From Okamejei kenojei (Eukaryota), in contig CM069154.1 in assembly GCA_035221665.1 (NCBI GenBank), forward strand, positions 20,522,001-20,586,000: a DNA stretch of 64,000 nt, written 5' to 3'. Within the stretch, counting starts at the first letter, position 1; the number at the start of each line of letters is the position of its first letter. The translations under genes were made by a program, and so were the position numbers. Below the pieces are notes generated by a model, which searched no databases, was not told where the DNA came from, and was given only the letters and a program-made list of their open reading frames with translations. This document shows positions 1 through 64,000 of the stretch, piece after piece.

Positions 1-520
1 CCTGTGTTTTCAATAGTGTGTGTATCCTTGGATGTTTAGCTCCCAGCTCTGACCCTCTATCAATCACATCTCTGTGATGCCCACAATGTCATAACTACCA
101 ATTTCTAATTACGCTACCTACTCATCGATATACTGCGTGCATTCAAATTTAAGACCTTTAGTTCTGTGGTCACCCCTATTCTCACATTGCTCCCCATTTT
201 GCCTGAACTTAGACTCTTATCCCTTTTTAAACTTTCTATCCTGTTACTTCTTCTGGACTTCTTCTGAGTAGCCTCTCTTGGGCACTCCTGGGCAACTTCA
301 TTTATACATTTCAAATTTGTTGAGCCCACTCCCTCACGGTTTAGTTTAAAGCCCTATCTACAGCCCTGTTTATACAGTTCCACATGATCCTGGTCCCATC
401 ATGGTTCACGTGGATTCCGTTTCATGGGAACAGCTCCCTCCTTCCTCTATACCGATGCCAGTGTCTCACAAAGTGAAACCTAATTCTCCCACACCAATCT
501 TTCCCACCACGTACCATACC
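1..520 (-). mobile_element. Degraded CR1/HER1-type LINE fragment (ORF1 esterase C-terminus and ORF2 endonuclease N-terminus)
   Basis: Minus strand reads ...GIHVNHDGTRI...NRAVDRALN* then VLNLNARSI...YDIVGITE...WELNIQGY, with stops and frameshifts. Confidence 0.75.
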
Positions 521-607
521 TGCCCGTACTTATCACAATAAACCTGGCTTGACTTGTCGAGAAGTTTTGAGTTTCCAGTCTGCAAAAGCAAAGCAGTCCT
601 CAGAGGG

Positions 608-617
608 GGAAGTGAAA
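608..617 (+). promoter_or_regulatory. ETS-IRF composite element (EICE) GGAAGTGAAA in intron 1 of gene C
   Basis: Matches GGAANNGAAA; positionally conserved at 17224-17233 and 34926-34935. Confidence 0.5.
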
Positions 618-645
618 CACAAAAACAAATTCAGAATAAACTCAT

Positions 646-700
646 GGATTGAGATGGAGAGAGACAGCCAGAAGCAGCTGAGCAGGCACCTGATATCCAT
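646..700 (-). pseudogene. Leader (signal peptide) exon of a third CD2/SLAM-like paralogue (gene C), splice donor mutated; rest of gene would lie left of the window
   Basis: 55 nt, MDIRCLLSCFWLSLSISI + 1 nt, homologous to the gene A leader (17263-17317). Followed by ATGAGT rather than GTGAGT. Flank ~600-1110 aligns with ~17215-17735. Confidence 0.75.
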
Positions 701-1091
701 CAGTATCCAGGAACCAATGTGAGGGCACACCTGACCTGTCACGACAGGCACAACGAGGAAGGGTTGGGGTTCAGTCGAGCATTGGGAGAGAGGACAGAGG
801 GAGACTTCCCTCAGTCAACGCCCTTCCTACTCTGCTTGTTCCGTTCAAGTGAGTAGACAAACGGGAGATGGACTGTGAGAGGAGGTAGATTGATATGTGA
901 AGCCACAAAGAAAAGCAGAGTGCTGTAGAAAAGCTGGAGGAAGGACAGGCAGCAAGAGCACAGTCCTGAGGCTCCCACTTCAGGGGCACCAATGAGCTTA
1001 TCCTTGGTCTAGTTGCTCTCATCTTCTCTCTTCCCACATCTAACACAGCCCAATTGCTGCTCATTATCACAACCACCTTAAAAGGATTAAG

Positions 1092-1232
1092 ACTGGTGTC
1101 TCTCAGTCCCTCTCTTTGGATGATATTTGTGCACACTGGTATCTCTTAGTCCCTTTCACTCAGGGGGAATATCTGTACACTGACTGGTGTGTCTCAGTCC
1201 CTCTCACGCAAGGTGATATCTGTACACTGATG
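1092..1232. repeat. Imperfect tandem repeat, ~45-bp unit, about 3 copies
   Basis: Recurring ctggtgt..ctcagtccctctc...gatat.tgtacactg; related pieces near 1525 and 2930-3000. Confidence 0.55.
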
Positions 1233-1599
1233 GGCATCTACACGAGTCCCCAGGTTACCACTGATTCCGTTCCTCAGAACTCTGTAGGTTGGAAATGATC
1301 ATCAATGGTGTGTGGGAGAGAATCAAAGAAACAGCTGTGACTGAAGAACTAGAAGGCAAGGGATATGATGGCCACTATTTGCCTTCAGAGGGAATGTGGG
1401 GATGTCCTGTGCCCACCTGACAGAAGATGCCTGCAGTAGCCGACAAATCCATCCTCATCCACCCTGGCGGTCTCACTAATGGGCTGTCCATGTCGGGCAT
1501 TTGAAACGCGAGGAGGGCTAGCATCTGTATCTATACACTGACTCATGTCTATCTCTGTAGCCATAGGAGATGAGAAAGATCCTCCATGAATATTTCTCC

Positions 1600-2900
1600 T
1601 ATTTTTTTACAAGACATAAAGACTAGGTTACTTGTAATGGTTAATGGAGATGTCTTGGGAATAGTCTGCTTACAGTAGAGGAGGTGCTGAACATGCTAAA
1701 TCATCTGATGGTAGATAAAGTTTCATGGCCTGATCAGGTTTACCCAAGAACACTACTGGAAATGAGAAAATAATTTATGGGATCCCTGCCTGAGATATGG
1801 AAGATTGGACACTGGTTGATGTTGTGCCTTTCTTTAAGAAAATGCTGGGACATATAGTAAGCCTTACATCTAGTTACTGGGAAGTTACTGGAGGGGATTC
1901 AGAGGGATAAGACATATTTGTTTGGAAAAATGGGTTGATTAGTGATTGTTAGCATGTCTATTTGCATGGGAGATAGTGTCTCGTGAATTTAATTGTGTTT
2001 TTAGAGAACATAACGATAAATGAGGGCAGGATGGTAGATGTGGACTTTATGGATTTCAGCAAGGCTTTGATCAGGTTCCACATCTCAGGAAGGTTAAATC
2101 GCATGGAATCCAGGGAGCTATTTGGACACCTAATTGGCTTTACGGTAGGAAACAGTGATGGTGGAAGTTTGTTTTCAGACTGGAGGCCCAGGACTGGTGT
2201 GCCTTAAGGGTCGATGCTGGGTCCATTGCTGTTTATCATCTATATCAATGATTTGGATGAGAATGGTCAAGGCACAGTTAAGGCCCTATCCCACTTTCCC
2301 GAGTTACTCACAAACTCTCCCGCGTTTTCCCCTTGATTCGAACTCGAAGAATTATGGTAATAGCCGTTTGTAGGTACTCGGGGCTATTTTTTTCACTCGT
2401 GGACATTTTTCAACATGTTGAAAAAAAACGTCCCAACTTACCTGCTGCCCCGAGTTCCTACAGCTGGCATTACAAGCCGCTACGAAACATCTACGGACTC
2501 CTACGTGCTCGCTACCAACATTACCCGACATTCCCCGAGTTCGAATCAAGGGGAAAACTCGGGAGAGTTCGTGAGTAACTCGGGAAAGTGGGACAGGATC
2601 TTTAGTAAGTGTACAGGTGATGCTAAAATAGTGGCATCTTGGACATTGAAGAAATTATCAACAACATTTGATCCTATCCTGGGTAGGTGGGCTGAAAATG
2701 GCAAATGGAATTTAATTCAGGTAAGTGCAAGGTTTTGCATTTGTAACATCAAGCACTGTAGGACATTCACAGTATAAAGGAGGGCCCTTGGAGTCACTGT
2801 AGAATGAGCAACTGATGGGTACAAAGTAGCACCACAGTTTGCGGGGTGGTGAGAGGGTTTTTGGCACGCGAGTCTTTATCATTCTGAGGCATGTCAGCAT
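1600..2900 (+). mobile_element. Degraded CR1 LINE RT region, interrupted by a MITE
   Basis: NLIVFLENIT...VDVDFMDFSKA, GVP.G..LGPLLFIIYINDLD and a SKxxDxxKI remnant. Confidence 0.75.
2281..2601. mobile_element. Palindromic MITE, PIF/Harbinger-like
   Basis: ~65-bp terminal inverted repeats (ccct(a/g)tcccactttcccgagttactcac...ttgattcgaactcg), central palindrome, TTA duplication at 2278-2280 and 2602-2604. Confidence 0.8.
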
Positions 2901-3834
2901 TAAGAAAGCCTGTTTCTCTGCTATGATACATCTTAGTCCCTCTCTCTCAGGGGAGATAACTGTAGTGACTGGAGTATTGCAGTCCCTCTCGCTCCGAGGG
3001 ATAACTAGAGTATCACTCCCAGGAATGGCCTGGGAGTGGGTGCAGTGGGAGGAGCGACTGGAGTGGGAACACAGGCCGCAGTGACATCAGCAGCCCAGCC
3101 TGGTATTGGTCTACAGGTCAGAAAGCTATAACTGAAATCTGTTATAAACAGGTCTGTAAAAGCGAGTATTTATTATTATCTGGGATACATTCAGTTAAAA
3201 ATGTATCGATGCGAAACAATTCTGAAAGAAAAATCAGGAAATCTTTTCTCGCCAGAATGTCGGAAGTCCAACAGGAGCAGGTGCAATGTTAAATTTGGTT
3301 TTAGAAACTGAAGTTGGGAGGTGCAAAGAAAATTTGTTGGTGGGGTGGAAGTGGAGGGGGGGGGGGGGGGTTGTAAAAGTGATCACAATTCAATTTGATT
3401 TTGTGACAGGAAAGAACAAAACTAAAATTAAAGGTTCTAAAATGGAGTCAGGACAATTTTACTAAACCAAAATAATTCAGCAAAAATGAACCAAAAAACG
3501 TGGAGTAAATCACTCTTGGGGCAAAGAAAATACTCAAGGTGATGCAGTATCAACATCTTCACTCAGAGAGCAGGGGTGGGGATCTGGCAAGTCTAGGTCA
3601 GGTCAATAGGGGATTAAATAGGCAGAAGGGATATTCCTTATCAGATGAGGAAAATAATATAAAAACAAGGGGATTATGCTCTTGCTGTCAATATCAGGAA
3701 CAGCATATAACCTCACAGCAGACTGGAATGAACTTCCTGAATACACCCCTGATCTGTGAGCTGATTAAATCTCTGTGGGGGAGAGGTTGTAATGGACCTG
3801 GATCTGCACGATGCCCGGATTCACTCTGGAACAC

Positions 3835-4386
3835 CATACCGCATTTGGAGTATTGTGAGCAGTATTGGGCCCCAAATCTGAGGAAGTATGTGCTAGCATT
3901 GGAGAGGGTCCAGAGGAGGTTTATGAGAATGATTCCAGGAACGATTGGTTTAGCATATGATGAGCGTATGACGGAACTGGACCAGTACTTGCTGGAATTT
4001 AGCACAGTAAGGGGGACCTCATTGAAACTGATAGGCCTGGATAGAGAAGATGTGGAGAGATGATGTATCCACTCATGGATGAATCTAGGACCAGAGACCA
4101 TTGCCTCAGAATAGAAGGACGTACCTTTAGGAAGGAGATGATGATGAATTTCTTCAGTCAGAGGGTGATGGATCTGTGGAATTCATTGCCCAGAAGGCTG
4201 AGGCTGTCAATTGAGATATTTAAGGCACAGATTGATAGATTCTCAATTAGTACGGGTGTCATGGGGTTATGGGGAGAAAGCAGGACAATGGGTTTGAGAG
4301 GGAAAGATAGATCAGCCATGATTGAATGGTGGAGTAGACGATGGGCCTAATTGCCTAGTTTTGCTCCTATCACTTATGAACTATGA
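3835..4386 (+). mobile_element. CR1 LINE 3' fragment inserted into the inverted SLAM intron copy
   Basis: PHLEYCEQYWAP...LERVQRRF...NFFSQRV..LWNSLP and CR1 3' UTR; its flanks join to match gene B intron 2 (~55960-55990, reverse complement). Confidence 0.85.
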
Positions 4387-4800
4387 ACACTATCCCAGTC
4401 TGGGTCTGTGCCCATCACAGTCCCAGGGCTGCTGCTATTGGCAGGTTCAGGGCCGTTCTGAGCTGGGTCACGCTCAGGTGTATAAGGGACACGGGGGCCA
4501 ATGACAGGATGATAAAAGACATGGAACTGGAGAGAATTCCCAGGGTACAGGTCCACAAGCAGGACATGGTGGAGAGTTTGTGGATGAGTGCGGGCAGTGG
4601 TCGGGAAGGGGGCGCAGCACACATGTGGACTTCTTTCAACTGGCTGAACTGAAGGTGGATGGATGAGTTAAACTGGTGGGTGGAAATGAGCTGGGATCAG
4701 CCGAACATTCACTCGTCGCTGTTGGAGACGGGTTGTTGGGTATCAAGAGGTCCACAAGGATCTCCTTTACTCATCTTTCTTCTCTCTACACCAACCTCAG

Positions 4801-5035
4801 AGCCCGTGGCAGAAACACAGACCAGGCCTCAGAACATCGCCAAGGTTTGCAACTTCACCCTGACCTGCTCCATGACCTAAACCAACCCCACCAGCTTCAG
4901 TTGGTGGAGGAGAGGAGAAGCTTTGGGAACCAACAGCACCCATCACCACCGGGGACATGGAGTGACAGCAGAGGTTCATCACCCAGCAGAGATCAGGGAC
5001 ATTGCGTACAGGTGTGAGGCCAGGAATCCCGGTCA
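4801..5035 (+). pseudogene. Inverted, truncated IgC2 pseudo-exon of the CD2/SLAM cluster
   Basis: Acceptor ccaacctcag|ag; reads EPVAETQTRPQNIAKVCNFTLTCSMT*TNPTSFSWWRRGEALGTNSTHHHRGHGVTAEVHHPAEIRDIAYRCEARNPG; in-frame TAA at 4878-4880; homology lost after NPG. Confidence 0.9.
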
Positions 5036-6129
5036 CTCGGCCGATGCTGGTAATTTCCACCTCCAGCTCCAGCCAGTTTGTGAGAGTGTGGCTCAGGTTG
5101 ATTCCCAGATGGATGAAAAAAAAACCAGAAAATGCTACTCAGCAGATAGGGCAGCGTCTGTGTAGAAATAGTTTTATGTGTGACCTTTCATCAGGCATTG
5201 CATCTCCAGGTGTCCTGAAACCCCTGAGGAACTATCATCAGCCTGTCCATTGGGGGGGGGGGGGGGGGCAAGCAGCTTGAGACCATCCAATTGTTCTGGG
5301 CGGCGCTTTGCACGTACTCCCAGATAAATTTGTGCACGTCCTCACTAGACAAATATGGAGATAACAGCTTATGATGGGAGTTATCGAGTTCCCAGCTTCC
5401 TCCAGATGAGGGCCAGAGGAGCCATCGCCACCAGCAGCTCAGCAAACTGCTTAGAGGAGCCTCTTCTGTTTTACAGTGAGCAGAAGGGGGTTGAAGTGCA
5501 ATCCAAATTATGCAGGATCACATGTGTGTCTTGGGACACTTCATGCTGAAGGTCTTTCAGCGTACTCTGCTTCTCTTTGTATGTCTGCTTCAGGGCAGGT
5601 ACCAGATAGTTAAATACACATCGGACCTCAGTTGAGCATATCCATTTTGAGGCATTCGATTTTGGATTTCTGCCTCTTGCTCGACCCTTCATTTACTCCC
5701 GACCAAAGAGACGGATGCAAGTCTCGCCCATGTCCCACCACAGCCTTCTTCCTGCTACCTTCCCCCATCAGCCCTGAACCGAAGGAACAAATCCTGGAAT
5801 CACTCATCTGGTTATTAAAGTTCTAGTACACAGAATCGTTCTACTTAGCGGAATGAGTCCTACCTGCACCAGGTAACGGCCTGAACACACACCAGCTTCA
5901 TGGCGACACCAAGTATCAGGAGATTCACGAGTGCAGCACATTCTGATGGTCGGTCTGAGAGCCTGCTCCGACAGATCTTCAGCTGTAGGTGAGGGTCCTG
6001 GAGTCAAGGTGGAGTGTTCACCAGATATCCACCAAGTTAAATGAACTAAGAAATGTCCTTGATTTATCCACCAACACTGGTCTGAGTTCAGGATGAATTG
6101 ATTCCCATTCTTTCAAGAAAACAAATGCT

Positions 6130-6660
6130 TGCCCACCACAACTGGAATTATGGGGAAATTATAGTAGCAAACAAAAAAAATGAGAGAACAACAAAGCGCA
6201 TTCTTGAATTCTATCTTCACTGAAGTAACCAAGTGGCGAATGAGAACTGAGTGAAATCAGAATGAGTAAAGAAATAATGCTGGGAAGTTATTACGGGATT
6301 GCAGACCAGTGAGACTTACAACAATAGTGGGGCAAATGCTAAAGTCAATGATAAAAGGTGTAATGACTGGACACTTGGAAATCATCAATGGGGTTGGACA
6401 ACTCATCACATGTTTAAGCAAAGGAAATAATTTGATAGACATCTACTGGAGTTTTGCGGGTCAAATAGGTAAGCGAGAACCATTGAATGTGGTGTGTTTA
6501 GACCTTGAGACCCATAAAAATGTTAGTGTGTAAAATTCAAATCCATGGATTAGGTAATATACTGGCATAGGTTGAAAACTGCACAATAGGCAGAAAACAG
6601 TTGGAATGAATAGTCTTTGACCAGGAGACAGGCGCTGACTAGTGGGTTATAGCACCTATA
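6130..6660 (+). mobile_element. Highly degraded CR1 RT fragment
   Basis: RPVRLTTIVGQMLKSMIKGVMTGHLE...VVCLDL remnant. Confidence 0.6.
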
Positions 6661-6964
6661 GTGGGATCAAAGTTATAGCATTCATCCAAGATGCCCAATC
6701 TAAACCAGTCCCATTTGGCCGATATCCCTCTAAACTGTTCCTATCCATGCACCTGTTCCAATGTCTTTTAAATGTTAGTAGCCATTAGCTTAGTTTAGTT
6801 TATTATTCTCATGTGTGCTGAGGTACAGTGAAAAGCTTTTTGTTGCGTGTTGTCCAGTCCCAGCCACCCATATACCAGGGACAATTTACAGTGACAAACT
6901 AATCTAGCAACCTGCACATCTTTGAGATGCAAGGATAAACCAGAGCCACGAGAGGAAATCCATA

Positions 6965-7695
6965 TCAGAAGCAGAATCAGATTTTATTTGCCAAGTATGT
7001 TTTGCAACATACGAGGATTTCACTGGCCAGGTCAGTCATACAATTAAAAGCAACAGACTCAAGAACACATTTTAACATGAACATCCACCACAGTGACTCC
7101 TACAGATTCCTCACTGTGATGGAAGGCGAAATAAAGTTCAAGTCCTTCCCTTTTGTTCTTCCTCGGTCATGGGCCTCGAGCCCTCCATTGACGGGATGAT
7201 CTTGACTCCCGTAGCCGGTGGCGGTCGGGCCCTCCGTATCGAGGCATTCTGCTCCCGCATCGGGGGGTTATCAGCTCCCCGCGCTGGGCGATCAAACCTC
7301 GCGTTGGGGCTGGTCGAACCTTCTGTGGCGAGTTCCCGACTTGCCTCTCCCGAGACAGCGATCCCTTGATGGTAAGTCCGCAGGCCGCGGTGGGAGCGAT
7401 CCCAGGCAAGGGATCCATTCCGATGTTAAATCCGAGCCCCGCAGTGGAGCTCATGACAGTCCGAAGCGGCTTCCAACTCCATCGATGGAAGGCCGCTGAG
7501 CCCGGAGAATGTGATCCGAAAAATGATCACATCTCTGGGAAGATAAGAACCCGAAAAAAAGTTTCCCCCGCCCTCCACCCACATAAATCAAACCTAAGTA
7601 CATTAAATCAAACTTTTAACAAACACTAAAAATAACAAAAAGATGAAAAACGAACAGACTACTGGCAGGGCTGCCATCTCCCCTGCGCCCCTGGT
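6965..7695 (-). mobile_element. ~730-bp non-autonomous interspersed repeat (copy 1); inverted copy at 36549-37278
   Basis: High similarity to the reverse complement of 36549-37278; CpG-rich body, AATAAA and (tctga)-type tail. Confidence 0.8.
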
Positions 7696-8099
7696 GGACA
7701 TAACATGGTCACAGGGAGAAAAAGTAAACTCCATGCTGACAGTACCAGAGGTGAGGATCAAACCAAGGGCAACTGGAGCTGCGGCAGCAACCTTACAAAA
7801 CACTGTCAGCAGAAGGCATGGGTTTAAGGGCATGAATTTGAGATTTAGAAGTAATTGGAAGAGGATATTTCACCCGAAGGCAATAGAAATCTGCAATGCG
7901 CTGCCTAAGGGGGTGTTAGAGGCAGAGACTTTCACAACAATTATTTACATGAACACTCGAATCACCAAGTATGGAAGGCAAAGAGTGAACTGCTGGAAAT
8001 TAAGTCATAGTCAGGTTCTTGATGACAGGTTCCGACATGATGATCCGTAGAGCCCGTTTCTGAGTCAAATTACTCTTTGACCCTTTCAAACATCTCTCT

Positions 8100-8960
8100 T
8101 CATTCTGCCTCTCATTAAGGATCTCTAATTGCCTTATTACATTTCTTTAAGAATACATTCTTGTATATTTCACATTGATGATGAAAGGTTAACTGTAGCT
8201 CTTTAAATAACAAGGACCCATTTGCTACCTTCCAATCGGTGGTAATCATTCTGGATTCTACAGAAGTTTGGAAGGTAAAACCCACTATTTCCACGCCCAC
8301 CTTCAGCAAACATTTGAGATGCAGGTCGTCGGGTCCTGGAATTTTATATTTTTTCGGTCCTATGAGATTCTCCGATAACAAGTTTCTATTCACATTCATT
8401 TCTTTCAGCTCCTCGTACACCCCGGGCCTGCGATTCTGCACCATTTCTGGAGGCTTTTCTGTGGCTAAAGGCATCACAAAATATTTATTTTCTTTCCCTG
8501 CTATTTACTTATTCCCAGGCATAGTTTCTCCTGTCTCAGTCTGTGAGGGTCCTACATCAACAGTAGCCAATCATTTCCTCCTTGTATATCTATAGGACTT
8601 CTCGTAACCAATCTGAAGAAGGGTCTCAATCCAAAATGTCATCCATTCCTTCTCTCCAGAGACGCTGCCTGTCCCGCTGAGTTACTCCAGCTATTTATGT
8701 CTATCTATAGGACTTCTCTCAGTTTGTTATTTCTTGCTCAATACTCTTTTATGCTATTACCCCTTTCTTCATCAATGACATAATCCTTTGCTGAATTCTG
8801 AAATGTTCCCAAACTTCCTCATATTTTGGCCTTTCATTTGATCTGAAATGTATAACTGCCTGAAGCACTTCTGTTTTGTTTATGTTCTGGGATGCGTATC
8901 ATTATAACCACCTGCTAAGTCTATAAAAGTGAGTCATTACTGACTTCAGCCATTCATCTT
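8100..8960 (-). mobile_element. Degraded CR1 ORF2 fragment containing a short Penelope/SINE tail
   Basis: KIPGPDDLH.KCL..V..EI...DWKVAN...LFK. Confidence 0.6.
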
Positions 8961-9014
8961 AGTAATATTCCCAGTCTACCAGTGTAACTCACAGTGTGTG
9001 CTTTCATGGTTTGT

Positions 9015-9020
9015 TTTATT
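9015..9020 (-). terminator. Candidate polyadenylation signal of gene A
   Basis: AATAAA on the minus strand ~400 nt downstream of the gene A stop. Confidence 0.45.
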
Positions 9021-9421
9021 CACATGTATTCAAAGTTACAGAGGGCTGAGGCCGGTCTGACAGAGAAACTGGGAAGCCCATCACAGCTCAATCAGCACTA
9101 CGTTTCACCTGCTGGGATCTTGCTGTGTACCATCCTCTACGAAATGTTCACAACTGCCTTTCAGTCCAGGAATGGTCCCTTTGATTTTCAGGAGCATTGG
9201 TTAGGTAAAGGATCTTTCCAGGTCCTAATCCCCTATCAGCTTCTCCCTCCCTATCTTCCACCCTTTTTGACATTCCTGTTCACTTTCCCCCCCATGTTGC
9301 GTGATGGGGAAAGGCAAGGTGGGAGCAAGGAGAGGTGGATGGGAAGGAAGATGGACGTTGGAGAGGAAGAGAGGGAGAGTGGGAGGCAGGATGGGGAGAA
9401 GAAAAGACAAAATAAGGCAAG

Positions 9422-9471
9422 TCATTCGGCTTTGTGAAGTCTGCCTCCAGTTCCGGTGACAGGGTGGGAGC
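9422..9471 (-). CDS. Gene A exon 5: short cytoplasmic tail
   Basis: Strong acceptor CCTTTCTCCTCTCTGTTTCCCCACAG; phase 1 gives (S)SHPVTGTGGRLHKAE*; no tyrosine. Confidence 0.65.
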
Positions 9472-10024
9472 CTGTGGGGAAACAGAGAGGAGAAAGGTCA
9501 GTGCACCCTGCGAGGTATCCAAAGCATAAATTCATCAGTCACTGTGGTCAAGACCCACTCACTGCTGATGGCAACTCAGTGCTGTCACTCGGCTTATCTG
9601 GAAGAAATCGCTGTCACTCCTCCTCTCATCAAATCTTGATAATGTCCAACGGACTTTAGATTCACCTCTCCTGGGTTCTAGAACCTCATCTCCTGTGTCC
9701 TCCACTTTTCTACAGTCCCAGTCACTGCATCCCTCTCTCCCCTTGGTCACCTTGTCCCTCACTCCCCGCAGTTGCTATATCCTGTCAACATTCCATTATC
9801 CCAGTCCCTACCCCTCTATCAGTTTATTACCCAGTCCGTTGCTGGTCTTTATAGATTCTTGACACTGTAGACTCCTGATAGTGTGAGATAAGAAGCGAGG
9901 GAATGCAGAGTACAGAGACTCGGGACAGGGTTACAAAATACCACTTACACCAATCTCCCCCTCACTATTAACGATACCCCAGAAAAGCAAACTTTCACTG
10001 GAAACACGTAAAACCAGGACTCAC

Positions 10025-10123
10025 TGATGATGTGGACAGCAGCCATGACTGAGAGGAGACATAGGAGCAGGACGGCAGCAATTATGGCCCTCGGCCGACA
10101 TCCACAGAGACCGCTTCTCTCCC
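10025..10123 (-). CDS. Gene A exon 4: stalk plus hydrophobic (TM/GPI-signal-like) segment
   Basis: Acceptor TCTCTCTCTTTCAATAG, donor GTGAGT, 99 nt, phase 1-1; GERSGLCGCRPRAIIAAVLLLCLLSVMAAVHII. Confidence 0.8.
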
Positions 10124-10355
10124 CTATTGAAAGAGAGAGAATGACTTGTTGTAAAAATGGACCTGGGGATTGTCCAACAAACTCAGTGACAACTCGGGCT
10201 CCTCACTCCATGACAGACTGACATCAAATACCTGTGACAACACTGTCTGAGCACACAATCCAAGGGCATGGGTTAGACATAGCGTGAACCCCAACTGCAC
10301 TGTCCCATTAAATATTCCCTGTCCTCTCCTAACCCAATTTCACATTGACACTCAC

Positions 10356-10637
10356 CAGACATTGTCTGTTTACAGACGTCCTTCAGCCGAATCTCTGCCG
10401 TGCCTTCACTGCCCGGGTTCGTGGCCTCACACTTGTACACAACGTCTCCGACCTCTGCTGTGTGATGAACCTCCACTGCCTCTCCATGTCCCCTGAGGTG
10501 ATGGGTGCTGTCGTTTCCCAGAGCTTCTCCTCCCCTCCACCACCTGAAGCTGGTGGGGTCACCGGAGATCACAGTGCAGGTCAGGGTGCAGATCCCGGTG
10601 ATGTTCTGAAGCACGATGTGCGTTCCTGACACGGGCT
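10356..10637 (-). CDS. Gene A exon 3: IgC2 domain, CD2/SLAM type
   Basis: 282 nt, phase 1-1, AG/GTGAG boundaries; EPVSGTHIVLQNITGICTLTC...FRWWR...YKCEATNPGS...DVC (four Cys, CxLxC and YxCxxxNP motifs). Confidence 0.92.
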
Positions 10638-11249
10638 CTGAGGTTGGAACGGAGAGATGAAAGATGAGTAAAGGAGATCTTGTGGACCCAAGGGTCCCTA
10701 ATTCCCATCACCAACAGCCTTGGGTGAACATCTTGGGAATTCTCCCCATTTTCAGGTTTTCCTTTCACTTCCGTGAGTGGTCTCAGTGTCCTTTATTCAC
10801 CTGAGTGTGCTGCAGCTTGGACCTTCCTTGGTTCTGGCCCAAAGACAACAGCCCTGGGACTGTGATCAGCACTAACCAAGACAGGGATTGTGTGCAGTGT
10901 CCCCGAGAGAATCTGGCTCAATGCAGATCCTGGGTCACACCCAGCTCTCCCCATGGAGACATTAATTATCTCACAGAATGGATGTGCAATCAGGAAATTA
11001 ATTCAGGGAGAAAGAGCTACAAATGCACTTTCACTGAAAGACATAGATGAACAACGTAGCTGACAGCAAACAAATCACGAGGATCCGGAGATAACAAACT
11101 GAGGAACTTAACTTCTCACCAAAATTGGCTCAGACCTTGATGAGACAACCCTTTTCTTTTTCCTTTTCAAAGTGTGTGAATATTTCATGATTCCACGAGT
11201 AAATTATTACATTTACCACAATTCAGAAGATTTTTAATTAACACACTTC

Positions 11250-12850
11250 AAATGATAATACGATCATAATTATCTTGGAAGTACTTGAGCCCCTATGGCA
11301 CACTTCATTCTCAGAAGGTTTTCCAAGTGTGCTCTGATAAAGGTGATCCTTCTCCGAGGGCATATGGGCACGGATAAAACCCAGTAGAGGGGTGACCAGT
11401 CGCTTGGACAGTGCTCTCAACTCCACACCACCTGGATCCGTGAATTGCCACTTTGGCCAGGTCAGAAATGGATTACCTGACTAATCCACCTCCCTCCACA
11501 CTGTGTACCCAGAGAATGGTGCTGAAGTGCAACCAAAACTTGAGGAGCAGCTCCTTCAAATATTTTATCAGGGTCTGCAACCTCTCACACTCCATAAACA
11601 TGTAGAACACCATCTTCTCCACACTTTGAAAGTGGGGGAGGCGGGTGAATCCATGAACTGGCTTAAAAGTCTGTTACACGACAAAGCTCTGTGTAATTCT
11701 CCAGCCCAGGTCGCCACTCCTCCACTTGGGACCCCATTCTCTCTATTGGATGGCAGAACAGACCATCATAGCATATCCAAATGGCAGGTGAGGGCAAGGA
11801 AATAGAGCATGCACGAGCAACCTGTACAGGGAACAGTATTTCTGAGAAACATTTCATATTGTGTGGGTCTGACTCCTGAGAAAGGATCCAGGAGTTGGAT
11901 ACAATGTGCTAATAGACATTAAACAATAGACAATCGGTGGAGGAGTAGGCCATTCGGCCCTTCGAACCAGCACCGCCATGCAATGTGATCATGGCTGATC
12001 ATCCCCAATCAATACCCCGTTCCTGCCTTCTCCCCATATCCCCTGACTCCGTTATTTTTAAGAGCCTTATCTCGCTCTCTCTTGAAAGCATCCGGAGAAC
12101 CTGCCTCCACCGCCCTCTGAGGCAGCGAATTCCACAGACTAATCTGGCCAAGCAGGGATCAGCGCAGTCAGCATTGCTCCACTCCTGTTAGGTCCCTGGA
12201 TGTTCTTTGTGACAGAATGTTTAGAAACTAGCTACGAGTTCCAAGTGCTTACTGTGTCACTGGCCTGACTGTCTCTTCCTCTGGCCACTCTCACAGTTGA
12301 AGTGCCTTCTCTTGCTGGTGCAAAAATGCTCTGGCTGAAGGCAACCATTTTCCAAACTCTTACTAAGTTAGAAGAACCAAGCAAGTCCCACAGAGTGACT
12401 TGGCTGCTATAGTTCTCCTGAAGACAGTGTTCTTGGCCGAACATATATGTTACCAGCACCCACCATCTGGAAGGATGCTCAATGTGAAGGTACTTCTGCA
12501 AGTGCAAAGGCCTAGAGTCACCACGTGGGTACAGTCACACACCATTGAATGACCGAACTTCTCAAGAGGAGACTCAGAGCCGCAGCAGAGAAACAGTCTT
12601 TCCTGTTGCCCCAGAAGAAATCCACCAACTTCCTCTGGTTCTTGGCAGCAAAGGTGAAAGAAAGGGCTAAAATGGCCAATCGGTACCACAACATGAAGGT
12701 AACCAAATGGTGCATGTCTTGGTAGGTAAACAATTAGAGTAGCCTGGATCTGCACCCTAGCCAGGCAAAGAACTTTCATCTCCAAGCCCGGCTAGTTCAC
12801 TGGCCAGATTTTTTCATTGGGGCTCAGATAGATTAGGGAAAAGGGGTGCA
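11250..12850 (-). mobile_element. Degraded L1-clade (Tx1-like) LINE fragment with a nested CR1 tail (~11915-12140)
   Basis: LWYRLAIL...QRKLVDFFWGNRK...SAAALSL and a C-terminal GFIRAH remnant. Confidence 0.55.
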
Positions 12851-13514
12851 CAGTGCTCAAAAAATAGGTTGTATCTCCTCCAGCATATCACTGATCTACC
12901 AAGAGTCTGGATCTCTGGGTTAGACCAGACTGGGGTAGATTCAGACTGCATTGGAAGCAACAGGCACATTTCTGTTCATTGGATCACACAGCACAGAACC
13001 AGCCCCCCCAACCCACTATGCCCATTCTTGTCATGGGTAACTATCTATACTAATCCCAATGACCTGGACTTAGTTAACATCTATCTAAGCCTTGACGATC
13101 CCATCTAAATCTCTTACCCCTATCATCTCCACAGGCAAAGTTTCCCACTACCTACCAGATATGTCTCATAATTTTGAAAGCTTTGCACTCATCCTCCACT
13201 ATTCCAAGGATAATTCAGCATATCCAGACTCTCACTGTTACGTTTCACCAAGAGCTCCCCTCTCCCCCATCGTCAATGCAGAACGCTCTGCCCTCGGGAG
13301 AGGCCTGATCTAATTCCCCCACATCCACATCTCAGTCTGAGGAAGGGTCCCGACCCAAAATGTTACTCAACCTTTTTCTCCAGAGATGCTGCCTGACCCG
13401 CTGAGTTACTCCAACACTCTTCAGCGGGAAGGTACGGGACCTGCCCCACCCATTTAATTAAGGCTGTTTCAGAAGCCAGTGAAGCTTGGACCCCTCCACA
13501 ACAGTCTCACTCAC

Positions 13515-13835
13515 CGTACACCTCCAGTCGGATTCTTGATGGAATTTCAATTCCTGAACGTGTAATAACTGTCACCTCATAATCACCAGCATCCTCTCTC
13601 CGGAGATCACGGATTTCCAGACTTAAACTCTTGGGATGAAAAGTCATCCGTCGCCGGTACTCCTCAGTTCCGAAGTATGCAATATTCCCCTTTGAGAATT
13701 CTATTATTTTGCTTCTGAGAGATGTTTTCCTCCACTCAATCTTGCCAATGTCCAGTCCACCTGCAATCTCAGGAGATAAGGTGATCGAGTGCCCCAGTGC
13801 TCCGTTCACAGTGGGAGGGAGAGCCTCAGTCCCAG
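13515..13835 (-). CDS. Gene A exon 2: IgV domain lacking the canonical disulfide (CD2/SLAM family)
   Basis: 321 nt, phase 1-1, TTAG|CT...TACG|GTGAG; VNGALGHSITL...IEWRK...SLEIRDLRREDAGDYEV...RLEVY; no Cys. Confidence 0.93.
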
Positions 13836-15284
13836 CTAAGGAAGCAAGAGAGGCAGTCAGCAAAAGAGCTCTATGACTAGGGGAGGAGGAGCTAGGAGAG
13901 TCAATGAGCACAGGAGCAGGTCATGCGGACTGTCGCCTGGCTCCCGGCGCTGTGAGAGACCGGCCCACAGTCCTTACATCACACAGTGAGCCAAAGGGAG
14001 GAACAGAGTGAAGACTCTCTGCTCCCAGGCCTGAGGAAGGGAGTTACAGCCCACAGCCAGATATCCATCGATGGGTCAGGGGGCCACAGATGGGACCCAG
14101 TTCAGAAAAGGACTGTTGCATTGGGGAAGTTGAACATTACGAGAAAATGGGGTAAATGGAAAGAGATGGGCATTATGAAGCTTTCCACTAATAATATTTC
14201 ATGACCTTTCTTTACTCACCCCTCCGCCACTTCACCGATTTCTATTTTAAATATCCTCTATATTTGCTATACCCCTGAAGCTCTCTCCTGCTTTCAATTC
14301 TCTGTAGCTGTCATTTACTCATTGACTTTCTTTATCCAGCCTTTTGATATTTTTGACATCCGGAGTTCATTGCCTTTCACCCAATGGGAACGTTAGACCT
14401 GAACTCTCATTATTTCACTTTTGGATGATTCCCACTTGTGACACCACACAAGTTGCTCCCAGTGTAGTTTTGCCAGATCCAATCTCATGATATTGAAATC
14501 ACATTCCCCAATCTGTATTCCTTTCCATAACCATCAAAAAAAACTTGCGGTCTTTTGGTGACTGTTAAAGCTCCCCTGGGCTCACTTTAAAAGCTACCCA
14601 CCTCTTTGCCTTTCACACCAATAAGATCTCAACAATGCTGGAGAAGATGAAATCCCATCTGACAGGAGGCCTATGGCAACTGGGATCAAGCAAATCCCTG
14701 AGATATATTAGAGTACGCTGAAGCGGGAAATCAGGGTGCAAAAAGAGGACATGAGGAAGCTCTGGCAGACAATAATGGAAATTCATATATAATCAAACTA
14801 TACCCAAGGACAGCAAAGAGAAAAATGTTAGTGGGCTGAATATAGTTCTTAGCTTTATAGCATTACAGTTTCAGAGAAAATGTCCAATGTCCACAATAAG
14901 ATAGGCTGGAGACATGGGACTGCACCCTAGTTTATGGGAGAATTATTCCAATGTTTGATAACAGAGGGGAACAAGCTGTTCCTGCGTCCGGTAGTACATG
15001 CTTTCAACCTTTTTAAATCTACTGCCAGATGGAAGTGGGGAGAAGAGGGAATCACAGGGAATTACACATAAACATTGGAGTGTTATGTTAGAGCTGTACA
15101 CAATCTTTGTGAGGCTACACTTGGTGTATTTTGTTCAGATTTGGTCATCCTGCTATAACAAAGATGTAGGGTGTAGGTTTAACGTCAGAGAGGAAAGATT
15201 TAATAGGAACCTGAGGGGCAATTTTTTTCACACAAGGTGGTAGATAAATAAAACGAGCTACCCGATGAAGTAGTTGAGGGAAGT

Positions 15285-16500
15285 ATGAATGAATGAATGA
15301 ATAGTTTATTTCGGTCATACATTAAAAAGAACAAAACGATACAATCTGTGTGATTATGAACCAACACTGTATCCATTTCACACAACGTTCACATAATCAA
15401 TGACCGAAAAAGAAATAGGCTGAAGCCAGAAAGCATGTTTTTGCCTCTCCTATACAATCCATAAGATAACCCAGAATATCAGCATTACAAAGGAAAGAAA
15501 AAAATAAAATTTACTCTAAATTGTAATCCTTACTTCTTTTACATTTTAATCATTTTACATTATAATCCTTAATTATTTTACATTTTAAGGCTTTTTTGAA
15601 TCTCAACAGAGAGCTACAAAGTTTCAACTCATCACTAAGCCCGTTCCATAATTTGACTCCCAAAACTGAGACACATCTATATTTTACATTGGTTCTCACT
15701 TTACCTGTTTCAAAAACACACAACCCTCTTAAATTATAATGTCCTTCTCTTAATTTAATTTGTTTTTAATACTAACAGGAAGGCTTTTATTCCTAACACG
15801 GAAAAGTATTTCTAATGTCTTTACATGAACAATATCGAAAAATTTTAAGGTACCGGACTTTATGAATAATGGATTTGTAGTTTCATGGTAAGAAGCTTTA
15901 TGTATTATTCTAAAAGCTCTTTTCCGGAGTTTAATTATAGGGTCTATCTTTGTTTTATATACATTTCCCCAAATACAATATGACATATATGGCATTATAA
16001 GCGAGCAATACAATATATATAAACACTTCTTATTCAACAGATCCTTTGTTTTGTAAAGAGTAGCAATGGATTTAGATAATTTCCATTTGATGTATTCTAT
16101 ATGTGGCTTCCAACAAAGTTTATGATCTATAATTACTTCCAGGAATTTTGTTTGATATGCTCTTTCAATTTAAATTCCATTTAAATTCAATTTTATTTCA
16201 CAATTAACCCTGTCGCCACCAAACACCACAGATTTTGTTTGATTTTCATTAAGGGATAATCTATTAATATCAAACCATTTTTTTAGCACTATCAATTCTC
16301 TTTCTGCTGTTTTCAATAGTTATTTTATATCATTCCCTGAACAAAATACATTTGTATCATCCGCAAACGTAACAAACTTCAACGTATTGGATGCTTTACA
16401 AATATCATTTAAATAAAGTATAAATAACTTAGGTCCCAGTACTGAACCTTGTGGAACACCACAGGTTACTCTTCTAAGCTGTGATTCAGTATTATTAATT
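15285..16500 (-). mobile_element. AT-rich 5'-truncated CR1/L2-group LINE with few lesions, in gene A intron 1
   Basis: GVPQGSVLGPKLFILYLNDI...FADDTNVF; (TTCA)n 3' tail after AATAAA. Confidence 0.8.
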
Positions 16501-17223
16501 TTTAATTAGTACAATAATAAGTACAATAACAAGATTGAAAAGACATTTGGACATATATGTGGATAGGAAATGTTTAGTGAGGTAATGGAAAGTCATGGGC
16601 AAATGGGACTAGATTGGATGACACATCATGGTCAGCTTAGACGAGTTTGACCGAAAGAGCCTGTTTTCATGCTGTACGATTATGATATCAGTGGACCCAG
16701 CATTAATTCCAGTGGGTACACAGCTGGTCACAAACCTCCAATCTGAAAAGTAGCTCTTTGCTCCCACCAGCTAACTCCTTTTTGCATAACAACTAGAAAT
16801 TCATTTGGTTAGCTGACCTTGGCTTCCATGTGATCTAAACTTCCGGACTTACCTACTATACAGGACCATGTGAAAGGCCTTGTTAAAGTCCACTCAGACA
16901 ACGGCCACCTGTCCTCATTTTGGTGACCACTTAAAAAAAAATTGAGAGATGTGATTACCCACACACACAGCCAGGGTGACCCTATTCAGTCCTGCTGACT
17001 ATTGGGATGCCAATTATAAATCTATGTGGAAGATCCCCGAAAGGTCTACGAAGAAGAAAAACCCACATGGGTTCATTCAAAGAGCCTTCTATGGTATGCT
17101 CCCTCAGTGGAACCCTGAACTAATATTGCAATGTCTGCTCCTCTTTTAAATCCTCCTTCCCCATCACTCTTGAAGAGTTTAGTTCCAGTTCTGGAAAATA
17201 GAAATAAATCCACTCAGAGAGGG

Positions 17224-17233
17224 GGAAATGAAA
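17224..17233 (+). promoter_or_regulatory. EICE-like motif GGAAATGAAA in gene A intron 1
   Basis: GGAANNGAAA ~30 nt from the leader donor; conserved in two paralogous copies. Confidence 0.5.
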
Positions 17234-17262
17234 TAAAATGACTCGCTCAGAATGAAACTCAC

Positions 17263-17317
17263 GGATTGAGCCGGGGAGAGACAGCCAGAAGAAGATCAGC
17301 AGGCACCAAACATCCAT
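17263..17317 (-). CDS. Gene A exon 1: signal peptide
   Basis: AAAAAG ATG G start; MDVWCLLIFFWLSLPGSI + C; donor GTGAGT; phase 1 joins exon 2 in frame. Full CDS 55+321+282+99+50 = 807 nt (268 aa). Confidence 0.88.
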
Positions 17318-17528
17318 CTTTTTCTCAGCAACCAGTGTGAAGTAGACACCTGATCTGTCCCGATAGACACCTTCTCTCTTCAGTAAAGTTGTCAGACTCC
17401 TGGACTCACACAAGGATGGAATTGGTGCAGTGGAGCAATGTGAGAGAGGACAGAGGGCGACTTCCCTCAGTCTCAGCACCCTTCCTATCCCGCTGCTTCT
17501 GTGCAAGTGAAACAATCGAGATAGATGG

Positions 17529-17537
17529 ACAGGAAGT
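17529..17537 (+). promoter_or_regulatory. ETS site ACAGGAAGT upstream of gene A
   Basis: Consensus ETS core ~210 nt upstream of the ATG; missing from the aligned gene C flank. Confidence 0.4.
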
Positions 17538-17774
17538 CAGTGTGGGAGGAGGCAAGTTCACAATAGAAGCCATAAAGCAGTGGCAGACACAACATAGTTC
17601 AAGGGTGAGCAGAATCTCTCAATTCAAGAGCACTGTTTCTTCTTGTTCTGGTGGCTCTCCTCATGTCACCTGGCACATCCCAAATGCTGATCCATATCAC
17701 AGCCCCCTAGAGAACTAAGGCTGGTTTATCTCAGCTCCCCCCCCCCCCCCCCCCCCCCTTCAGCCTCGACATCC

Positions 17775-20700
17775 ACCAGGATGGTGCTTTGAGGGGTTGG
17801 TTATGGAACACATTAAATCCAGTCTACCAAGCAGCCATGACTCACTGCAGTTCACCCATTGCCACAAGAGGTCTATGGCTATTGCCATCTCTCTGGCCCT
17901 ACACTAATCCCAGGAACAACTGGATAAGTGAGACACCCAATTCACACTTCTATTCACATACTACAGCTCTGCTTTTAATATCATTCTCCCATCCAAGCTC
18001 ATCATCAAACTTGCGGAAACCTGGAGTCAGCAATCATCACTACACATGGATCCGGGAATTCCTAACCAACAGACCCCAATCAGTGAGGATATGGGACAAA
18101 TCATCCTTTATTATAATCCTGCATTATCAGCCCCCTTCTTTAATCCTTACGTAGAAACATAGAAACATAGAAAATAAGTGCAGGAGGAGGCCATTCGGCC
18201 CTTCGAGCCAGCACCACCATTCATTGTGATCATGGCTGATTGTCCGCCATCAATAACCTGTGACTGCCTTCTCCCCAGATCCCTTGATTCAACTAGCCCC
18301 TAGAGCTCTATCCAACTCTCTCTTAAATCCATCCAGTGAATTGGCCTCCACTGCCCTCTGTGGCAGGGAATTCCATAAATTCACAACTCTCTGGGTAAAA
18401 AAGTTTGTTCTCACCTCAGTCTTAAATGACCTCCCCTTTATTCTAAGACTGTGGCCCCTGGTTCTGGACACCTAACATTGGGAACATTTTTCCTGCATCT
18501 AGCTTGTCCAGTCCTTTTATAATTTTATATGTTTCTATAAGATTCCCCCTCATCCTTCTAAACTCCAGTGAATACAAGCCTAGTCTTTTCAATCTTTCCT
18601 CATATGACAGTCCCACCATCCCAGGGATCAATCTCGTGAACCAACGCTGCACTGCCTCAATCACAAGGATGTCCTTCCTCAAATTAGGAGAACAAAACTG
18701 TACACAATACTCCAGATAGAGTCTCACCAGAGCCCTATACAACTGCAGAAGAACCTCCTTACTCCTATACTGAAATCCTCTTTTTATGAAGGCCAACATT
18801 CCATTCGCTTTCTTCACTGCCTGCTGTACCTGCACGCAAACTTTCAGTGACTGCTGTACAAGGACATCCAGGTCTCGCTGTACCTCCCCCTTACCTAACC
18901 TAACCCCATTGAGATAATAATCTGCCCCCTTGTTCTTGCCGCCAAAGTGGATAACCTCACATTTATCTCCTCTTCACAGTTCACACTGCCACCCAGCTTT
19001 GTGTCATCCGCAAACTTGCTAGTGTTGCTCCTAATTCCCTCTTCCAAATCATTAATATATATGGTAAACAGTTGCGGCCCCAACACCGAGCCTTGAAGCA
19101 CTCCACTCGCCACTGCCTGCCATTCTGAAAAGGACCTGTTCACTCCTACTCTTTGCTTCCGGTCTGCCAACCAATTTTCTATCCATGTCAACACCCTACC
19201 CCCAATACCATGTGCTCCAATTTTAGTTACCAGTCTCCCGTGCGGGACCTTATCAAAGGCTTTCTGAAAGTCTAGATACACTACATCCACTGGCATCCCT
19301 TCATCCATTTTACTTGTCACATCCTCAAACAATTCCAGAAGATTAGTCAAGCATGATTACCCTTTCATAAATCCATGTTGACTTGGACTAATCCTTTTAC
19401 TACTATCCAAATGCCCCAATATTACCTCTTTAATAATTGACTCCAGCATCTTTCCCACCACCGAAGTCAGGCTATTCCCCGTTTTCTCTCTCACTCCTTT
19501 CTTGAAAAGTGGGATAACATTATCTATCCTCCAATCCACAGGAGCTGATCCTGAATCTATTGAACATTGGAAAATGATCACCAATGCGTCCACTATTTCT
19601 AGAGCCACCTCCCTGAGGACCCTGGGATGCAGACCATCAGGCCCAGGGGATTTATCATCCTTCAGTCCCGTTAGCCTACCCAATACTATTTCTCACCTAA
19701 TGAACATTTCTTTCAGTTCCTCTACCCCCTTAGATCCTCTGTCCTCCAGTACATCTGGGAGATTGTTTGTGTCCTCCTTAGTGAAGACAGATCCGAAGTA
19801 CCTATTCAAATCTTCTGCCATTTCCTTGTTGCCCATAATAATTTCACCCATGTCTGCCTTCAAGGGACCCACATTTGACTTTGCTACTCTTTTTTCCCTT
19901 AACATAGCTTTTACTGTCCTTCTTCATATTCCTGGCCAGCTTCCCCTCGTACTTCATCTTTTCGGCCTGTATTGCCTGTTTTTTTTTTTCCTTCTGTTGT
20001 CCGATGAAAGTTTCCCAATCCTCTGGCTTCCGGCTACTCTTTGCTGTGTTATACATCTTTTCTTTTAGTTTTATTCTATCCCCAACTTCTCTTGTCAGCC
20101 ATGGTTGCCTCCTACTCCCTTTAGAATCTTTCTTCCCTTTTGGACTGAAATGATTCTGCGACTTCCGGATTATGCCCAGAAATTCCTGCCATTGCTGTTC
20201 CACCGTCATTCCTGCTAGGATCCCTTTCCAATCTACTTTGGCCAGCTCCCCTCTCATGCCTTCATTGTCCCCTTTGTCCAACTGCATCACTACAACTTCC
20301 GATTTAACATTCTCCTTCTCAAATTGCAGATTAAAACTAATCATATTATGTATCCATGACTGTGCAACAAAGCACAAATTCAATTCAATTTACAAATTAG
20401 AGGACGACACCACCGTAGTGGGGCTTGTATCAAATAATTATGTGATGGGATGCAGGAAGGAAATTGAGAATCCCATGACCTGTGGTCAAGATAACAACCT
20501 TTCTCCCAATGTTATTAAGGCAAAGGAGATAGTGATTGACTTCAGGAAGTGAAGCGGTACACACACCCAGGTATACATTGATTGTGCTGAAGTAGAGATG
20601 GTTGAAATTTTCAAGTCCCGGGGAGTAAATATCACCTGCAACTTGTCCTGGACTAGCCATATCACAACAATGGCCAAGAAAACACACCAACACCTCTACT

Positions 20701-20830
20701 TCCTTTGAAGGCTTCGGAACCGCTCACCAACCGCCACTGATGCGCCGTAGAAAGCATTTTATCAGGATGCATCACAGCACGGTTTGAAACAGCTTCACCC
20801 AAGACGGCAAGAAATTGCAGAGAATCCTCC
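17775..20830 (+). mobile_element. Degraded Rex1/Babar LINE split by a CR1 insertion (pieces ~17775-18120 and ~20350-20830)
   Basis: WIREFLTNRPQSVRI on the left; HDCATKHKFNSIYKLEDDTTVVGL...KEIVIDFRK on the right. Confidence 0.7.
18152..20348 (-). mobile_element. 5'-truncated CR1/HER1 LINE, relatively young
   Basis: KSPGPDGLHPRVL, VDVVYLDFQKAFDKVPH, QGSVLGP, FADDTKLGG, FFTQRVVNLWNSLP; (TTTCTATG)n tail at 18152-18174. Confidence 0.92.
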
Positions 20831-21298
20831 AATTTTCCGACACCTCACCCGTGACTAACAATGATGCATACATCTCATCCAGGGCTCCTGCAATTTCTTC
20901 TCTAGTTTACTAGTGTTCTTGGGTATATTGGATCAGGCCCTGAAGATTTTTTTACCTTCATACATTTTAACATGTCAAGCACCTTCTGTAATGCCCAAGA
21001 CATCCACATTAATTTTTCTGAGTTAATTCAGGCTTCTGTCTTTCTCTATTTGTAAGATCGAGAGGATAAATATTAATTGAGGACCTCATACATCTCTTGT
21101 GCCTCCAAACTTAAATGTCCAGTTTGGTCTTCGGTATTCTCTCCTTTGTTCCTATTTTTCATATTGCACATTTGGACCAGTTTCTCGATCTTTGTAATAA
21201 AAAGGAACTGCTGATGCTGGCTTATACCAAAATACTGGAGTAACTCAGTGGGTCAGACCTTTCTCCAACATTTTGTGTTTATATCTGTTGTCTATTGT

Positions 21299-22146
21299 CA
21301 CTAGGGGCGCAGCACTGTCAGCAGCCTCTGCCTGCAGCCCGTTTGTTTTTCATCTTTTTTTAAATTTTTAGTCCGTTAAAAGTGTGTTTTTGGGGGAATC
21401 TTTAACTTTTCTATGTGGGTGAGGGGGGCAGGGTTAGGGGTAAACTAACTCCCAGTCACTTCCTGGCGGGGACGCGACTATTTCTCCGAGTCGTGTCCTC
21501 GACCCCCACCTCATGGCCTACCACCTGGATTGGAGTGGCCTTTCCTGCCGGGGACCGGGAACCGGACCAGAGCTGCAACAGCGGCGGCGCTGGAGTTACC
21601 GCGGAGCGGGCGATGCCTACCTGGGTCGCCATTTGGAGCTCCGGAGCGTTGGGCTGCTGCTCTGGTTTTGGGGAGAGCTTCCAACGCAGGCGGCGCTGAA
21701 CTCCATGGAGTCCTGGGGCCCTTTGCCGAGGGCCTCCAGCGTTGCATCTCCACCCGGCGCGGCCTGTGGACTTTGGGAGCCAAGGACTCCGGTAGGAGGG
21801 AGCCGACTCGAGGTCCAGGTCGCTGAGGAGGTCCCCCAGCCCCGACGTCGAACTTACATCACCCCGGCGAGCGGGCCTGAACATCGGGCCGCCTGTAGCG
21901 GCGACAGCGGAGGGCTCGGGGAGGCCCTGACCACGGGTGAACTGTGGGGAACATTGGGAAGAGACTGACTTTGGTGCCTTCCCTCAGAGTGGGAAAGTTT
22001 GATCCTGCTGTGTGGGGATGTTTTATGTTGAATTTCTATCTACTCTGTGTTGTGTTCTTTACTTTTTTCCTGTATGGCTGTATGGTGATTTCATTTCACT
22101 GTGCCAATTGGCACACGTGACAAATAAAATGTATCTGCATCTATCT
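21299..22146 (+). mobile_element. Non-autonomous interspersed repeat related to the ~730-bp family
   Basis: Starts cactaggggcgc, same T-rich block, CpG-rich body, AATAAA and (tatctg) tail. Confidence 0.6.
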
Positions 22147-22669
22147 GTTATCCAGAGGTCTCTACTCCTGCGAGCCTCACCCCATCTCCTGCACACCAAG
22201 CTTCCCCCCCCCATACTCTGTCCTAAGCTTTTTGTTCGGGCCATGGCCATGGGCGCAGGGTCTCCAATATCCTGCTGTGGGGTGGGAATCAGATGGTGGA
22301 TTCACCTACATAGAGACATAAGAGAATATTGATGGTGTCATGCGAAGAACAACCTGCTGGAAAACAGCGACTCGAGCAGCATCTGCAGAAGGAGATTTCA
22401 GAATATTTGGTCCATGCCTCGCGTTCGCGTCAGGGGTCAGTTACCAAATGTATTTTCCCCGTAGATGGACATAAATTGCGGGAGTAACTCAGCGGGATGG
22501 AAGGAATGGGTGATATTTCGGGTCGAGACCCTTCTCAAACGTCACCCATTCCTTATATCCAGAGACGCTACCTGTCCCGCTGAATTACTCCAGCATTTTG
22601 ATTCGATCTTTGGTGTAAACCAGCAAATCTACTGTTCCCTCCTCCACGTCTCTCCCTGCAGCCGCCCGA

Positions 22670-24617
22670 CTATAGGGATGTTTCACCGCAGTCGGGTCAC
22701 GACCCATAACCCGTACTGTTGCTACTCTATGCCAAGTGGAGTACACGCGATGAACTGCAGGTAAGCACTTCCCATTGTTTCCAGCGTAGCGGGCCCGTTA
22801 AAACCCGCCGAAATTGTCAATTTTTGCGCTGTAAATAATTATGGAAATCGGGATAAGCGTGAGACATTTAACCTACATCAGAATTCCAAAAGTGAGGAGA
22901 AATGACGGTAGATAGAAGCGAGAGCTGAAGGGACAACAACAGCCAGAGTGCTGGGCGAACATTGGCCGTTTGCTCACTGCATTTCATCAACTAAGGCATT
23001 ATTTGTGTTTTTTCTTGAGTCCTTCGGCATCTAAAAACGTTCTGAACTGATAAATCTGGCTGTAAAATTTTAAAATTGCCCATGGCTCTCCAATGGGTTT
23101 TTACATACAAAAGAAAACGCCTCTGAATAGTTATGTTACAATACCTACATTTAGCGGGGCTGCAGTTCTGCCGCTCCCCGTGTGCGCGACTTTGGCGCCT
23201 TTCAGAGGGGGGGGCCGGTTTAAAATGCTGTTTTTCCCTAGACAGTCCAAATCGATCAATCTCAGGCGCTTTCGTCGCTAAAGAGAAATCGCTCCGACAT
23301 ATATTTTATGAAGCTATTTTTAAACTACGCTAGATCATTTATTAACTAGAATAGTTTAAAAATCATCTTCTAAAGCCCTGAACGCCGACAGCGGAAGGGA
23401 CCTAACGTAGGCGATAAAAGAAGGTACAGAGTTTATTTTTACATAAAAAGTTGCTTCTTAGGAAGCATTTAATCAAATTTTCATCATGCGAAAAGGGGAC
23501 AAAAAAAAATACGAACCGGCTGTATTTTTCCTGCCGACTGTGGGTTAAATTCACCGCAAACCGCTACGTTCCAATCCACCTCGTTCCACCAAAAACCCAC
23601 CCACAAGTTGATTTAAATGGCCATTAATTTACAGGAATTAAACACAATATTCCTTCCATTTGGCCTATAAATTCATGAAAATTAGATTTAAAAATCATGT
23701 TATATTGTGGATTATTGTGTGAATGTTATTTGGACACTTAGGCAATTTAAAAATGTTTATCATTTCGTAGGAAATGGATAGATGTTTAGATCTAGTAATT
23801 GCATTTTGTAATTAGCTACAATTAGGTAACTAACTAATTATATGCTTTAATTTCAGGTCATCCAAGTAAGATTGTTTCATATTTGTTTCAGAATGCTTCA
23901 ATCTATAATAACTGAAAATTTCATTCAGTTCTCTTAATTTTTAAGAAAGTTATGGGCTTTTAACTGACCTTGATCACAGCTTTTGAGTTAAGTCAATGGA
24001 AAGTCAATGGGGAACAAGATGCTAATTTCCGAGTATGAGAATGGCCATAACTTTTTTAATACTGAAGATAAGAAAGTGAATTAGGTGTCAAATTAAACTT
24101 CTTTTTATGCTTTATCTGATGGGATAAATTGCAGACTTGATTTTTTAAATCTCAAAATTTTGTAATATTCCTACTCTGAAGCAAAATTTACAGCCAGATT
24201 TATCACTTCTGAGACTTTTGTAGATACCAAAGGAATCAAGAAAAAACACAAATAATGCCTTACTGTTGATGAAATGGTGAGCAAACGCGATAATTCCCAA
24301 TATTTTCAATTCCGATATCTGCACGACCAATGTTTGCCAAGCAGCTGTTGTCCCTTCAGCTCTCGCTTCTCTTTATCTTCATTTTGCTTCACTTTTGGAA
24401 TTCTGAAGTTGGATACATGTCTCTCACGCTTACCCCGACTTCCACAATTCTCTACAGCGCAAAAATACAACATTTTGGCAGTTTTTAACAGGTAGGAAAG
24501 TACGCGTTTCTTGTATTAATAACATATACCGGACGTTATGGATGTCCGCAAGATGGATTGAGTGGCTCCGTGCGTCAAGCCCTATGACCCAGTGACCTTA
24601 CGTACGCACCCCCTATT
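22670..24617. mobile_element. Non-autonomous DNA transposon with long subterminal inverted repeats; superfamily not assigned
   Basis: ~22790-23075 is the reverse complement of ~24170-24490; short terminal atagg/cctat; no coding capacity. Confidence 0.65.
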
Positions 24618-25599
24618 GACCCAAGGCATCAGTCAACGAGTTCGCGCACAACATGGCCTGGGCTCATTTGAATTGGTTGGTGCTGAGAGTGACGGAAGTT
24701 GGTTGCGAAATATGGAACAGTCGCTCCCGGGAAATGCTTCCATTAATCCCGCAGTCTCGGGCTCCGTTTGGCCGCTGCTCTGATTGGGGACCATGGAAAG
24801 TGCGGCGCCCTGGCTTCGGTGCGTGAGAGCCATTGGCGGCCGTGGTGATGTGGGACGGGACTGGTCGATTGGCCGAGGTCCCGCGAAGCCACGGTGAGGT
24901 GGAGACCCAGCAGCGCCCGGAGGAAAGATCATAGAACGGAGGAATCTTTGATCCTCGCTAATCTATGATCTTTGAACAGGAGGAGGATATTATGTTGATG
25001 AGCTGTGGGGCCTGGACCTCACCGCGGGCCACGGAGATCACCGTTCGGTCAGCCTCTGACCGCTAACAAGGTTAACCAAGATCATCTGTCTTGTTCTGCT
25101 CCCAATCAAGTAGTCACTGACAATATGCGCAAGTAATGTCTGCATGTACTATCGCAAAGCTTAAGAAGCAGTTAGACAGATATATGGATAGGATAGGTTT
25201 GGAGGGATATGGGCCGAACGCAGGCAGGTGGGACTAGAGTAGATGGGGCATGATGGTCGGCGTGGGCAAGTTGGGCTGAAGGGCCTGTTCCCACGATGTA
25301 TTACCCTCATAAAAGGAGCAGGTATGGGCCACACGGCCCCACTCATGACTGATTTTGGTGCTCGGTGCTATTTTCTTGTAATCTTCCCATCTGGAGAACC
25401 ACCTTTCTCCATTTTAATTAAACTCGATGGCGGAGCCTCTACCGCCTTGGGGAAAGAGAATAAAATTAATCGTGGAGGGGAATTTCTTCGCTTCCGCTGA
25501 AGTTATAAATGACTGACCCCTCATGCTCACACTGTACCTCCAGGTCTAGATTCCTCAGCCAGGAAAAGCATCATGAGAGGGAATACAGTCCCAATCTAT

Positions 25600-28500
25600 T
25601 ATGGAGTTAGTTCAGGAAAATGGGACTGTTAAAAGATCAGATGTGTTCCGAACTTGTGAATTATAATTCCTCTAACAGGGTGACCAAAACTGAACACAGT
25701 ACTCCAAATGCAGCCTCACCAATGCCTGTACAACTGTATCATTCCAATATCCTAACTGATGAAGGCCAATGTACCAAAAGCCCACTATCTACCTGTGAGA
25801 CCAGTTGCAAGTAACTATATTCCTGCGCTCCTTGAAACCTCTGCTCTACAACAATCCCCAGGGCCTTGCCATTCACTGTGAAGGTCATGCCCTGGTTTGA
25901 CTTTCCAAAATGCAACACTTTACACTTATCTGCATTAAACTACATTAACAATTCTTCAGTCCACTTGCCCAACTGATCAAAGTTCCTGCTGTTATTTTTG
26001 ATAACCATCTTCACAATGTACAATACCACCCACTTTAGTGTCATCTGCAAACCTATTAATCATACCTTGAACATTCTCATCCGTTGATATAAAGCTATAA
26101 ACCGCAATGGGCCCAGCACTGATCCTTGAGCCTGTGCCTCACTAGCCACAGGCCTCCAGTTGAAAAACAGTCTTCCACATCACCCTCTGCATCCTTCCAT
26201 CAATCAAAATCTATTTATAGCCAGCTGTCTCTCCCTACCATGTGATCTAATCTTCCAGAACAGCCTACCACGTTGATTTTTTATCAAAGGCCTTGCGGAT
26301 GTCCATGTAGATGATGTCTGTGGCTTTAAGCTTGATAACCTTTTTGGTTAGTTCTTCAAAAAACGTAATCAGATCATAAGCCATGATCTCCCACATACAA
26401 AACAGCGCTGACTATCCCTCATCAGCTGCTGTCTACCTTAATGCATATATATCTTACCCCTTAGCATCCTCTCCATTTATTATTGTGCTAACTACTCTAT
26501 AGTTCCCAGGCTTTTATGATGCAAGCCTTCTTAAATAGAGGCACAACATTAGCCACCCTCATGTCTTCCAGCACCTCACTCATGTCTAATGATGATTCGT
26601 ATACCTCAGCCAAGGCTCCTGCAGTGTCCTTAGCTTCCCAGTGCCTTCACATATCTGATCAGGCTGGGGAGATTTATAATAATAATAATATATTTTATTG
26701 TCATTGCACATAAGTGCAACAAGATTTGGGTATGCAGCTTCCATCCGATGTCATAACTTAAATAACTGATACAATTTAGATTTAGATACGCCGAGAACAT
26801 GGTTTGTAAAAAGAACATTAAAACAGTAGAACAGTCAGAACTGACTAAAGTGCAGATGTGTCTGTGCAACATGACCATCCAAGGGAGACAGTCCATGGGG
26901 GTGGGGGGCACTCAGCAGGGCCGGTTCAGAGCCGCTATAGCTCTGGGAATGAAGCTGTTCCTGAATCTGGAGGTGCGGGTGTAGAAGGCCTTGTAACGTC
27001 TGCCGGAGAAAGTAGTTCGAACAGTCCATTACAAGGGTGTGAGGAGTCTTTACGTATGCTGATGGCCTTCCTGTGTGGTAGATGCCCTCCAAGGATGGTA
27101 GCGGTGTCCCAATAATCTTCTGCGCTTTGTGGACGACGCGCTGAAGCGCTCTCCTCTCCGTCTCCATGCAGCCGAGATCCCACACAGAGATGCCATACGG
27201 TAGTATGTTCTCTGTCGTGCAGCGGTAGAAGGTTGTCAGCAGCTGTTGGGGCGACCAGTCCTTTTCAATGTTCTCAAGAAGAACAGTCGTTGCTGTGCCT
27301 TCTTTGACCAGCGCAGTAGTTTTGGTGGACCATGTGAGGTCCTCTGAGATGTGAGTGCCAAGAAACATAAAGCTGGACACTCTCTCCACACTCTCCCCGT
27401 AGATGGAGGATGGGTCGTACTCCCCATTCTGTGACCTCCTGAAGTTGATAATCAGCTCCTTGGTCTTGGAGGTGTTTAGTGACAAGTTGTTACATGAGCA
27501 CCAGTCTGCCAGGTTCTGCACCTCCGCTCTGTATTTTGTTTCATCACCGTTGGTGATCAGCCCGATCACCGTCGTGTTGCCTGCAAACTTCACGATGGTG
27601 TTGGTGTCGAATGCAGGAACACAGTCGTGTGTGAAGAGGGAGTAGAGCCTGGGGCTCAGTACACAGCCCTGTGGTGTGCCGGTGCTCAGGGTGATAGTGG
27701 AGGACACATGCGGGCCCGGTCTCACTGCCTGCGGTCGCTCCATCAGAAAATTCAGGATCCAGTCGCATATCGGCGAGCTGAGGCCTAGCTGGTGGAGTTT
27801 GGTGGTGAGCTTGGTGGGGTGACCGTGTTGAAGGCAGAGCTATAGTCTATGAAGAGCATCCTCATGTACGTGCCCTGTCTTTCCAGGTGAGTCAGGACAG
27901 TGTGAAGGGCCAGAGAGATGGCATCCTCTGTGGATATATTTGCCCTGTATGCAAATTGATGAGTGTCCAGTGAGGCAGGGATGCTGGATTTGATGTGGGA
28001 GAGGACCAGCCTTTCAAAGCGCTTCATTGGTATTGGAGTTAGGACAACCGGGCGGTAGTCATTCAGGTTGGTGACTTTGGACTTTTTCGGGACCGGCATC
28101 ATATGGCGAAGGTTATCTACCTTCATGAGCATTAGGTTATCCATCACCTACTCGACCGTAATAAGGACTGCCCTTAAGACATTTTCATTTCATGAAGTTC
28201 CCCAGCCTTCATGTCCTCTCCATAGGTAAAAACAATGGGAAAATACTCAGAGGACTTTGCGCATCTCCTGTGTTTCCACACAGACATGTCAGCATTGGTT
28301 TCTGAGGTGCCTTATTCTTTCTCTAGTTACCCATTTACTTAAACAATCATTGGATTTTCCTTAATATTGTCTGCCAGAGCTATCTCTTGCCTGATTTTCT
28401 ATTTAAGTGTGCTCCCGAAACTGCTCTGGAAATACAGTTGCTCCCATCTACTTGTATGGGACCATGCCTCATTTCTCCGGACCAGAGCTTCAATTTCTTT

Positions 28501-29400
28501 TGTCACACTTGGCTTGCCCTTCACTCTAATAGGAACATGCATGCCCTGAACTTTTGTCATCGCAAGCATCCCTCTTTGTGGATGTTCCTTTGCCCACAAA
28601 CAACCTGATCCAATCAACTTGAGCAAGTTCCTGTCTAACACTAAAGTTGGGCTTGTCCCAATTCAGAATTTCAACGTGGGCTTTCCCTGTCTTTATTTAT
28701 AACTATTTGAAAGCTAATGGAACTGTGGCTATTGGTCCCAAAAGGCTCTACCACTGACACTTCAATTACTTGCCCTTCCCAATTTCCTACAGGTAGATCA
28801 AGCTTTGCCCTCACCCCTGTAGGGCCCTCTATATGTTGCTTAAGAAAACGTTCCTGAACACATTGGACAAACTCCACCCTGCACTATGACAGTCCTAGTG
28901 CATATCTGGAAAGTTAAAATCTCCCATTATGACAACCCTATTAGTCTTACAGCTGCTTGCAATGTCCTGGAATATTTTTTCCTCTGATTCCCATTGCCTA
29001 TTTTCGGGCCTGTGGTACACAGCTAACAAGATGATCATCCTTTTTCCCCCCATCAATTTGATCCATATAGCGTCACTGGACAAACCTTTTGTTATGTCAT
29101 ATTGGGCTCTTTAATCAATACACCCTTTCCTCGTGGTCACCCGTTTACTTTCTTCCTGTACCTTGGCAGTGATCACATCGCTATAACTCTTGTTTATGAT
29201 GCTCACATTCACTCGATGATCTTGAGGTTGTCCAGCCTCAGTTCCAGCTCCCTAGCATGGTCTGGAAGGAGCTGCACCTGGACACATTTCCCATAGGTAT
29301 AGTCATCAGAGATACCAGCAGTTTCCCTGACTTCTAACTTTTTGCAGGAAGAACATTTCACCATTCTACCTGCCATCTCTACTCCACTAAAACTAAAAGG
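25600..29400 (-). mobile_element. Old CR1 LINE (ORF1 zinc-finger remnant ~29200-29360, endonuclease GDFNFP, RT), split by a Rex1 insertion
   Basis: VIMGDFNFPD, FVQCVQERFLKQHIEGPT, FADDTK remnants on both sides of 26676-28100. Confidence 0.7.
26676..28100 (-). mobile_element. 5'-truncated Rex1/Babar LINE
   Basis: [48 protein letters not shown]; (TAT)n tail. Confidence 0.9.
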
Positions 29401-29563
29401 GAAAAAAACACAACAATCACATAAGGAAACAGAAACTACCTTTACCTTCTATCAGCCTCAACGAAGTCTCCTGGCCCAAAGCCCTTCACTTACCCTGAAC
29501 ACAGCACCTCAACACACCTTCACCTCAACACACCTTCACCTCAACAGTACTTTACCTCAGTAC

Positions 29564-29870
29564 AGTGGTGTAGCGGTAGAGTTGCTATTTTACAGCCCTT
29601 GTGGCACTGGAGATCCGGGTTCGATCCCGACTGCGGGTGCTGTCTGTATGGAGTTTGTACGTTCTCCCCGTAATCGCGTGGGTTTTCACCAAGATCCGTT
29701 TCCTCCCACACTCCAAAGACGTACATGTCTGTCAGTTAATTGGTTTGGTGTGAATGTTAATTATCCTTAGTGTGTGTAGAAAGTGTTAATGTGCAGGGAT
29801 CGCTGGTCGGTGCGGACTCGGTGGGCCATAGGGCCTATTTTCGCACTGTATCTCTAAAATTCTAAAAACT
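29564..29870 (+). mobile_element. tRNA-derived HE1-type SINE (other copies and fragments near 6670-6960, 7700-7800, 25160-25280, 34520-34820, 35465-35705, 36280-36515)
   Basis: A box ggtgtagcggtagag, B box ggttcgatccc, core tgtatggagtttgtacgttctcccc, CR1-like 3' tail. Confidence 0.85.
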
Positions 29871-29924
29871 AAAACAACTTCACTCTCGATGGGCCATTCT
29901 GCTGCATTTTATCTTCCTTTTATT

Positions 29925-30750
29925 GGCTGCTGTTGTGGGATGTATCACTGATGGGGACGAGTCAGAGCACAGAAGTGAGATCGACAGACTGACCAAATGG
30001 TGCCAGCACAATGACCTGGCCCTCAACATCAGCAAAACCAAGGAACTGATTGTGGACTTTGGAAAGGGGAGGATGGGGACCCACAGTATATCAACGGGTC
30101 AATAGTGGAAAGGGTCAAGAGCTTCAAATTCCTGGGCGTGCACATCTCTGAAGATCTTTGCTGGTCCAAGAACACTGATGCAATCATAAACAAAGCATAT
30201 CAGCGCCTCTACTTCCTGAGAAGATTATGGAGAGTCGGTCTGTCAAGGAGGACACTCTCTAACTTCTACAGGTGCACAGTGGAGAGCATGCTGACTGGTA
30301 GCATCGTGGCTTGGTTCGGAAACGAGCGCCCTGGAGCGGAAAAGTCTACAAAAAGTGGTAAACACTGCTCAGTCCATCATCGGCTCTGACCTCCCGTACA
30401 TCAAGGGGATCTATCACAGTCGCTGCCTCAAAAAGGCTGACAGCATCATCAAGGAGCCACACCATCCGTGCCATACACTCATCTTCCCACTACCTTCAGG
30501 TAGAAGGTACAGGAGCCTGAAGACTGCAACGACCAGGTTCAGGAACAGCCTCTTCCCCACAACCATCAGGCTAATAAACTCGACTCAGACAAAACTCTGA
30601 ACATTAATAGCCAATAATCTGTTTATTTGCACTTTATCAGTTTCATTATTCATGTGTGTATATATTTATGCAATGGTATATGGACACACTGATCAAGAAT
30701 GTCATTGTCCTATCAGGGACACACGACAATAAAACTCTCTTGAACTTGAA
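29925..30750 (+). mobile_element. Rex1/Babar LINE 3' fragment
   Basis: [48 protein letters not shown]; (cttgaa)n tail. Confidence 0.85.
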
Positions 30751-32231
30751 CTCTTTCTCAATATGCCAATTTATTGGCCACTCCAATACTTTTCCATCCA
30801 ATGGCTATCTTTTGAAGCGATTAAAGGTGTATGTGAACGTCCATTTCACCTGTACGGACTACGGGCTCCTTGATGGATGAGAGGGAGGAGGTGCAGGGAC
30901 AAGTGTTTAATCTCCTGCATTTGTAAAGTCCCCAGAGAGGAGGTAACGAGGCCATTGCGAAGACAATAAACAGACATTTATTAATAAAAAGACGTTTTTT
31001 GGAAAATATATTATTCTACTGAAAAATTCCCAATGCATTCCATTAAACCAACTGCAAACTATGAACGTTTTAAAAAAAAATACATGCAATGAATCTAAAG
31101 CAAAAATGGAGCAAAACAATCAGCAGGTCACACAGCAAATGGAAACAGTTAACGGTTCAGGCCGTAGGTTTACATCTGAACTGTGAAAAATAACAAAATG
31201 GTTGTTTTAATTTGCAAAGGAAGTGGGAGAGTGATGGTTTGAACAGTGGATCTCTGATAGGATGAAGCCATGGTTACCATGTAATTAGGAAGTTAGAAAA
31301 TGGCAAAGAAAAGTAAGTAGCAGGCCAGTGTGTGCTAATGGAGAGGCGACCAAAACCTGAGCCAATGTCACAGACAAATGATTTCCAGCAAAGACCCATC
31401 ACTTCTGCTAACTCTGCCTGCATCAGAAGATCACAAATTCATTATTGGGTCAGAAGGCTGTATCATTGCCACACCACCTGTCCTTGGTTGAAAAGTTCTT
31501 AAAGCCTCAAACATTTGACCACAACGTAGAAACAAAGAACTACAGATGTGGGTGTATATCAAAGATAGATACAAAGTGCTGAGTATCTCAGAGGGACCTG
31601 AACCGTCACCCATCCTTTTTCTCCAGAGATGCTGCCTGACCCGCTGAATTACTCCAGCACTTTGTGTCTATGTACCTTTGACCATAAGTCCATTGGGTAG
31701 TGGTCAGCATGGACCCTGGTAATCTCAGTGGCTGTTCCACTGGGTCTTCCCCATTCCCCTCAAACCATGTGACCCCAGATCTTCCCCACCTACACTACAG
31801 TCCTCATACCCCCCTAACAGTTTTAAGAATAGGTAATAAGCCATTTAGAACGGAGACGAGGAAACACTTTTTCTCACAGAGTGTGGTGAGTCTGTGGAAT
31901 TCTCTGCCTCAGAGGGCGGTGGAGGTAGGTTCTCTGGATGCCTTCAAGAGAGAGCTAGATAGGGCTCATAAAAATAGCGGAGTCAGGGGATATGGGGAGA
32001 AGGCAGGAACGGGGTACTGATTGGGGATGATCAGCCATGATCACATTGAATGGCGGTGCTGGCTCGAAGGGCCAAATGGCCTACTCCTGCACCTTTTGTC
32101 TATTGCCTTGGCCTCAGTCCACCCACTTGCCTTCCTCCGGCCCCAACCTCCATCCCTGTCATGTGTTCACCATCCCCCCTGACCTCCCCCTCTCAGATAC
32201 CAAACGGTCTGTCCCCAGCAGAGGCCTCACC

Positions 32232-33327
32232 GAGGGCTGACCTTAGGAGGTGCGGGGCCAAATTGGGAACAATTTTGGTGAGCCCCAGGTTCCCAGCCAA
32301 GGTCTATAAATTCATAGAAATATAATTAAAGTCTATTATAGACTTTATATCTCTATGGTAGAATGGAAAGTAATCAAAATGTGCGCTTAAAAAGTGCATG
32401 CAACTTAATGGACCAAACAGATCTAAGCTACACTTTAATATAAAATTGCATACATGTAAGCCTACAAGTAACAAACAAAATGTGTAGATCGCCTCTGAAA
32501 AGTACATAGTTACAATATCACTTGTTTTAGTGACTGAAATGAAAAAAAAAAGTAATTTAATTAAATAGATCCTGGAAAACCAATAACAATTGGTGAAAAA
32601 CCAGTCCAGGCATTACATTTTGGGCTTCAGCCCCATCCTACCCTTTGGGCCTCTACCCCATCCTCACTGTGTGTTAGCTGTCTGTGCGTGATGTGTGTGG
32701 GAGGGAAAGAGAGAAGGGAGGGAGGGACAGAAGGGAGGGACAGAAGGGACGGAGGCAGAGAAGAAGGGAAGGAGGACAGAAGGGGGGGAGGGAGGGAAGT
32801 AGAGAAAGGAGGGAGGGGAGGAGAGAAAGAAGGGATGGAGCAAATGAGAGAAGGGAAAAGGGAGAGGAAGGAGAGAAGGGAAGGAGAGAAGGGGGGAGAG
32901 GGCCGGCGGCAGGAGCTGATGTCGGGGTCCGGGCGGATGGGTGTGAGCTGAGGCCGATGTTTGTATACGTTGCTGCAACCCCCGGCCCGGCCCTCCATAT
33001 ACTGTTCACTGCGTCTCCCCAGGGAGAGAGAGGGGTGGAGACGGGGCTGTGTGCATGAAGCACGGCGACTGGAGGGGCGGGAGTGCTGCCCCGGGACCGT
33101 GAGGGAACGACCCATCTCCCCCTCTCCCACTTCTCTATTCCCCCTCACACCCCCCTCCCTGTCTACCCCTTTCTTCCCCCTCCATCCCTCTACTCTCTCT
33201 CCGCCCCTCTCCCCCCCCTCCACCCGGGTTCTACCCGAGCCGAGAGTAGATTACTCTGGCGCAGGGCCCTCTTACTCACGGGGCCCAATTGGGAACAATC
33301 GGTCAAATCGGCTTAAGGCCGGCCCTG
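32232..33327. mobile_element. Non-autonomous hAT-type DNA transposon inserted in a Penelope fragment (~32110-33510)
   Basis: Termini gagggctgacctta / taaggccggccctg; 8-bp TSD gcctcacc (32224-32231) / gcctcaca (33328-33335); internal purine-rich tract. Confidence 0.8.
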
Positions 33328-34434
33328 GCCTCACATTTGTCCCCCTCCGTCCCCACCTTAATGAGTTCTGCGCCTGCCGCGATTTGGAGCTCTTCTTCCA
33401 TCACCTCCACCTCATACCGTTCATCCATGGGAAGGAGTCCTCGCCCCCATTGATGATCCCCTTTCCCGTCTCCAACGGACCCCCTCCTCTTGGACCCCTC
33501 CTCATGGCCATTGGTACAATGAAATTTGGGGGTCACCATCCGACGTCGGAATGGGAGAACATTCACAGTAGCTTGGACCTCCGAATCGGCCACTTCCTAC
33601 CGGAGACCGCGGTTCCCGAAGTCTGAGCTGGGCGGAGATTCACGCTGGCGGCCCTCGGCAAAAGGATCCCATGGCTCCGCGATGATGAAATCAGCGCGGC
33701 TCCGTAAACCACAGCTCCATGATGTTGAAGCAGCAGGCCCAACACTCCAGAGCCTCAAACGGCGATCCAGGTAAAGCATCGCCTGCTCCGCAGTGAATCC
33801 AATTTGTATTTTAGAACCAACAGTTTAATGACAACATACAGTAGGATCTAAAAGTGTTACACTGTCACTGTCGGGTAGTCATTGTCCTCTAGTCGTGGGG
33901 GTGGGGGATTGGGAGGGGAGGGGGCCTCACAAGTGAAATAGCTTAGGGCCTCTCTTCATCTAAATCTGGCCCTGGCTACAGACAGTCTGAAGAAGGGTCT
34001 CGATGCAAAATATCATATATCCACATTCTCCAGAGATGCTGCCTGACCTGCTGAGTTACTCCAGCACTTTGTGGCCTTTTGTGTACTAACCACCATCTGA
34101 AATTCTTATTTGCACAGAGAGGAGATTGTTGCCCACCTCTTCACTGAGTGTGCATTTGCGAAGAGAGTTTGGAGAATGATGCAAGGGTCCATCCCGAGCA
34201 GCTCCATAACTGAGCACTATCTGAAATATGGGCTGTTTTGGCTCCATGCCACATTTGGAGATGCACAACAAATACTGCTGGGCGATCATCAACTCTGAAA
34301 GTCGCTGTTTGGTCTGCCTGAAACCTGACCTCCCAGTGGGGACGCCCCTTAAACATGGGGCTTAAAACTGCTCAGGATTCGTCTGCTCCTCTGATTCCCA
34401 ATCTTCTGCTGGGACACCTGTGGTTGACCCTCCA

Positions 34435-34935
34435 GAAATGTTTCTACCCATATGGCCTCATTTGAAGAGCCTTCCTGGACTTCCTTCCTCCTTTCTGAAG
34501 CAATGGACTCTTTTCGGCTTTACTTGAGAGATACAGCACAGAAACAGTCCTGTCGGCCCAATGGGTCCGCGCTGACCAGCAATCGCCCCGTACATTAACA
34601 CTACCCTACATACGAGGGACAATCTTACAATTTTACTGAAGCCAATTCATCAACAAACCTATACCTCTTTGAAGTGTGGAGGAAACCGGAGCACCCAGAG
34701 AAAACCCACGCAGTCACAGGGAAAAGGTTCAAACTCCGTACAAACAGCATCCATAATCAGGATCGAACCCGGGTCTCTGGCGATGTAAGGCAGCCACTCT
34801 ACTGTGGTGTCACTGTGCTGCCATGCATCAATACTGCACTGTCACTTCCCTTTTAAAATCCTCCTTCCCCATCATGCATGGTGTTTAGACATTTCTACGA
34901 AAAGGAAAGCTGTCCCCAGAGAAGGGGAAGTGAAA
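34435..34935 (-). pseudogene. Relic of intron 1 of a fourth cluster paralogue; leader exon replaced by a CR1 3' fragment
   Basis: acccatatggcctcatttgaagagccttc and caatactgcactgtc...ttttaaaatcctccttccccatca...ggggaagtgaaa align to 17061-17233; SINE inserted in the middle. Confidence 0.65.
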
Positions 34936-36548
34936 TGTTCCCCATGTTTGCGGAGTCCAGAACCAAGGGTCACAGTTTAAGAATAAGTCATAGGCCATTT
35001 AGGACTGAGATGAGGAAAAGCTTTTTCAGCCAGAGAGTTGTGAATCTGTGGAATTCTCTGTCACAGAAGGCAATGGAGGCCAATTATAACAATTACAGCA
35101 CGGAAACAGGCCCTCTCGGCCCTTCCAGTCCGTGCCGACCATTTGTTTTCACCTAGTCCCATCTACCTGCACTCAGACCATACCCCTCCATTCCCTTCAC
35201 GTCCATATACCTATCCACTTTACTCTTAAATGTTAAAATCGATCCTGCCTCCACCACTTCTGCTGGAAGCTGATTCCACACAGCCACCACCCTCAATTCA
35301 CTTGACATATTCAAGAGAGAGTTAGATATAGCTCTTAGTGCTAATGGAATCAAGGGATATGGGGAGAAAGCAGGAACAGGTTACTGATTCTGAATGATCA
35401 GCCATGATCATATTGATTAGCGGTGGTGGCTCTTAAGGCCGAATGGCCGTCTCCTGCACCTACGGGTGCTTATCTGTCCGGAGTTTGTACGTTCTCCCTG
35501 TGATCTGCATGGGCTTTCTCCAAGAACCTCAGATTCCACCCTCACTCCAAACTCATAACAGATTTATAGGTTAATTGGCTTGGTATAAATGAAAAAATTG
35601 TCCCTAGTGTAGGATAGTGTTAATGTGCGGGGATCGCTGGTCAGTGTAGACTCGATGGGCCGAAGTGTCTGTTTCCGTGCTGTGTCTCCAAGCTAAACTA
35701 AACTATTTCCTATGTTTCTATAATAGCACACTCAGGATACACATACATCATTCCCTAGGAATAAGTGTGAGGAAGGGCACCATCCTACCCTGACAGATAT
35801 CCTCTCTCATCAGACAGTCGGCAAATGTAAGGACTTAATAAAATAGGGATGTTTGAATGGAGTGACACAGCTTTACTCTGTCTCAAAGCAGTTCCTACCC
35901 AGCTGTTAGGGGGGCCTCACCTGATCGCATTCCCATTGCTCTGCTTTACTCGTCACGTTGATGCACACGGTACGGACCCTTCATTGGCGAAAGGTCAGCT
36001 AATGTCTTTCAGATGGTCAGCCAAGCTCAATGTACTTTTTGTCATGCTATATTTTTAATCATTTGCATTTTAGCTAAATTAACTTTTTAAATTAATCATT
36101 ACACTTCAAATGTTGAACTGTCGTGGCTCAGCAATCGAGAGTGGAGGTTGTTCCTCAGGTTCAACCTTCTGAGGCCTAGTTGGCATTTATGCAGGCCTAC
36201 TTATAGGTTGGTTACAGCTACAATGTTTCAAAGAGGAAAGCAAGTTAGGCACAGCCATGGTGTTCCTGCACAGGAATACACTATGGTAGAATTGCTGCCT
36301 TCAGCGCCAGAAACCCGGATTCTGGCTACCAGTGCCTTCCGTATGCTGTTTGTATGCTCTTCCTTTCACTCCGAGTGCCTCCAAAGCAGTACAGATTTGT
36401 AGGTTTCTGTAAATTGTCCCTATTGTGTAGGATAGTGCTCATGTATGGGGTGATCGCTGATTGGCACGGGCTTGATGGGCCGACGGGCCTGTTTCCACAC
36501 TTAAAGTCCAAAGTTACTCTAGTCACTGGGTTGTTCTTGGTACATGAC

Positions 36549-37278
36549 CACCAGGGGCGCCGGGGGAGATGGCAGCCCGTTCGTTTTTTCATCTTTTGTT
36601 ATTTTTAGCATTTGTTAAAAGTTTGTTTTAATGTCGCCCGGTTTGTTTTATGTGGGGGGGGACTGGGGGAAACTTTTTTTTTAGTTCCTACCTTCCCGGA
36701 GATGTGATTAATTTTCTGATCACATTCTCCGGGCTCTGCGGCCTTCCATCGATGGAGCTGGAAGTCGCCTCGGACTGTCGTGAGCCCCACCGCGGGGCGC
36801 GGACTTAACATCGGAGCGGATCCCTTGCCTGGGATCGCTCCCACCGCGGCCTGCGGACTTACCATCAAGTGCTCGCAGTCTCGGGAGAGGCTAGTCGGGA
36901 GCTCCAACACTGCAGAAGGTTCACCAGCCCCGATGCAAGGTTCGATCGCCCGGCGCGGGGGAGCTGACATTCCCCCCGATGCGGGAGCTTGATCGCCTCG
37001 ACGTGGAGGGCCCGAACGCCGCCGGCTACGGGTGTCAAGATCAACCTGTCAACAGAGGGCTCAAGGCCCACGACCGAGGAAGAACAACAAGGAAGGAATT
37101 GAACTTTATTTCGCCTTCCATCACAGTGAGGAATGTGCAGGAGTCACTGTGGTGGATGTTCATGTTAAAATGTGTTTTTGAGTCTGTTGCTTTTAATTGT
37201 ATGACTGACCTGGCCAGTGAAATTCCTTGTATTTTGCAAAACATACTTGGTGAATAAAATCTGATTCTGAATCTGAAT
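36549..37278 (+). mobile_element. ~730-bp non-autonomous repeat (copy 2)
   Basis: Inverted near-copy of 6965-7695. Confidence 0.8.
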
Positions 37279-38419
37279 TGAGATGACTGATTTTATTCAT
37301 CAACTTTATAGTAATGAGCATTAGTGCAGATTATATTCCAAAAGATTTATCAAATAGAAAGCTACTTGCCACGTAATGGTGTTGTAATGCAGATGGGACT
37401 GTAAACTGTCTAGTAGTTTGTAGAGAGATATGCAGAGTGCTGAGGAATTCACTGCTGCTTTTACAAACCCCAGAGAGGAACTCCTTCAGTTCCCTAGATG
37501 TTCCAAGAAACTGTTTCATGCCTTCAGCAAGTTAAAATGGAACTAGAAATCTCTAAACAAAAATTAAAATGTTAGAAATATAAAATAAAACCAGAAAAAG
37601 CTGAAAATAGTTGTAATGTCAGGCGCATCTGTGGGAAAAGAAACAATGTGTTAGGTCAAAGACTGCGACTGAAGGCGAGTTTTCAACCTAAAATATTAAC
37701 TGTTTCTCTTCCCACAGATGCGGCCTGACCTTCTAACTATTTTCAGCATTTTTGGTTTTTACTGAACATTTAAGGCCCTCTTTAATCCTGCTTGATGTGT
37801 GTTTATAATGTCTCTCAAGCTCTGCTGTTCCAGCAAGGGAGCAAATAAAATAATATTTACGAGTTTTGTTCACAAAGAGAGAAAATAAAGCCATATTTGT
37901 GAATATAACATGCTTGTTTTTTATCCTGAAAAGCCGAGGAAAAAGTCGATGAGCTGCCATTTTGAGAGCAGAGAAAGCATTTTTTGAAAAGTCAGCAGAA
38001 GAGTGGAGGAAGCTGAGTTTTCATTGAAAAGAGTCTTTGTTTTAAATGAAGGCAGGACTTTTGAAAAGCAGGCGCTGAATGGCGGAGAAAGAGACAGCAG
38101 ACAATAAAAGGCAGGGCAGGTTTAGCAGAGTGATCATTTTGGCAAAGAGAAAGACTATTGACGTGTTGTTTAAGAAGGAACTGCAGATGCTGGAAAATCG
38201 GAGGTAGACAAAAATGCTGGAGAAACTCAGCGGTTGAGGCAGCATCTATGGAGTGAAGGAAATAGGCGATGTTTCGGGTCAAGACCCTTCTTCAGACTAT
38301 TGATGTGGTGCTGTTTTGATGGAAAGTGCAGCATAGAGACTGGTGAAAGATCTGAGAGATGGATAAGAACAGGTGAAGGTACAGCCTTTTTTTCTGGGTA
38401 ATTCTTCCCAAGTATTTTT

Positions 38420-38620
38420 GAATTGGCAGATGGGATAGTGGAATGCTTCTCCTGGAGGATGCTGGAAGTCAAGAGGCTTTACAGTGTCCCTGAGGACGAC
38501 ACCTGCAGTGAGTGCGTTCAGCTACAACTCCTTACGGGCTGCATTAAGGAACTGGAGCTGTAGCTTGATGTCCTCAGAATTATCCCGGGATGTGAGAGTG
38601 TCATAGATAAGAGTACAGGC
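38420..38620 (+). mobile_element. CR1 ORF1 zinc-finger remnant
   Basis: CFSWRMLEV...PEDDTCSECVQLQLL...IKELEL*LDVL. Confidence 0.55.
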
Positions 38621-38779
38621 CTAGAATGCTTTCTGTCCTAAGGACAAACCCTCTATCCCAGGAGTCAGTGTGGCACAAGGAGAGGCTATGACTCCTGGAC
38701 CACAAGCTTTTTTTGAGGAGCTGGCAGCTGAACCAACTGCACATGGCCAATCTATGCGTGTAACAGATACTTGCCCTAC

Positions 38780-39400
38780 AGTATATAGGCTGTTGAAACA
38801 TAGCTGGTATGGCCTGTTTGAGGATCTCAAGCATCTATGGAGCACTGCATATCAAGGAGCTGAGGAGATGGGCGATGACCGAGACGTCTACTCGCCTTGC
38901 TGCAATCCCATTTTTCACCCTTTCATGAACAGTCCCACTTCTTCTCTCACCCTGGCCATCGGAGTAGCCTTCTCAGCCAGCTAACAGTCCCAGAACCGTG
39001 GCGACACTCACACTTGATTAACTCTGTCCGACAGGCCATGTTGTTTACAGACCCAACACCAGACTCCTGAAACTGACACGGTTCCATGTTCTAACACAGG
39101 CTTGGATTACAAGGTGGACAGATGCATGTGCTCAAAGGTTCTTTGAAGAAATGCAGCTTCCCACTGACTCCAGGGAATCCTTGGCCCATGACCATTCAAA
39201 ATTCAGGATGGCATTGAGAACTTCCAACTCGTGCATTGGAAACATGTGGCGATCCAGTGTAAACAGTGGAAGAAATGCACTTTCTCACAAAGTTCCCACC
39301 CACCCATCCCATCAGACGCCACTTATGCAATTTGCGGGTCCCACACTGACCTCATCAGTCAACCCAAAACCCAGAGAACCAGAGTGGAACCACCATCCTA
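38780..39400 (+). mobile_element. Degraded RTE-like LINE 3' remnant
   Basis: Weak GHV....TRL.K and LK.SLKKC..P.DS.ESLAHD pattern. Confidence 0.4.
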
Positions 39401-39419
39401 AATCCTGCACGATTGTTTC

Positions 39420-40020
39420 AGAATGAATCACTTTGTTGTTCTTCATAGATTACTGTCTGTGCACCTTTTCCTGAGCTTGAAACATGCTGACTGGCACTGA
39501 TTTAGATCTTCCATCCACATACTCAGCATCCACTCCACGTGTTCCATTATAGAACTCCAAGCAAAAGAGACGTTTGTTGCACTTGCTGCTGGCCTTAATT
39601 GAGCACTTTTCTTTATCTTCTTAGCATTGTCTCGAATGCCACAAACAGCCCTCTCACTTAACACATTTGATACATGCTCTCCTCCCTGATGATCAAATCT
39701 AATTTCATGTCAATTGTGATTTTGTTTAGTGCTTTTTTAGCTTATGGCTTCCCAGATGAGGCAGATGGATGTTTTCCAGACATGATTGATGGAGGAAAAA
39801 AAAGTTTCACACTAAAAGGATGTGCAAAATACACACACACGGATAGTTGTACTATACAGCACCTTGCCAGGCCACCATAGAAGTACACCACCAGGCGCAA
39901 ATTTGAGTCATTATTTCCATAACATGGGGGTATAAATTAAGCTTTGGTATTAATTAAACTAGCATGTTTTTCCAAAAATGCATAATTCAAACATGTGTAA
40001 AACACAAGGTGCCTGTACTT
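39420..40020 (-). mobile_element. pogo/Tigger-like transposase remnant (CENP-B-type HTH)
   Basis: IKLDLII...AVCGIRDNAKKIKKSA...MEHVEWMLSMWMEDLNQ. Confidence 0.55.
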
Positions 40021-40180
40021 ACAATGTCCTTCAATTCCTCGCTTTCATTGGATCTTAGGTATTTTTGCAATTTTTGTGTCTTCTTCCATGAAGACAAATA
40101 TAACGCATTTATTTAATTCCTCTGCTGATTTCCTATTCTTTAATTCAAATTCTCTTGTCTCAGTTTGTGAAAGGTCATCA

Positions 40181-41450
40181 TGACAAATCGGATTCTTTTT
40201 GTCAGTCTAGTCTCAAGAAAATGACTCAAACACTTGTCTCAGCTTAATACTTCTTTATTGCAGCACTGCGAAAATTTTCTACACCTGCCAACACGAAGCC
40301 AACAGCTCAGGGGCAAGCCGAGAGAACTCGTAACTCCAATACAAAATCAAGGCATTATATAGGTATTAGACAATTATGAAGGCGTGGCAAACTATTAACC
40401 AATCATTATTATTTACCATACATTATCTTATTTGCATTAACCAATCAACTAAGTCCTTCCAGTGATTTACAACAGGTGTAGTCACATGACTTTCCCTGGC
40501 CTCTTTACAACCCTTGCTTGCCTTGTGGTTTTTTACCCTCTTTGTTCAAAATCATTTTATTTCAACGAAGTAAAACCACAGAAAAATAGAATCAATTCTC
40601 GGAGACCACCTCTCAAAATATAATAGACACATAATACAGCAATCACACAATACCTACACACAAAACACATGTTCTCACTTTTGAAAAAGAAAGTTATTAC
40701 TGAAACTACAGATCTAAACAAAGTCTAATATTTACAATCCTATTTAAACACAATACATTTCACAAATGGTTTCACTACAATTTACAAGGTTTAAATACAA
40801 TTACCTATGTATTACAAACATTGTATATAAGTTTGTTTTTTCCTTACAAAGTCAGCAAAGACTTGTAAGTTGTTTCTAATCCCACAATTCCCAACTCGAA
40901 GCATAGAGGGGCCATATAATTGTCACACTTGATTAATGATGTCAAGCTCACATCTAGCTTCATGTTTAGATTCCCTTTCCTCTCCTGCTTCTATCTCATC
41001 TGAGGGCCTCTTTATTGCTCTCTGTATTCCTCACATAACCCTTACAATAGCAAATGGAGAGTTACAGCTGCAGATCACAATCCCCAATGATCCCCAATGA
41101 TCTAAAAACAAAATTGCCTCCTCAACTTTCTATAAACATAAGAAGTCAAACTTATACAAAGGTGACATAACCATCACCCATGTCTTATCTCAACATAAGT
41201 ACATTTAAAACTAAGCACAAGACTGAATCGCAGAATCTATTACCTAGCCTTGCTGTCTCTGACTTAGTATAAACAGCCATAAACCCTAACCTTTATGACA
41301 CACTAGAGCTCAGGAATGTGTCACAGAGAAAGAGCAAATAGGCTGTGACCAAATTATCTTACTGATAAACTAATTTCAAACACAAGATCATACAAAATAC
41401 AACCTCTTTCCACTTCAAGATTCTACAAGATACTTTCCTTACAACTTTGG
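40181..41450 (-). mobile_element. Possible solo LTR / ERV-like AT-rich segment; right boundary uncertain
   Basis: Minus strand ends ...TTTGTCA with AATAAA (~40255), TATATAA (~40357) and two CCAAT motifs upstream; no TSD found. Confidence 0.3.
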
Positions 41451-42289
41451 AACTGTTTCAGAGCATAATCAAAACCTCTATAACAACAGTGAATTCTGTG
41501 CTCGGGCTATGTATGTTTAGATTAACCACCTGTGAATGTAAAAGTCTTTGTACTTTATTTCGGATGGGCCGAAGTGTTTTGAAAGCTCTCTCTCTTACAA
41601 CATGAAAACCAGAAAATTATCTTATAATCTGAGCAGTTCAATTATATAATATTTCCTCAATCGTTTGCCTACGTTTTCTATTTTATACATACAGTCTGTT
41701 AATTTGGCTCTTACCAGTCTACACTCATATTCTATTTTGTCTTTTTCATCAATGTTGAATTCTATTAAGCTCCCAACTCACGGGCCTATGGCTATTTCTG
41801 CAACTTTATAAATTTCTACACTTTACCCACACATACCTATACCACCCATTAAAGCTTTGAGTCATCGGCAAAGTTAGAGATATTACATTTGGTTCTCTCA
41901 CCTAAATAAATGGATTAGTTCCCAGCACTGATCATTCCCCTACCCCATTGGTCACGGTCTGCCATCTGGTCCAAAATCTGTTCATTCCAACAGTTTTTTT
42001 CTTTCCTGCAGTTCTCAACCCATCCAAACCATCTGCTTTAATTTTGCTCACTTACAATTTTTTCCAGGTCTTCATTAAAAGCTTTTGGACAATTCAATAC
42101 ACCCGTCCACTGGTCACCCCTGATCTTTTCTACCAGTTGTCTCCTTAAAAACTCCAGTTGATTTGTTAAGCATGATTTTTCCTTTTTAAGCACATGATGA
42201 CTGTGACTAACCCTGTTCGATTCCAGCATTTTCCCCTTTACTGATGGTAGGCTCACTAATATGATTCCTTGTTAATTTTCTCTGCTCTT

Positions 42290-44600
42290 TACTCGTACTG
42301 ATTTCTGTCAGATACTTGGTGGAATGGGAATATCTCTTCAAATTATTGCAAACATTTCAAATGGGAGAGAATTTTATCTTATGGGTAAAATTATTATATG
42401 ACAAGTCGACTGTAGAATACTGACTAATAATATACTCTCTTCGAAATTTAAACTATCCAGGGGCAATAGACAGGGATGTGTACTATCACCCCCTGCTATT
42501 TGCTCTTGTGATGGAACCCTTAGCAGAAAGTATAAGAATGCATCTGAACATCCATGGTTATAATACAAAACATTCAAATAAAAAAATATCACTATATGCA
42601 GATGACGTATTATTATATATTACAAAATCACAAATCAGCATACCAAATATATTAAATTTAATAGAGGAATTTGGATCATTTTTAGGAGATAGAATAAATT
42701 GGAATAAAAGTGAAATTATTACGATAAAACCTCAAGAACCGACACACCTTTTAAAATTCTCCTTTAGAATTGCTACAGAAAAATTTAAATATCTGGGTAT
42801 TCAAATTACTAGAAAATATAAATCTTTATTCAATGCAAACTATATGCCCATACTTACTAAATTAAATGCTTTGATTAAATTTTGGAAAACACTACAGATG
42901 TCTTTAATAGGCAGAATAAATGCCATAAAAATGATTTTTCTGCCACAAATCTTATATTTATTTCAATCAATACCAATATATATACCTAAAAATGTTTTTT
43001 AAAAACTTGACTCTGATATCACAAATTTCATATGGGACTATAAGTCCCATAGAATTCAAAGCAGACACCTGTGTAAACCGAACAATTCGGCGGACTGGCA
43101 CTACCTAACTTTCTGTACTATCACTGGGCAATGAATATTAAATATATAATTTACTTGTTGGACAATTCTGCCCAACAGGTAGATTGAATAGCAATGCAGA
43201 GAGAGAGGACTGCTTTCCTTTTAATATAGGAGTGATCCTTCTCTCACCCATAACACTGAATAATACAATATACAAGAAAAATCCAATTATTCATAGTACA
43301 ATACGAACGTGGAAACAAATAAACTTAACTTTCAAATTAAGAAATCTATCGCGTCTCTCTCCTATTGTTAATAATCCGTCATTTAAACCATCTATTATCG
43401 ATAAAACGTTTACACACTGGGAAAGAATAGGAATTAAAACCTATTATCATTCCAACAGCTACAACTTAAATATTACCTGAAAAGTAATCAGCACTTTAAA
43501 TATCTTCAAATATGTGACTACTTGAAAAAACATACAAAAGAACATAAAACTTTGACTTCAGATATACTAGATGAAGCTATGAACAGGAAGGCAGATTCTA
43601 CTAATTTAATATCATATTTGTATAATATAATTTTAAACATAGAGATACCACCATCTGATGCAATCAGAAGAGACTGGGAACAAGAATTATCTATAAATAT
43701 CTCGAAAGACAGATGGGATAAATATTTGCTATATGTACATAAATGCTCAATAAATGTAATACAGACCTTAATTCAATTTAAAATTCTACATAGATTATAT
43801 TACTCAAAAACTAAATTGAATAAAATATTTCCAAATGTCTCACCCATCTGTGATAAATGCTTATCTCAAGATGCAACTATAGCACACTCGTTTGTCTTTT
43901 TCCATAAAACTTCAGAAGTTTTGGACTGACATTTTCGAAATTTTTACAAAAGTATTTAAAACAGAAATGAACCCCAACGCAGAATTGATTATCTTTGGAA
44001 CAATGGAGACCGGCTCTGAGCTGACTTCGTTCCAAGAGTGTTTCCTTAAAATGGCTTAATAACGGCAAAAAAACGTATATTAAAATTCTGTAAAAATGCA
44101 CCAACACCAACGCTTAAAATGTGGATTTCAAACATGTCTGAATTGTTACACCTAGAAGATATGAGATTCGTCCTAGCAGGCAAATCAGACCAATTCTTAA
44201 AGATTTGGTCTCCCTTTATCGATTTATTACAAGCATATGGTGCAACATAATCCTGAAAATAAACTGTTTCAGAACCAGGTGAGGGGTGCGCAAAGATACA
44301 AAGTTTATTTTCTAGTTATTATCTTCCAGTTTATTTTCCTTTTATTATCTTTCTTGCTTTACTTTCTTGTTAATTTTTTTTTAAATATCTCTCCTCCTTT
44401 CTCTCTTTTTCTTGTACTTTTCACGAACTATCACTTTCACCACCTTACCTAACTTTCTTTTTCTCTCTTTTTGCTTATATTACTTTTCTATTATTAAAAT
44501 CAAAAACAAGTTGTATATGAAATGTATCATATCATTCTTAATGTACCCTATTGTATATGACTTCTAATAAAAATATTATAGGAAAAAAAAAAATAATAAT
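42290..44600 (+). mobile_element. 5'-truncated L1-clade LINE with poly(A) tail, antisense to and just 3' of gene B
   Basis: RGNRQGC.LSPLLFAL.MEPLAE, ISLYADD, FKYLGI, QFKILHRLY...CDKC; T-rich 3' UTR, AATAAA, A-tail ~44583-44600. Confidence 0.9.
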
Positions 44601-44970
44601 AATTGTTCTGTCATTGCATTGTTCCCAATTAGAATCATCCTGGATTCCAGTCATGGGGGACAAGGATCTGTTTTCACAGTTCTTGAACAGTTTAGCCTGG
44701 TGCAGTCCCACAGTTGTGCACACACACTAACCACAGGTGATCACTTTTCCCAACTGTGTGTCCCAAGATCCCACCCTTACCCTCCCCACCCATCCTTCCC
44801 CACCCATCCCACCTCCACCCTTACTACTGTACCTCTCCCACCTATCCACACCCACTGCTGCTGATGGGCTGAGATTAGTGGGATCCCCTCCATCCCCATA
44901 CCACAGGAACATCTGTCCTGAGATAAGTACATGCCCTTTGATCCAGGGTGGAGTATGGTCATCTCCTGAC

Positions 44971-45189
44971 CTATAAAGGGTGGGATTTTCCATGGGCTCG
45001 TCCTCTACCCTTGATTGAGGCAAAGTGTGGGATCCCAGAATAATTCACTGTTTCATACTCTTGGATCATGCTCTCGCTGGGGTTTCTGTGCCCTCCTCTT
45101 TTGGCTGGTCCAGAAACTGGCGTCACAGGAGATTTCACTGTGTCATATATGGTGCAAGGAATTTCCAGCCTCTCCTTGTTCTGAGCCTG
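44971..45189 (-). CDS. Gene B terminal cytoplasmic exon with ITSM
   Basis: Acceptor CTCTCTCTGCTTTCTCAG|CAG (NAGNAG); phase 0; QAQNKERLEIPCTIYDTVKSPVTP...MIQEYETVNYSGIPHF...SHPL*; TIYDTV at 45136-45153. Confidence 0.85.
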   Translation of the reverse strand, partial: QAQNKERLEIPCTIYDTVKSPVTPVSGPAKRGGHRNPSESMIQEYETVNYSGIPHFASIKGRGRAHGKSHPL

Positions 45190-45679
45190 CTGAGAAAGCA
45201 GAGAGAGTTCAGATGATTAGAGTTTATAAATTATGAGAGCCTTAGATAAGACAGGCCGTCAGAACCTTTCTCCCAGGGTGGAAATGTTAAAGATTAGAGG
45301 GCATAACTTTAAGGTTAGCCGACTCAAGTGTTTAATTGTCATATGTATTGAAAACAGAAGAATGAAATTCTTATTTGGAAGGGCAGATTTTAAAGGAGAT
45401 GTGCGGGACAATTATTTTACTCAGCGATGCTGGGTGCCAGTAATGCCCCAACAGGCGTGGTGGTGGAGACTGATCTATAGTGGCATTTAAGAGGCTTTTG
45501 GACAAGCACATAATTATGGAGGGATGTGGATAACATTCAAGCAGAGAAGATTAGTTTAACGTGGCGGCATGTTCAGTGTTGATATTGTGGGCTGCAGGGA
45601 GCTTGTTTCTATATGCACTGTTCTATATTATCCTTAGTCACCTATTGTTTGGGCAAATTCATGAAGGTGCAAACACTAA

Positions 45680-45840
45680 CTAGGTGTGTGGGGGTACACA
45701 GTGTACCCCAGTAACTGGGTGTGTGAGGTCAATGTACCCCAGTAACTGTGTGTTGAGACAGGGTACCCCAGTGACTGGGTGTGTGGAGACAGTCTACCCC
45801 AGTCACTGGGGATTGGGGGGGGGCAGTGTATTACCAGTGA
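45680..45840. repeat. ~30-bp minisatellite
   Basis: Repeating (c)agggtaccccagt(a/g)actgggtgtgtg... Confidence 0.7.
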
Positions 45841-46141
45841 GAGTGGAGATGGGTGAAGCGGCATCTCCTGTCAAACCTGAAGTGAATGTTGCTGAGATAA
45901 TTTTCAGTTTGATCGGGAGTTTTTTCATTGAGTGCTTGGGATATTTTTGTGCCTTTTCATTGCTTTGAACTGTGGCAGAGTTCGGTGAGAGCTTACTCAG
46001 CTGTGATTTCTAGTTCAGTGTGAGGTTGTGTTGTGCCTATATGGGATTCTGTGTCCTGCCTGCTGCAGAGATAGTAAGGATGGCCCCAGAGAACTGAGGG
46101 GTTCAGATCGCTCATCCCTGAGGCAATATGTGTCCCTTTAC

Positions 46142-46230
46142 CATCTCGTTCTCCTCCCGAGGCTGCCTGTTGTCTGGATGTCTCTGTGGTGGATGGGGTT
46201 GTGCGTAGATAGTCTCTATGGTTGAATGGT
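46142..46230 (-). CDS. Gene B cytoplasmic exon with ITSM-like TIYAQP
   Basis: Acceptor CTTCTTACTCTCCCCCACAG, donor ATG|GTAAAG; 89 nt, phase 1 to 0; DHSTIETIYAQPHPPQRHPDNRQPREENEM. Confidence 0.8.
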
Positions 46231-46680
46231 CTGTGGGGGAGAGTAAGAAGGATGAGTACCTGCCCCCACCACGCATCATCTCCTTTCCATCCCAGTCACT
46301 TTAACTCTCTTCCCTGTCAACCATTCTACCTCGCCCCTCCTCACCCTTTGCCCCTCCCGATCTACCTTCTGATCAACCCTATCCCTCCCACCTTTGTACC
46401 TCCTTCCCTCCTGATACTGTCCCCTTCCCCTACCTACAATCAGCCCTCATGCTCTGACTCCTTTCTCGTTCCAACCTTCATATTTCTCTGTTCTCAAGTC
46501 TCTACCCCTTTTACCCACTATTCCCTCCTCTCACCGCGTCCTCTTGTCCCTGAGTGCACTTTTTCCATTCCATCCTCTGTCCTCTCCTGCCCCAATTCAT
46601 CATCTCCCATCTAGCACCATGTGCAGTCTTTCCTGGGACTGTGACCACTCGGGCTCATGGGCTGGGTATCAGATACTTGC

Positions 46681-46818
46681 CTCCAGTGACTAGAGCATTT
46701 TCACCGCCTCCTGTTCTTCTCCCTACGAAGATGCAGACCAGCAAAATGATGAGTACAGCTGCAGAAGCCGCAACAACCGAAATAATTATAATTATATTCC
46801 CTGTTGGTCCCCTTTGTC
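46681..46818 (-). CDS. Gene B transmembrane exon
   Basis: Acceptor TTCTCTGTTGTTTTAG; GQRGPTGNIIIIISVVAASAAVLIILLVCIFVGRRTGG...; donor AG|GCAAGT after 46681, or GT alternative ending at 46705; both phase 1. Confidence 0.85.
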
Positions 46819-47631
46819 CTAAAACAACAGAGAAGTCAAAATGTAATGATTCCATTTCCATTCTAGCTCACCGACTGACAGAGAATTGATGGGATCCATC
46901 TATCCACATGGGTTTTGATGAAGCCCTCCATTAATAAAGTTTTGGTACCGTCAGTCCTCCCTCTATTCATTCCTCAAAAAATTCCCCTCCATCCCCGCAT
47001 GGAATCCAAGGTGAGCTACCTAATTGGATCCAAAATTAGCTTGGTGATGGAAGGCAAAGGGTAGAGGTGGAAGAATGTTTTTTTGATAGGATGTATTTGA
47101 CTAGTGGTGCACCATAAAGGTGAAAGAAGATGTTGGTTTACAAAAAAAAGATACAATGTGTTGGAATAACTCAGTGGGTCAGGTGGCATCTCTGGAGAAC
47201 GTAGATAGGTAATGTTTCGGGTCAGAACCCTTCTTCGGACTGGGGGAGGGGCGCATGGGGAATGCTGGATGAGTGCAGGGCAAAGCCCGGCAAATGATAG
47301 GTAGAAACAGGAAAGGGGGAGGGGTTGATAGGCAGAAAGTTGGGCAAAATCCAGCGATGAAAAGACAAAAGGTGTGAGATAAGGATAGAAGATAGACTTT
47401 ATTTTACTTCGGAGTCACATGAGTGACTACGTGAAGAAGGCCGTCCCCATGCATGCGTGTCATTACGTCTGACGCATTGCGCAACTACCGACTGGCAGGC
47501 GCGTCGATCCTTCCAGCGGGTAATTTTAAAAGATCCAGGTAAGTGTTTTTTCAAACAGCTTTGGCTGAAATTGTTGCTCCCGGTCCGGAGTGCGTTTATT
47601 CAAGAATACTTGAATTGTGAATTGTGCAAAT

Positions 47632-48794
47632 ATGTCCAAGGTGAAGAGGCGAGCCGCGACCAAAACGGATGTGGAAGACCACGGGCCTGCAGGCAGCATG
47701 CGACTGCCGAATTCACCTATAGAGCCGCTGGCAGAGCAGCCAGCAGCCACAGACTTGGTGCGGCCAGAAGGCATCTTGGCTACTCCACGGGGAAGAAAGC
47801 CACAAGAAAGTCTGTAAGGGCCCTGAACTCTGAGGAGTCGGGCCAGGAGGTGGACGAGTTCCCTCCTACGGGCAGTGTTACCGGCAGGCTGGCCCAGCTG
47901 GAGAGCCTTGTGGAGCGGTTACTCCAGCACGGTACGCTCCAGAGGAAGGAGCTATCAGAGCCCGGGGAGTTTATTGAACCCGAGGCAGCAGCGCCTGTGT
48001 CAGGGCTGCATGATATCTCCCTGTCAGATGACGGGAGCGTACGAGGTCAGTGCTATGCTGACCCAGAGTACGGAGGCACAGTTGGGCTAGAGGGACCATC
48101 AGGTGTATTGTCCATAGCATCCAGATTTGCAGTCCCAACCCTCACCGGCGAGCCATTGGACACAGAGCTCGCCGAGAATATTAATTATATGGATTCCCAT
48201 CCTCTGCAAGAACAGACGATGGAGGAGACCACTGCCAGGTACACTACTCCACAGAACTGTGCCTCACTGAGTGTCCCCATAGTAAACCGATCTATATGGG
48301 GGCACATTGGAGGGGGCGTCAGAGCCCAGGAGATAAAATTGCAGAAAGTACTCCGGCTACTTGCCTCGGGCATCACGGCCTTTGCAAGGTCAGTGGAGGG
48401 GACACCTCTCTCAGAGTCTCAGGTGGATGCGATGGCATTAATGTGCAATGCACATTTTGATATTAATTGTATAAGGAAAAATGCCATCCATCCTGCCATT
48501 AACCCTAAATTTGCTGGACTTTGAAAACCGGGGACTGTTCAACCCCCAGACCTATTCGGAGAAAACCTGAGAAAACAGGTGAAAGAATTGGACAAAGAGT
48601 CTAAGACTGTTGGGCTCATGAAGGTGCCTCCGAAGGGGTCGTCTTTTCGCAGACTGTACCCCTACCCTCATGTGCATGCCAAACGGATCACTGGCTATGG
48701 TGGACGTGGTGTGGAGCAACCTACAGAGAGGCCTTTTTTAGGGCAGGGCCCGAGCCGGGCCATGTTGAAGATGCAGAAGCAGCGTAAATCCTAA
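47632..48794 (+). pseudogene. DIRS ORF1 (gag-like), frameshifted and with stops
   Basis: MSKVKRR...; PQNCASLSVPIVNRSIW...KLQKV...IRKNAIHPAINPKFAGL. Confidence 0.7.
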
Positions 48795-49436
48795 GGTAGG
48801 TGCGACTGCAATGGATACATTACAAGTTGGGGGGAGATTGCAATTTTTCTTACATGAATGGCAGTGGATAACATCTAACCCATTTATACTGCATAGTATT
48901 CAAGGTTTTCAAATTGAGTTCTTTTCCGACTTGCCTCCACCTACTCAGCATACACCTGGCTGTACTCTTGTGTTCTCACAACAGGAGTGTATTAGTGCAC
49001 AAAAAGAGCTAGACTTTTTGTTCAAAAAAGGTGTAATTGAAAGGGCAAGGTGTGAGTCTTATCAATATGTGTCCAATATCTTTATGAGGCCAAAAAAGAA
49101 TGGAGGATGTAGAATTATTCTAGATTTGACAGAGCTTAACACATTTGTGCAGTATAAACATTTCAAGATGGAAATGTTTGTTACAGCTAAACAACTGCTT
49201 TACAGGGGATGTTATATGGCAAGCATTGACCTCAAAGATGCTTACTATTCAGTGGCCATTCATGAGCAGCATAGACATTTTTTGAAGTTTAACTGGATGG
49301 ATCAGTTCTGGCAGTTTAAAGCTTTGCCTAACGGATTAACTTTGGCTCCCAGACTATTCACAAAATTGCTCAAACCAGTTCTGGGGTTACTCAGAGCACA
49401 AAATCATATTGTCATTGCATATTTGGACGACATTTT

Positions 49437-50429
49437 CTTCTTCTCCTTCTTCTTGTAGGATTCCGGCAGTGTAGACGCTGCTAAGCGTATTACTGCCCTC
49501 CACAGGTCAAAGTTTGAACTAGATTCTTACATACAGCCCTGTAACATGCAGGAATTGAAGAACAGCCCTGGACATCAGTTGATGTTTCTCACTGTGCCCA
49601 AACAAAGATAAAACAGAAAAAGCCTCAACTCCAAGTCCTGTCAGTCTAACAAACAATACCTTTCTTTCTACCCTATACTTTTTACATTCTAGGAAAACAT
49701 GCTTAACTGTCTCATTACTCCCACATTCACACAAGCCAGAAACATGTTTCCCCACAATGCACAAATAGTAATTTAACCTACAGTGTCCCAACCTCAATCT
49801 ACACAGTTTAACTGAGTCCCTATGGGACAGAGATGTACAGACATATTTTCCTAACTTCAGATTGTATAGAAAAGTAGTGTCTACCCCTGACTTCCTTTTC
49901 CCATCCTCTCTGTCATTCTTTTGTTAAGCCCTCTTTAATTATTTCTCTCAGTTCCACTCTCACCAATGATACATGGATATCTATTTCTCTTCTTAAACTC
50001 TCCTTTGCTATGAGGTCCACCTGCTCATTCCCCCTCACCCCAGCATGCCCGGGAACCCAGCAAAAAGTGATGTTACACGCAAACCCAATTCTAGAAAACA
50101 CAATCAAGATTTCATTTAGAATGTCAGGACGAGCTTTAGATTTCCCTACTCTTAAAATTTCAAGAGCAGCTGCAGAATCAGAACAGATAATGACTTCTCT
50201 AAAACTGGCTTCCTCAATCCACCATAGAGCCCATTGAATTGCCATTAATTCAGTCGTGAGAACAGAGCTTCCATCAGAAATGCGTTGGCCAATCTTCAAC
50301 CCAAGCTGCTCCAAATACACTCCAAACCCAGCTCTCCCACTAACTGGATCTTTAGATCCATCTGTAAATACAATCAAAGTGCTCTCACTGATTGAATTAA
50401 GAATGGGAATAACGCCGCCAGATCGCTAA
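49437..50429 (-). mobile_element. 5'-truncated RNase H-encoding LINE (I/Nimb clade) inserted into the DIRS RT
   Basis: VFTDGSKDP...ELMAI...ICSDS...WVPGHAGVRGNEQVD; RLRLGH...CECG..ETVKHVFLEC zinc knuckle; (GAA)n tail; 12-bp TSD ggacgacatttt / ggatgacatttt. Confidence 0.9.
50403..50428 (-). other. 26-nt probable 18S rRNA fragment at the LINE 5' junction
   Basis: TAGCGATCTGGCGGCGTTATTCCCAT matches the vertebrate 18S segment recalled as (T)AGCGATCCGGCGGCGTTATTCCCATGACCC with one CpG-type mismatch (from memory, not searched). Confidence 0.7.
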
Positions 50430-51653
50430 GGATGACATTTTAGTCATTGGGAGGACTTTTGAATTAGCTGAATTATCTGTGTCAGCTACAAAACTCGTTT
50501 TCAAAACGATTGGATTAATTATCCATCCAGTTAAGTCTAAATTGGTGCCATCTAAGATAATTGACTATTTGGGGTTCACCATTAACTCAGTACACATGTC
50601 AGTGACTCTGCCTCAGGGCAAGCAATTAGACTTAATTGAAGCCTGCAGGAAACTCATTGTTGATAATCACCCTTCTATTAGACATGTGGCTCAGGTAATT
50701 GGAAAATTAGTGGCAGCATTCCCAGCTGCTCAATTCGGGCCTTTGCATTACCAAAATTTACAGTGTGCAAAGGAACAGGCACTTAAGCTTCAGAGAGGTC
50801 ATTTCGATAGACGCATGCAGTTTTCAGCTGACGCTCTAACTGAGTTACAATGGTGGATAGCCAATATTCAGTGCTGCTCTGGTACTATTCTAGTCAATAC
50901 ACCATTAGTTATCCTGAAGACTGATGCCAGTGCACTAGGTTGGGGTGCTACTGATACTGTCTCAAGCTGCGGTGGCAGATGGGATCTGCAGGAAGCATCC
51001 ATGCTTCAATCAAATGGCATTAACTATTTGGAGTTGTTGGGTAAACTCTATGGGTTAAAGGCTTTTTGTACCAACAGGCATCATGTGCATGTCCAACTTC
51101 AGATTGGCAATACTTCTGCGGTAGCATACATTAATCACATGGGTGGCAGTAAGTCTGTATCCTGTGATAGGTTGTCCAATCTTGTCTGGCACTGGTGTTT
51201 TGCAAGAAACATCTGGATTTCAGCTATCTATTTACCAGGAAGGTATAACACAATGGCAGACACCAGGTCACGAGAGTTCAATGATAACAAAGAATGGATG
51301 TTAAATCACGAAGTGTTCAATGATATTGTCCTTCATTATGATGTGCCGGATATTGATCCGTTTGCTTCCCGGCTTAATCATCATTGCCAATTTATGTGTC
51401 ATGGGAGCCAGACCCAGGGGCAGTAGCGGTGGATGCATTTTCGCTACATTTGTGTGATAAATTTGTGTATGTATTTCCCCCATTCTGCCTCATTACTCGA
51501 TGTGTGGCAAAAATCCAGCAAGATTCCGCCAGTGGTATACTGGTAGTGCCAGACTGGCCTACTCAGCATTGGTTGCCTCTGGTGCTAGCCTTAATCACAC
51601 AGCCTTTTACAGTAGTGCCCAAGAGCAGAAATCTGCTGGTACATCCAGTGACA

Positions 51654-52694
51654 ATGGAAAGCCACCCTCTTCATGACCGTATACATTTGTTGGTTTGCAG
51701 ATTCTGAGGAGATCGTTCCTGGGGCTCGGGCTTTCAGAGCATACCGTTGATGTCATCACTGCGGCCTGGAGGAAGAGCACTCAGAAACAGTACATTTCCC
51801 ACATAGGAAAATGAGAGATGTACTGTTCCCGCTCTCACATTTCATACCACACAGCTACAATCACTGATGTCTTGGAATTTCTATCGTCACTCTATCACGA
51901 TAGCAAACTGAGTTATAGTGCCATTAACAGTGCCCGCAGTGCTTTGTCGAATTATTTACAGCTGGGGTCAGCACATCACACGGTAGGGTCCCCACCCTTT
52001 AATAACTAAATTTATGAAGGGCATCTTTAATTCCACTCCACCTAGACCCAGGTACACTCATATTTGGGATGTCAGTGTAGTTCTCACACTGCCCCATCAT
52101 TGGGCACCAGTTTCATCCATGTCCGGACACCATCTGACATTGAAAGTAGTTGTGCTCATGGGCCTGGCCTCAACACAACGGGTCCAAAAACTACATTATC
52201 TCAGACTCGACAGTATGAGCTCGTCCAGCAATAATGTCACCTTTTTCATTAGGGATCTCGTCAAACAGAGCAGGCCAGGGGTACTAGGGCTCAAGTTGAG
52301 TTTCGTGGCATATCCCTCAGATCCACGAGTGTGTGTTGTATTGTCCATAACCCGTTACATTAAGGTCACTAGGAGCCTGAGAGACTCGGAACTCTCCTTT
52401 TTTGTCAGCTACACCAAACCTCACAAACCGGTTACGGTGCAGACCATCTCTAGATGGATCAAACAGGTTCTGGCATGTGCAGGAGTGGACACTGACATTT
52501 TTAAACCTCATTCCACCAGGGCTGCATAGACGTCAGCAACAAGGGACATGGACGTTCCTCTTGACCAAATTCTGGCGGCTGCGGGGTGGTCGAATGAAAG
52601 GACTCACCAGAGGTTTTATAATAAGCCTATCGCCAGATCCAGGGGTTTTGCTGACTCTGTTTTAAGTTCTGTTTCACAGTTTCCCCCTGGGTGA
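51654..52694 (+). pseudogene. DIRS tyrosine recombinase ORF with stops
   Basis: SYSAINSARSALS, PRPRYTHIWDV, STQRVQ, FKPHSTRAA*, AAGWSNERT.QRFYNKP. Confidence 0.85.
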
Positions 52695-55194
52695 GAGGGG
52701 TCATTGTTTGTTTTTCTTTCTGTTATTAAACCATTACTATTGTTAAAATATGTCATGTTTGAATGCATTAATTTTCTCACTCGTCCTTGTCAATTGATGC
52801 AGCTGTGACGCGTGGACTCGTTCCTCAGCATGAAATTCACAGATCCTTCAAAGTCTTCACGTAGTCACGTGACTCAGAAGTAAAATAGTAAGATTAAACG
52901 AGAACTTACCGATTTGAAGTTTGATCGTTATTTTGTGAGGAGTTACGATGAGGGATTACGTGCCCTCCGCAACTGCAACATAGCATCCCAACTTCTATAT
53001 TGAATGCCTATACTGATAAACGGCAGCATGCCAAAATCCTCCTTCACCACCCAGTCAACCTGTGAAGTTATTTTCAGGAAACTATGTACTTGTACTCAGT
53101 CCCTCTGTCGTACGAGACCCTCCAGGGATCAATGTTATGATACATTGATTAAGCCACAGCTGGAATATATTGTGTACAATTCTGGCCATCCCACGATAGA
53201 AAGGGTATGATTTCACTGGAGCAATGCAGAGGAGATTCATCAAAATGTTGTCTGGGATTGAGTGTTTCAGTTATGAGGGGAGACTGGATTGGTTGGGTTT
53301 GTTTTCTTTAGAGTGGAGGAGGCTGAGAGTGGAGGAGTGCAGTTATAGATGCACCACATTATGAGGGACTGAGATAGGGGAGATAGTATGAATAGATTTT
53401 TCTAATAGAAGATATATATTTAAGGAGAGTTGTGTGGTTGTAGAGGATCAGTGGAAGATTTGTTTCGCCTGGAGGGCAGACAAAATCTGAAACACACTCC
53501 CTAAGAATGTGGTTGGGGCAGATATTCTCACAGTATTAAAGCGTTTGGGCAAGGGCATATATTTCCAAGCCTAGAAAGCTATGGATCAAGTACTGGTCCC
53601 ATTGAGCCGACTATACGAACACTTAAAACAACGCACTACCAGCCTCAGGACTCCAACTCAGGAACAGCTGAGTCAGACTACTGAATGGTCCACCCATAAG
53701 CCAGGTATAATCCTGATCTTCCAATCTACCACATTGCCAACATTGGACTTTTTCTTTGAAACTAACATTACAATGCTGCAAATTCTTTAGTTCTTTAGTA
53801 ACTTGTCAGTTTCTTTGTTGAACTAAATTAAGGCGCATATTGCAATCAAAAGCTCTTGAACAATGGGTTGGGAAGAAAGCCAAACTGTAAGAAAGAGGGC
53901 TGCATTCTGGTATTTTTATTTTTGCTTGTGTATAGCTTGATTGTAGTTATGTATGTTTAAGAAGGAACTGCAGATGCTGGAAAATCGAAGGTAGACAAAA
54001 ATGCTGGAGAAACTCAGAGGGTGAGGTAGCATCTATGGAGTGAAGGAAAAAGGCAACGTTTCCGGTTGAAACCCTTCTTCAGACTGAAGTTATTTATTGT
54101 ATGATCTGATTATTAATTGGATAGCATGTGAACAATAGCTTTTCACTGTATCTCAATCCATGACACAATAATAAACCAATCCCAAATGGGATTAGTGTAT
54201 ATGGGTATTGATGTGGCATGGACATGCTGGGCCAAGGAGCCTGTTTCTGTATGACATTATGACTGCACTCTCTTACTATTCTTCCTGCAAAAATGAACAA
54301 TTTAACGTTACCCACATTATTCTACATTTGCTAAATCCTTGCCCGCTCACTTACCTTGCCTTATTATCCATGAATAGTTACCTTATGTCCACTTCATAAC
54401 TTACTTTCCTACGTTTTGGGCCTTTTCCATGAGCTATGTTAAAATTCATATACTAGTGGAGGCTCCAGAAGGAGCCCTATGGCAATATTATATGTTGTTC
54501 ATTTATGCCTACTCTGTTTCCTGCTATCCTGCCAGTCTACTGTTCACTTCAACACAAATCCTGCTGCACTACAAGCTTTTATTTTCTTCAATAACTTTTG
54601 ATGGAACATCTCCATCAAATGCCTTATGGAAATCTAATAACAGTGCACCTTCATTACTTTCTGTTCCTTCTTGTTTGTAACAAAGTGCCCTAAGACACAT
54701 CTCTTCCCTCAGTGACTCTCTCTGGAGCTAACTTATTTCACATAGATTCAAATTGCAATTTCACTTTTTGTATTTTAGACCCACCCAAGCTTGCAGGTCT
54801 GTTCAGCATGATGTTGAATAAAGGTTTGAAATCCTACAGTTCCAGCATGGAACTGTAATTCTCTCTTCTGTAATTCATCTCCTATTTGTACCTTCTACAG
54901 TCAGCTTCTGTACAGGAAACAAGTATTCACCATCTCTCAGCCAGCACCACCATCACCTCTGTTATGTTTGTCTCACTGTCGCTATCATTGGTATTCTCAC
55001 TGTATTTCCGATTCCACCTTTCTGTCACATAAAATACATTTGATTTCTAATTTTTCCAATTTCTGACATAAAATCTTCGACCTGGAATGTTGTTTATTTT
55101 TTTCTTATATCATTGGCTGGTGAACCTTCGGAGTATTTCCAATATTTTCTGTTTTTATTACACATTTCCAGTATCAGCAGTGTGTTTCACTCAC

Positions 55195-55476
55195 CAGGTG
55201 TGGCCTGTTTGCAGTCGTCCGTCAGCAGGATCTGTGCCGTGCCCTCACTGACCGGGTTCCTGGCCTCACATTTGTACTCAACGTCCCCGACCCCTGCTGT
55301 GAGATGAACCTCTATCGTCTCTCCGTGTCGCAGGGGGTGATGGGTGCTGTCGTTTCCCAGAGCTTCTCCTCCCCTCCACCACCTGAAGCTGGTGGAGTCG
55401 CCAGAGGTCACGGAACAGGTCAGGTTGCAGATCCCGGTGATGGTCTGAATCTTAATCTGTGTTCCTGCCACGGGCT
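55195..55476 (-). CDS. Gene B IgC2 exon
   Basis: 282 nt, phase 1-1; EPVAGTQIKIQTITGICNLTC...YKCEARNPVS...DDCKQATP; ~72% aa identity to gene A C2 by manual count. Confidence 0.92.
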
Positions 55477-56729
55477 CTGAGGTTGGGGCAGACAGAAGAA
55501 AGATGAGTAAAGGAGATTCTTGTGGACCCCACGATACCCAACACCCTGTCTCCAGCAGCCACAAGTGAACAATCCCAGCTCATTTCCACCCACCAGTTTA
55601 ACTCTTTTCTCTCCCCCCCTTCAGTTCAGCGAGTTGTTGCTGCACGAAGTCCACACGTGATGCGCCCCCTTCCCGACTACTGCCCGCAATCATCCACCAA
55701 CTCTCCACCATGTCCTGTTTATGGCTCTGTATCATAAGTGATAGTAGAATTAAACCATTTGGCCCAACAAATCTACTCCGCCATTCAATCATGGATAATT
55801 GAACCTGGGGATTCTATCCAGATACAGGGTTTTTTTATCATTTCCGCTAATGGTCCCTGAGTCCCTTATGCACCTGAGTGTGACCCAGCCCAGACTGGGC
55901 CTGAACCTGGTCCAAGAGAGTCAGCCCTGTGACTGTAATGGGCACTGACCCAGACTGGGATAGCGTGCCATGTTCCAGAGTGAATCCAGCACCCTGCAGA
56001 TCCTGGGTCACACACCCTCTCCCCCACAGAGACTGAAACAGCTCACAAATCGCGGGTGTAAATAGCAAGTTATTCCCAGTCTTGTGATGGGACACATTCT
56101 GAGAGGGGAACCAAGGTATCAGAATGGAGAAAATGTCACAAGGGACAGAACAGAGATCTGTGGCTGCAGAGTCACCCTCACTGAAAGCAGATACATGGGC
56201 AGGGAAATCTCCTGATCACTGCCCCCCATCCTCAGCGGATGAACTTGTTCTCCCCCATGTTGGACCACACTTAGAATGTGTCCGAGACCAGCAAAGGCCA
56301 GAATGTCCTCTAGGTGGGGATTTCAATGTCCAACGTGGGAGTGGGTTGGTAACACCTCCACCTGGCCATCCCCAAGCTACCAGTGGCAGGTGCATCTGTC
56401 CCTGACACTTTTGATGAGAGTTACCACTGTAGTCCTTGTGGAGACAAGTCTGGTCTTCACAACGAAGGCTCATCCCCATCATATTGTGTGGCACCTACAA
56501 TTGTGCTCAATGGGAGAGGCTCAGAAGAGATCATGCAGCTGCCAACTGGGGTCCATGCGGTCCTGCGGACAGCAGCAGAACTGTCCACCACGCAGTCTGT
56601 AACCTCATGGTTCACTCCACCATTCCTGTCACCGAGGGGGTCAACCCTGGTTCACTGAGGGGCACAGAGGACATGAGGAAGCAGCACCAGGTGGAATTAA
56701 ACACAACAAGGTGCCAACCTGGTGAAGCT

Positions 56730-59010
56730 GCCGGAGTATAACAGAGGATAGTTCGGGAAGCGGCAGTGACGAGGGACGTTAAGTGGTGGTCCGACCAGTC
56801 AGAGGCCATGCTGAAATGTGCACTGACAGATGTCGATTGGATTATGTTCCAAGCAAGTTCCAGTGACGTCAGTGAGTTTGCGGAAGCAGTCACGGACTTC
56901 ATCGCAACAATAACCGACAACATCGTCCCCACGGTGAGGGTAAGCACCTTTCCGAATCAAAAACCCCGGGTGGACAGGTCCGTTCATGTTGCCTTGAATG
57001 CTTGCACCACTGCCTACAGCTCGGGCCTGGCATCCGGAAATATGGACGTCTACTATCGACTGCGAAGGGCGGTGAAGGACGCAAAAAGGGGGTACAGGAA
57101 CAAGATGGAGTCGCAGATGGAGCAGCAGGACACCAGACGCCTGTGGCAGGGGCTACGGACTGTAACCAACTACCGGAGCAGCCCCCCCCAACCGGAAGTG
57201 CCGGCACCTCCCTAGCTGATGTCCTGAACTCGGGGGGGGGGGGCTGCTCCGGTAGTTGGTTACAGTCCGCAGCCCCTGCCACAGGCATCTGGTGGCCTGC
57301 TGCTCATTTCGAGACGGGAAACATCACCCCAGGTCTGCCGACTAGCGACAACACCGCCAACATGCTGGCTATCGAAGCAGAAGGGAGGTCCATCGCCGGG
57401 GATGTGCACACATTCTCTTTGTCTGAGCACGATGTGAGGAGGGCTCTGACACGGGTGAACACGAGGAAAGCTGTAGGCCCAGATGGCATCTCGGGGCGAG
57501 TACTTAAGTCTTGTGCTACGCAGCTAGCTCCGGTGCTCACTACAATATTCAACCTCTCCCTGGCCAGGTCCAAGGTCCCTGCCTGCTTCAAAAGATCCAT
57601 CATTGTACCTGTACCTAAAAATGCCTCCCCAGCTTCTCTGAATGACTACCGTCCGGTGGCCCTCAGCTTGGTAGTCATGAAATGCTTTGAGAGGCTGGTG
57701 AAGAAACATCTGCGCCTTCCTCCCTCACAACATGGACCCACTACAATTCGCATACCGTCCGAACAGATCCATGGATTATGCGGTATCCCAGGTTCTGCAC
57801 ACCGCTCTCTCTCACCTTGACAGTCAGAAGGGGGGCTATGTGAGGATGCTGTTCATAGACTTCAGTTCAGCCTTCAACACGATAGTCCCCACCAGACCTG
57901 CTGAGAAACTGGTGGAATTGGGGCTCAACACCCCCCTGTGGGTCCTGGACTTTCTCGTCGCCAGGCCCCAGTTAGTCAAGATGGGAAGAAATACATCAAA
58001 GTCCCTCACCCTGAGCACAGGATCCCCCCAGGGTTGCGTCCTCAGCCCCCTACTGTACTCCCTGTACACACATGACTGTGTGGCTCGGTTCAGCTCCAAC
58101 TCGATAATCAAGTTTGCTGATGACACCGTGGTGGTGGGCCTGATCTCGGACAACGATGAGAAGGCCTACCGGGAGGAGGTAGCTGATCTGGCATTCTGGT
58201 GTCAGGACAACAGCCTCCTCTTGAATATCAAAAAAACTAAGGAGCTGGTCAAGGACTTTAGGAGGGCACATCATCCGAGGATGTACACGCCACTGAAGAT
58301 AAATGGGGATACTGTGGATAGGGTGAGCTGCTTTAAATACCTGGGAGTCCACATCTCAGAGGATCTGACATGGACATCACACAATGCAACACTGGTGAGT
58401 AATGCAAGGCAGCGCCGTTACCACCTCAGGCAATTGAGGAAATTCAGAGTGTCTCTGAGGATCCTCCAGTGCTTCTACTCAGCGGCTGTGGAAAGCATTT
58501 TGTCCGGAAACATCACAATCTGGTTTGGGAATTGCTCTGCCCAGGACAAGAAGGCTCTGCAGAGAGTAGTGCGCTCGGCCGAACGCACTATGGGAACTCC
58601 ACTCGCCCCCCTGCAGGAACTATACATCAGATCCAGAGCCAACAAGATCATGGGAGACCCCTTCCACCCCAGCAACAGACTGTTCCGGCTGCTACGGTCA
58701 GGCAAACGCCTCCATTACCGTGCTATGAAAACTGAGAGAAGGAGTTTCTTCCCAGAGGCCATTAGGACTATAAACTCCTATCTCACCAGGGACTAACTTT
58801 ACTGTACCAATTTATTGTTGTGTGGTGTCTTTTTAAAATTGCTATTTTTTCTTTTTTTTCCTCCCACAAATATGTAATATGTGAACATGTGAATCTGTTC
58901 CATTCTGTTTTGTAGTTTTTTTGCACAATCCGCAAGCATTGCCACTTTTCATTTCACTGCACATCTCGTATGTGTATGTGACGAATAAACGGACTTGACG
59001 ACTTGACTTG
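56730..59010 (+). mobile_element. 5'-truncated Rex1/Babar LINE, young, in gene B intron 2
   Basis: [65 protein letters not shown]; (gactt)n tail. Confidence 0.92.
57120..57305. repeat. 70-bp inverted duplication (hairpin) inside Rex1
   Basis: 57120-57189 vs 57236-57305 are reverse complements with 3 mismatches. Confidence 0.9.
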
Positions 59011-61396
59011 ACAGAGGACGACATGCGAGCTTATCAGCAACAACAGCCACAAAAAAAAGAGCTGAGGGACCTCGCAGCCTATGGCTCAGGTCACAGCTCT
59101 ACAGGCCTACTACATCTGGACATGAATAGTGGTGGGCAATTCAACAGCTCATCGAATGCAGCAGCCAAAAAAGCATCCCCATCCTCAGCAATGATGTGAC
59201 CCAGCATGTGAGTGCTGGAGACAAGGCTGATCATTTACAACCATGTTCAGTCAGAGTGCTGGAGTTGATGATCTCTGTTCTTCTGATATCCTACTGTCAC
59301 AGAAACCAGTGTCCAGACAATTTAGTTTACTCAATGCAAAATCATGTTTATAAGTTATAGGAGCAGAATGAGGCCATTTGGCCCATCAAGTCTAAGCCGC
59401 CATCTAATCACATTTGATCTATCTTTCCCTCAAACCCATTCTCCTGCCTTCTCCCCATAACCTCTGACACCTGTACTAATCAAGAATATATCAATCTCCA
59501 CCGTAAAAATATCCATTGACATGGCCTCCAAAGCCTCCTGTGACAATTAATTCCACAGATTCATCACCTTCTGATAAAATAAATTCCTCTTCATCTCCTT
59601 TCTAAAGGTACCGTATGTCCTTTTATTCTGAAGCTATGGCCTCTGGTCCTAGACGCAATCATTAATGGAAGCATCTTCTCCACATCCAGTCTATCCAGGA
59701 AACAGCAGATAGCCCCTATACATATCCAGCTCCAGGCAACATCCCAACTATAGTACTGAAGACCTGTACTCCTGAAGTCGTGGCACGTCTGGCCAAGTTG
59801 TTCTTGCAACATTGGTATCGAGTGACAATGTGGAAAGTTGCCCTCATGTTTGCAGTTCAAAAACAGGATGAATCCAATCAGCTGATCACCTCCCAATTGG
59901 TCTACTCTTGATCATCAGCAAAGTGAGAGAAGTTATTGTTGACACTTTTATCAGGCAGCACTTACTCACCATTAACCTGCTCACTGACGCTGAAGATCTT
60001 ACCTGAAGATCTCATCACGGCTTTGGTCCAAGACTGGAACGAAAAGCTGAGTTGCAGAGATAAGGCGAGGCTGACAGTCCTCAACATCAACGCATTGTTT
60101 GACTGAGTCTGACATTAGGGAGACATTGTAAAACTAAAGTCAACGAGGGTTAACACTCTGACGTGGCGTCACACCTCACACAGAGGAAGATGGTTGTGGT
60201 CATTGGAGGTCAGTCAACCCAGCCATAGGTCATCACTGCAGGTGTTCCTCAGGGCAGTATCTTGGGCCCAACCAGCTGCTTCATCAATGACCTTCCTGGC
60301 ATTGTAACGTTTGACTGATGATGGCACAATGTTCAGTTCCATTATCAACTCAACTGCATGCAGCAGGACCCAGAAAACATTAATACAGGGGCTGATAAGT
60401 GGGAAGTTTTGCAACCACGTGATGGAAGTGTCAGCAGGAGATAGCCCAGTGCTTGAGGCTCAATGATTCTCCCAGCAGCAAGTCCCACATTATCAAAACA
60501 ATGGAACAGCAACTCAACAATACTAATTACACATACTCTGTGGCTACTGGAGAAAGTTTGAGACTAGGTATCCCGTAGAAGTGAATCTTTTCCTGACACC
60601 CTGACCTTTCCCCAACTACAGGGCACTCGGGAGTGTAAGGGAACATTCTTCAAATACCTGGGTGAGTGCAGCTCCAACATCCCTCGAGAAGTTGCCATCA
60701 CCTGCAACTGAAGCAGCTGCTTAATCAGATCCCTACCCACTCCCCTAAATACTCCCACCCTCCGCCAGCCTAAGCACTTCCTCCCCCATCCTAACATCAT
60801 CCTTCTGCCACTCTAAGCACTCCCACCAACACCCCAAGCACTCCCTCTGTCAAATCCCTAAACATTCCATCCCTCTAATGATCAGCCATGATCATATTGA
60901 ATGGCGGTGCAGGCTCGAAGGGCCGAATGGCCTACTCCTGCACCTTTTTTCTATGTTTCTATGAATGGGATGAAGAAGGGACTCTACCCCAAACGTTGCC
61001 CATTTCCTTTGCTCCATAGATGCTGCCCCACCCGCTGAGTTTCTCCAGCATTTTTGTCATCCCTCTATCAATGTGGGTGGTGTGCATGTAATGCAGAAAA
61101 TTCACCAGGGAGCCTGGAGGAAATTCCCTTCCCCATGGAGCAGTGGGAACGTGGGAACCGTTGACGGTTTGATGCTTCACCACGGCCCCTGGCCCAATGA
61201 CCGGGGATGTGGTGGGCCTGTCCCCCAGCCTGGCACTGCCCCAGTCCCACTACACTGGGACCGGGACCCCCACTCTGCACACTGCCAGTCAGTGGGGTTC
61301 AGTAAACTGGGGGACGCACAGGATCTGCCCTCGCCCATTAATTAGAGAGGTTCAGGAGCCGGTGGAAGCCGGGACGTCCGCCGCAGTCTCACTCAC

Positions 61397-61714
61397 CGTA
61401 CACCTCCAGTCGGAATCTCGCCGGAGTTTTTTCTCCTGAACTTGTAATAACAAGCACCTCATAATCACCAGTGTCCTCTCTCCGTAGATCACGGATTTCC
61501 AGACTGAAGTTCCCGCGGTGAAGAGTTACCCGTCCCGTGTAATTGGTGTTCCAGTAATAAATATTCTCATCCATGTACTTCGCTATCCTGGTTCTGGGTG
61601 ATTTCCGGCTCCACTCAACCATGGCAACGTCCGGTGTGACTGTGACCCCAGCAGGTAAGGAGACCGAGTGTCCCCGAGCTCCGGTCACGGTGCCAGTGGC
61701 GGCCCCGGTCCCAG
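61397..61714 (-). CDS. Gene B IgV exon lacking the canonical disulfide; leader exon lies beyond the window end
   Basis: 318 nt, phase 1-1; VTGARGHSVSL...VEWSRK...NFSLEIRDLRREDTGDYEV...RLEVY; flanking introns align with gene A. Confidence 0.93.
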
Positions 61715-62239
61715 CTGAGGAGACAAGAGAGGCAGTCAGCAGGAGAGCTCAGTGACTGGAGGAGGGATCGGAGCTGGGAGAATCACAGAGCACAGGAGCA
61801 GGCCATGCGGCCCATCGTCTGGCTCCCGGCTCTGTTCCTACATCACACAGTGAGCCCACGGGGGGAACAGAGTGAAGACTTTCTGCACCCGGGGCTCAGG
61901 AAGGAAGAAGCAGCCGGCAGCCAGATATAGACGGGCGGGTCAGGGGGAACAGACACGGCAAATGGGACCTGGTCTGAAAAAGAAGGGGGATGGGGTGAGT
62001 TTGGAGAGAATTAACATGGTGGAGGAACGGGGTAAATGGGAGGGTGTGAGTGGCATGGGGGGGACAAGGAGCAGACCCCTGGAGTGCACTTACACAGATC
62101 CCTGAAGGAGGAAGTAAGGACAGATGAATACCACACAAGCAAGGATCAAAAGGTGAGAACACACACGATCCAGGGAAAATTGGCAAATCGGATGCAAAAT
62201 TATCTGGTGATTGGAGGCAGAAGATATTGGTAGAGGGTT

Positions 62240-64000
62240 GAGGGGACACAAAAGGCTGGAGAAACTCAGCGGGTGCAACAGCATCTAAGGAGCGAAGGAG
62301 ATAGGCGACGTTCCGGGTCGAGACCCTTCTTCAGACTGGTCAGGGATCAGGGAAACGAGAGATATAGACGGTGATGTGGGGAGATAAAGAACAATGAATG
62401 AAAGATATGCAAAAAAGTATCGATGATAAAGGAAACAAGCCATTGTAAGCTGTTTGTGGTGTGAAAATGAGAAGCTAGTGCGACTAGGGTGGGGGAGAGA
62501 TAGAGAGAGAGGGAATGCCAGGGCCCGAGGGCTGAGGGAGAGGTGGGAAGGGGAGGAGACAGCAAGGGTTAACAGAATTGAGAAAATTCAATGTTCAAGC
62601 CCAGAGGATGCAGACTCCCCAAGTGGAATATGAGGTGCTGTTCCTCCAACTTGCGGTGTTGCTCACTCTGGCCGTGGAGGAGGCCCAGGACTGAGAGGTC
62701 GGATACAGAATGGGAGGGGGAGTTGAAGTGCTGAGCCATCGGGAGGTCGGGTTGGTTATTGCGGACTGAGCGGAGGTGTTCGGCGAAACGATCGCCAAGC
62801 CTCCGCTTGGTCTCACCGATATAGATCATCTGGCATCTGGAGCAGTGGATGCAGTAGATGAGGTTGGAAGAGGTGCAGGTGGCGAAACTGGCGAAGGACT
62901 ATGTGTTGTATTTGACAGCTGGTGGGGTGAAAGGTGAGGACCAGGGGGACTCTGCCCTTGTTGCGAGTGGGGGAATGGGGAGAGAGGGCAGTGTTGCGGG
63001 GTATGGAGGAGACCCTGGTGCAAGCCTCATCTATAGTGGGGGAGGGGAATCCCCGTTCTCTGAAGAATGAGGACATTTGTGATGACCTGGTGTGGAACAC
63101 CTCATCCTGGGAGCAGATGTGGCGTAGACGGAAGAATTGGGAATAGGGGATGGAGTCCTTACAGGAAGCAGGGTGGGAGGAAGAGTAGTCCAGGTAGCTG
63201 TGGGAGTCAGTTGGTTTGTAGTGGATGTCGGTCAGGAGTGTATCACCTGCAATAGAGATGGTGAGGTCAAGGAATGGTAGGGAAAAGTCGGAAATGGTCC
63301 ATGTGTATTTGAGTGCCGGATGGAAGTTGGTGGTGAAATGGATGAAGTCAGTCAGTTGTGTGTGGGTGCAGGAGTGACACCAAAGCAGTCGTCGATGTAA
63401 CGGAGGTAGAGGTCGGGGATGGGGCCCTGGTACGCCGAGAACAAGGATTGTTCGACGTACCCGACAAAGAGGCAAGCGTAGCTGGGACCCATGCGTGTGC
63501 CCATAGCTACGCCTTGTGTTTGGAGGAAATGGGAGGAGTCAAAAGAGAAGTTATTGAGGGTAAGGACCAATTCCACTAGGCGGAGGAGGGTGTCAGTGGA
63601 CGGGTATGGGTTGCTCCTCTGGTCGAGGAAGAACCGGAGGGTTTTGAGACCGTCCTGGTGGGGGATGGAGGTGTAGAGTGACTGGACATCCATGGTAAAG
63701 ATGACAGGATGGGGGCCTGGAGAATGGAATGCGCGGAGCCGACGGAGAGTGTCTGAGGTGTCTTGAACATAGGTGGGGAGGGATTTAACAAAGGGGGATA
63801 GGATGGAGTCAAGGTATGTGGAAATGTGTTCGGTGGGGCACAAACAGGCAGAGACTATGGGTCTGCTGGGGCAGTCGGGTTTGTGGATTTTGGGGAGAAG
63901 GTAAAATCGGGCCGTGCGGGGCTGGGAAACGATGAGGTTGGAGGCTCGGGAGGGTGGGGAGCCGGAGTTGATGAAGTTGGTTATGATGCTCGAGATGGTA
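62240..64000 (-). mobile_element. Penelope-like retroelement (RT plus GIY-YIG), running off the window end
   Basis: FTMDVQSLYTSIP, QTQGVAMGTRMGPSYA, YLRYIDD, YIGETKRRLGDRFAEHL; 3' ctgaagaagggtctcgacccg motif also seen in many short copies. Confidence 0.92.

Follow-up and report, generated by a model that had tools for sequence, protein, structure and literature searches.

Two adjacent genes for immunoglobulin-type membrane proteins, termed A and B, were found on the minus strand of a 64-kb stretch of DNA from Okamejei kenojei (contig CM069154.1), which is called the window in the following. Both share one ectodomain plan with one exon per Ig domain. The question is what the combination of similar ectodomains with different tails means at this locus. 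The first-pass annotation had suggested that A and B may form a receptor/ligand or receptor/decoy pair that evolved independently. As a whole, the data are best explained by two neighbouring CD2/SLAM-type receptors from old lineages, defined by their tails, within an expanded elasmobranch family. We assign this reading a probability of about 0.7.

Exons of genes A and B

Gene A was predicted by exon search with five exons and 268 codons on the minus strand. The coding part of exon 1 (17263..17317), located by regular expression and sequence reading, encodes the leader MDVWCLLIFFWLSLPGSI and ends with a phase 1 donor, C|GTGAGT. It lies beyond the bounds first drawn for gene A and was missing there. 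The leader region matches Rhinoraja P0188 and P0240 with 86-87% over 71 residues, and Rhinoraja P0239 (89% match) begins at the Met of this leader. Exon 2 (13515..13835, 321 nt) encodes an IgV domain without cysteine (V-set, E 9e-9), with 92% identity to the first IgV of Amblyraja radiata P0186 and 88% to Rhinoraja longicauda P0188. The IgC2 domain of exon 3 (10356..10637, 282 nt) contains four cysteines and is 85% identical to Rhinoraja P0188. Exon 4 (10025..10123) encodes the stalk cysteines and the membrane segment (ERSGLCGCRPRAIIAAVLLLCLLSVMAAVHII), with 69-81% identity to the batoid short-tailed proteins P0188, P0158 and P0155-P0157. There are two or three stalk cysteines, and within the segment a Ser and a His are conserved. 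A basic residue marks its outer end, bordering the hydrophobic stretch rather than lying inside it, and the NxxR motif of FcR-gamma-coupled receptors (PMC4536121) is absent from the segment. The coding part of exon 5 (9422..9471, stop TGA 9424-9422) encodes the tail. With S-SHPVTGTGGRLHKAE followed by the stop, 16 residues without tyrosine remain after the membrane segment, just as first annotated. In this tail 14/15 residues are the same as in Rhinoraja P0188, and RLHKAE at its end is retained in sawfish and stingrays. All five exons are reproduced by the R. longicauda RefSeq models XP_078276540, XP_078276542 and XP_078277109.

For gene B, also on the minus strand, an IgV exon of 318 nt without cysteine was found at 61397..61714 (V-set, E 1.8e-11), with 76-77% identity to A. 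radiata P0217 and P0008. An alternative acceptor at 61747 may place its start 33 nt farther upstream and would add LLLTASLVSSAG. This upstream stretch can be aligned with residues from the signal peptides of P0217, P0208 and P0009; the leader is not inside the window. The IgC2 exon (55195..55476, 282 nt, four cysteines) is 83-88% identical to A. radiata P0217 and P0008. The membrane exon covers 46681..46818. At the junction of its relatives, ...LVTG|D... in A. radiata P0217/P0241 and Rhinoraja P0208, the donor is G|GCAAGT (46681) with GC, not GT. A second, phase-compatible donor, G|GTGAAA, is located 24 nt upstream at 46705. Reading through the exon yields GGKYLIPSP and a stop, the ending with which Rhinoraja P0009 was modelled. 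Because of the GC donor, some or all transcripts might carry this short tail. Tail exon 1 (DHSTIETIYAQPHPPQRHPDNRQPREENEM, 46142..46230) shows 59-71% identity in tblastn with P0217, P0208 and P0241. Tail exon 2 (44971..45189, stop TAG 44973-44971) shows 92-93% identity to A. radiata P0217/P0241 and 81% to Rhinoraja P0208. The complete tail comprises about 110-120 residues with two TxY motifs, TIYAQP and the canonical ITSM TIYDTV; the latter, in tail exon 2, bears out the ITSM tail described before. Tail exon 2 also contains the conserved EYETVNYSGI, which combines YxxV with an ITIM-like VxYxxI. IgV, IgC2, membrane exon and both tail exons of gene B are reproduced by A. radiata XP_032898511 and XP_032898512.

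The near-identical exon architecture reported at first pass (IgV 321/318 nt, IgC2 282/282 nt, phase 1) was recovered by our minus-strand search. In both genes the IgV and IgC2 exons are phase 1 in and out, with polypyrimidine-AG acceptors and GTGAGT donors. The cysteine counts, zero per IgV and four per IgC2, agree with the proposed disulfide-free IgV and two-disulfide IgC2. The introns had been called alignable. This applies near the exons, with 75% over about 250 nt upstream of IgV, 69% over about 100 nt downstream and 73% over about 220 nt upstream of IgC2, but not away from them. Membrane and tail exons of A and B had been described as unrelated, and tblastn found no similarity between them. 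The IgV domains are 50% identical with a dN/dS of 0.99. For the IgC2 domains 72-74% identity and a dN/dS of 0.53 were obtained, the latter indicating constraint.

Assignment to the CD2/SLAM family

Sequence profile and predicted fold place A and B in the CD2/SLAM family (SLAMF6, CD48, CD2, CD58), ahead of CEACAM. CEACAM proteins likewise combine an N domain lacking a disulfide with IgC2 domains and ITIM/ITSM tails, and they too have evolved as paired receptors. Paired CEACAM receptors are, by their titles, the subject of PMC2832619 and PMC5112662, and a CEACAM homologue was reported from ESTs of the little skate Leucoraja erinacea (PMC3628338, PMC4079198). Furthermore, some members of the present family carry the RefSeq names CEACAM5-like or HEPACAM-like, and the gene B IgC2 exon alone best matches CEACAM1 (E 7.6e-6 vs 0.098 for SLAMF6). 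Still, we consider it very unlikely that the family is an elasmobranch branch of CEACAM. A profile built from 25 members covered IgV and IgC2 of SLAMF6 in a single envelope with 65.7 bits, followed by a CD48/CD2 chimera (64.9 bits) and CD2 (about 61 bits), whereas the best CEA envelope reached 37.0 and CEACAM1 35.3. The summed score of CEA, 68 bits and equal to SLAMF6, results from repeated domains added up. SLAMF6 aligned 4/4 IgC2 cysteines; in CEA the first of these positions lacks a cysteine, and the alignment stops before the last. With the AlphaFold model of an A orthologue, the top eight Foldseek matches were all CD2/SLAM ectodomains (CD48/CD2, NTB-A, CD2 and CD58, E 1e-14 to 4e-12), and CEACAM1 appeared at rank 11. 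The nearest ESM Atlas clusters of the A class were SLAMF8, SLAMF9, SLAMF5-like and CD48; all ten clusters were SLAM or CD48 and none was CEACAM. Precomputed Pfam matches to Receptor_2B4 and SLAM occur throughout the elasmobranch family. Thus, profile, fold and ESM Atlas evidence sustains the earlier choice of CD2/SLAM over CEACAM/HEPACAM.

Among known systems, the mammalian ITSM-tailed SLAM receptors (SLAMF1, 3, 4, 5, 6, 7; NTB-A/SLAMF6 2if7, CD84 2pkd) gave the best profile and fold matches. As in these receptors, a disulfide-free IgV precedes a four-cysteine IgC2 in a type I membrane protein, one phase 1 exon encodes each domain, and gene B has a TxYxxV motif and a tail split over small exons. 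In contrast, identity to the model is only about 21-24%, the first motif of gene B ends in Pro (TIYAQP) and an ITIM-like VNYSGI is added. Gene A, with the ectodomain plan but no tyrosine motifs, resembles the short-tailed or lipid-anchored SLAMF8, SLAMF9, CD48 and CD58; its ray orthologues are named SLAMF9-like or SLAMF5-like in RefSeq. Compared with the lipid-anchored members, gene A has a true membrane segment, marked by the conserved basic residue, Ser, His and stalk cysteines, and a conserved hydrophilic tail. Hence, it is not of the GPI-signal type.

Tail lineages and IgV domains in elasmobranchs

The closest relatives of both genes were found in skates (R. longicauda, A. radiata), which identifies the DNA as that of a cartilaginous fish, as supposed at first pass, and more closely of a skate. 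The CD2/SLAM family is strongly expanded in elasmobranchs, with about 6-16 predicted proteins, counting isoforms, in each batoid species; the gene models were predicted automatically, and several of them (P0186, P0009, P0191) are evidently fused or truncated. Most batoid members are located on one chromosome-sized contig, in line with the lineage-expanded cluster proposed previously. A comparable lineage-specific expansion with diversified signalling ends is known from Xenopus (Guselnikov et al. 2011, Immunogenetics 63:679, cited in PMC4536121). According to PMC4536121, some Xenopus membrane segments suggest FcR-gamma coupling and activating members carry NxxR. Unlike the activating members described there, the elasmobranch short-tailed class has no NxxR, and its basic residue follows a Cys-x-Cys stalk.

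Short-tailed proteins with the membrane segment and tail of the A type were identified in Pristis, Hemitrygon and Mobula, with 69-78% identity to the gene A membrane exon. The A-type membrane motif also occurs in the sharks Cetorhinus, Carcharodon and Mustelus, where the segments are only about 30% identical to that of A, so that homology in sharks rests on the motif. The end of the B-type tail, ..YETVNY.G.P...GKS.P(L/I), is present in Pristis, Hemitrygon, Hypanus and Mobula. Since both tail types are found in sawfish and stingrays, they separated long ago and not through a duplication within skates. By these sequence comparisons A and B belong to two old tail-defined lineages and are not a recent duplicate pair.

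The IgV domains show a different history. The A-type module is conserved in rays, sawfish and skates, whereas IgV domains turn over, and in gene A itself membrane segment and tail are more strongly conserved than IgV. The IgV of gene B groups with a different short-tailed gene outside the window (Rhinoraja P0191 69%, A. radiata P0198 70%). A single clade of IgVs from short-tailed genes (p 8e-10) and one from B-tail genes (p 8e-60) were both rejected by AU tests, for which the groups were named only after the first tree had been inspected. Judged from the phylogeny, IgV does not track tail type. IgVs of short-tailed and ITSM proteins from the same species are sisters in the tree with 73-95% identity in seven species, namely Hemitrygon, Hypanus, two Mobula species, Pristis, Cetorhinus and Rhinoraja. 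At the sequence level, such an arrangement is typical of paired inhibitory and activating receptors. CEACAM1/CEACAM3-like, KIR, LILR/PIR and SIRP receptors similarly combine near-identical ligand-binding domains within a species with old, distinct tails. In contrast to those families, the scaffold here is CD2/SLAM, and the IgVs of A and B themselves are not alike.

Proposed roles of the two genes

Gene B encodes a predicted type I membrane receptor composed of IgV, IgC2, membrane segment and a motif-bearing tail. If it works like SLAM receptors, PD-1 and CEACAM1, its tail tyrosines would be phosphorylated when the IgV is engaged, and SH2 proteins of the SAP/EAT-2 or SHP/SHIP type would be recruited. 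In view of the family-wide paired-receptor pattern of the IgVs, the most likely role of gene A, proposed tentatively, is that of a counterpart receptor which would signal through, or be assembled with, a membrane partner. Possibly this partner is a signalling adaptor; to our knowledge, no mammalian SLAM member uses an ITAM adaptor. The next best reading is a non-signalling protein like CD48 or SLAMF8/9. The conservation of membrane segment and tail above that of IgV suggests a role different from that of a passive ligand or decoy.

Heterophilic receptor-ligand pairs arose within the mammalian CD2/SLAM family, and an interaction of SLAMF2 with SLAMF4 was described (PMC4718992). A and B could be an independent case like 2B4-CD48 or CD2-CD58, in which the ectodomain of A binds B in trans or soaks up the ligand of B without signalling itself. 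Their adjacency on one strand, the same ectodomain plan, the ITSM in B with no tyrosine in A, and the proximity of the A class to the short-tailed SLAMF8, SLAMF9 and CD48 clusters are consistent with this. However, A and B are not sister genes, their IgVs share only half of the residues, and the IgV of another short-tailed gene is closer to that of B. The A membrane segment and tail, kept at 69-78% between batoid orders, would be unneeded for a mere anchor. As A is one among many family members per species, adjacency singles out no pair. We therefore regard a specifically evolved pair as unlikely and do not maintain this part of the first-pass annotation; A and B are not nearest relatives, and their tail types are old.

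It is likewise unlikely that one or both genes are non-functional as modelled, with B having only the short read-through tail or either gene being a silent copy. The GCAAGT donor of gene B and the P0009 model with exactly the ending ..GGKYLIPSP point in this direction, and decayed pieces of the family do occur in the window. A third IgC2 copy is present as an inverted pseudo-exon on the plus strand (about 4800..5090), interrupted by a TAA stop (4878-4880) and by one inserted nucleotide near 5026; it is 80% identical to the gene B IgC2 region over about 1.3 kb. On the minus strand a leader-like exon, MDIRCLLSCFWLSLSISI (647..700), shows 83% identity to the Rhinoraja P0211 leader and has AT in place of GT at its donor. 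It would belong to a further family member running off the left end of the window. Against a loss of function, all exons of A and B have open frames and intact sites, and the last exon of gene B has retained its motifs at the protein identity to A. radiata given above. Vertebrates do splice GC-AG introns whose donor otherwise fits the consensus, and the phase-compatible GT donor at 46705 is available as well. The constraint on the IgC2 domains also speaks against silent copies.

Gene models of A and B

Genes A and B are a real, well-delimited pair of skate CD2/SLAM-family genes, for which the window supplies clean exon models. Its sequence holds neither N nor masked stretches. Six-frame open stretches and tblastn with candidate exons pointed, on the minus strand, to a pair of IgV-like exons (13.5-13.9 and 61.4-61.7 kb) and a pair resembling IgC2 (10.3-10.7 and 55.2-55.6 kb). 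With a search for open frames bounded by AG...GT, the IgV exons were placed at 13835-13515 (A, 321 nt) and 61714-61397 (B, 318 nt) and the IgC2 exons at 10637-10356 (A) and 55476-55195 (B), with 282 nt each. The four Ig exons of the first-pass annotation, phase 1 at both ends, were thereby recovered exactly. They possess good polypyrimidine-AG acceptors and GTGAGT donors; in Pfam the IgV exons are assigned to V-set and the IgC2 exons to Ig_3, I-set and ig. No cysteine is encoded in the IgV exon of A or B, and four are encoded in each IgC2 exon. Searches took the exons of A and B singly; for the whole proteins, the public orthologues P0188 (Rhinoraja longicauda) and P0217 (Amblyraja radiata) served as stand-ins.

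The membrane exon of gene A (10123-10025, minus strand, 99 nt) encodes ERSGLCGCRPRAIIAAVLLLCLLSVMAAVHII and the last exon (9471-9422, minus strand) SHPVTGTGGRLHKAE followed by a stop. This reading bears out the 16-residue tail without tyrosine and the coordinate 9422 described before. The earlier model was right for IgV, IgC2 and tail and missed the leader exon at 17317-17263 (minus strand), whose ATG opens MDVWCLLIFFWLSLPGSI and which ends with C/GTGAGT in phase 1 (slashes mark splice junctions). Thus completed, gene A consists of five exons with 807 nt and 268 codons. Three Rhinoraja longicauda RefSeq models, XP_078276540 (P0188), XP_078276542 (P0240) and XP_078277109 (P0239), match it exon for exon, with identities of 86-89% for the leader, 88-90% for IgV, 77-84% for IgC2, 66-68% (tblastn) or 81% (aligned) for the membrane exon and 14 of 15 residues for the tail. 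P0239 shares with A both the start methionine and the junction of leader and IgV (SIPG/TEALPP). Owing to the conserved hydrophilic tail of 16 residues behind the hydrophobic stretch, a GPI anchor is ruled out for A. As the tail lacks tyrosine, A has no ITSM, like SLAMF8, SLAMF9 and CD48.

Position 46818 (minus strand) is the start of the membrane exon of gene B, which encodes GQRGPTGNIIIIISVVAASAAVLIILLVCIFVGRRTGG. Two tail exons follow in frame on the same strand, 46230-46142 with DHSTIETIYAQPHPP, ending in phase 0, and 45189-44971 with QAQNKERLEIPCTIYDTVKSP, QEYETVNYSGIPHF and a stop. The ITSM TIYDTV at 45153 is the only well-set TxYxx(V/I/L) found by motif scan in the window, in agreement with the earlier attribution of an ITSM tail to B and a tyrosine-free one to A. 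A second TxY motif, TIYAQP, is non-canonical with proline at +3. Unmentioned so far was the end of the tail (44995-45060, minus strand), where EYETVNYSGI combines YxxV with a following ITIM-like VxYxxI and is conserved in skates, sawfish and stingrays. The pair of TxY motifs together with the ITIM-like VNYSGI makes B look, by analogy, like an inhibitory or switchable receptor.

Gene B is reproduced by XP_032898511 (P0241) and XP_032898512 (P0217) of Amblyraja radiata, with identities of 74% for IgV, 82% for IgC2, about 60% for the first tail exon and 92-93% for the last exon. In these two proteins and in P0208 of Rhinoraja the membrane exon joins the tail at LVTG/D. At this position B has a GC donor (G/GCAAGT, 46681); an alternative donor G/GTGAAA, 24 nt upstream at 46705, is weaker and in phase 1. 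Judged from these models, gene B very probably does produce the ITSM tail. Read-through of the membrane exon terminates after GGKYLIPSP, precisely as in the Rhinoraja model P0009, and some share of the B transcripts may be this short product. A candidate exon at about 46070-45998, between the two tail exons, was discarded for a stop in the required phase. Since orthologues of A and B are already predicted automatically in RefSeq for related species, both count as ordinary representatives of a known family.

The first exon of B (MWHFYLRRIP-like) was not found in the window. Relatives of B begin with MWHFYLRRIP followed by SLLCASLIAFCVAG, and the homologous LLLTASLVSSAG lies directly 5' of the B IgV exon; as an acceptor is present at 61747, the exon may comprise 351 rather than 318 nt. 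Signal-peptide-like stretches stand in frame directly before IgV in both genes, ALLLTASLASLAG in A (13836-13873, minus strand) and ALLLTASLVSSAG in B (61715-61748, minus strand), with a common upstream acceptor. In relatives of B this stretch belongs to the protein. Gene A keeps it as a relic (13868) and has a leader exon of its own; two leader types seem to exist in the family. Two other starts were rejected. MWVFLLRR (17068-17045, minus strand, in the first intron of A) was at chance level as a B-type leader (E 0.35) and without a convincing donor, and a leader (MTCS or MACS) starting at the ATG that precedes the IgV exons by 60-70 nt would need an intron of 43 nt.

At the DNA level, A and B align only in the IgV and IgC2 exons and in the flanks close to them, with nothing downstream of IgC2. 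Identities are 75% for about 250 nt upstream of IgV, 71% for the IgV exon, 69% for about 100 nt downstream of it, 73% for about 220 nt upstream of IgC2 and 84% for the IgC2 exon. Of the alignable introns of the first-pass annotation, only the flanks near IgV and IgC2 stood; the rest does not align. The membrane and tail exons have nothing in common, as had been noticed before. At the protein level the IgV domains are 50% identical (dN 0.37, dS 0.37, ratio about 1) and the IgC2 domains 72-74% (dN 0.15, dS 0.28, ratio 0.53). With this IgV value, A and B lack the near-identical ectodomains that mark the two members of an inhibitory/activating receptor pair.

Family assignment

CEACAM, too, has ITSM-like motifs and an N domain without a disulfide. 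Hence the disulfide-free IgV, a CD2/SLAM feature shown by A and B, is not discriminating alone, and the assignment was tested. A phmmer search of B IgV against 1.8 billion representatives gave 346 hits; the 20 of them whose names were looked up all came from rays, skates, sharks or chimaera. RefSeq names of the relatives are SLAM family member 5/7/8/9-like, Ly-9-like, CD48-like and 2B4-like, more rarely HEPACAM-, NCAM2- or CEACAM5-like. The nearest relatives of the proteins of the window are from skates, and no identical protein was found in the searches; the DNA is therefore from a skate other than A. radiata or R. longicauda, or from an unannotated one.

The four IgC2 cysteines are invariant in 25 of 25 family members, and all align with those of SLAMF6 in 2if7. 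A profile built from 25 two-domain members was compared with the PDB. SLAMF6 scored 65.7 bits in one envelope spanning IgV and IgC2 and a CD48/CD2 chimera 64.9 bits; CD2 was also matched. CEA and CEACAM1 reached 37.0 and 35 bits per envelope, and their totals are owed to repeated domains. In the CEA alignment no cysteine stands opposite the first IgC2 cysteine, and the last falls outside the aligned region; a single-disulfide A/B-type IgC2 with best match to CEACAM domains was not observed. The AlphaFold model of P0188 has pLDDT >90 over IgV, and its top eight Foldseek matches were CD48/CD2, NTB-A, CD2 and CD58, with CEACAM1 at rank 11. Nearest clusters in the ESM Atlas were SLAMF8, SLAMF9, SLAMF5-like and CD48. 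On the basis of the profile, fold and ESM Atlas results, genes A and B are filed under CD2/SLAM as predicted members. The family and the cartilaginous fish origin, both proposed from the sequence alone, are in line with this.

Tails, IgV domains and possible roles

When the membrane segment and tail of a stingray protein served as query, the short-tailed module was found in Hemitrygon, two Mobula species and Pristis (ERSCLCGCRLRATIIAVLLLILLSVTVAVHIISSRPGTGAEGRLHKAE). Skates carry it twice, in the lineage of A (RLHKAE at the end) and in a second gene (RPHKTE; P0198 of A. radiata, P0191 of Rhinoraja). Against the copies of rays and sawfish, the membrane exon of A has an identity of 69-78%, which exceeds the value for IgV (51-56%) and is similar to that for IgC2 (66-79%). 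Lamniform sharks and Mustelus have C..C.K and LTISVIVLTSLLSVIVIVHVIS, only about 30% identical to A. The landmarks are the same: a cysteine in the stalk, a basic residue immediately in front of 21 hydrophobic ones, a central LLS and a terminal V.VH(I/V)IS. Among 241 proteins the membrane module was confined to elasmobranchs; the word-based module searches, which matched batoids and lamniform sharks, are a weak guide to absence elsewhere. The end of the B tail, EYETVNY(S/P)G(I/V)P...GKS.P(L/I), recurs in Pristis, Hemitrygon, Hypanus and Mobula. Since both tails recur across batoids, A and B represent two lineages already separate in the common ancestor of this group. In predicted short-tailed isoforms of Hypanus (P0181) and Mobula (P0185), outside the window, the membrane exon is skipped and IgC2 joins the tail PGTGAEGRLHKAE; these are possibly soluble forms.

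The IgV domains follow another pattern. Trees with 119 rows (quick) and 41 rows (careful), which held elasmobranch and chimaera sequences only, placed the IgV of the short-tailed gene as sister to that of an ITSM gene of the same species (support as bootstrap/SH-aLRT). This was seen for Hemitrygon (95% identity, support 98/93), Hypanus (84%, 98/94), Mobula hypostoma (90%, 90/78), Pristis (73%, 100/99) and Cetorhinus (93%, 97/73). In Mobula birostris (88%) the short-tailed gene forms one 95/88 clade with its ITSM gene, and in Rhinoraja the IgV of P0191 is 88% identical to that of P0208, which has the B-tail, within a 100/98 species clade. The AU test, with groups chosen once a first tree had been seen, rejected one clade of short-tailed IgVs (p 8e-10) and one of B-tail IgVs (p 8e-60). 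IgC2 domains cluster by lineage more than by tail. Such likeness within a species is the expected outcome where paired receptors undergo gene conversion or exchange exons. It could also arise from gene models sharing exons of one locus; identities of 84-95%, not 100%, argue for separate exons. The A-B pair of the window does not show this pattern. The IgV of A stands on a long skate-only branch with P0186 (A. radiata) and P0188, and that of B groups with P0217, P0008 (A. radiata) and a Rhinoraja group including the second short-tailed gene. Together with public gene models, the window shows a family that is large in elasmobranchs, tails that are old modules, and ligand-binding domains that genes with tyrosine motifs and short-tailed genes have probably exchanged or homogenised among themselves.

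In mammals, SLAM-family receptors tune lymphocyte and NK-cell responses. To our knowledge, the deep history of these receptors is poorly charted. In the literature searched, the SLAM family in cartilaginous fish appears only as a label on an MHC map, with slamf genes listed inside the elasmobranch MHC (PMC10751288), and as a little-skate EST filed as a CEACAM homologue (PMC3628338, PMC4079198); a modular, paired-receptor-like evolution of the family in elasmobranchs is not described there.

The first-pass annotation had proposed A and B as a receptor/ligand or receptor/decoy pair. Beyond adjacency nothing specific was found in favour of it, and the version in which A binds B is improbable. The complex prediction of A IgV with B IgV, run without controls, gave a score of 0.00 twice, which is under the mark and bears neither for nor against binding. 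A more general role of A as non-signalling ligand or decoy is unlikely, if less so: a conserved membrane segment with polar landmarks would fit a partner-assembled receptor better than a passive ligand. Adaptor-coupled receptors pair a charged membrane residue with the aspartate of the adaptor. In the short-tailed class a conserved arginine (lysine in sharks) immediately precedes the 21 hydrophobic residues, and a conserved histidine lies three residues from the inner end. The basic residue is at the membrane edge, not in the core, and the NxxR motif of FcR-gamma coupling (PMC4536121) is absent from the class. For these reasons we can only infer coupling of A to an adaptor, a possibility somewhat short of an even chance.

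A bolder reading, with a probability of about 0.3, takes the CD2/SLAM scaffold as the basis of a paired-receptor system in elasmobranchs. In it, a short-tailed module of ancient origin, with stalk cysteines, a basic residue at the outer membrane edge and the conserved LLS..V.VH(I/V)IS motif, would couple to a signalling adaptor and, through exon conversion, would take over time and again the IgV of neighbours bearing ITSM or ITIM. Gene A would then represent this module in the skate, with an IgV that has since diverged. If true, this system would be an activating SLAM arm that mammals lack. Should the short-tailed class be adaptor-coupled, inhibitory/activating pairing on the SLAM scaffold would date to early jawed vertebrates.

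Family fragments and repeats in the window

The window contains family members and retroelements only. Retroelement remains with RVT_1 and RNase H hits crowd the introns and also the 27 kb that separate B from the leader of A (18.4-20.4 kb, minus; 48.8-52.5 kb, plus; 49.9-50.4 kb, minus; 56.7-58.8 kb, plus; 62.6-64.0 kb, minus). Short interspersed repeats at 11921-12140 and 13333-13418 have many copies in the window and huge depth in sequencing runs. Three small runs with the same species label covered, within 9200-14700, the interspersed repeats (11.9-12.1 and 13.3-13.4 kb) and no exon, which bears neither for nor against expression.

On the plus strand, tail-to-tail with gene A, a 1.3-kb inverted copy of the IgC2 region of B (3713-5035, 80% identical) comprises the IgC2 exon (4800-5090) and about 1 kb of upstream intron. 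The acceptor is kept, but the exon is broken by TAA at 4878-4880 and by an insertion of 1 nt; the copy is a pseudo-exon, a decayed family fragment. The search for further ITSM exons downstream of A or of this copy gave a lone TKYQEI at 5908 (plus strand) without exon context. A second leader exon, MDIRCLLSCFWLSLSISI (700-647, minus strand), is of the MD..CLL..WLSL type and 83% identical to the leader of P0211 from Rhinoraja. Its donor reads AT instead of GT, and the block 602-873 is similar to 17218-17530. This leader would point to a further family gene to the left of the window.

Follow-up and report, generated by a model that had tools for sequence, protein, structure and literature searches.

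Organization of the gene

In the window analysed here, that is the whole stretch of 64,000 nucleotides from Okamejei kenojei, five minus-strand exons join in the order IgV-IgC2-TM-cyt1-cyt2 into an open frame of 346 codons with zero internal stops, and the gene composed by them is called gene A in the following. Its introns measure 5,920, 8,376, 450 and 955 nt, the third being GC-AG and the others GT-AG. The features are as follows, where P0001 and P0002 denote the related proteins of Amblyraja radiata and Rhinoraja longicauda, and the long-tail rows are those of the tail alignment described below.

61397..61714, minus strand: IgV exon of gene A, phase 1-1, no cysteines, AG/GT bounds; Pfam V-set E 1.8e-11, Receptor_2B4 E 4.9e-4
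55195..55476, minus strand: IgC2 exon of gene A, phase 1-1, four cysteines; 83% identity to Amblyraja P0001
47400..52887, plus strand: presumed DIRS-like retroelement with 23-nt inverted termini; RVT_1 E 3e-13, weak Phage_integrase E 0.007
46681..46818, minus strand: TM exon of gene A with a hydrophobic stretch, with its GC donor, in phase 1, opening the 450-nt GC-AG intron
46142..46230, minus strand: cytoplasmic exon 1 (cyt1), phase 1 to 0, length 89 nt; shares 23 of its 30 residues with P0001 and P0002 alike
46196..46213, minus strand: motif 1, TIYAQP, a former ITSM, with proline at pY+3
44971..45189, minus strand: cytoplasmic exon 2 (cyt2), to the TAG stop at 44971; 67 of 71 residues identical to P0001
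45136..45153, minus strand: motif 2, TIYDTV, canonical ITSM; TxYxxV in 8 of 8 long-tail rows
45046..45063, minus strand: motif 3, QEYETV (YETV at 45046-45057), YxxV; all 8 long-tail rows have the Tyr
45031..45048, minus strand: motif 4, VNYSGI; ITIM consensus in 5 of 8 long-tail rows, Tyr in 6 of 8

With the splice sites scored by a simple consensus count of our own making, the GC donor of the TM exon (GAG/GCAAGT) agrees with six of seven consensus positions, which is the highest value for any scored donor in the interval from the TM exon to 46231 and is attained by 15 of the 2,813 GC dinucleotides on the minus strand. By pyrimidine content the cyt1 acceptor ranks first among the 68 YAG sites in 46660-44900, where both tandem cyt2 acceptors are tied second; the donor after cyt1 (ATG/GTAAAG) scores below 5/7 and was placed by homology. 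The cyt2 exon starts at a CAG/CAG tandem acceptor and the frame is kept with either site: that at 45186 fits the Amblyraja protein, and that at 45189 would give an extra Gln seen in the Rhinoraja protein. Moreover, the junction residues of the TM exon agree with P0001 and P0002. When the GC donor is read through, a stop is met eight codons into the intron (46680-46654, minus strand), and the short end so produced is identical to the annotated C-terminus of the Rhinoraja paralog P0023; this could mean either a genuine short isoform or a GC-AG intron wrongly annotated. Within the TM exon an in-frame alternative GT donor, near 46702, has a score below 4/7 and would preserve the frame anyway. Additional exons between IgC2 and TM are unnecessary, as P0001 joins the two directly, and tblastn of 52 relatives over this interval gave nothing apart from C2 exon bins.

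The sequence-only reading had proposed two small phase-compatible exons for the tail, and this is borne out by the frame, with the TM exon ending in phase 1, cyt1 running from phase 1 to 0 and cyt2 following in frame. It had also regarded the tail as missed by the ORF track, but the stop-to-stop ORF list at 80 aa does include the last exon (44971-45216). As judged from their sequence, the two minus-strand tail exons complete an IgV-IgC2-TM-tail gene of the CD2/SLAM family. For the leader exon of gene A the 64-kb window offers short chance-level matches only, and this exon probably lies beyond base 64000. At the other end, four AATAAA signals are located at 44346-44228 (minus strand), 625-745 nt past the stop and inside a LINE remnant of opposite orientation or at its end; the group is a possible 3' end of the gene A transcript. 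The retroelement sits in the 8,376-nt IgC2-TM intron as a passenger and is no part of the receptor. We take it to be a DIRS-like tyrosine-recombinase retroelement, and an RNase H-bearing fragment in the opposite orientation breaks up its RT region at about 49500-50425.

Assignment to the CD2/SLAM family

As predicted from sequence and a structural model, gene A is a type I leukocyte receptor belonging to the CD2/SLAM family, with a tail ordinary for the SLAM family. An IgV domain without the canonical disulfide is a feature of the SLAM definition as given in PMC12084948, and the N-terminal IgV domain of gene A scores above the Pfam cut-off for V-set and contains zero cysteines. The membrane-proximal C2 domain has four cysteines, which presumably form two disulfides, in a pattern found in 33 of the 52 relatives; the Pfam Ig matches of this exon fall under the curated cut-offs. 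Regarding a type I membrane protein with signal peptide, the TM exon is present and the leader exon was not found within the window. Moreover the gene belongs to a tandem cluster, in which the same strand also carries another intact V-C2-TM gene (17317-9422) and, near 690, a third leader-like exon.

The fold was compared by the AlphaFold model of P0001, whose mean pLDDT is 62.5, with 70-90 in the Ig blocks and below 50 in the tail. Foldseek gave CD2, CD48, CD2, NTB-A, NTB-A and CD58 at ranks 1-6, and VIA-align gave CD48 (Z 17.8, rmsd 3.5, 179 aligned) and CD58 (Z 16.8, rmsd 3.1, 171), with CD166 tied (Z 16.7). The nearest clusters of the ESM Atlas among the matches listed are named SLAM, CD244, SLAMF6, Ly-9 (0.95-0.97) or Ig-like, and the ectodomain fold, as modelled for P0001, is closest to CD2/CD48/CD58/SLAM structures.

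A CEACAM1-like inhibitory receptor, with IgV-IgC2, ITIM and ITSM, might be supposed here instead of a SLAM receptor. In fact the C2 exon alone has its best PDB match in CEACAM1 (E 7.6e-6, against E 0.098 for SLAMF6), CEACAM1 is second in the profile search, and CEACAM1 with ITIM/ITSM is reported in PMC13278318 from cartilaginous fish upward. However, the C2 domain has four cysteines, Foldseek puts CEACAM1b 35th, after CD2, CD48, NTB-A and CD58, no CEACAM appears among the 10 ESM Atlas matches listed, and the TIYAQVQ of P0002 and of the Pristis pectinata protein P0032 equals human SLAM over seven residues (PMC8204385). With the C2 domain alone favouring CEACAM1, while the whole ectodomain and the Atlas favour CD2/SLAM, we find a CEACAM1-like identity scarcely credible and keep the CD2/SLAM assignment.

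Neighbours in the cluster

The intact paralog (17317-9422, minus strand) encodes 268 aa with a leader, IgV, IgC2, a hydrophobic segment and a tyrosine-free tail of about 16 residues. In the leader, Ig and last exons it is 77-88% identical to Rhinoraja P0049, and it resembles SLAMF8/9 or CD48/CD58-type partners; it could be a ligand for gene A. The leader-like exon at about 690-640 (minus strand) is homologous to that of the paralog and shows ATGAGT instead of the expected donor GTGAGT. It probably starts the third gene of the cluster, and may be broken. There is also an inverted copy of the IgC2 exon with its upstream intron at 4380-5140 (plus strand), which is about 80% identical to that of gene A and is a pseudo-exon by its in-frame stop. 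In white shark, slamf genes are mapped to the MHC region in a figure legend of PMC10751288.

Tyrosine motifs of the tail

The tail of gene A has about 115 residues and four tyrosines. Translation of the minus strand reproduces the TIYAQP, TIYDTV and distal YETV of the sequence-only reading at 46196-46213, 45136-45153 and the last exon, and adds VNYSGI as the fourth tyrosine, which was absent there. Its view of TIYDTV as a canonical ITSM agrees with the consensus and with the conservation of TxYxxV in all eight long-tail rows; by this motif the tail has at least one TxYxxV/I, as in SLAM receptors proper. Motif 1 departs from the ITSM consensus of V or I at pY+3 by a proline (codon CCC), and the remark that it differs from the SLAMF1 motif at this position only is right, since human SLAM does carry TIYAQV (PMC3514216, PMC8204385). 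By consensus gene A has one ITSM, and P0002 and P0032 have two, a number usual in mammals and not required.

As for the distal pair, YETV was ruled out as an ITSM or ITIM by the Gln at -2. Without the Thr, QEYETV resembles mouse CRACC ADYDTI, which did not bind EAT-2 (PMC3958483); it would more probably serve phosphatases, other SH2 proteins or YxxΦ endocytosis. Motif 4 fits the ITIM consensus (S/I/V/L)xYxx(I/V/L) given in PMC12151841, a pattern common by chance with 232 matches in six frames. Right after motif 1, at 46195-46178 (minus strand), the window has PHPPQR, which is like a class II SH3 ligand, is absent in P0001, P0002 and P0032, and may be a chance pattern.

The number of motifs was compared with 30 first-order Markov simulations. 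In the six frames of the window TxYxx[VI] occurs 19 times against 15.0 expected (range 9-27) and TxYxxP 7 times against 9.5, and the counts, being not above chance, were rejected as evidence. The motifs are judged real because of their exon context and conservation.

Conservation and origin of the proline

The search with the last exon yielded 2 proteins among 14 candidates, namely P0001 of Amblyraja radiata (94%) and P0002 of Rhinoraja longicauda (84%), and that with the IgV exon 52 proteins among 2,161 candidates, 51 of them with ray or skate names. P0001 is the best full-length match to gene A, with 81% over 345 residues; the best-conserved portion is the last exon, and a two-residue C2 deletion is common to the window and Amblyraja. 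A tail-only search with Pristis P0032 gave, among 40 candidates, the self-match only, and no shark orthologs were gained. In the TM exon (46818-46681, minus strand), one of five exons tested, nine amino-acid changes are unique to the window and two to Amblyraja (uncorrected p=0.065); the window's changes include the loss of basic residues adjoining the membrane.

The tail alignment comprises the window and 24 tyrosine-tailed relatives, drawn from the 52 proteins of the last-exon and IgV-exon searches and 22 further close matches; the selection excluded proteins with a short tail or none, as well as near-duplicate isoforms, and 8 aligned rows have the full-length tail. The tyrosine of motif 1 is present in 24 of the 25 rows. 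At pY+3, proline is found only in the window and Amblyraja P0001, and the other 23 rows have V (14), I (4), L (4) and A (1), thus an aliphatic V/I/L in 22 of 23, with TIYAQV kept in Rhinoraja (P0002) and Pristis (P0032). All eight long-tail rows have TxYxxV as motif 2, and pY-1 is I or V in each. Motif 1 is off consensus in the window and P0001 (Pro) and in P0065 (Ala), and motif 2 in none of these eight. The comparison across related species, which had been suggested as a check, divides the two motifs: TIYDTV is well conserved, whereas TIYAQP is limited to the window and Amblyraja.

In the tail tree (22 rows, midpoint root), which covers close cartilaginous-fish-type relatives and leaves the position of P0065 without resolution, the window and Amblyraja group together (97/89), the valine-bearing Rhinoraja is sister to them (97/98), and Pristis and the remaining rows are aliphatic at pY+3, P0065 excepted. 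Valine is thus ancestral and proline derived with a single origin, by which the two skates count as one event; the ancestral batoid receptor would have had two ITSMs, and the alanine of P0065 is likely independent of the proline change. An assembly error or a species-specific change was ruled out for the proline, as Amblyraja carries it too. The change from Val to Pro needs two nucleotide substitutions, with Ala or Leu as intermediates. With 7 differences among 30, the retention of all six residues of TIYAQP between the window and Amblyraja does not exceed chance (p=0.17).

Signalling and the meaning of the proline

SAP prefers TIYxxV/I/L/T and recruits Fyn (PMC12084948). TIYDTV fits this preference, and SAP-type switch signalling via this predicted ITSM is a reasonable inference by analogy. 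As in mammalian SLAM, engagement of the IgV domain would cluster the receptor and Src-family kinases would phosphorylate the tail. TIYDTV would then act as a switch, bound by SAP/EAT-2-type adaptors with activation via Fyn when these are present, and by SHP-1/SHP-2/SHIP when they are absent; phosphatases are described as binding SLAM tails when adaptors are scarce (PMC12084948). YETV and the ITIM-like VNYSGI, 30 and 35 residues downstream of TIYDTV, could be a second site for tandem-SH2 phosphatases, and the tandem SH2 domains of SHP-2 bound paired ITSMs about ten times better than a single one (PMC3958483). A consensus match does not imply binding, because human CRACC ITSM1 is bound by neither SAP nor EAT-2 (PMC3958483). 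The SAP/SHP signalling machinery appears to exist in sharks, the evidence being from sharks: sh2d1a-like is expressed in T cells of bamboo shark, where it marks a subset (PMC11372145), Slamf6 marks Tfh-like cells in nurse shark (PMC10529500), and the motif-binding residues of SHP-2 are conserved across jawed vertebrates (PMC12151841).

In the lineage of the window skate and Amblyraja, motif 1 seems to have lost its aliphatic anchor at pY+3, and the likeliest effect would be a weaker binding of SAP/SHP at this motif, tolerated because motif 2 remains. A degenerate site has a parallel in human SLAM, where TIYVAA sits between two canonical ITSMs (PMC8204385). On these analogies gene A is probably, though by a modest lean, a standard SLAM-type switch receptor acting via TIYDTV, with its first site weakened and no new dominant partner. 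Against it, the V/I/L at pY+3 in 22 of 23 relatives implies that the site is normally constrained, the change from Val to Pro needs two substitutions, and T-I-Y-A-Q is intact in both proline-bearing species, with a new core that is a known Crk SH2 ligand. The sequence-only reading had suggested that the V-to-P change may retune SH2 specificity; the change does prove to be derived and common to Amblyraja, but a simple weakening of a redundant site fits at least equally well.

The stretch ETIYAQP resembles the optimal Abl substrate peptide, and the proline could have turned motif 1 into a YxxP site of Abl type, with Crk/CrkL, Abl, RasGAP or Nck docking there and a direct SAP-independent output beside the ITSM switch. 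In fact pYAQP is the CrkII Y221 motif (PMC2689226), a +3 proline plays a central part in Crk binding (PMC13151057), and the Crk SH2 domain requires Leu or Pro at +3 (PMC3514216), by which a V-L-P path becomes possible; the similar Dok1 peptide pYAEP bound RasGAP, Abl1, Nck1 and Vav1 on arrays (PMC3514216), and the proline is kept in two skates. However, YxxP is not sufficient, as Crk binds FGFR1 pYELP with a KD of 44 uM and Dok1 pYELP with 23.7 uM, and its preference D-x-pY-D-[V/L]-P-P is contradicted at -2, +1 and +2 by the T, A and Q of TIYAQP, which shares only the core pY-x-x-P (PMC3514216). Crk is not among the pYAEP binders listed (PMC3514216). Moreover, the YxxP site of gene A is a single one and not an array, the retention of TIYAQP has p=0.17, there is one origin in two species, and P0065 lost the same pY+3 anchor to Ala. 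Such a retuning, though plausible, appears rather unlikely to us, and slightly more doubtful still is the fuller claim that, in the skate lineage to which Amblyraja also belongs, two substitution steps made a functional pYAQP docking site of Abl/Crk/RasGAP type out of an ancient TIYAQV switch motif, which sawfish and human SLAM have in identical form. If true, it would couple SLAM directly to YxxP readers with the SAP switch and ITIM kept, a natural rewiring of SH2 specificity by one residue.

The proline might also have changed nothing of consequence, SAP still binding motif 1 via the pY and the N-terminal T-I, and the receptor behaving as a two-site SLAM. The three-pronged binding of SAP uses residues N-terminal to the tyrosine (PMC7337045, PMC3134462) and may, by analogy, preserve some affinity for motif 1, where T(-2) and I(-1) are intact; in CD229 ITSM1 a change at pY-1 shifted SAP affinity only two-fold (PMC4610628). 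However, the SAP consensus ends in V/I (PMC3134462, PMC12084948) and 22 of the 23 other relatives have an aliphatic residue at +3, and we hold this to be distinctly unlikely. Less probable again is that the tail is little used, either with the GC donor often read through to leave a short tail with one tyrosine, or with the gene decaying after the retroelement insertion. The GC donor of the third intron, the annotation of the Rhinoraja paralog P0023 with the same read-through ending, the window-unique changes of the TM exon described above and the 5.5-kb element in the intron upstream of the TM exon might suggest it, but the five exons contain no stop or frameshift, the last exon is the best conserved of the gene with 94% identity to Amblyraja, and the GC donor is otherwise near-consensus. 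The switch receptor with a weakened first site is thus the reading that we carry into the comparison below.

Comparison with known systems

The type of gene A and the tail of its Amblyraja radiata ortholog are already in public annotations, and an analysis of skate or ray SLAM tails was not found in the literature searched, which took in few subscription journals. What is added is the presence of the SLAM switch-motif tail in rays and skates, down to the sequence TIYAQV, and a natural pair, TIYAQV (Rhinoraja, Pristis) and TIYAQP (the window skate, Amblyraja), as a cheap comparison for a one-residue shift of SH2 specificity. The importance is modest, as motif turnover in SLAM tails has precedent, and the case would become notable only if the proline site proves to recruit a new partner.

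The closest system is the Amblyraja 'SLAM family member 5-like isoform X2' (P0001), which shares with gene A the architecture, the exon junction residues and all four tyrosine motifs including TIYAQP; the identity is 81% overall and 94% in the last exon, but only 76% in IgV and 69% in the TM exon, and its name is an automatic label that does not establish orthology to mammalian CD84. The Rhinoraja 'Ly-9-like' (P0002) and Pristis 'SLAM family member 5-like' (P0032) proteins have the same four-tyrosine tail with motifs 2-4 conserved, but differ from gene A in a canonical TIYAQV as motif 1, hence two ITSMs. Human SLAMF1/CD150 (also CD229 ITSM1 and CD244) resembles gene A in the IgV-C2-TM layout and the membrane-proximal TIYAQ core, and SLAMF1/CD150 also in having several tail tyrosines with one degenerate, whereas gene A differs from SLAMF1/CD150 by proline for valine at pY+3 of motif 1 and by the distal YETV/VNYSGI pair; the ectodomain of gene A, via the P0001 model, is about 20-25% identical to CD2-family structures. 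Finally, the autoinhibitory motif pYAQP at CrkII Y221 has a four-residue core identical to motif 1, but it binds within the same molecule, whereas the site of gene A is one in a receptor tail with ITSM-type flanks, and the identity of the two is convergent.
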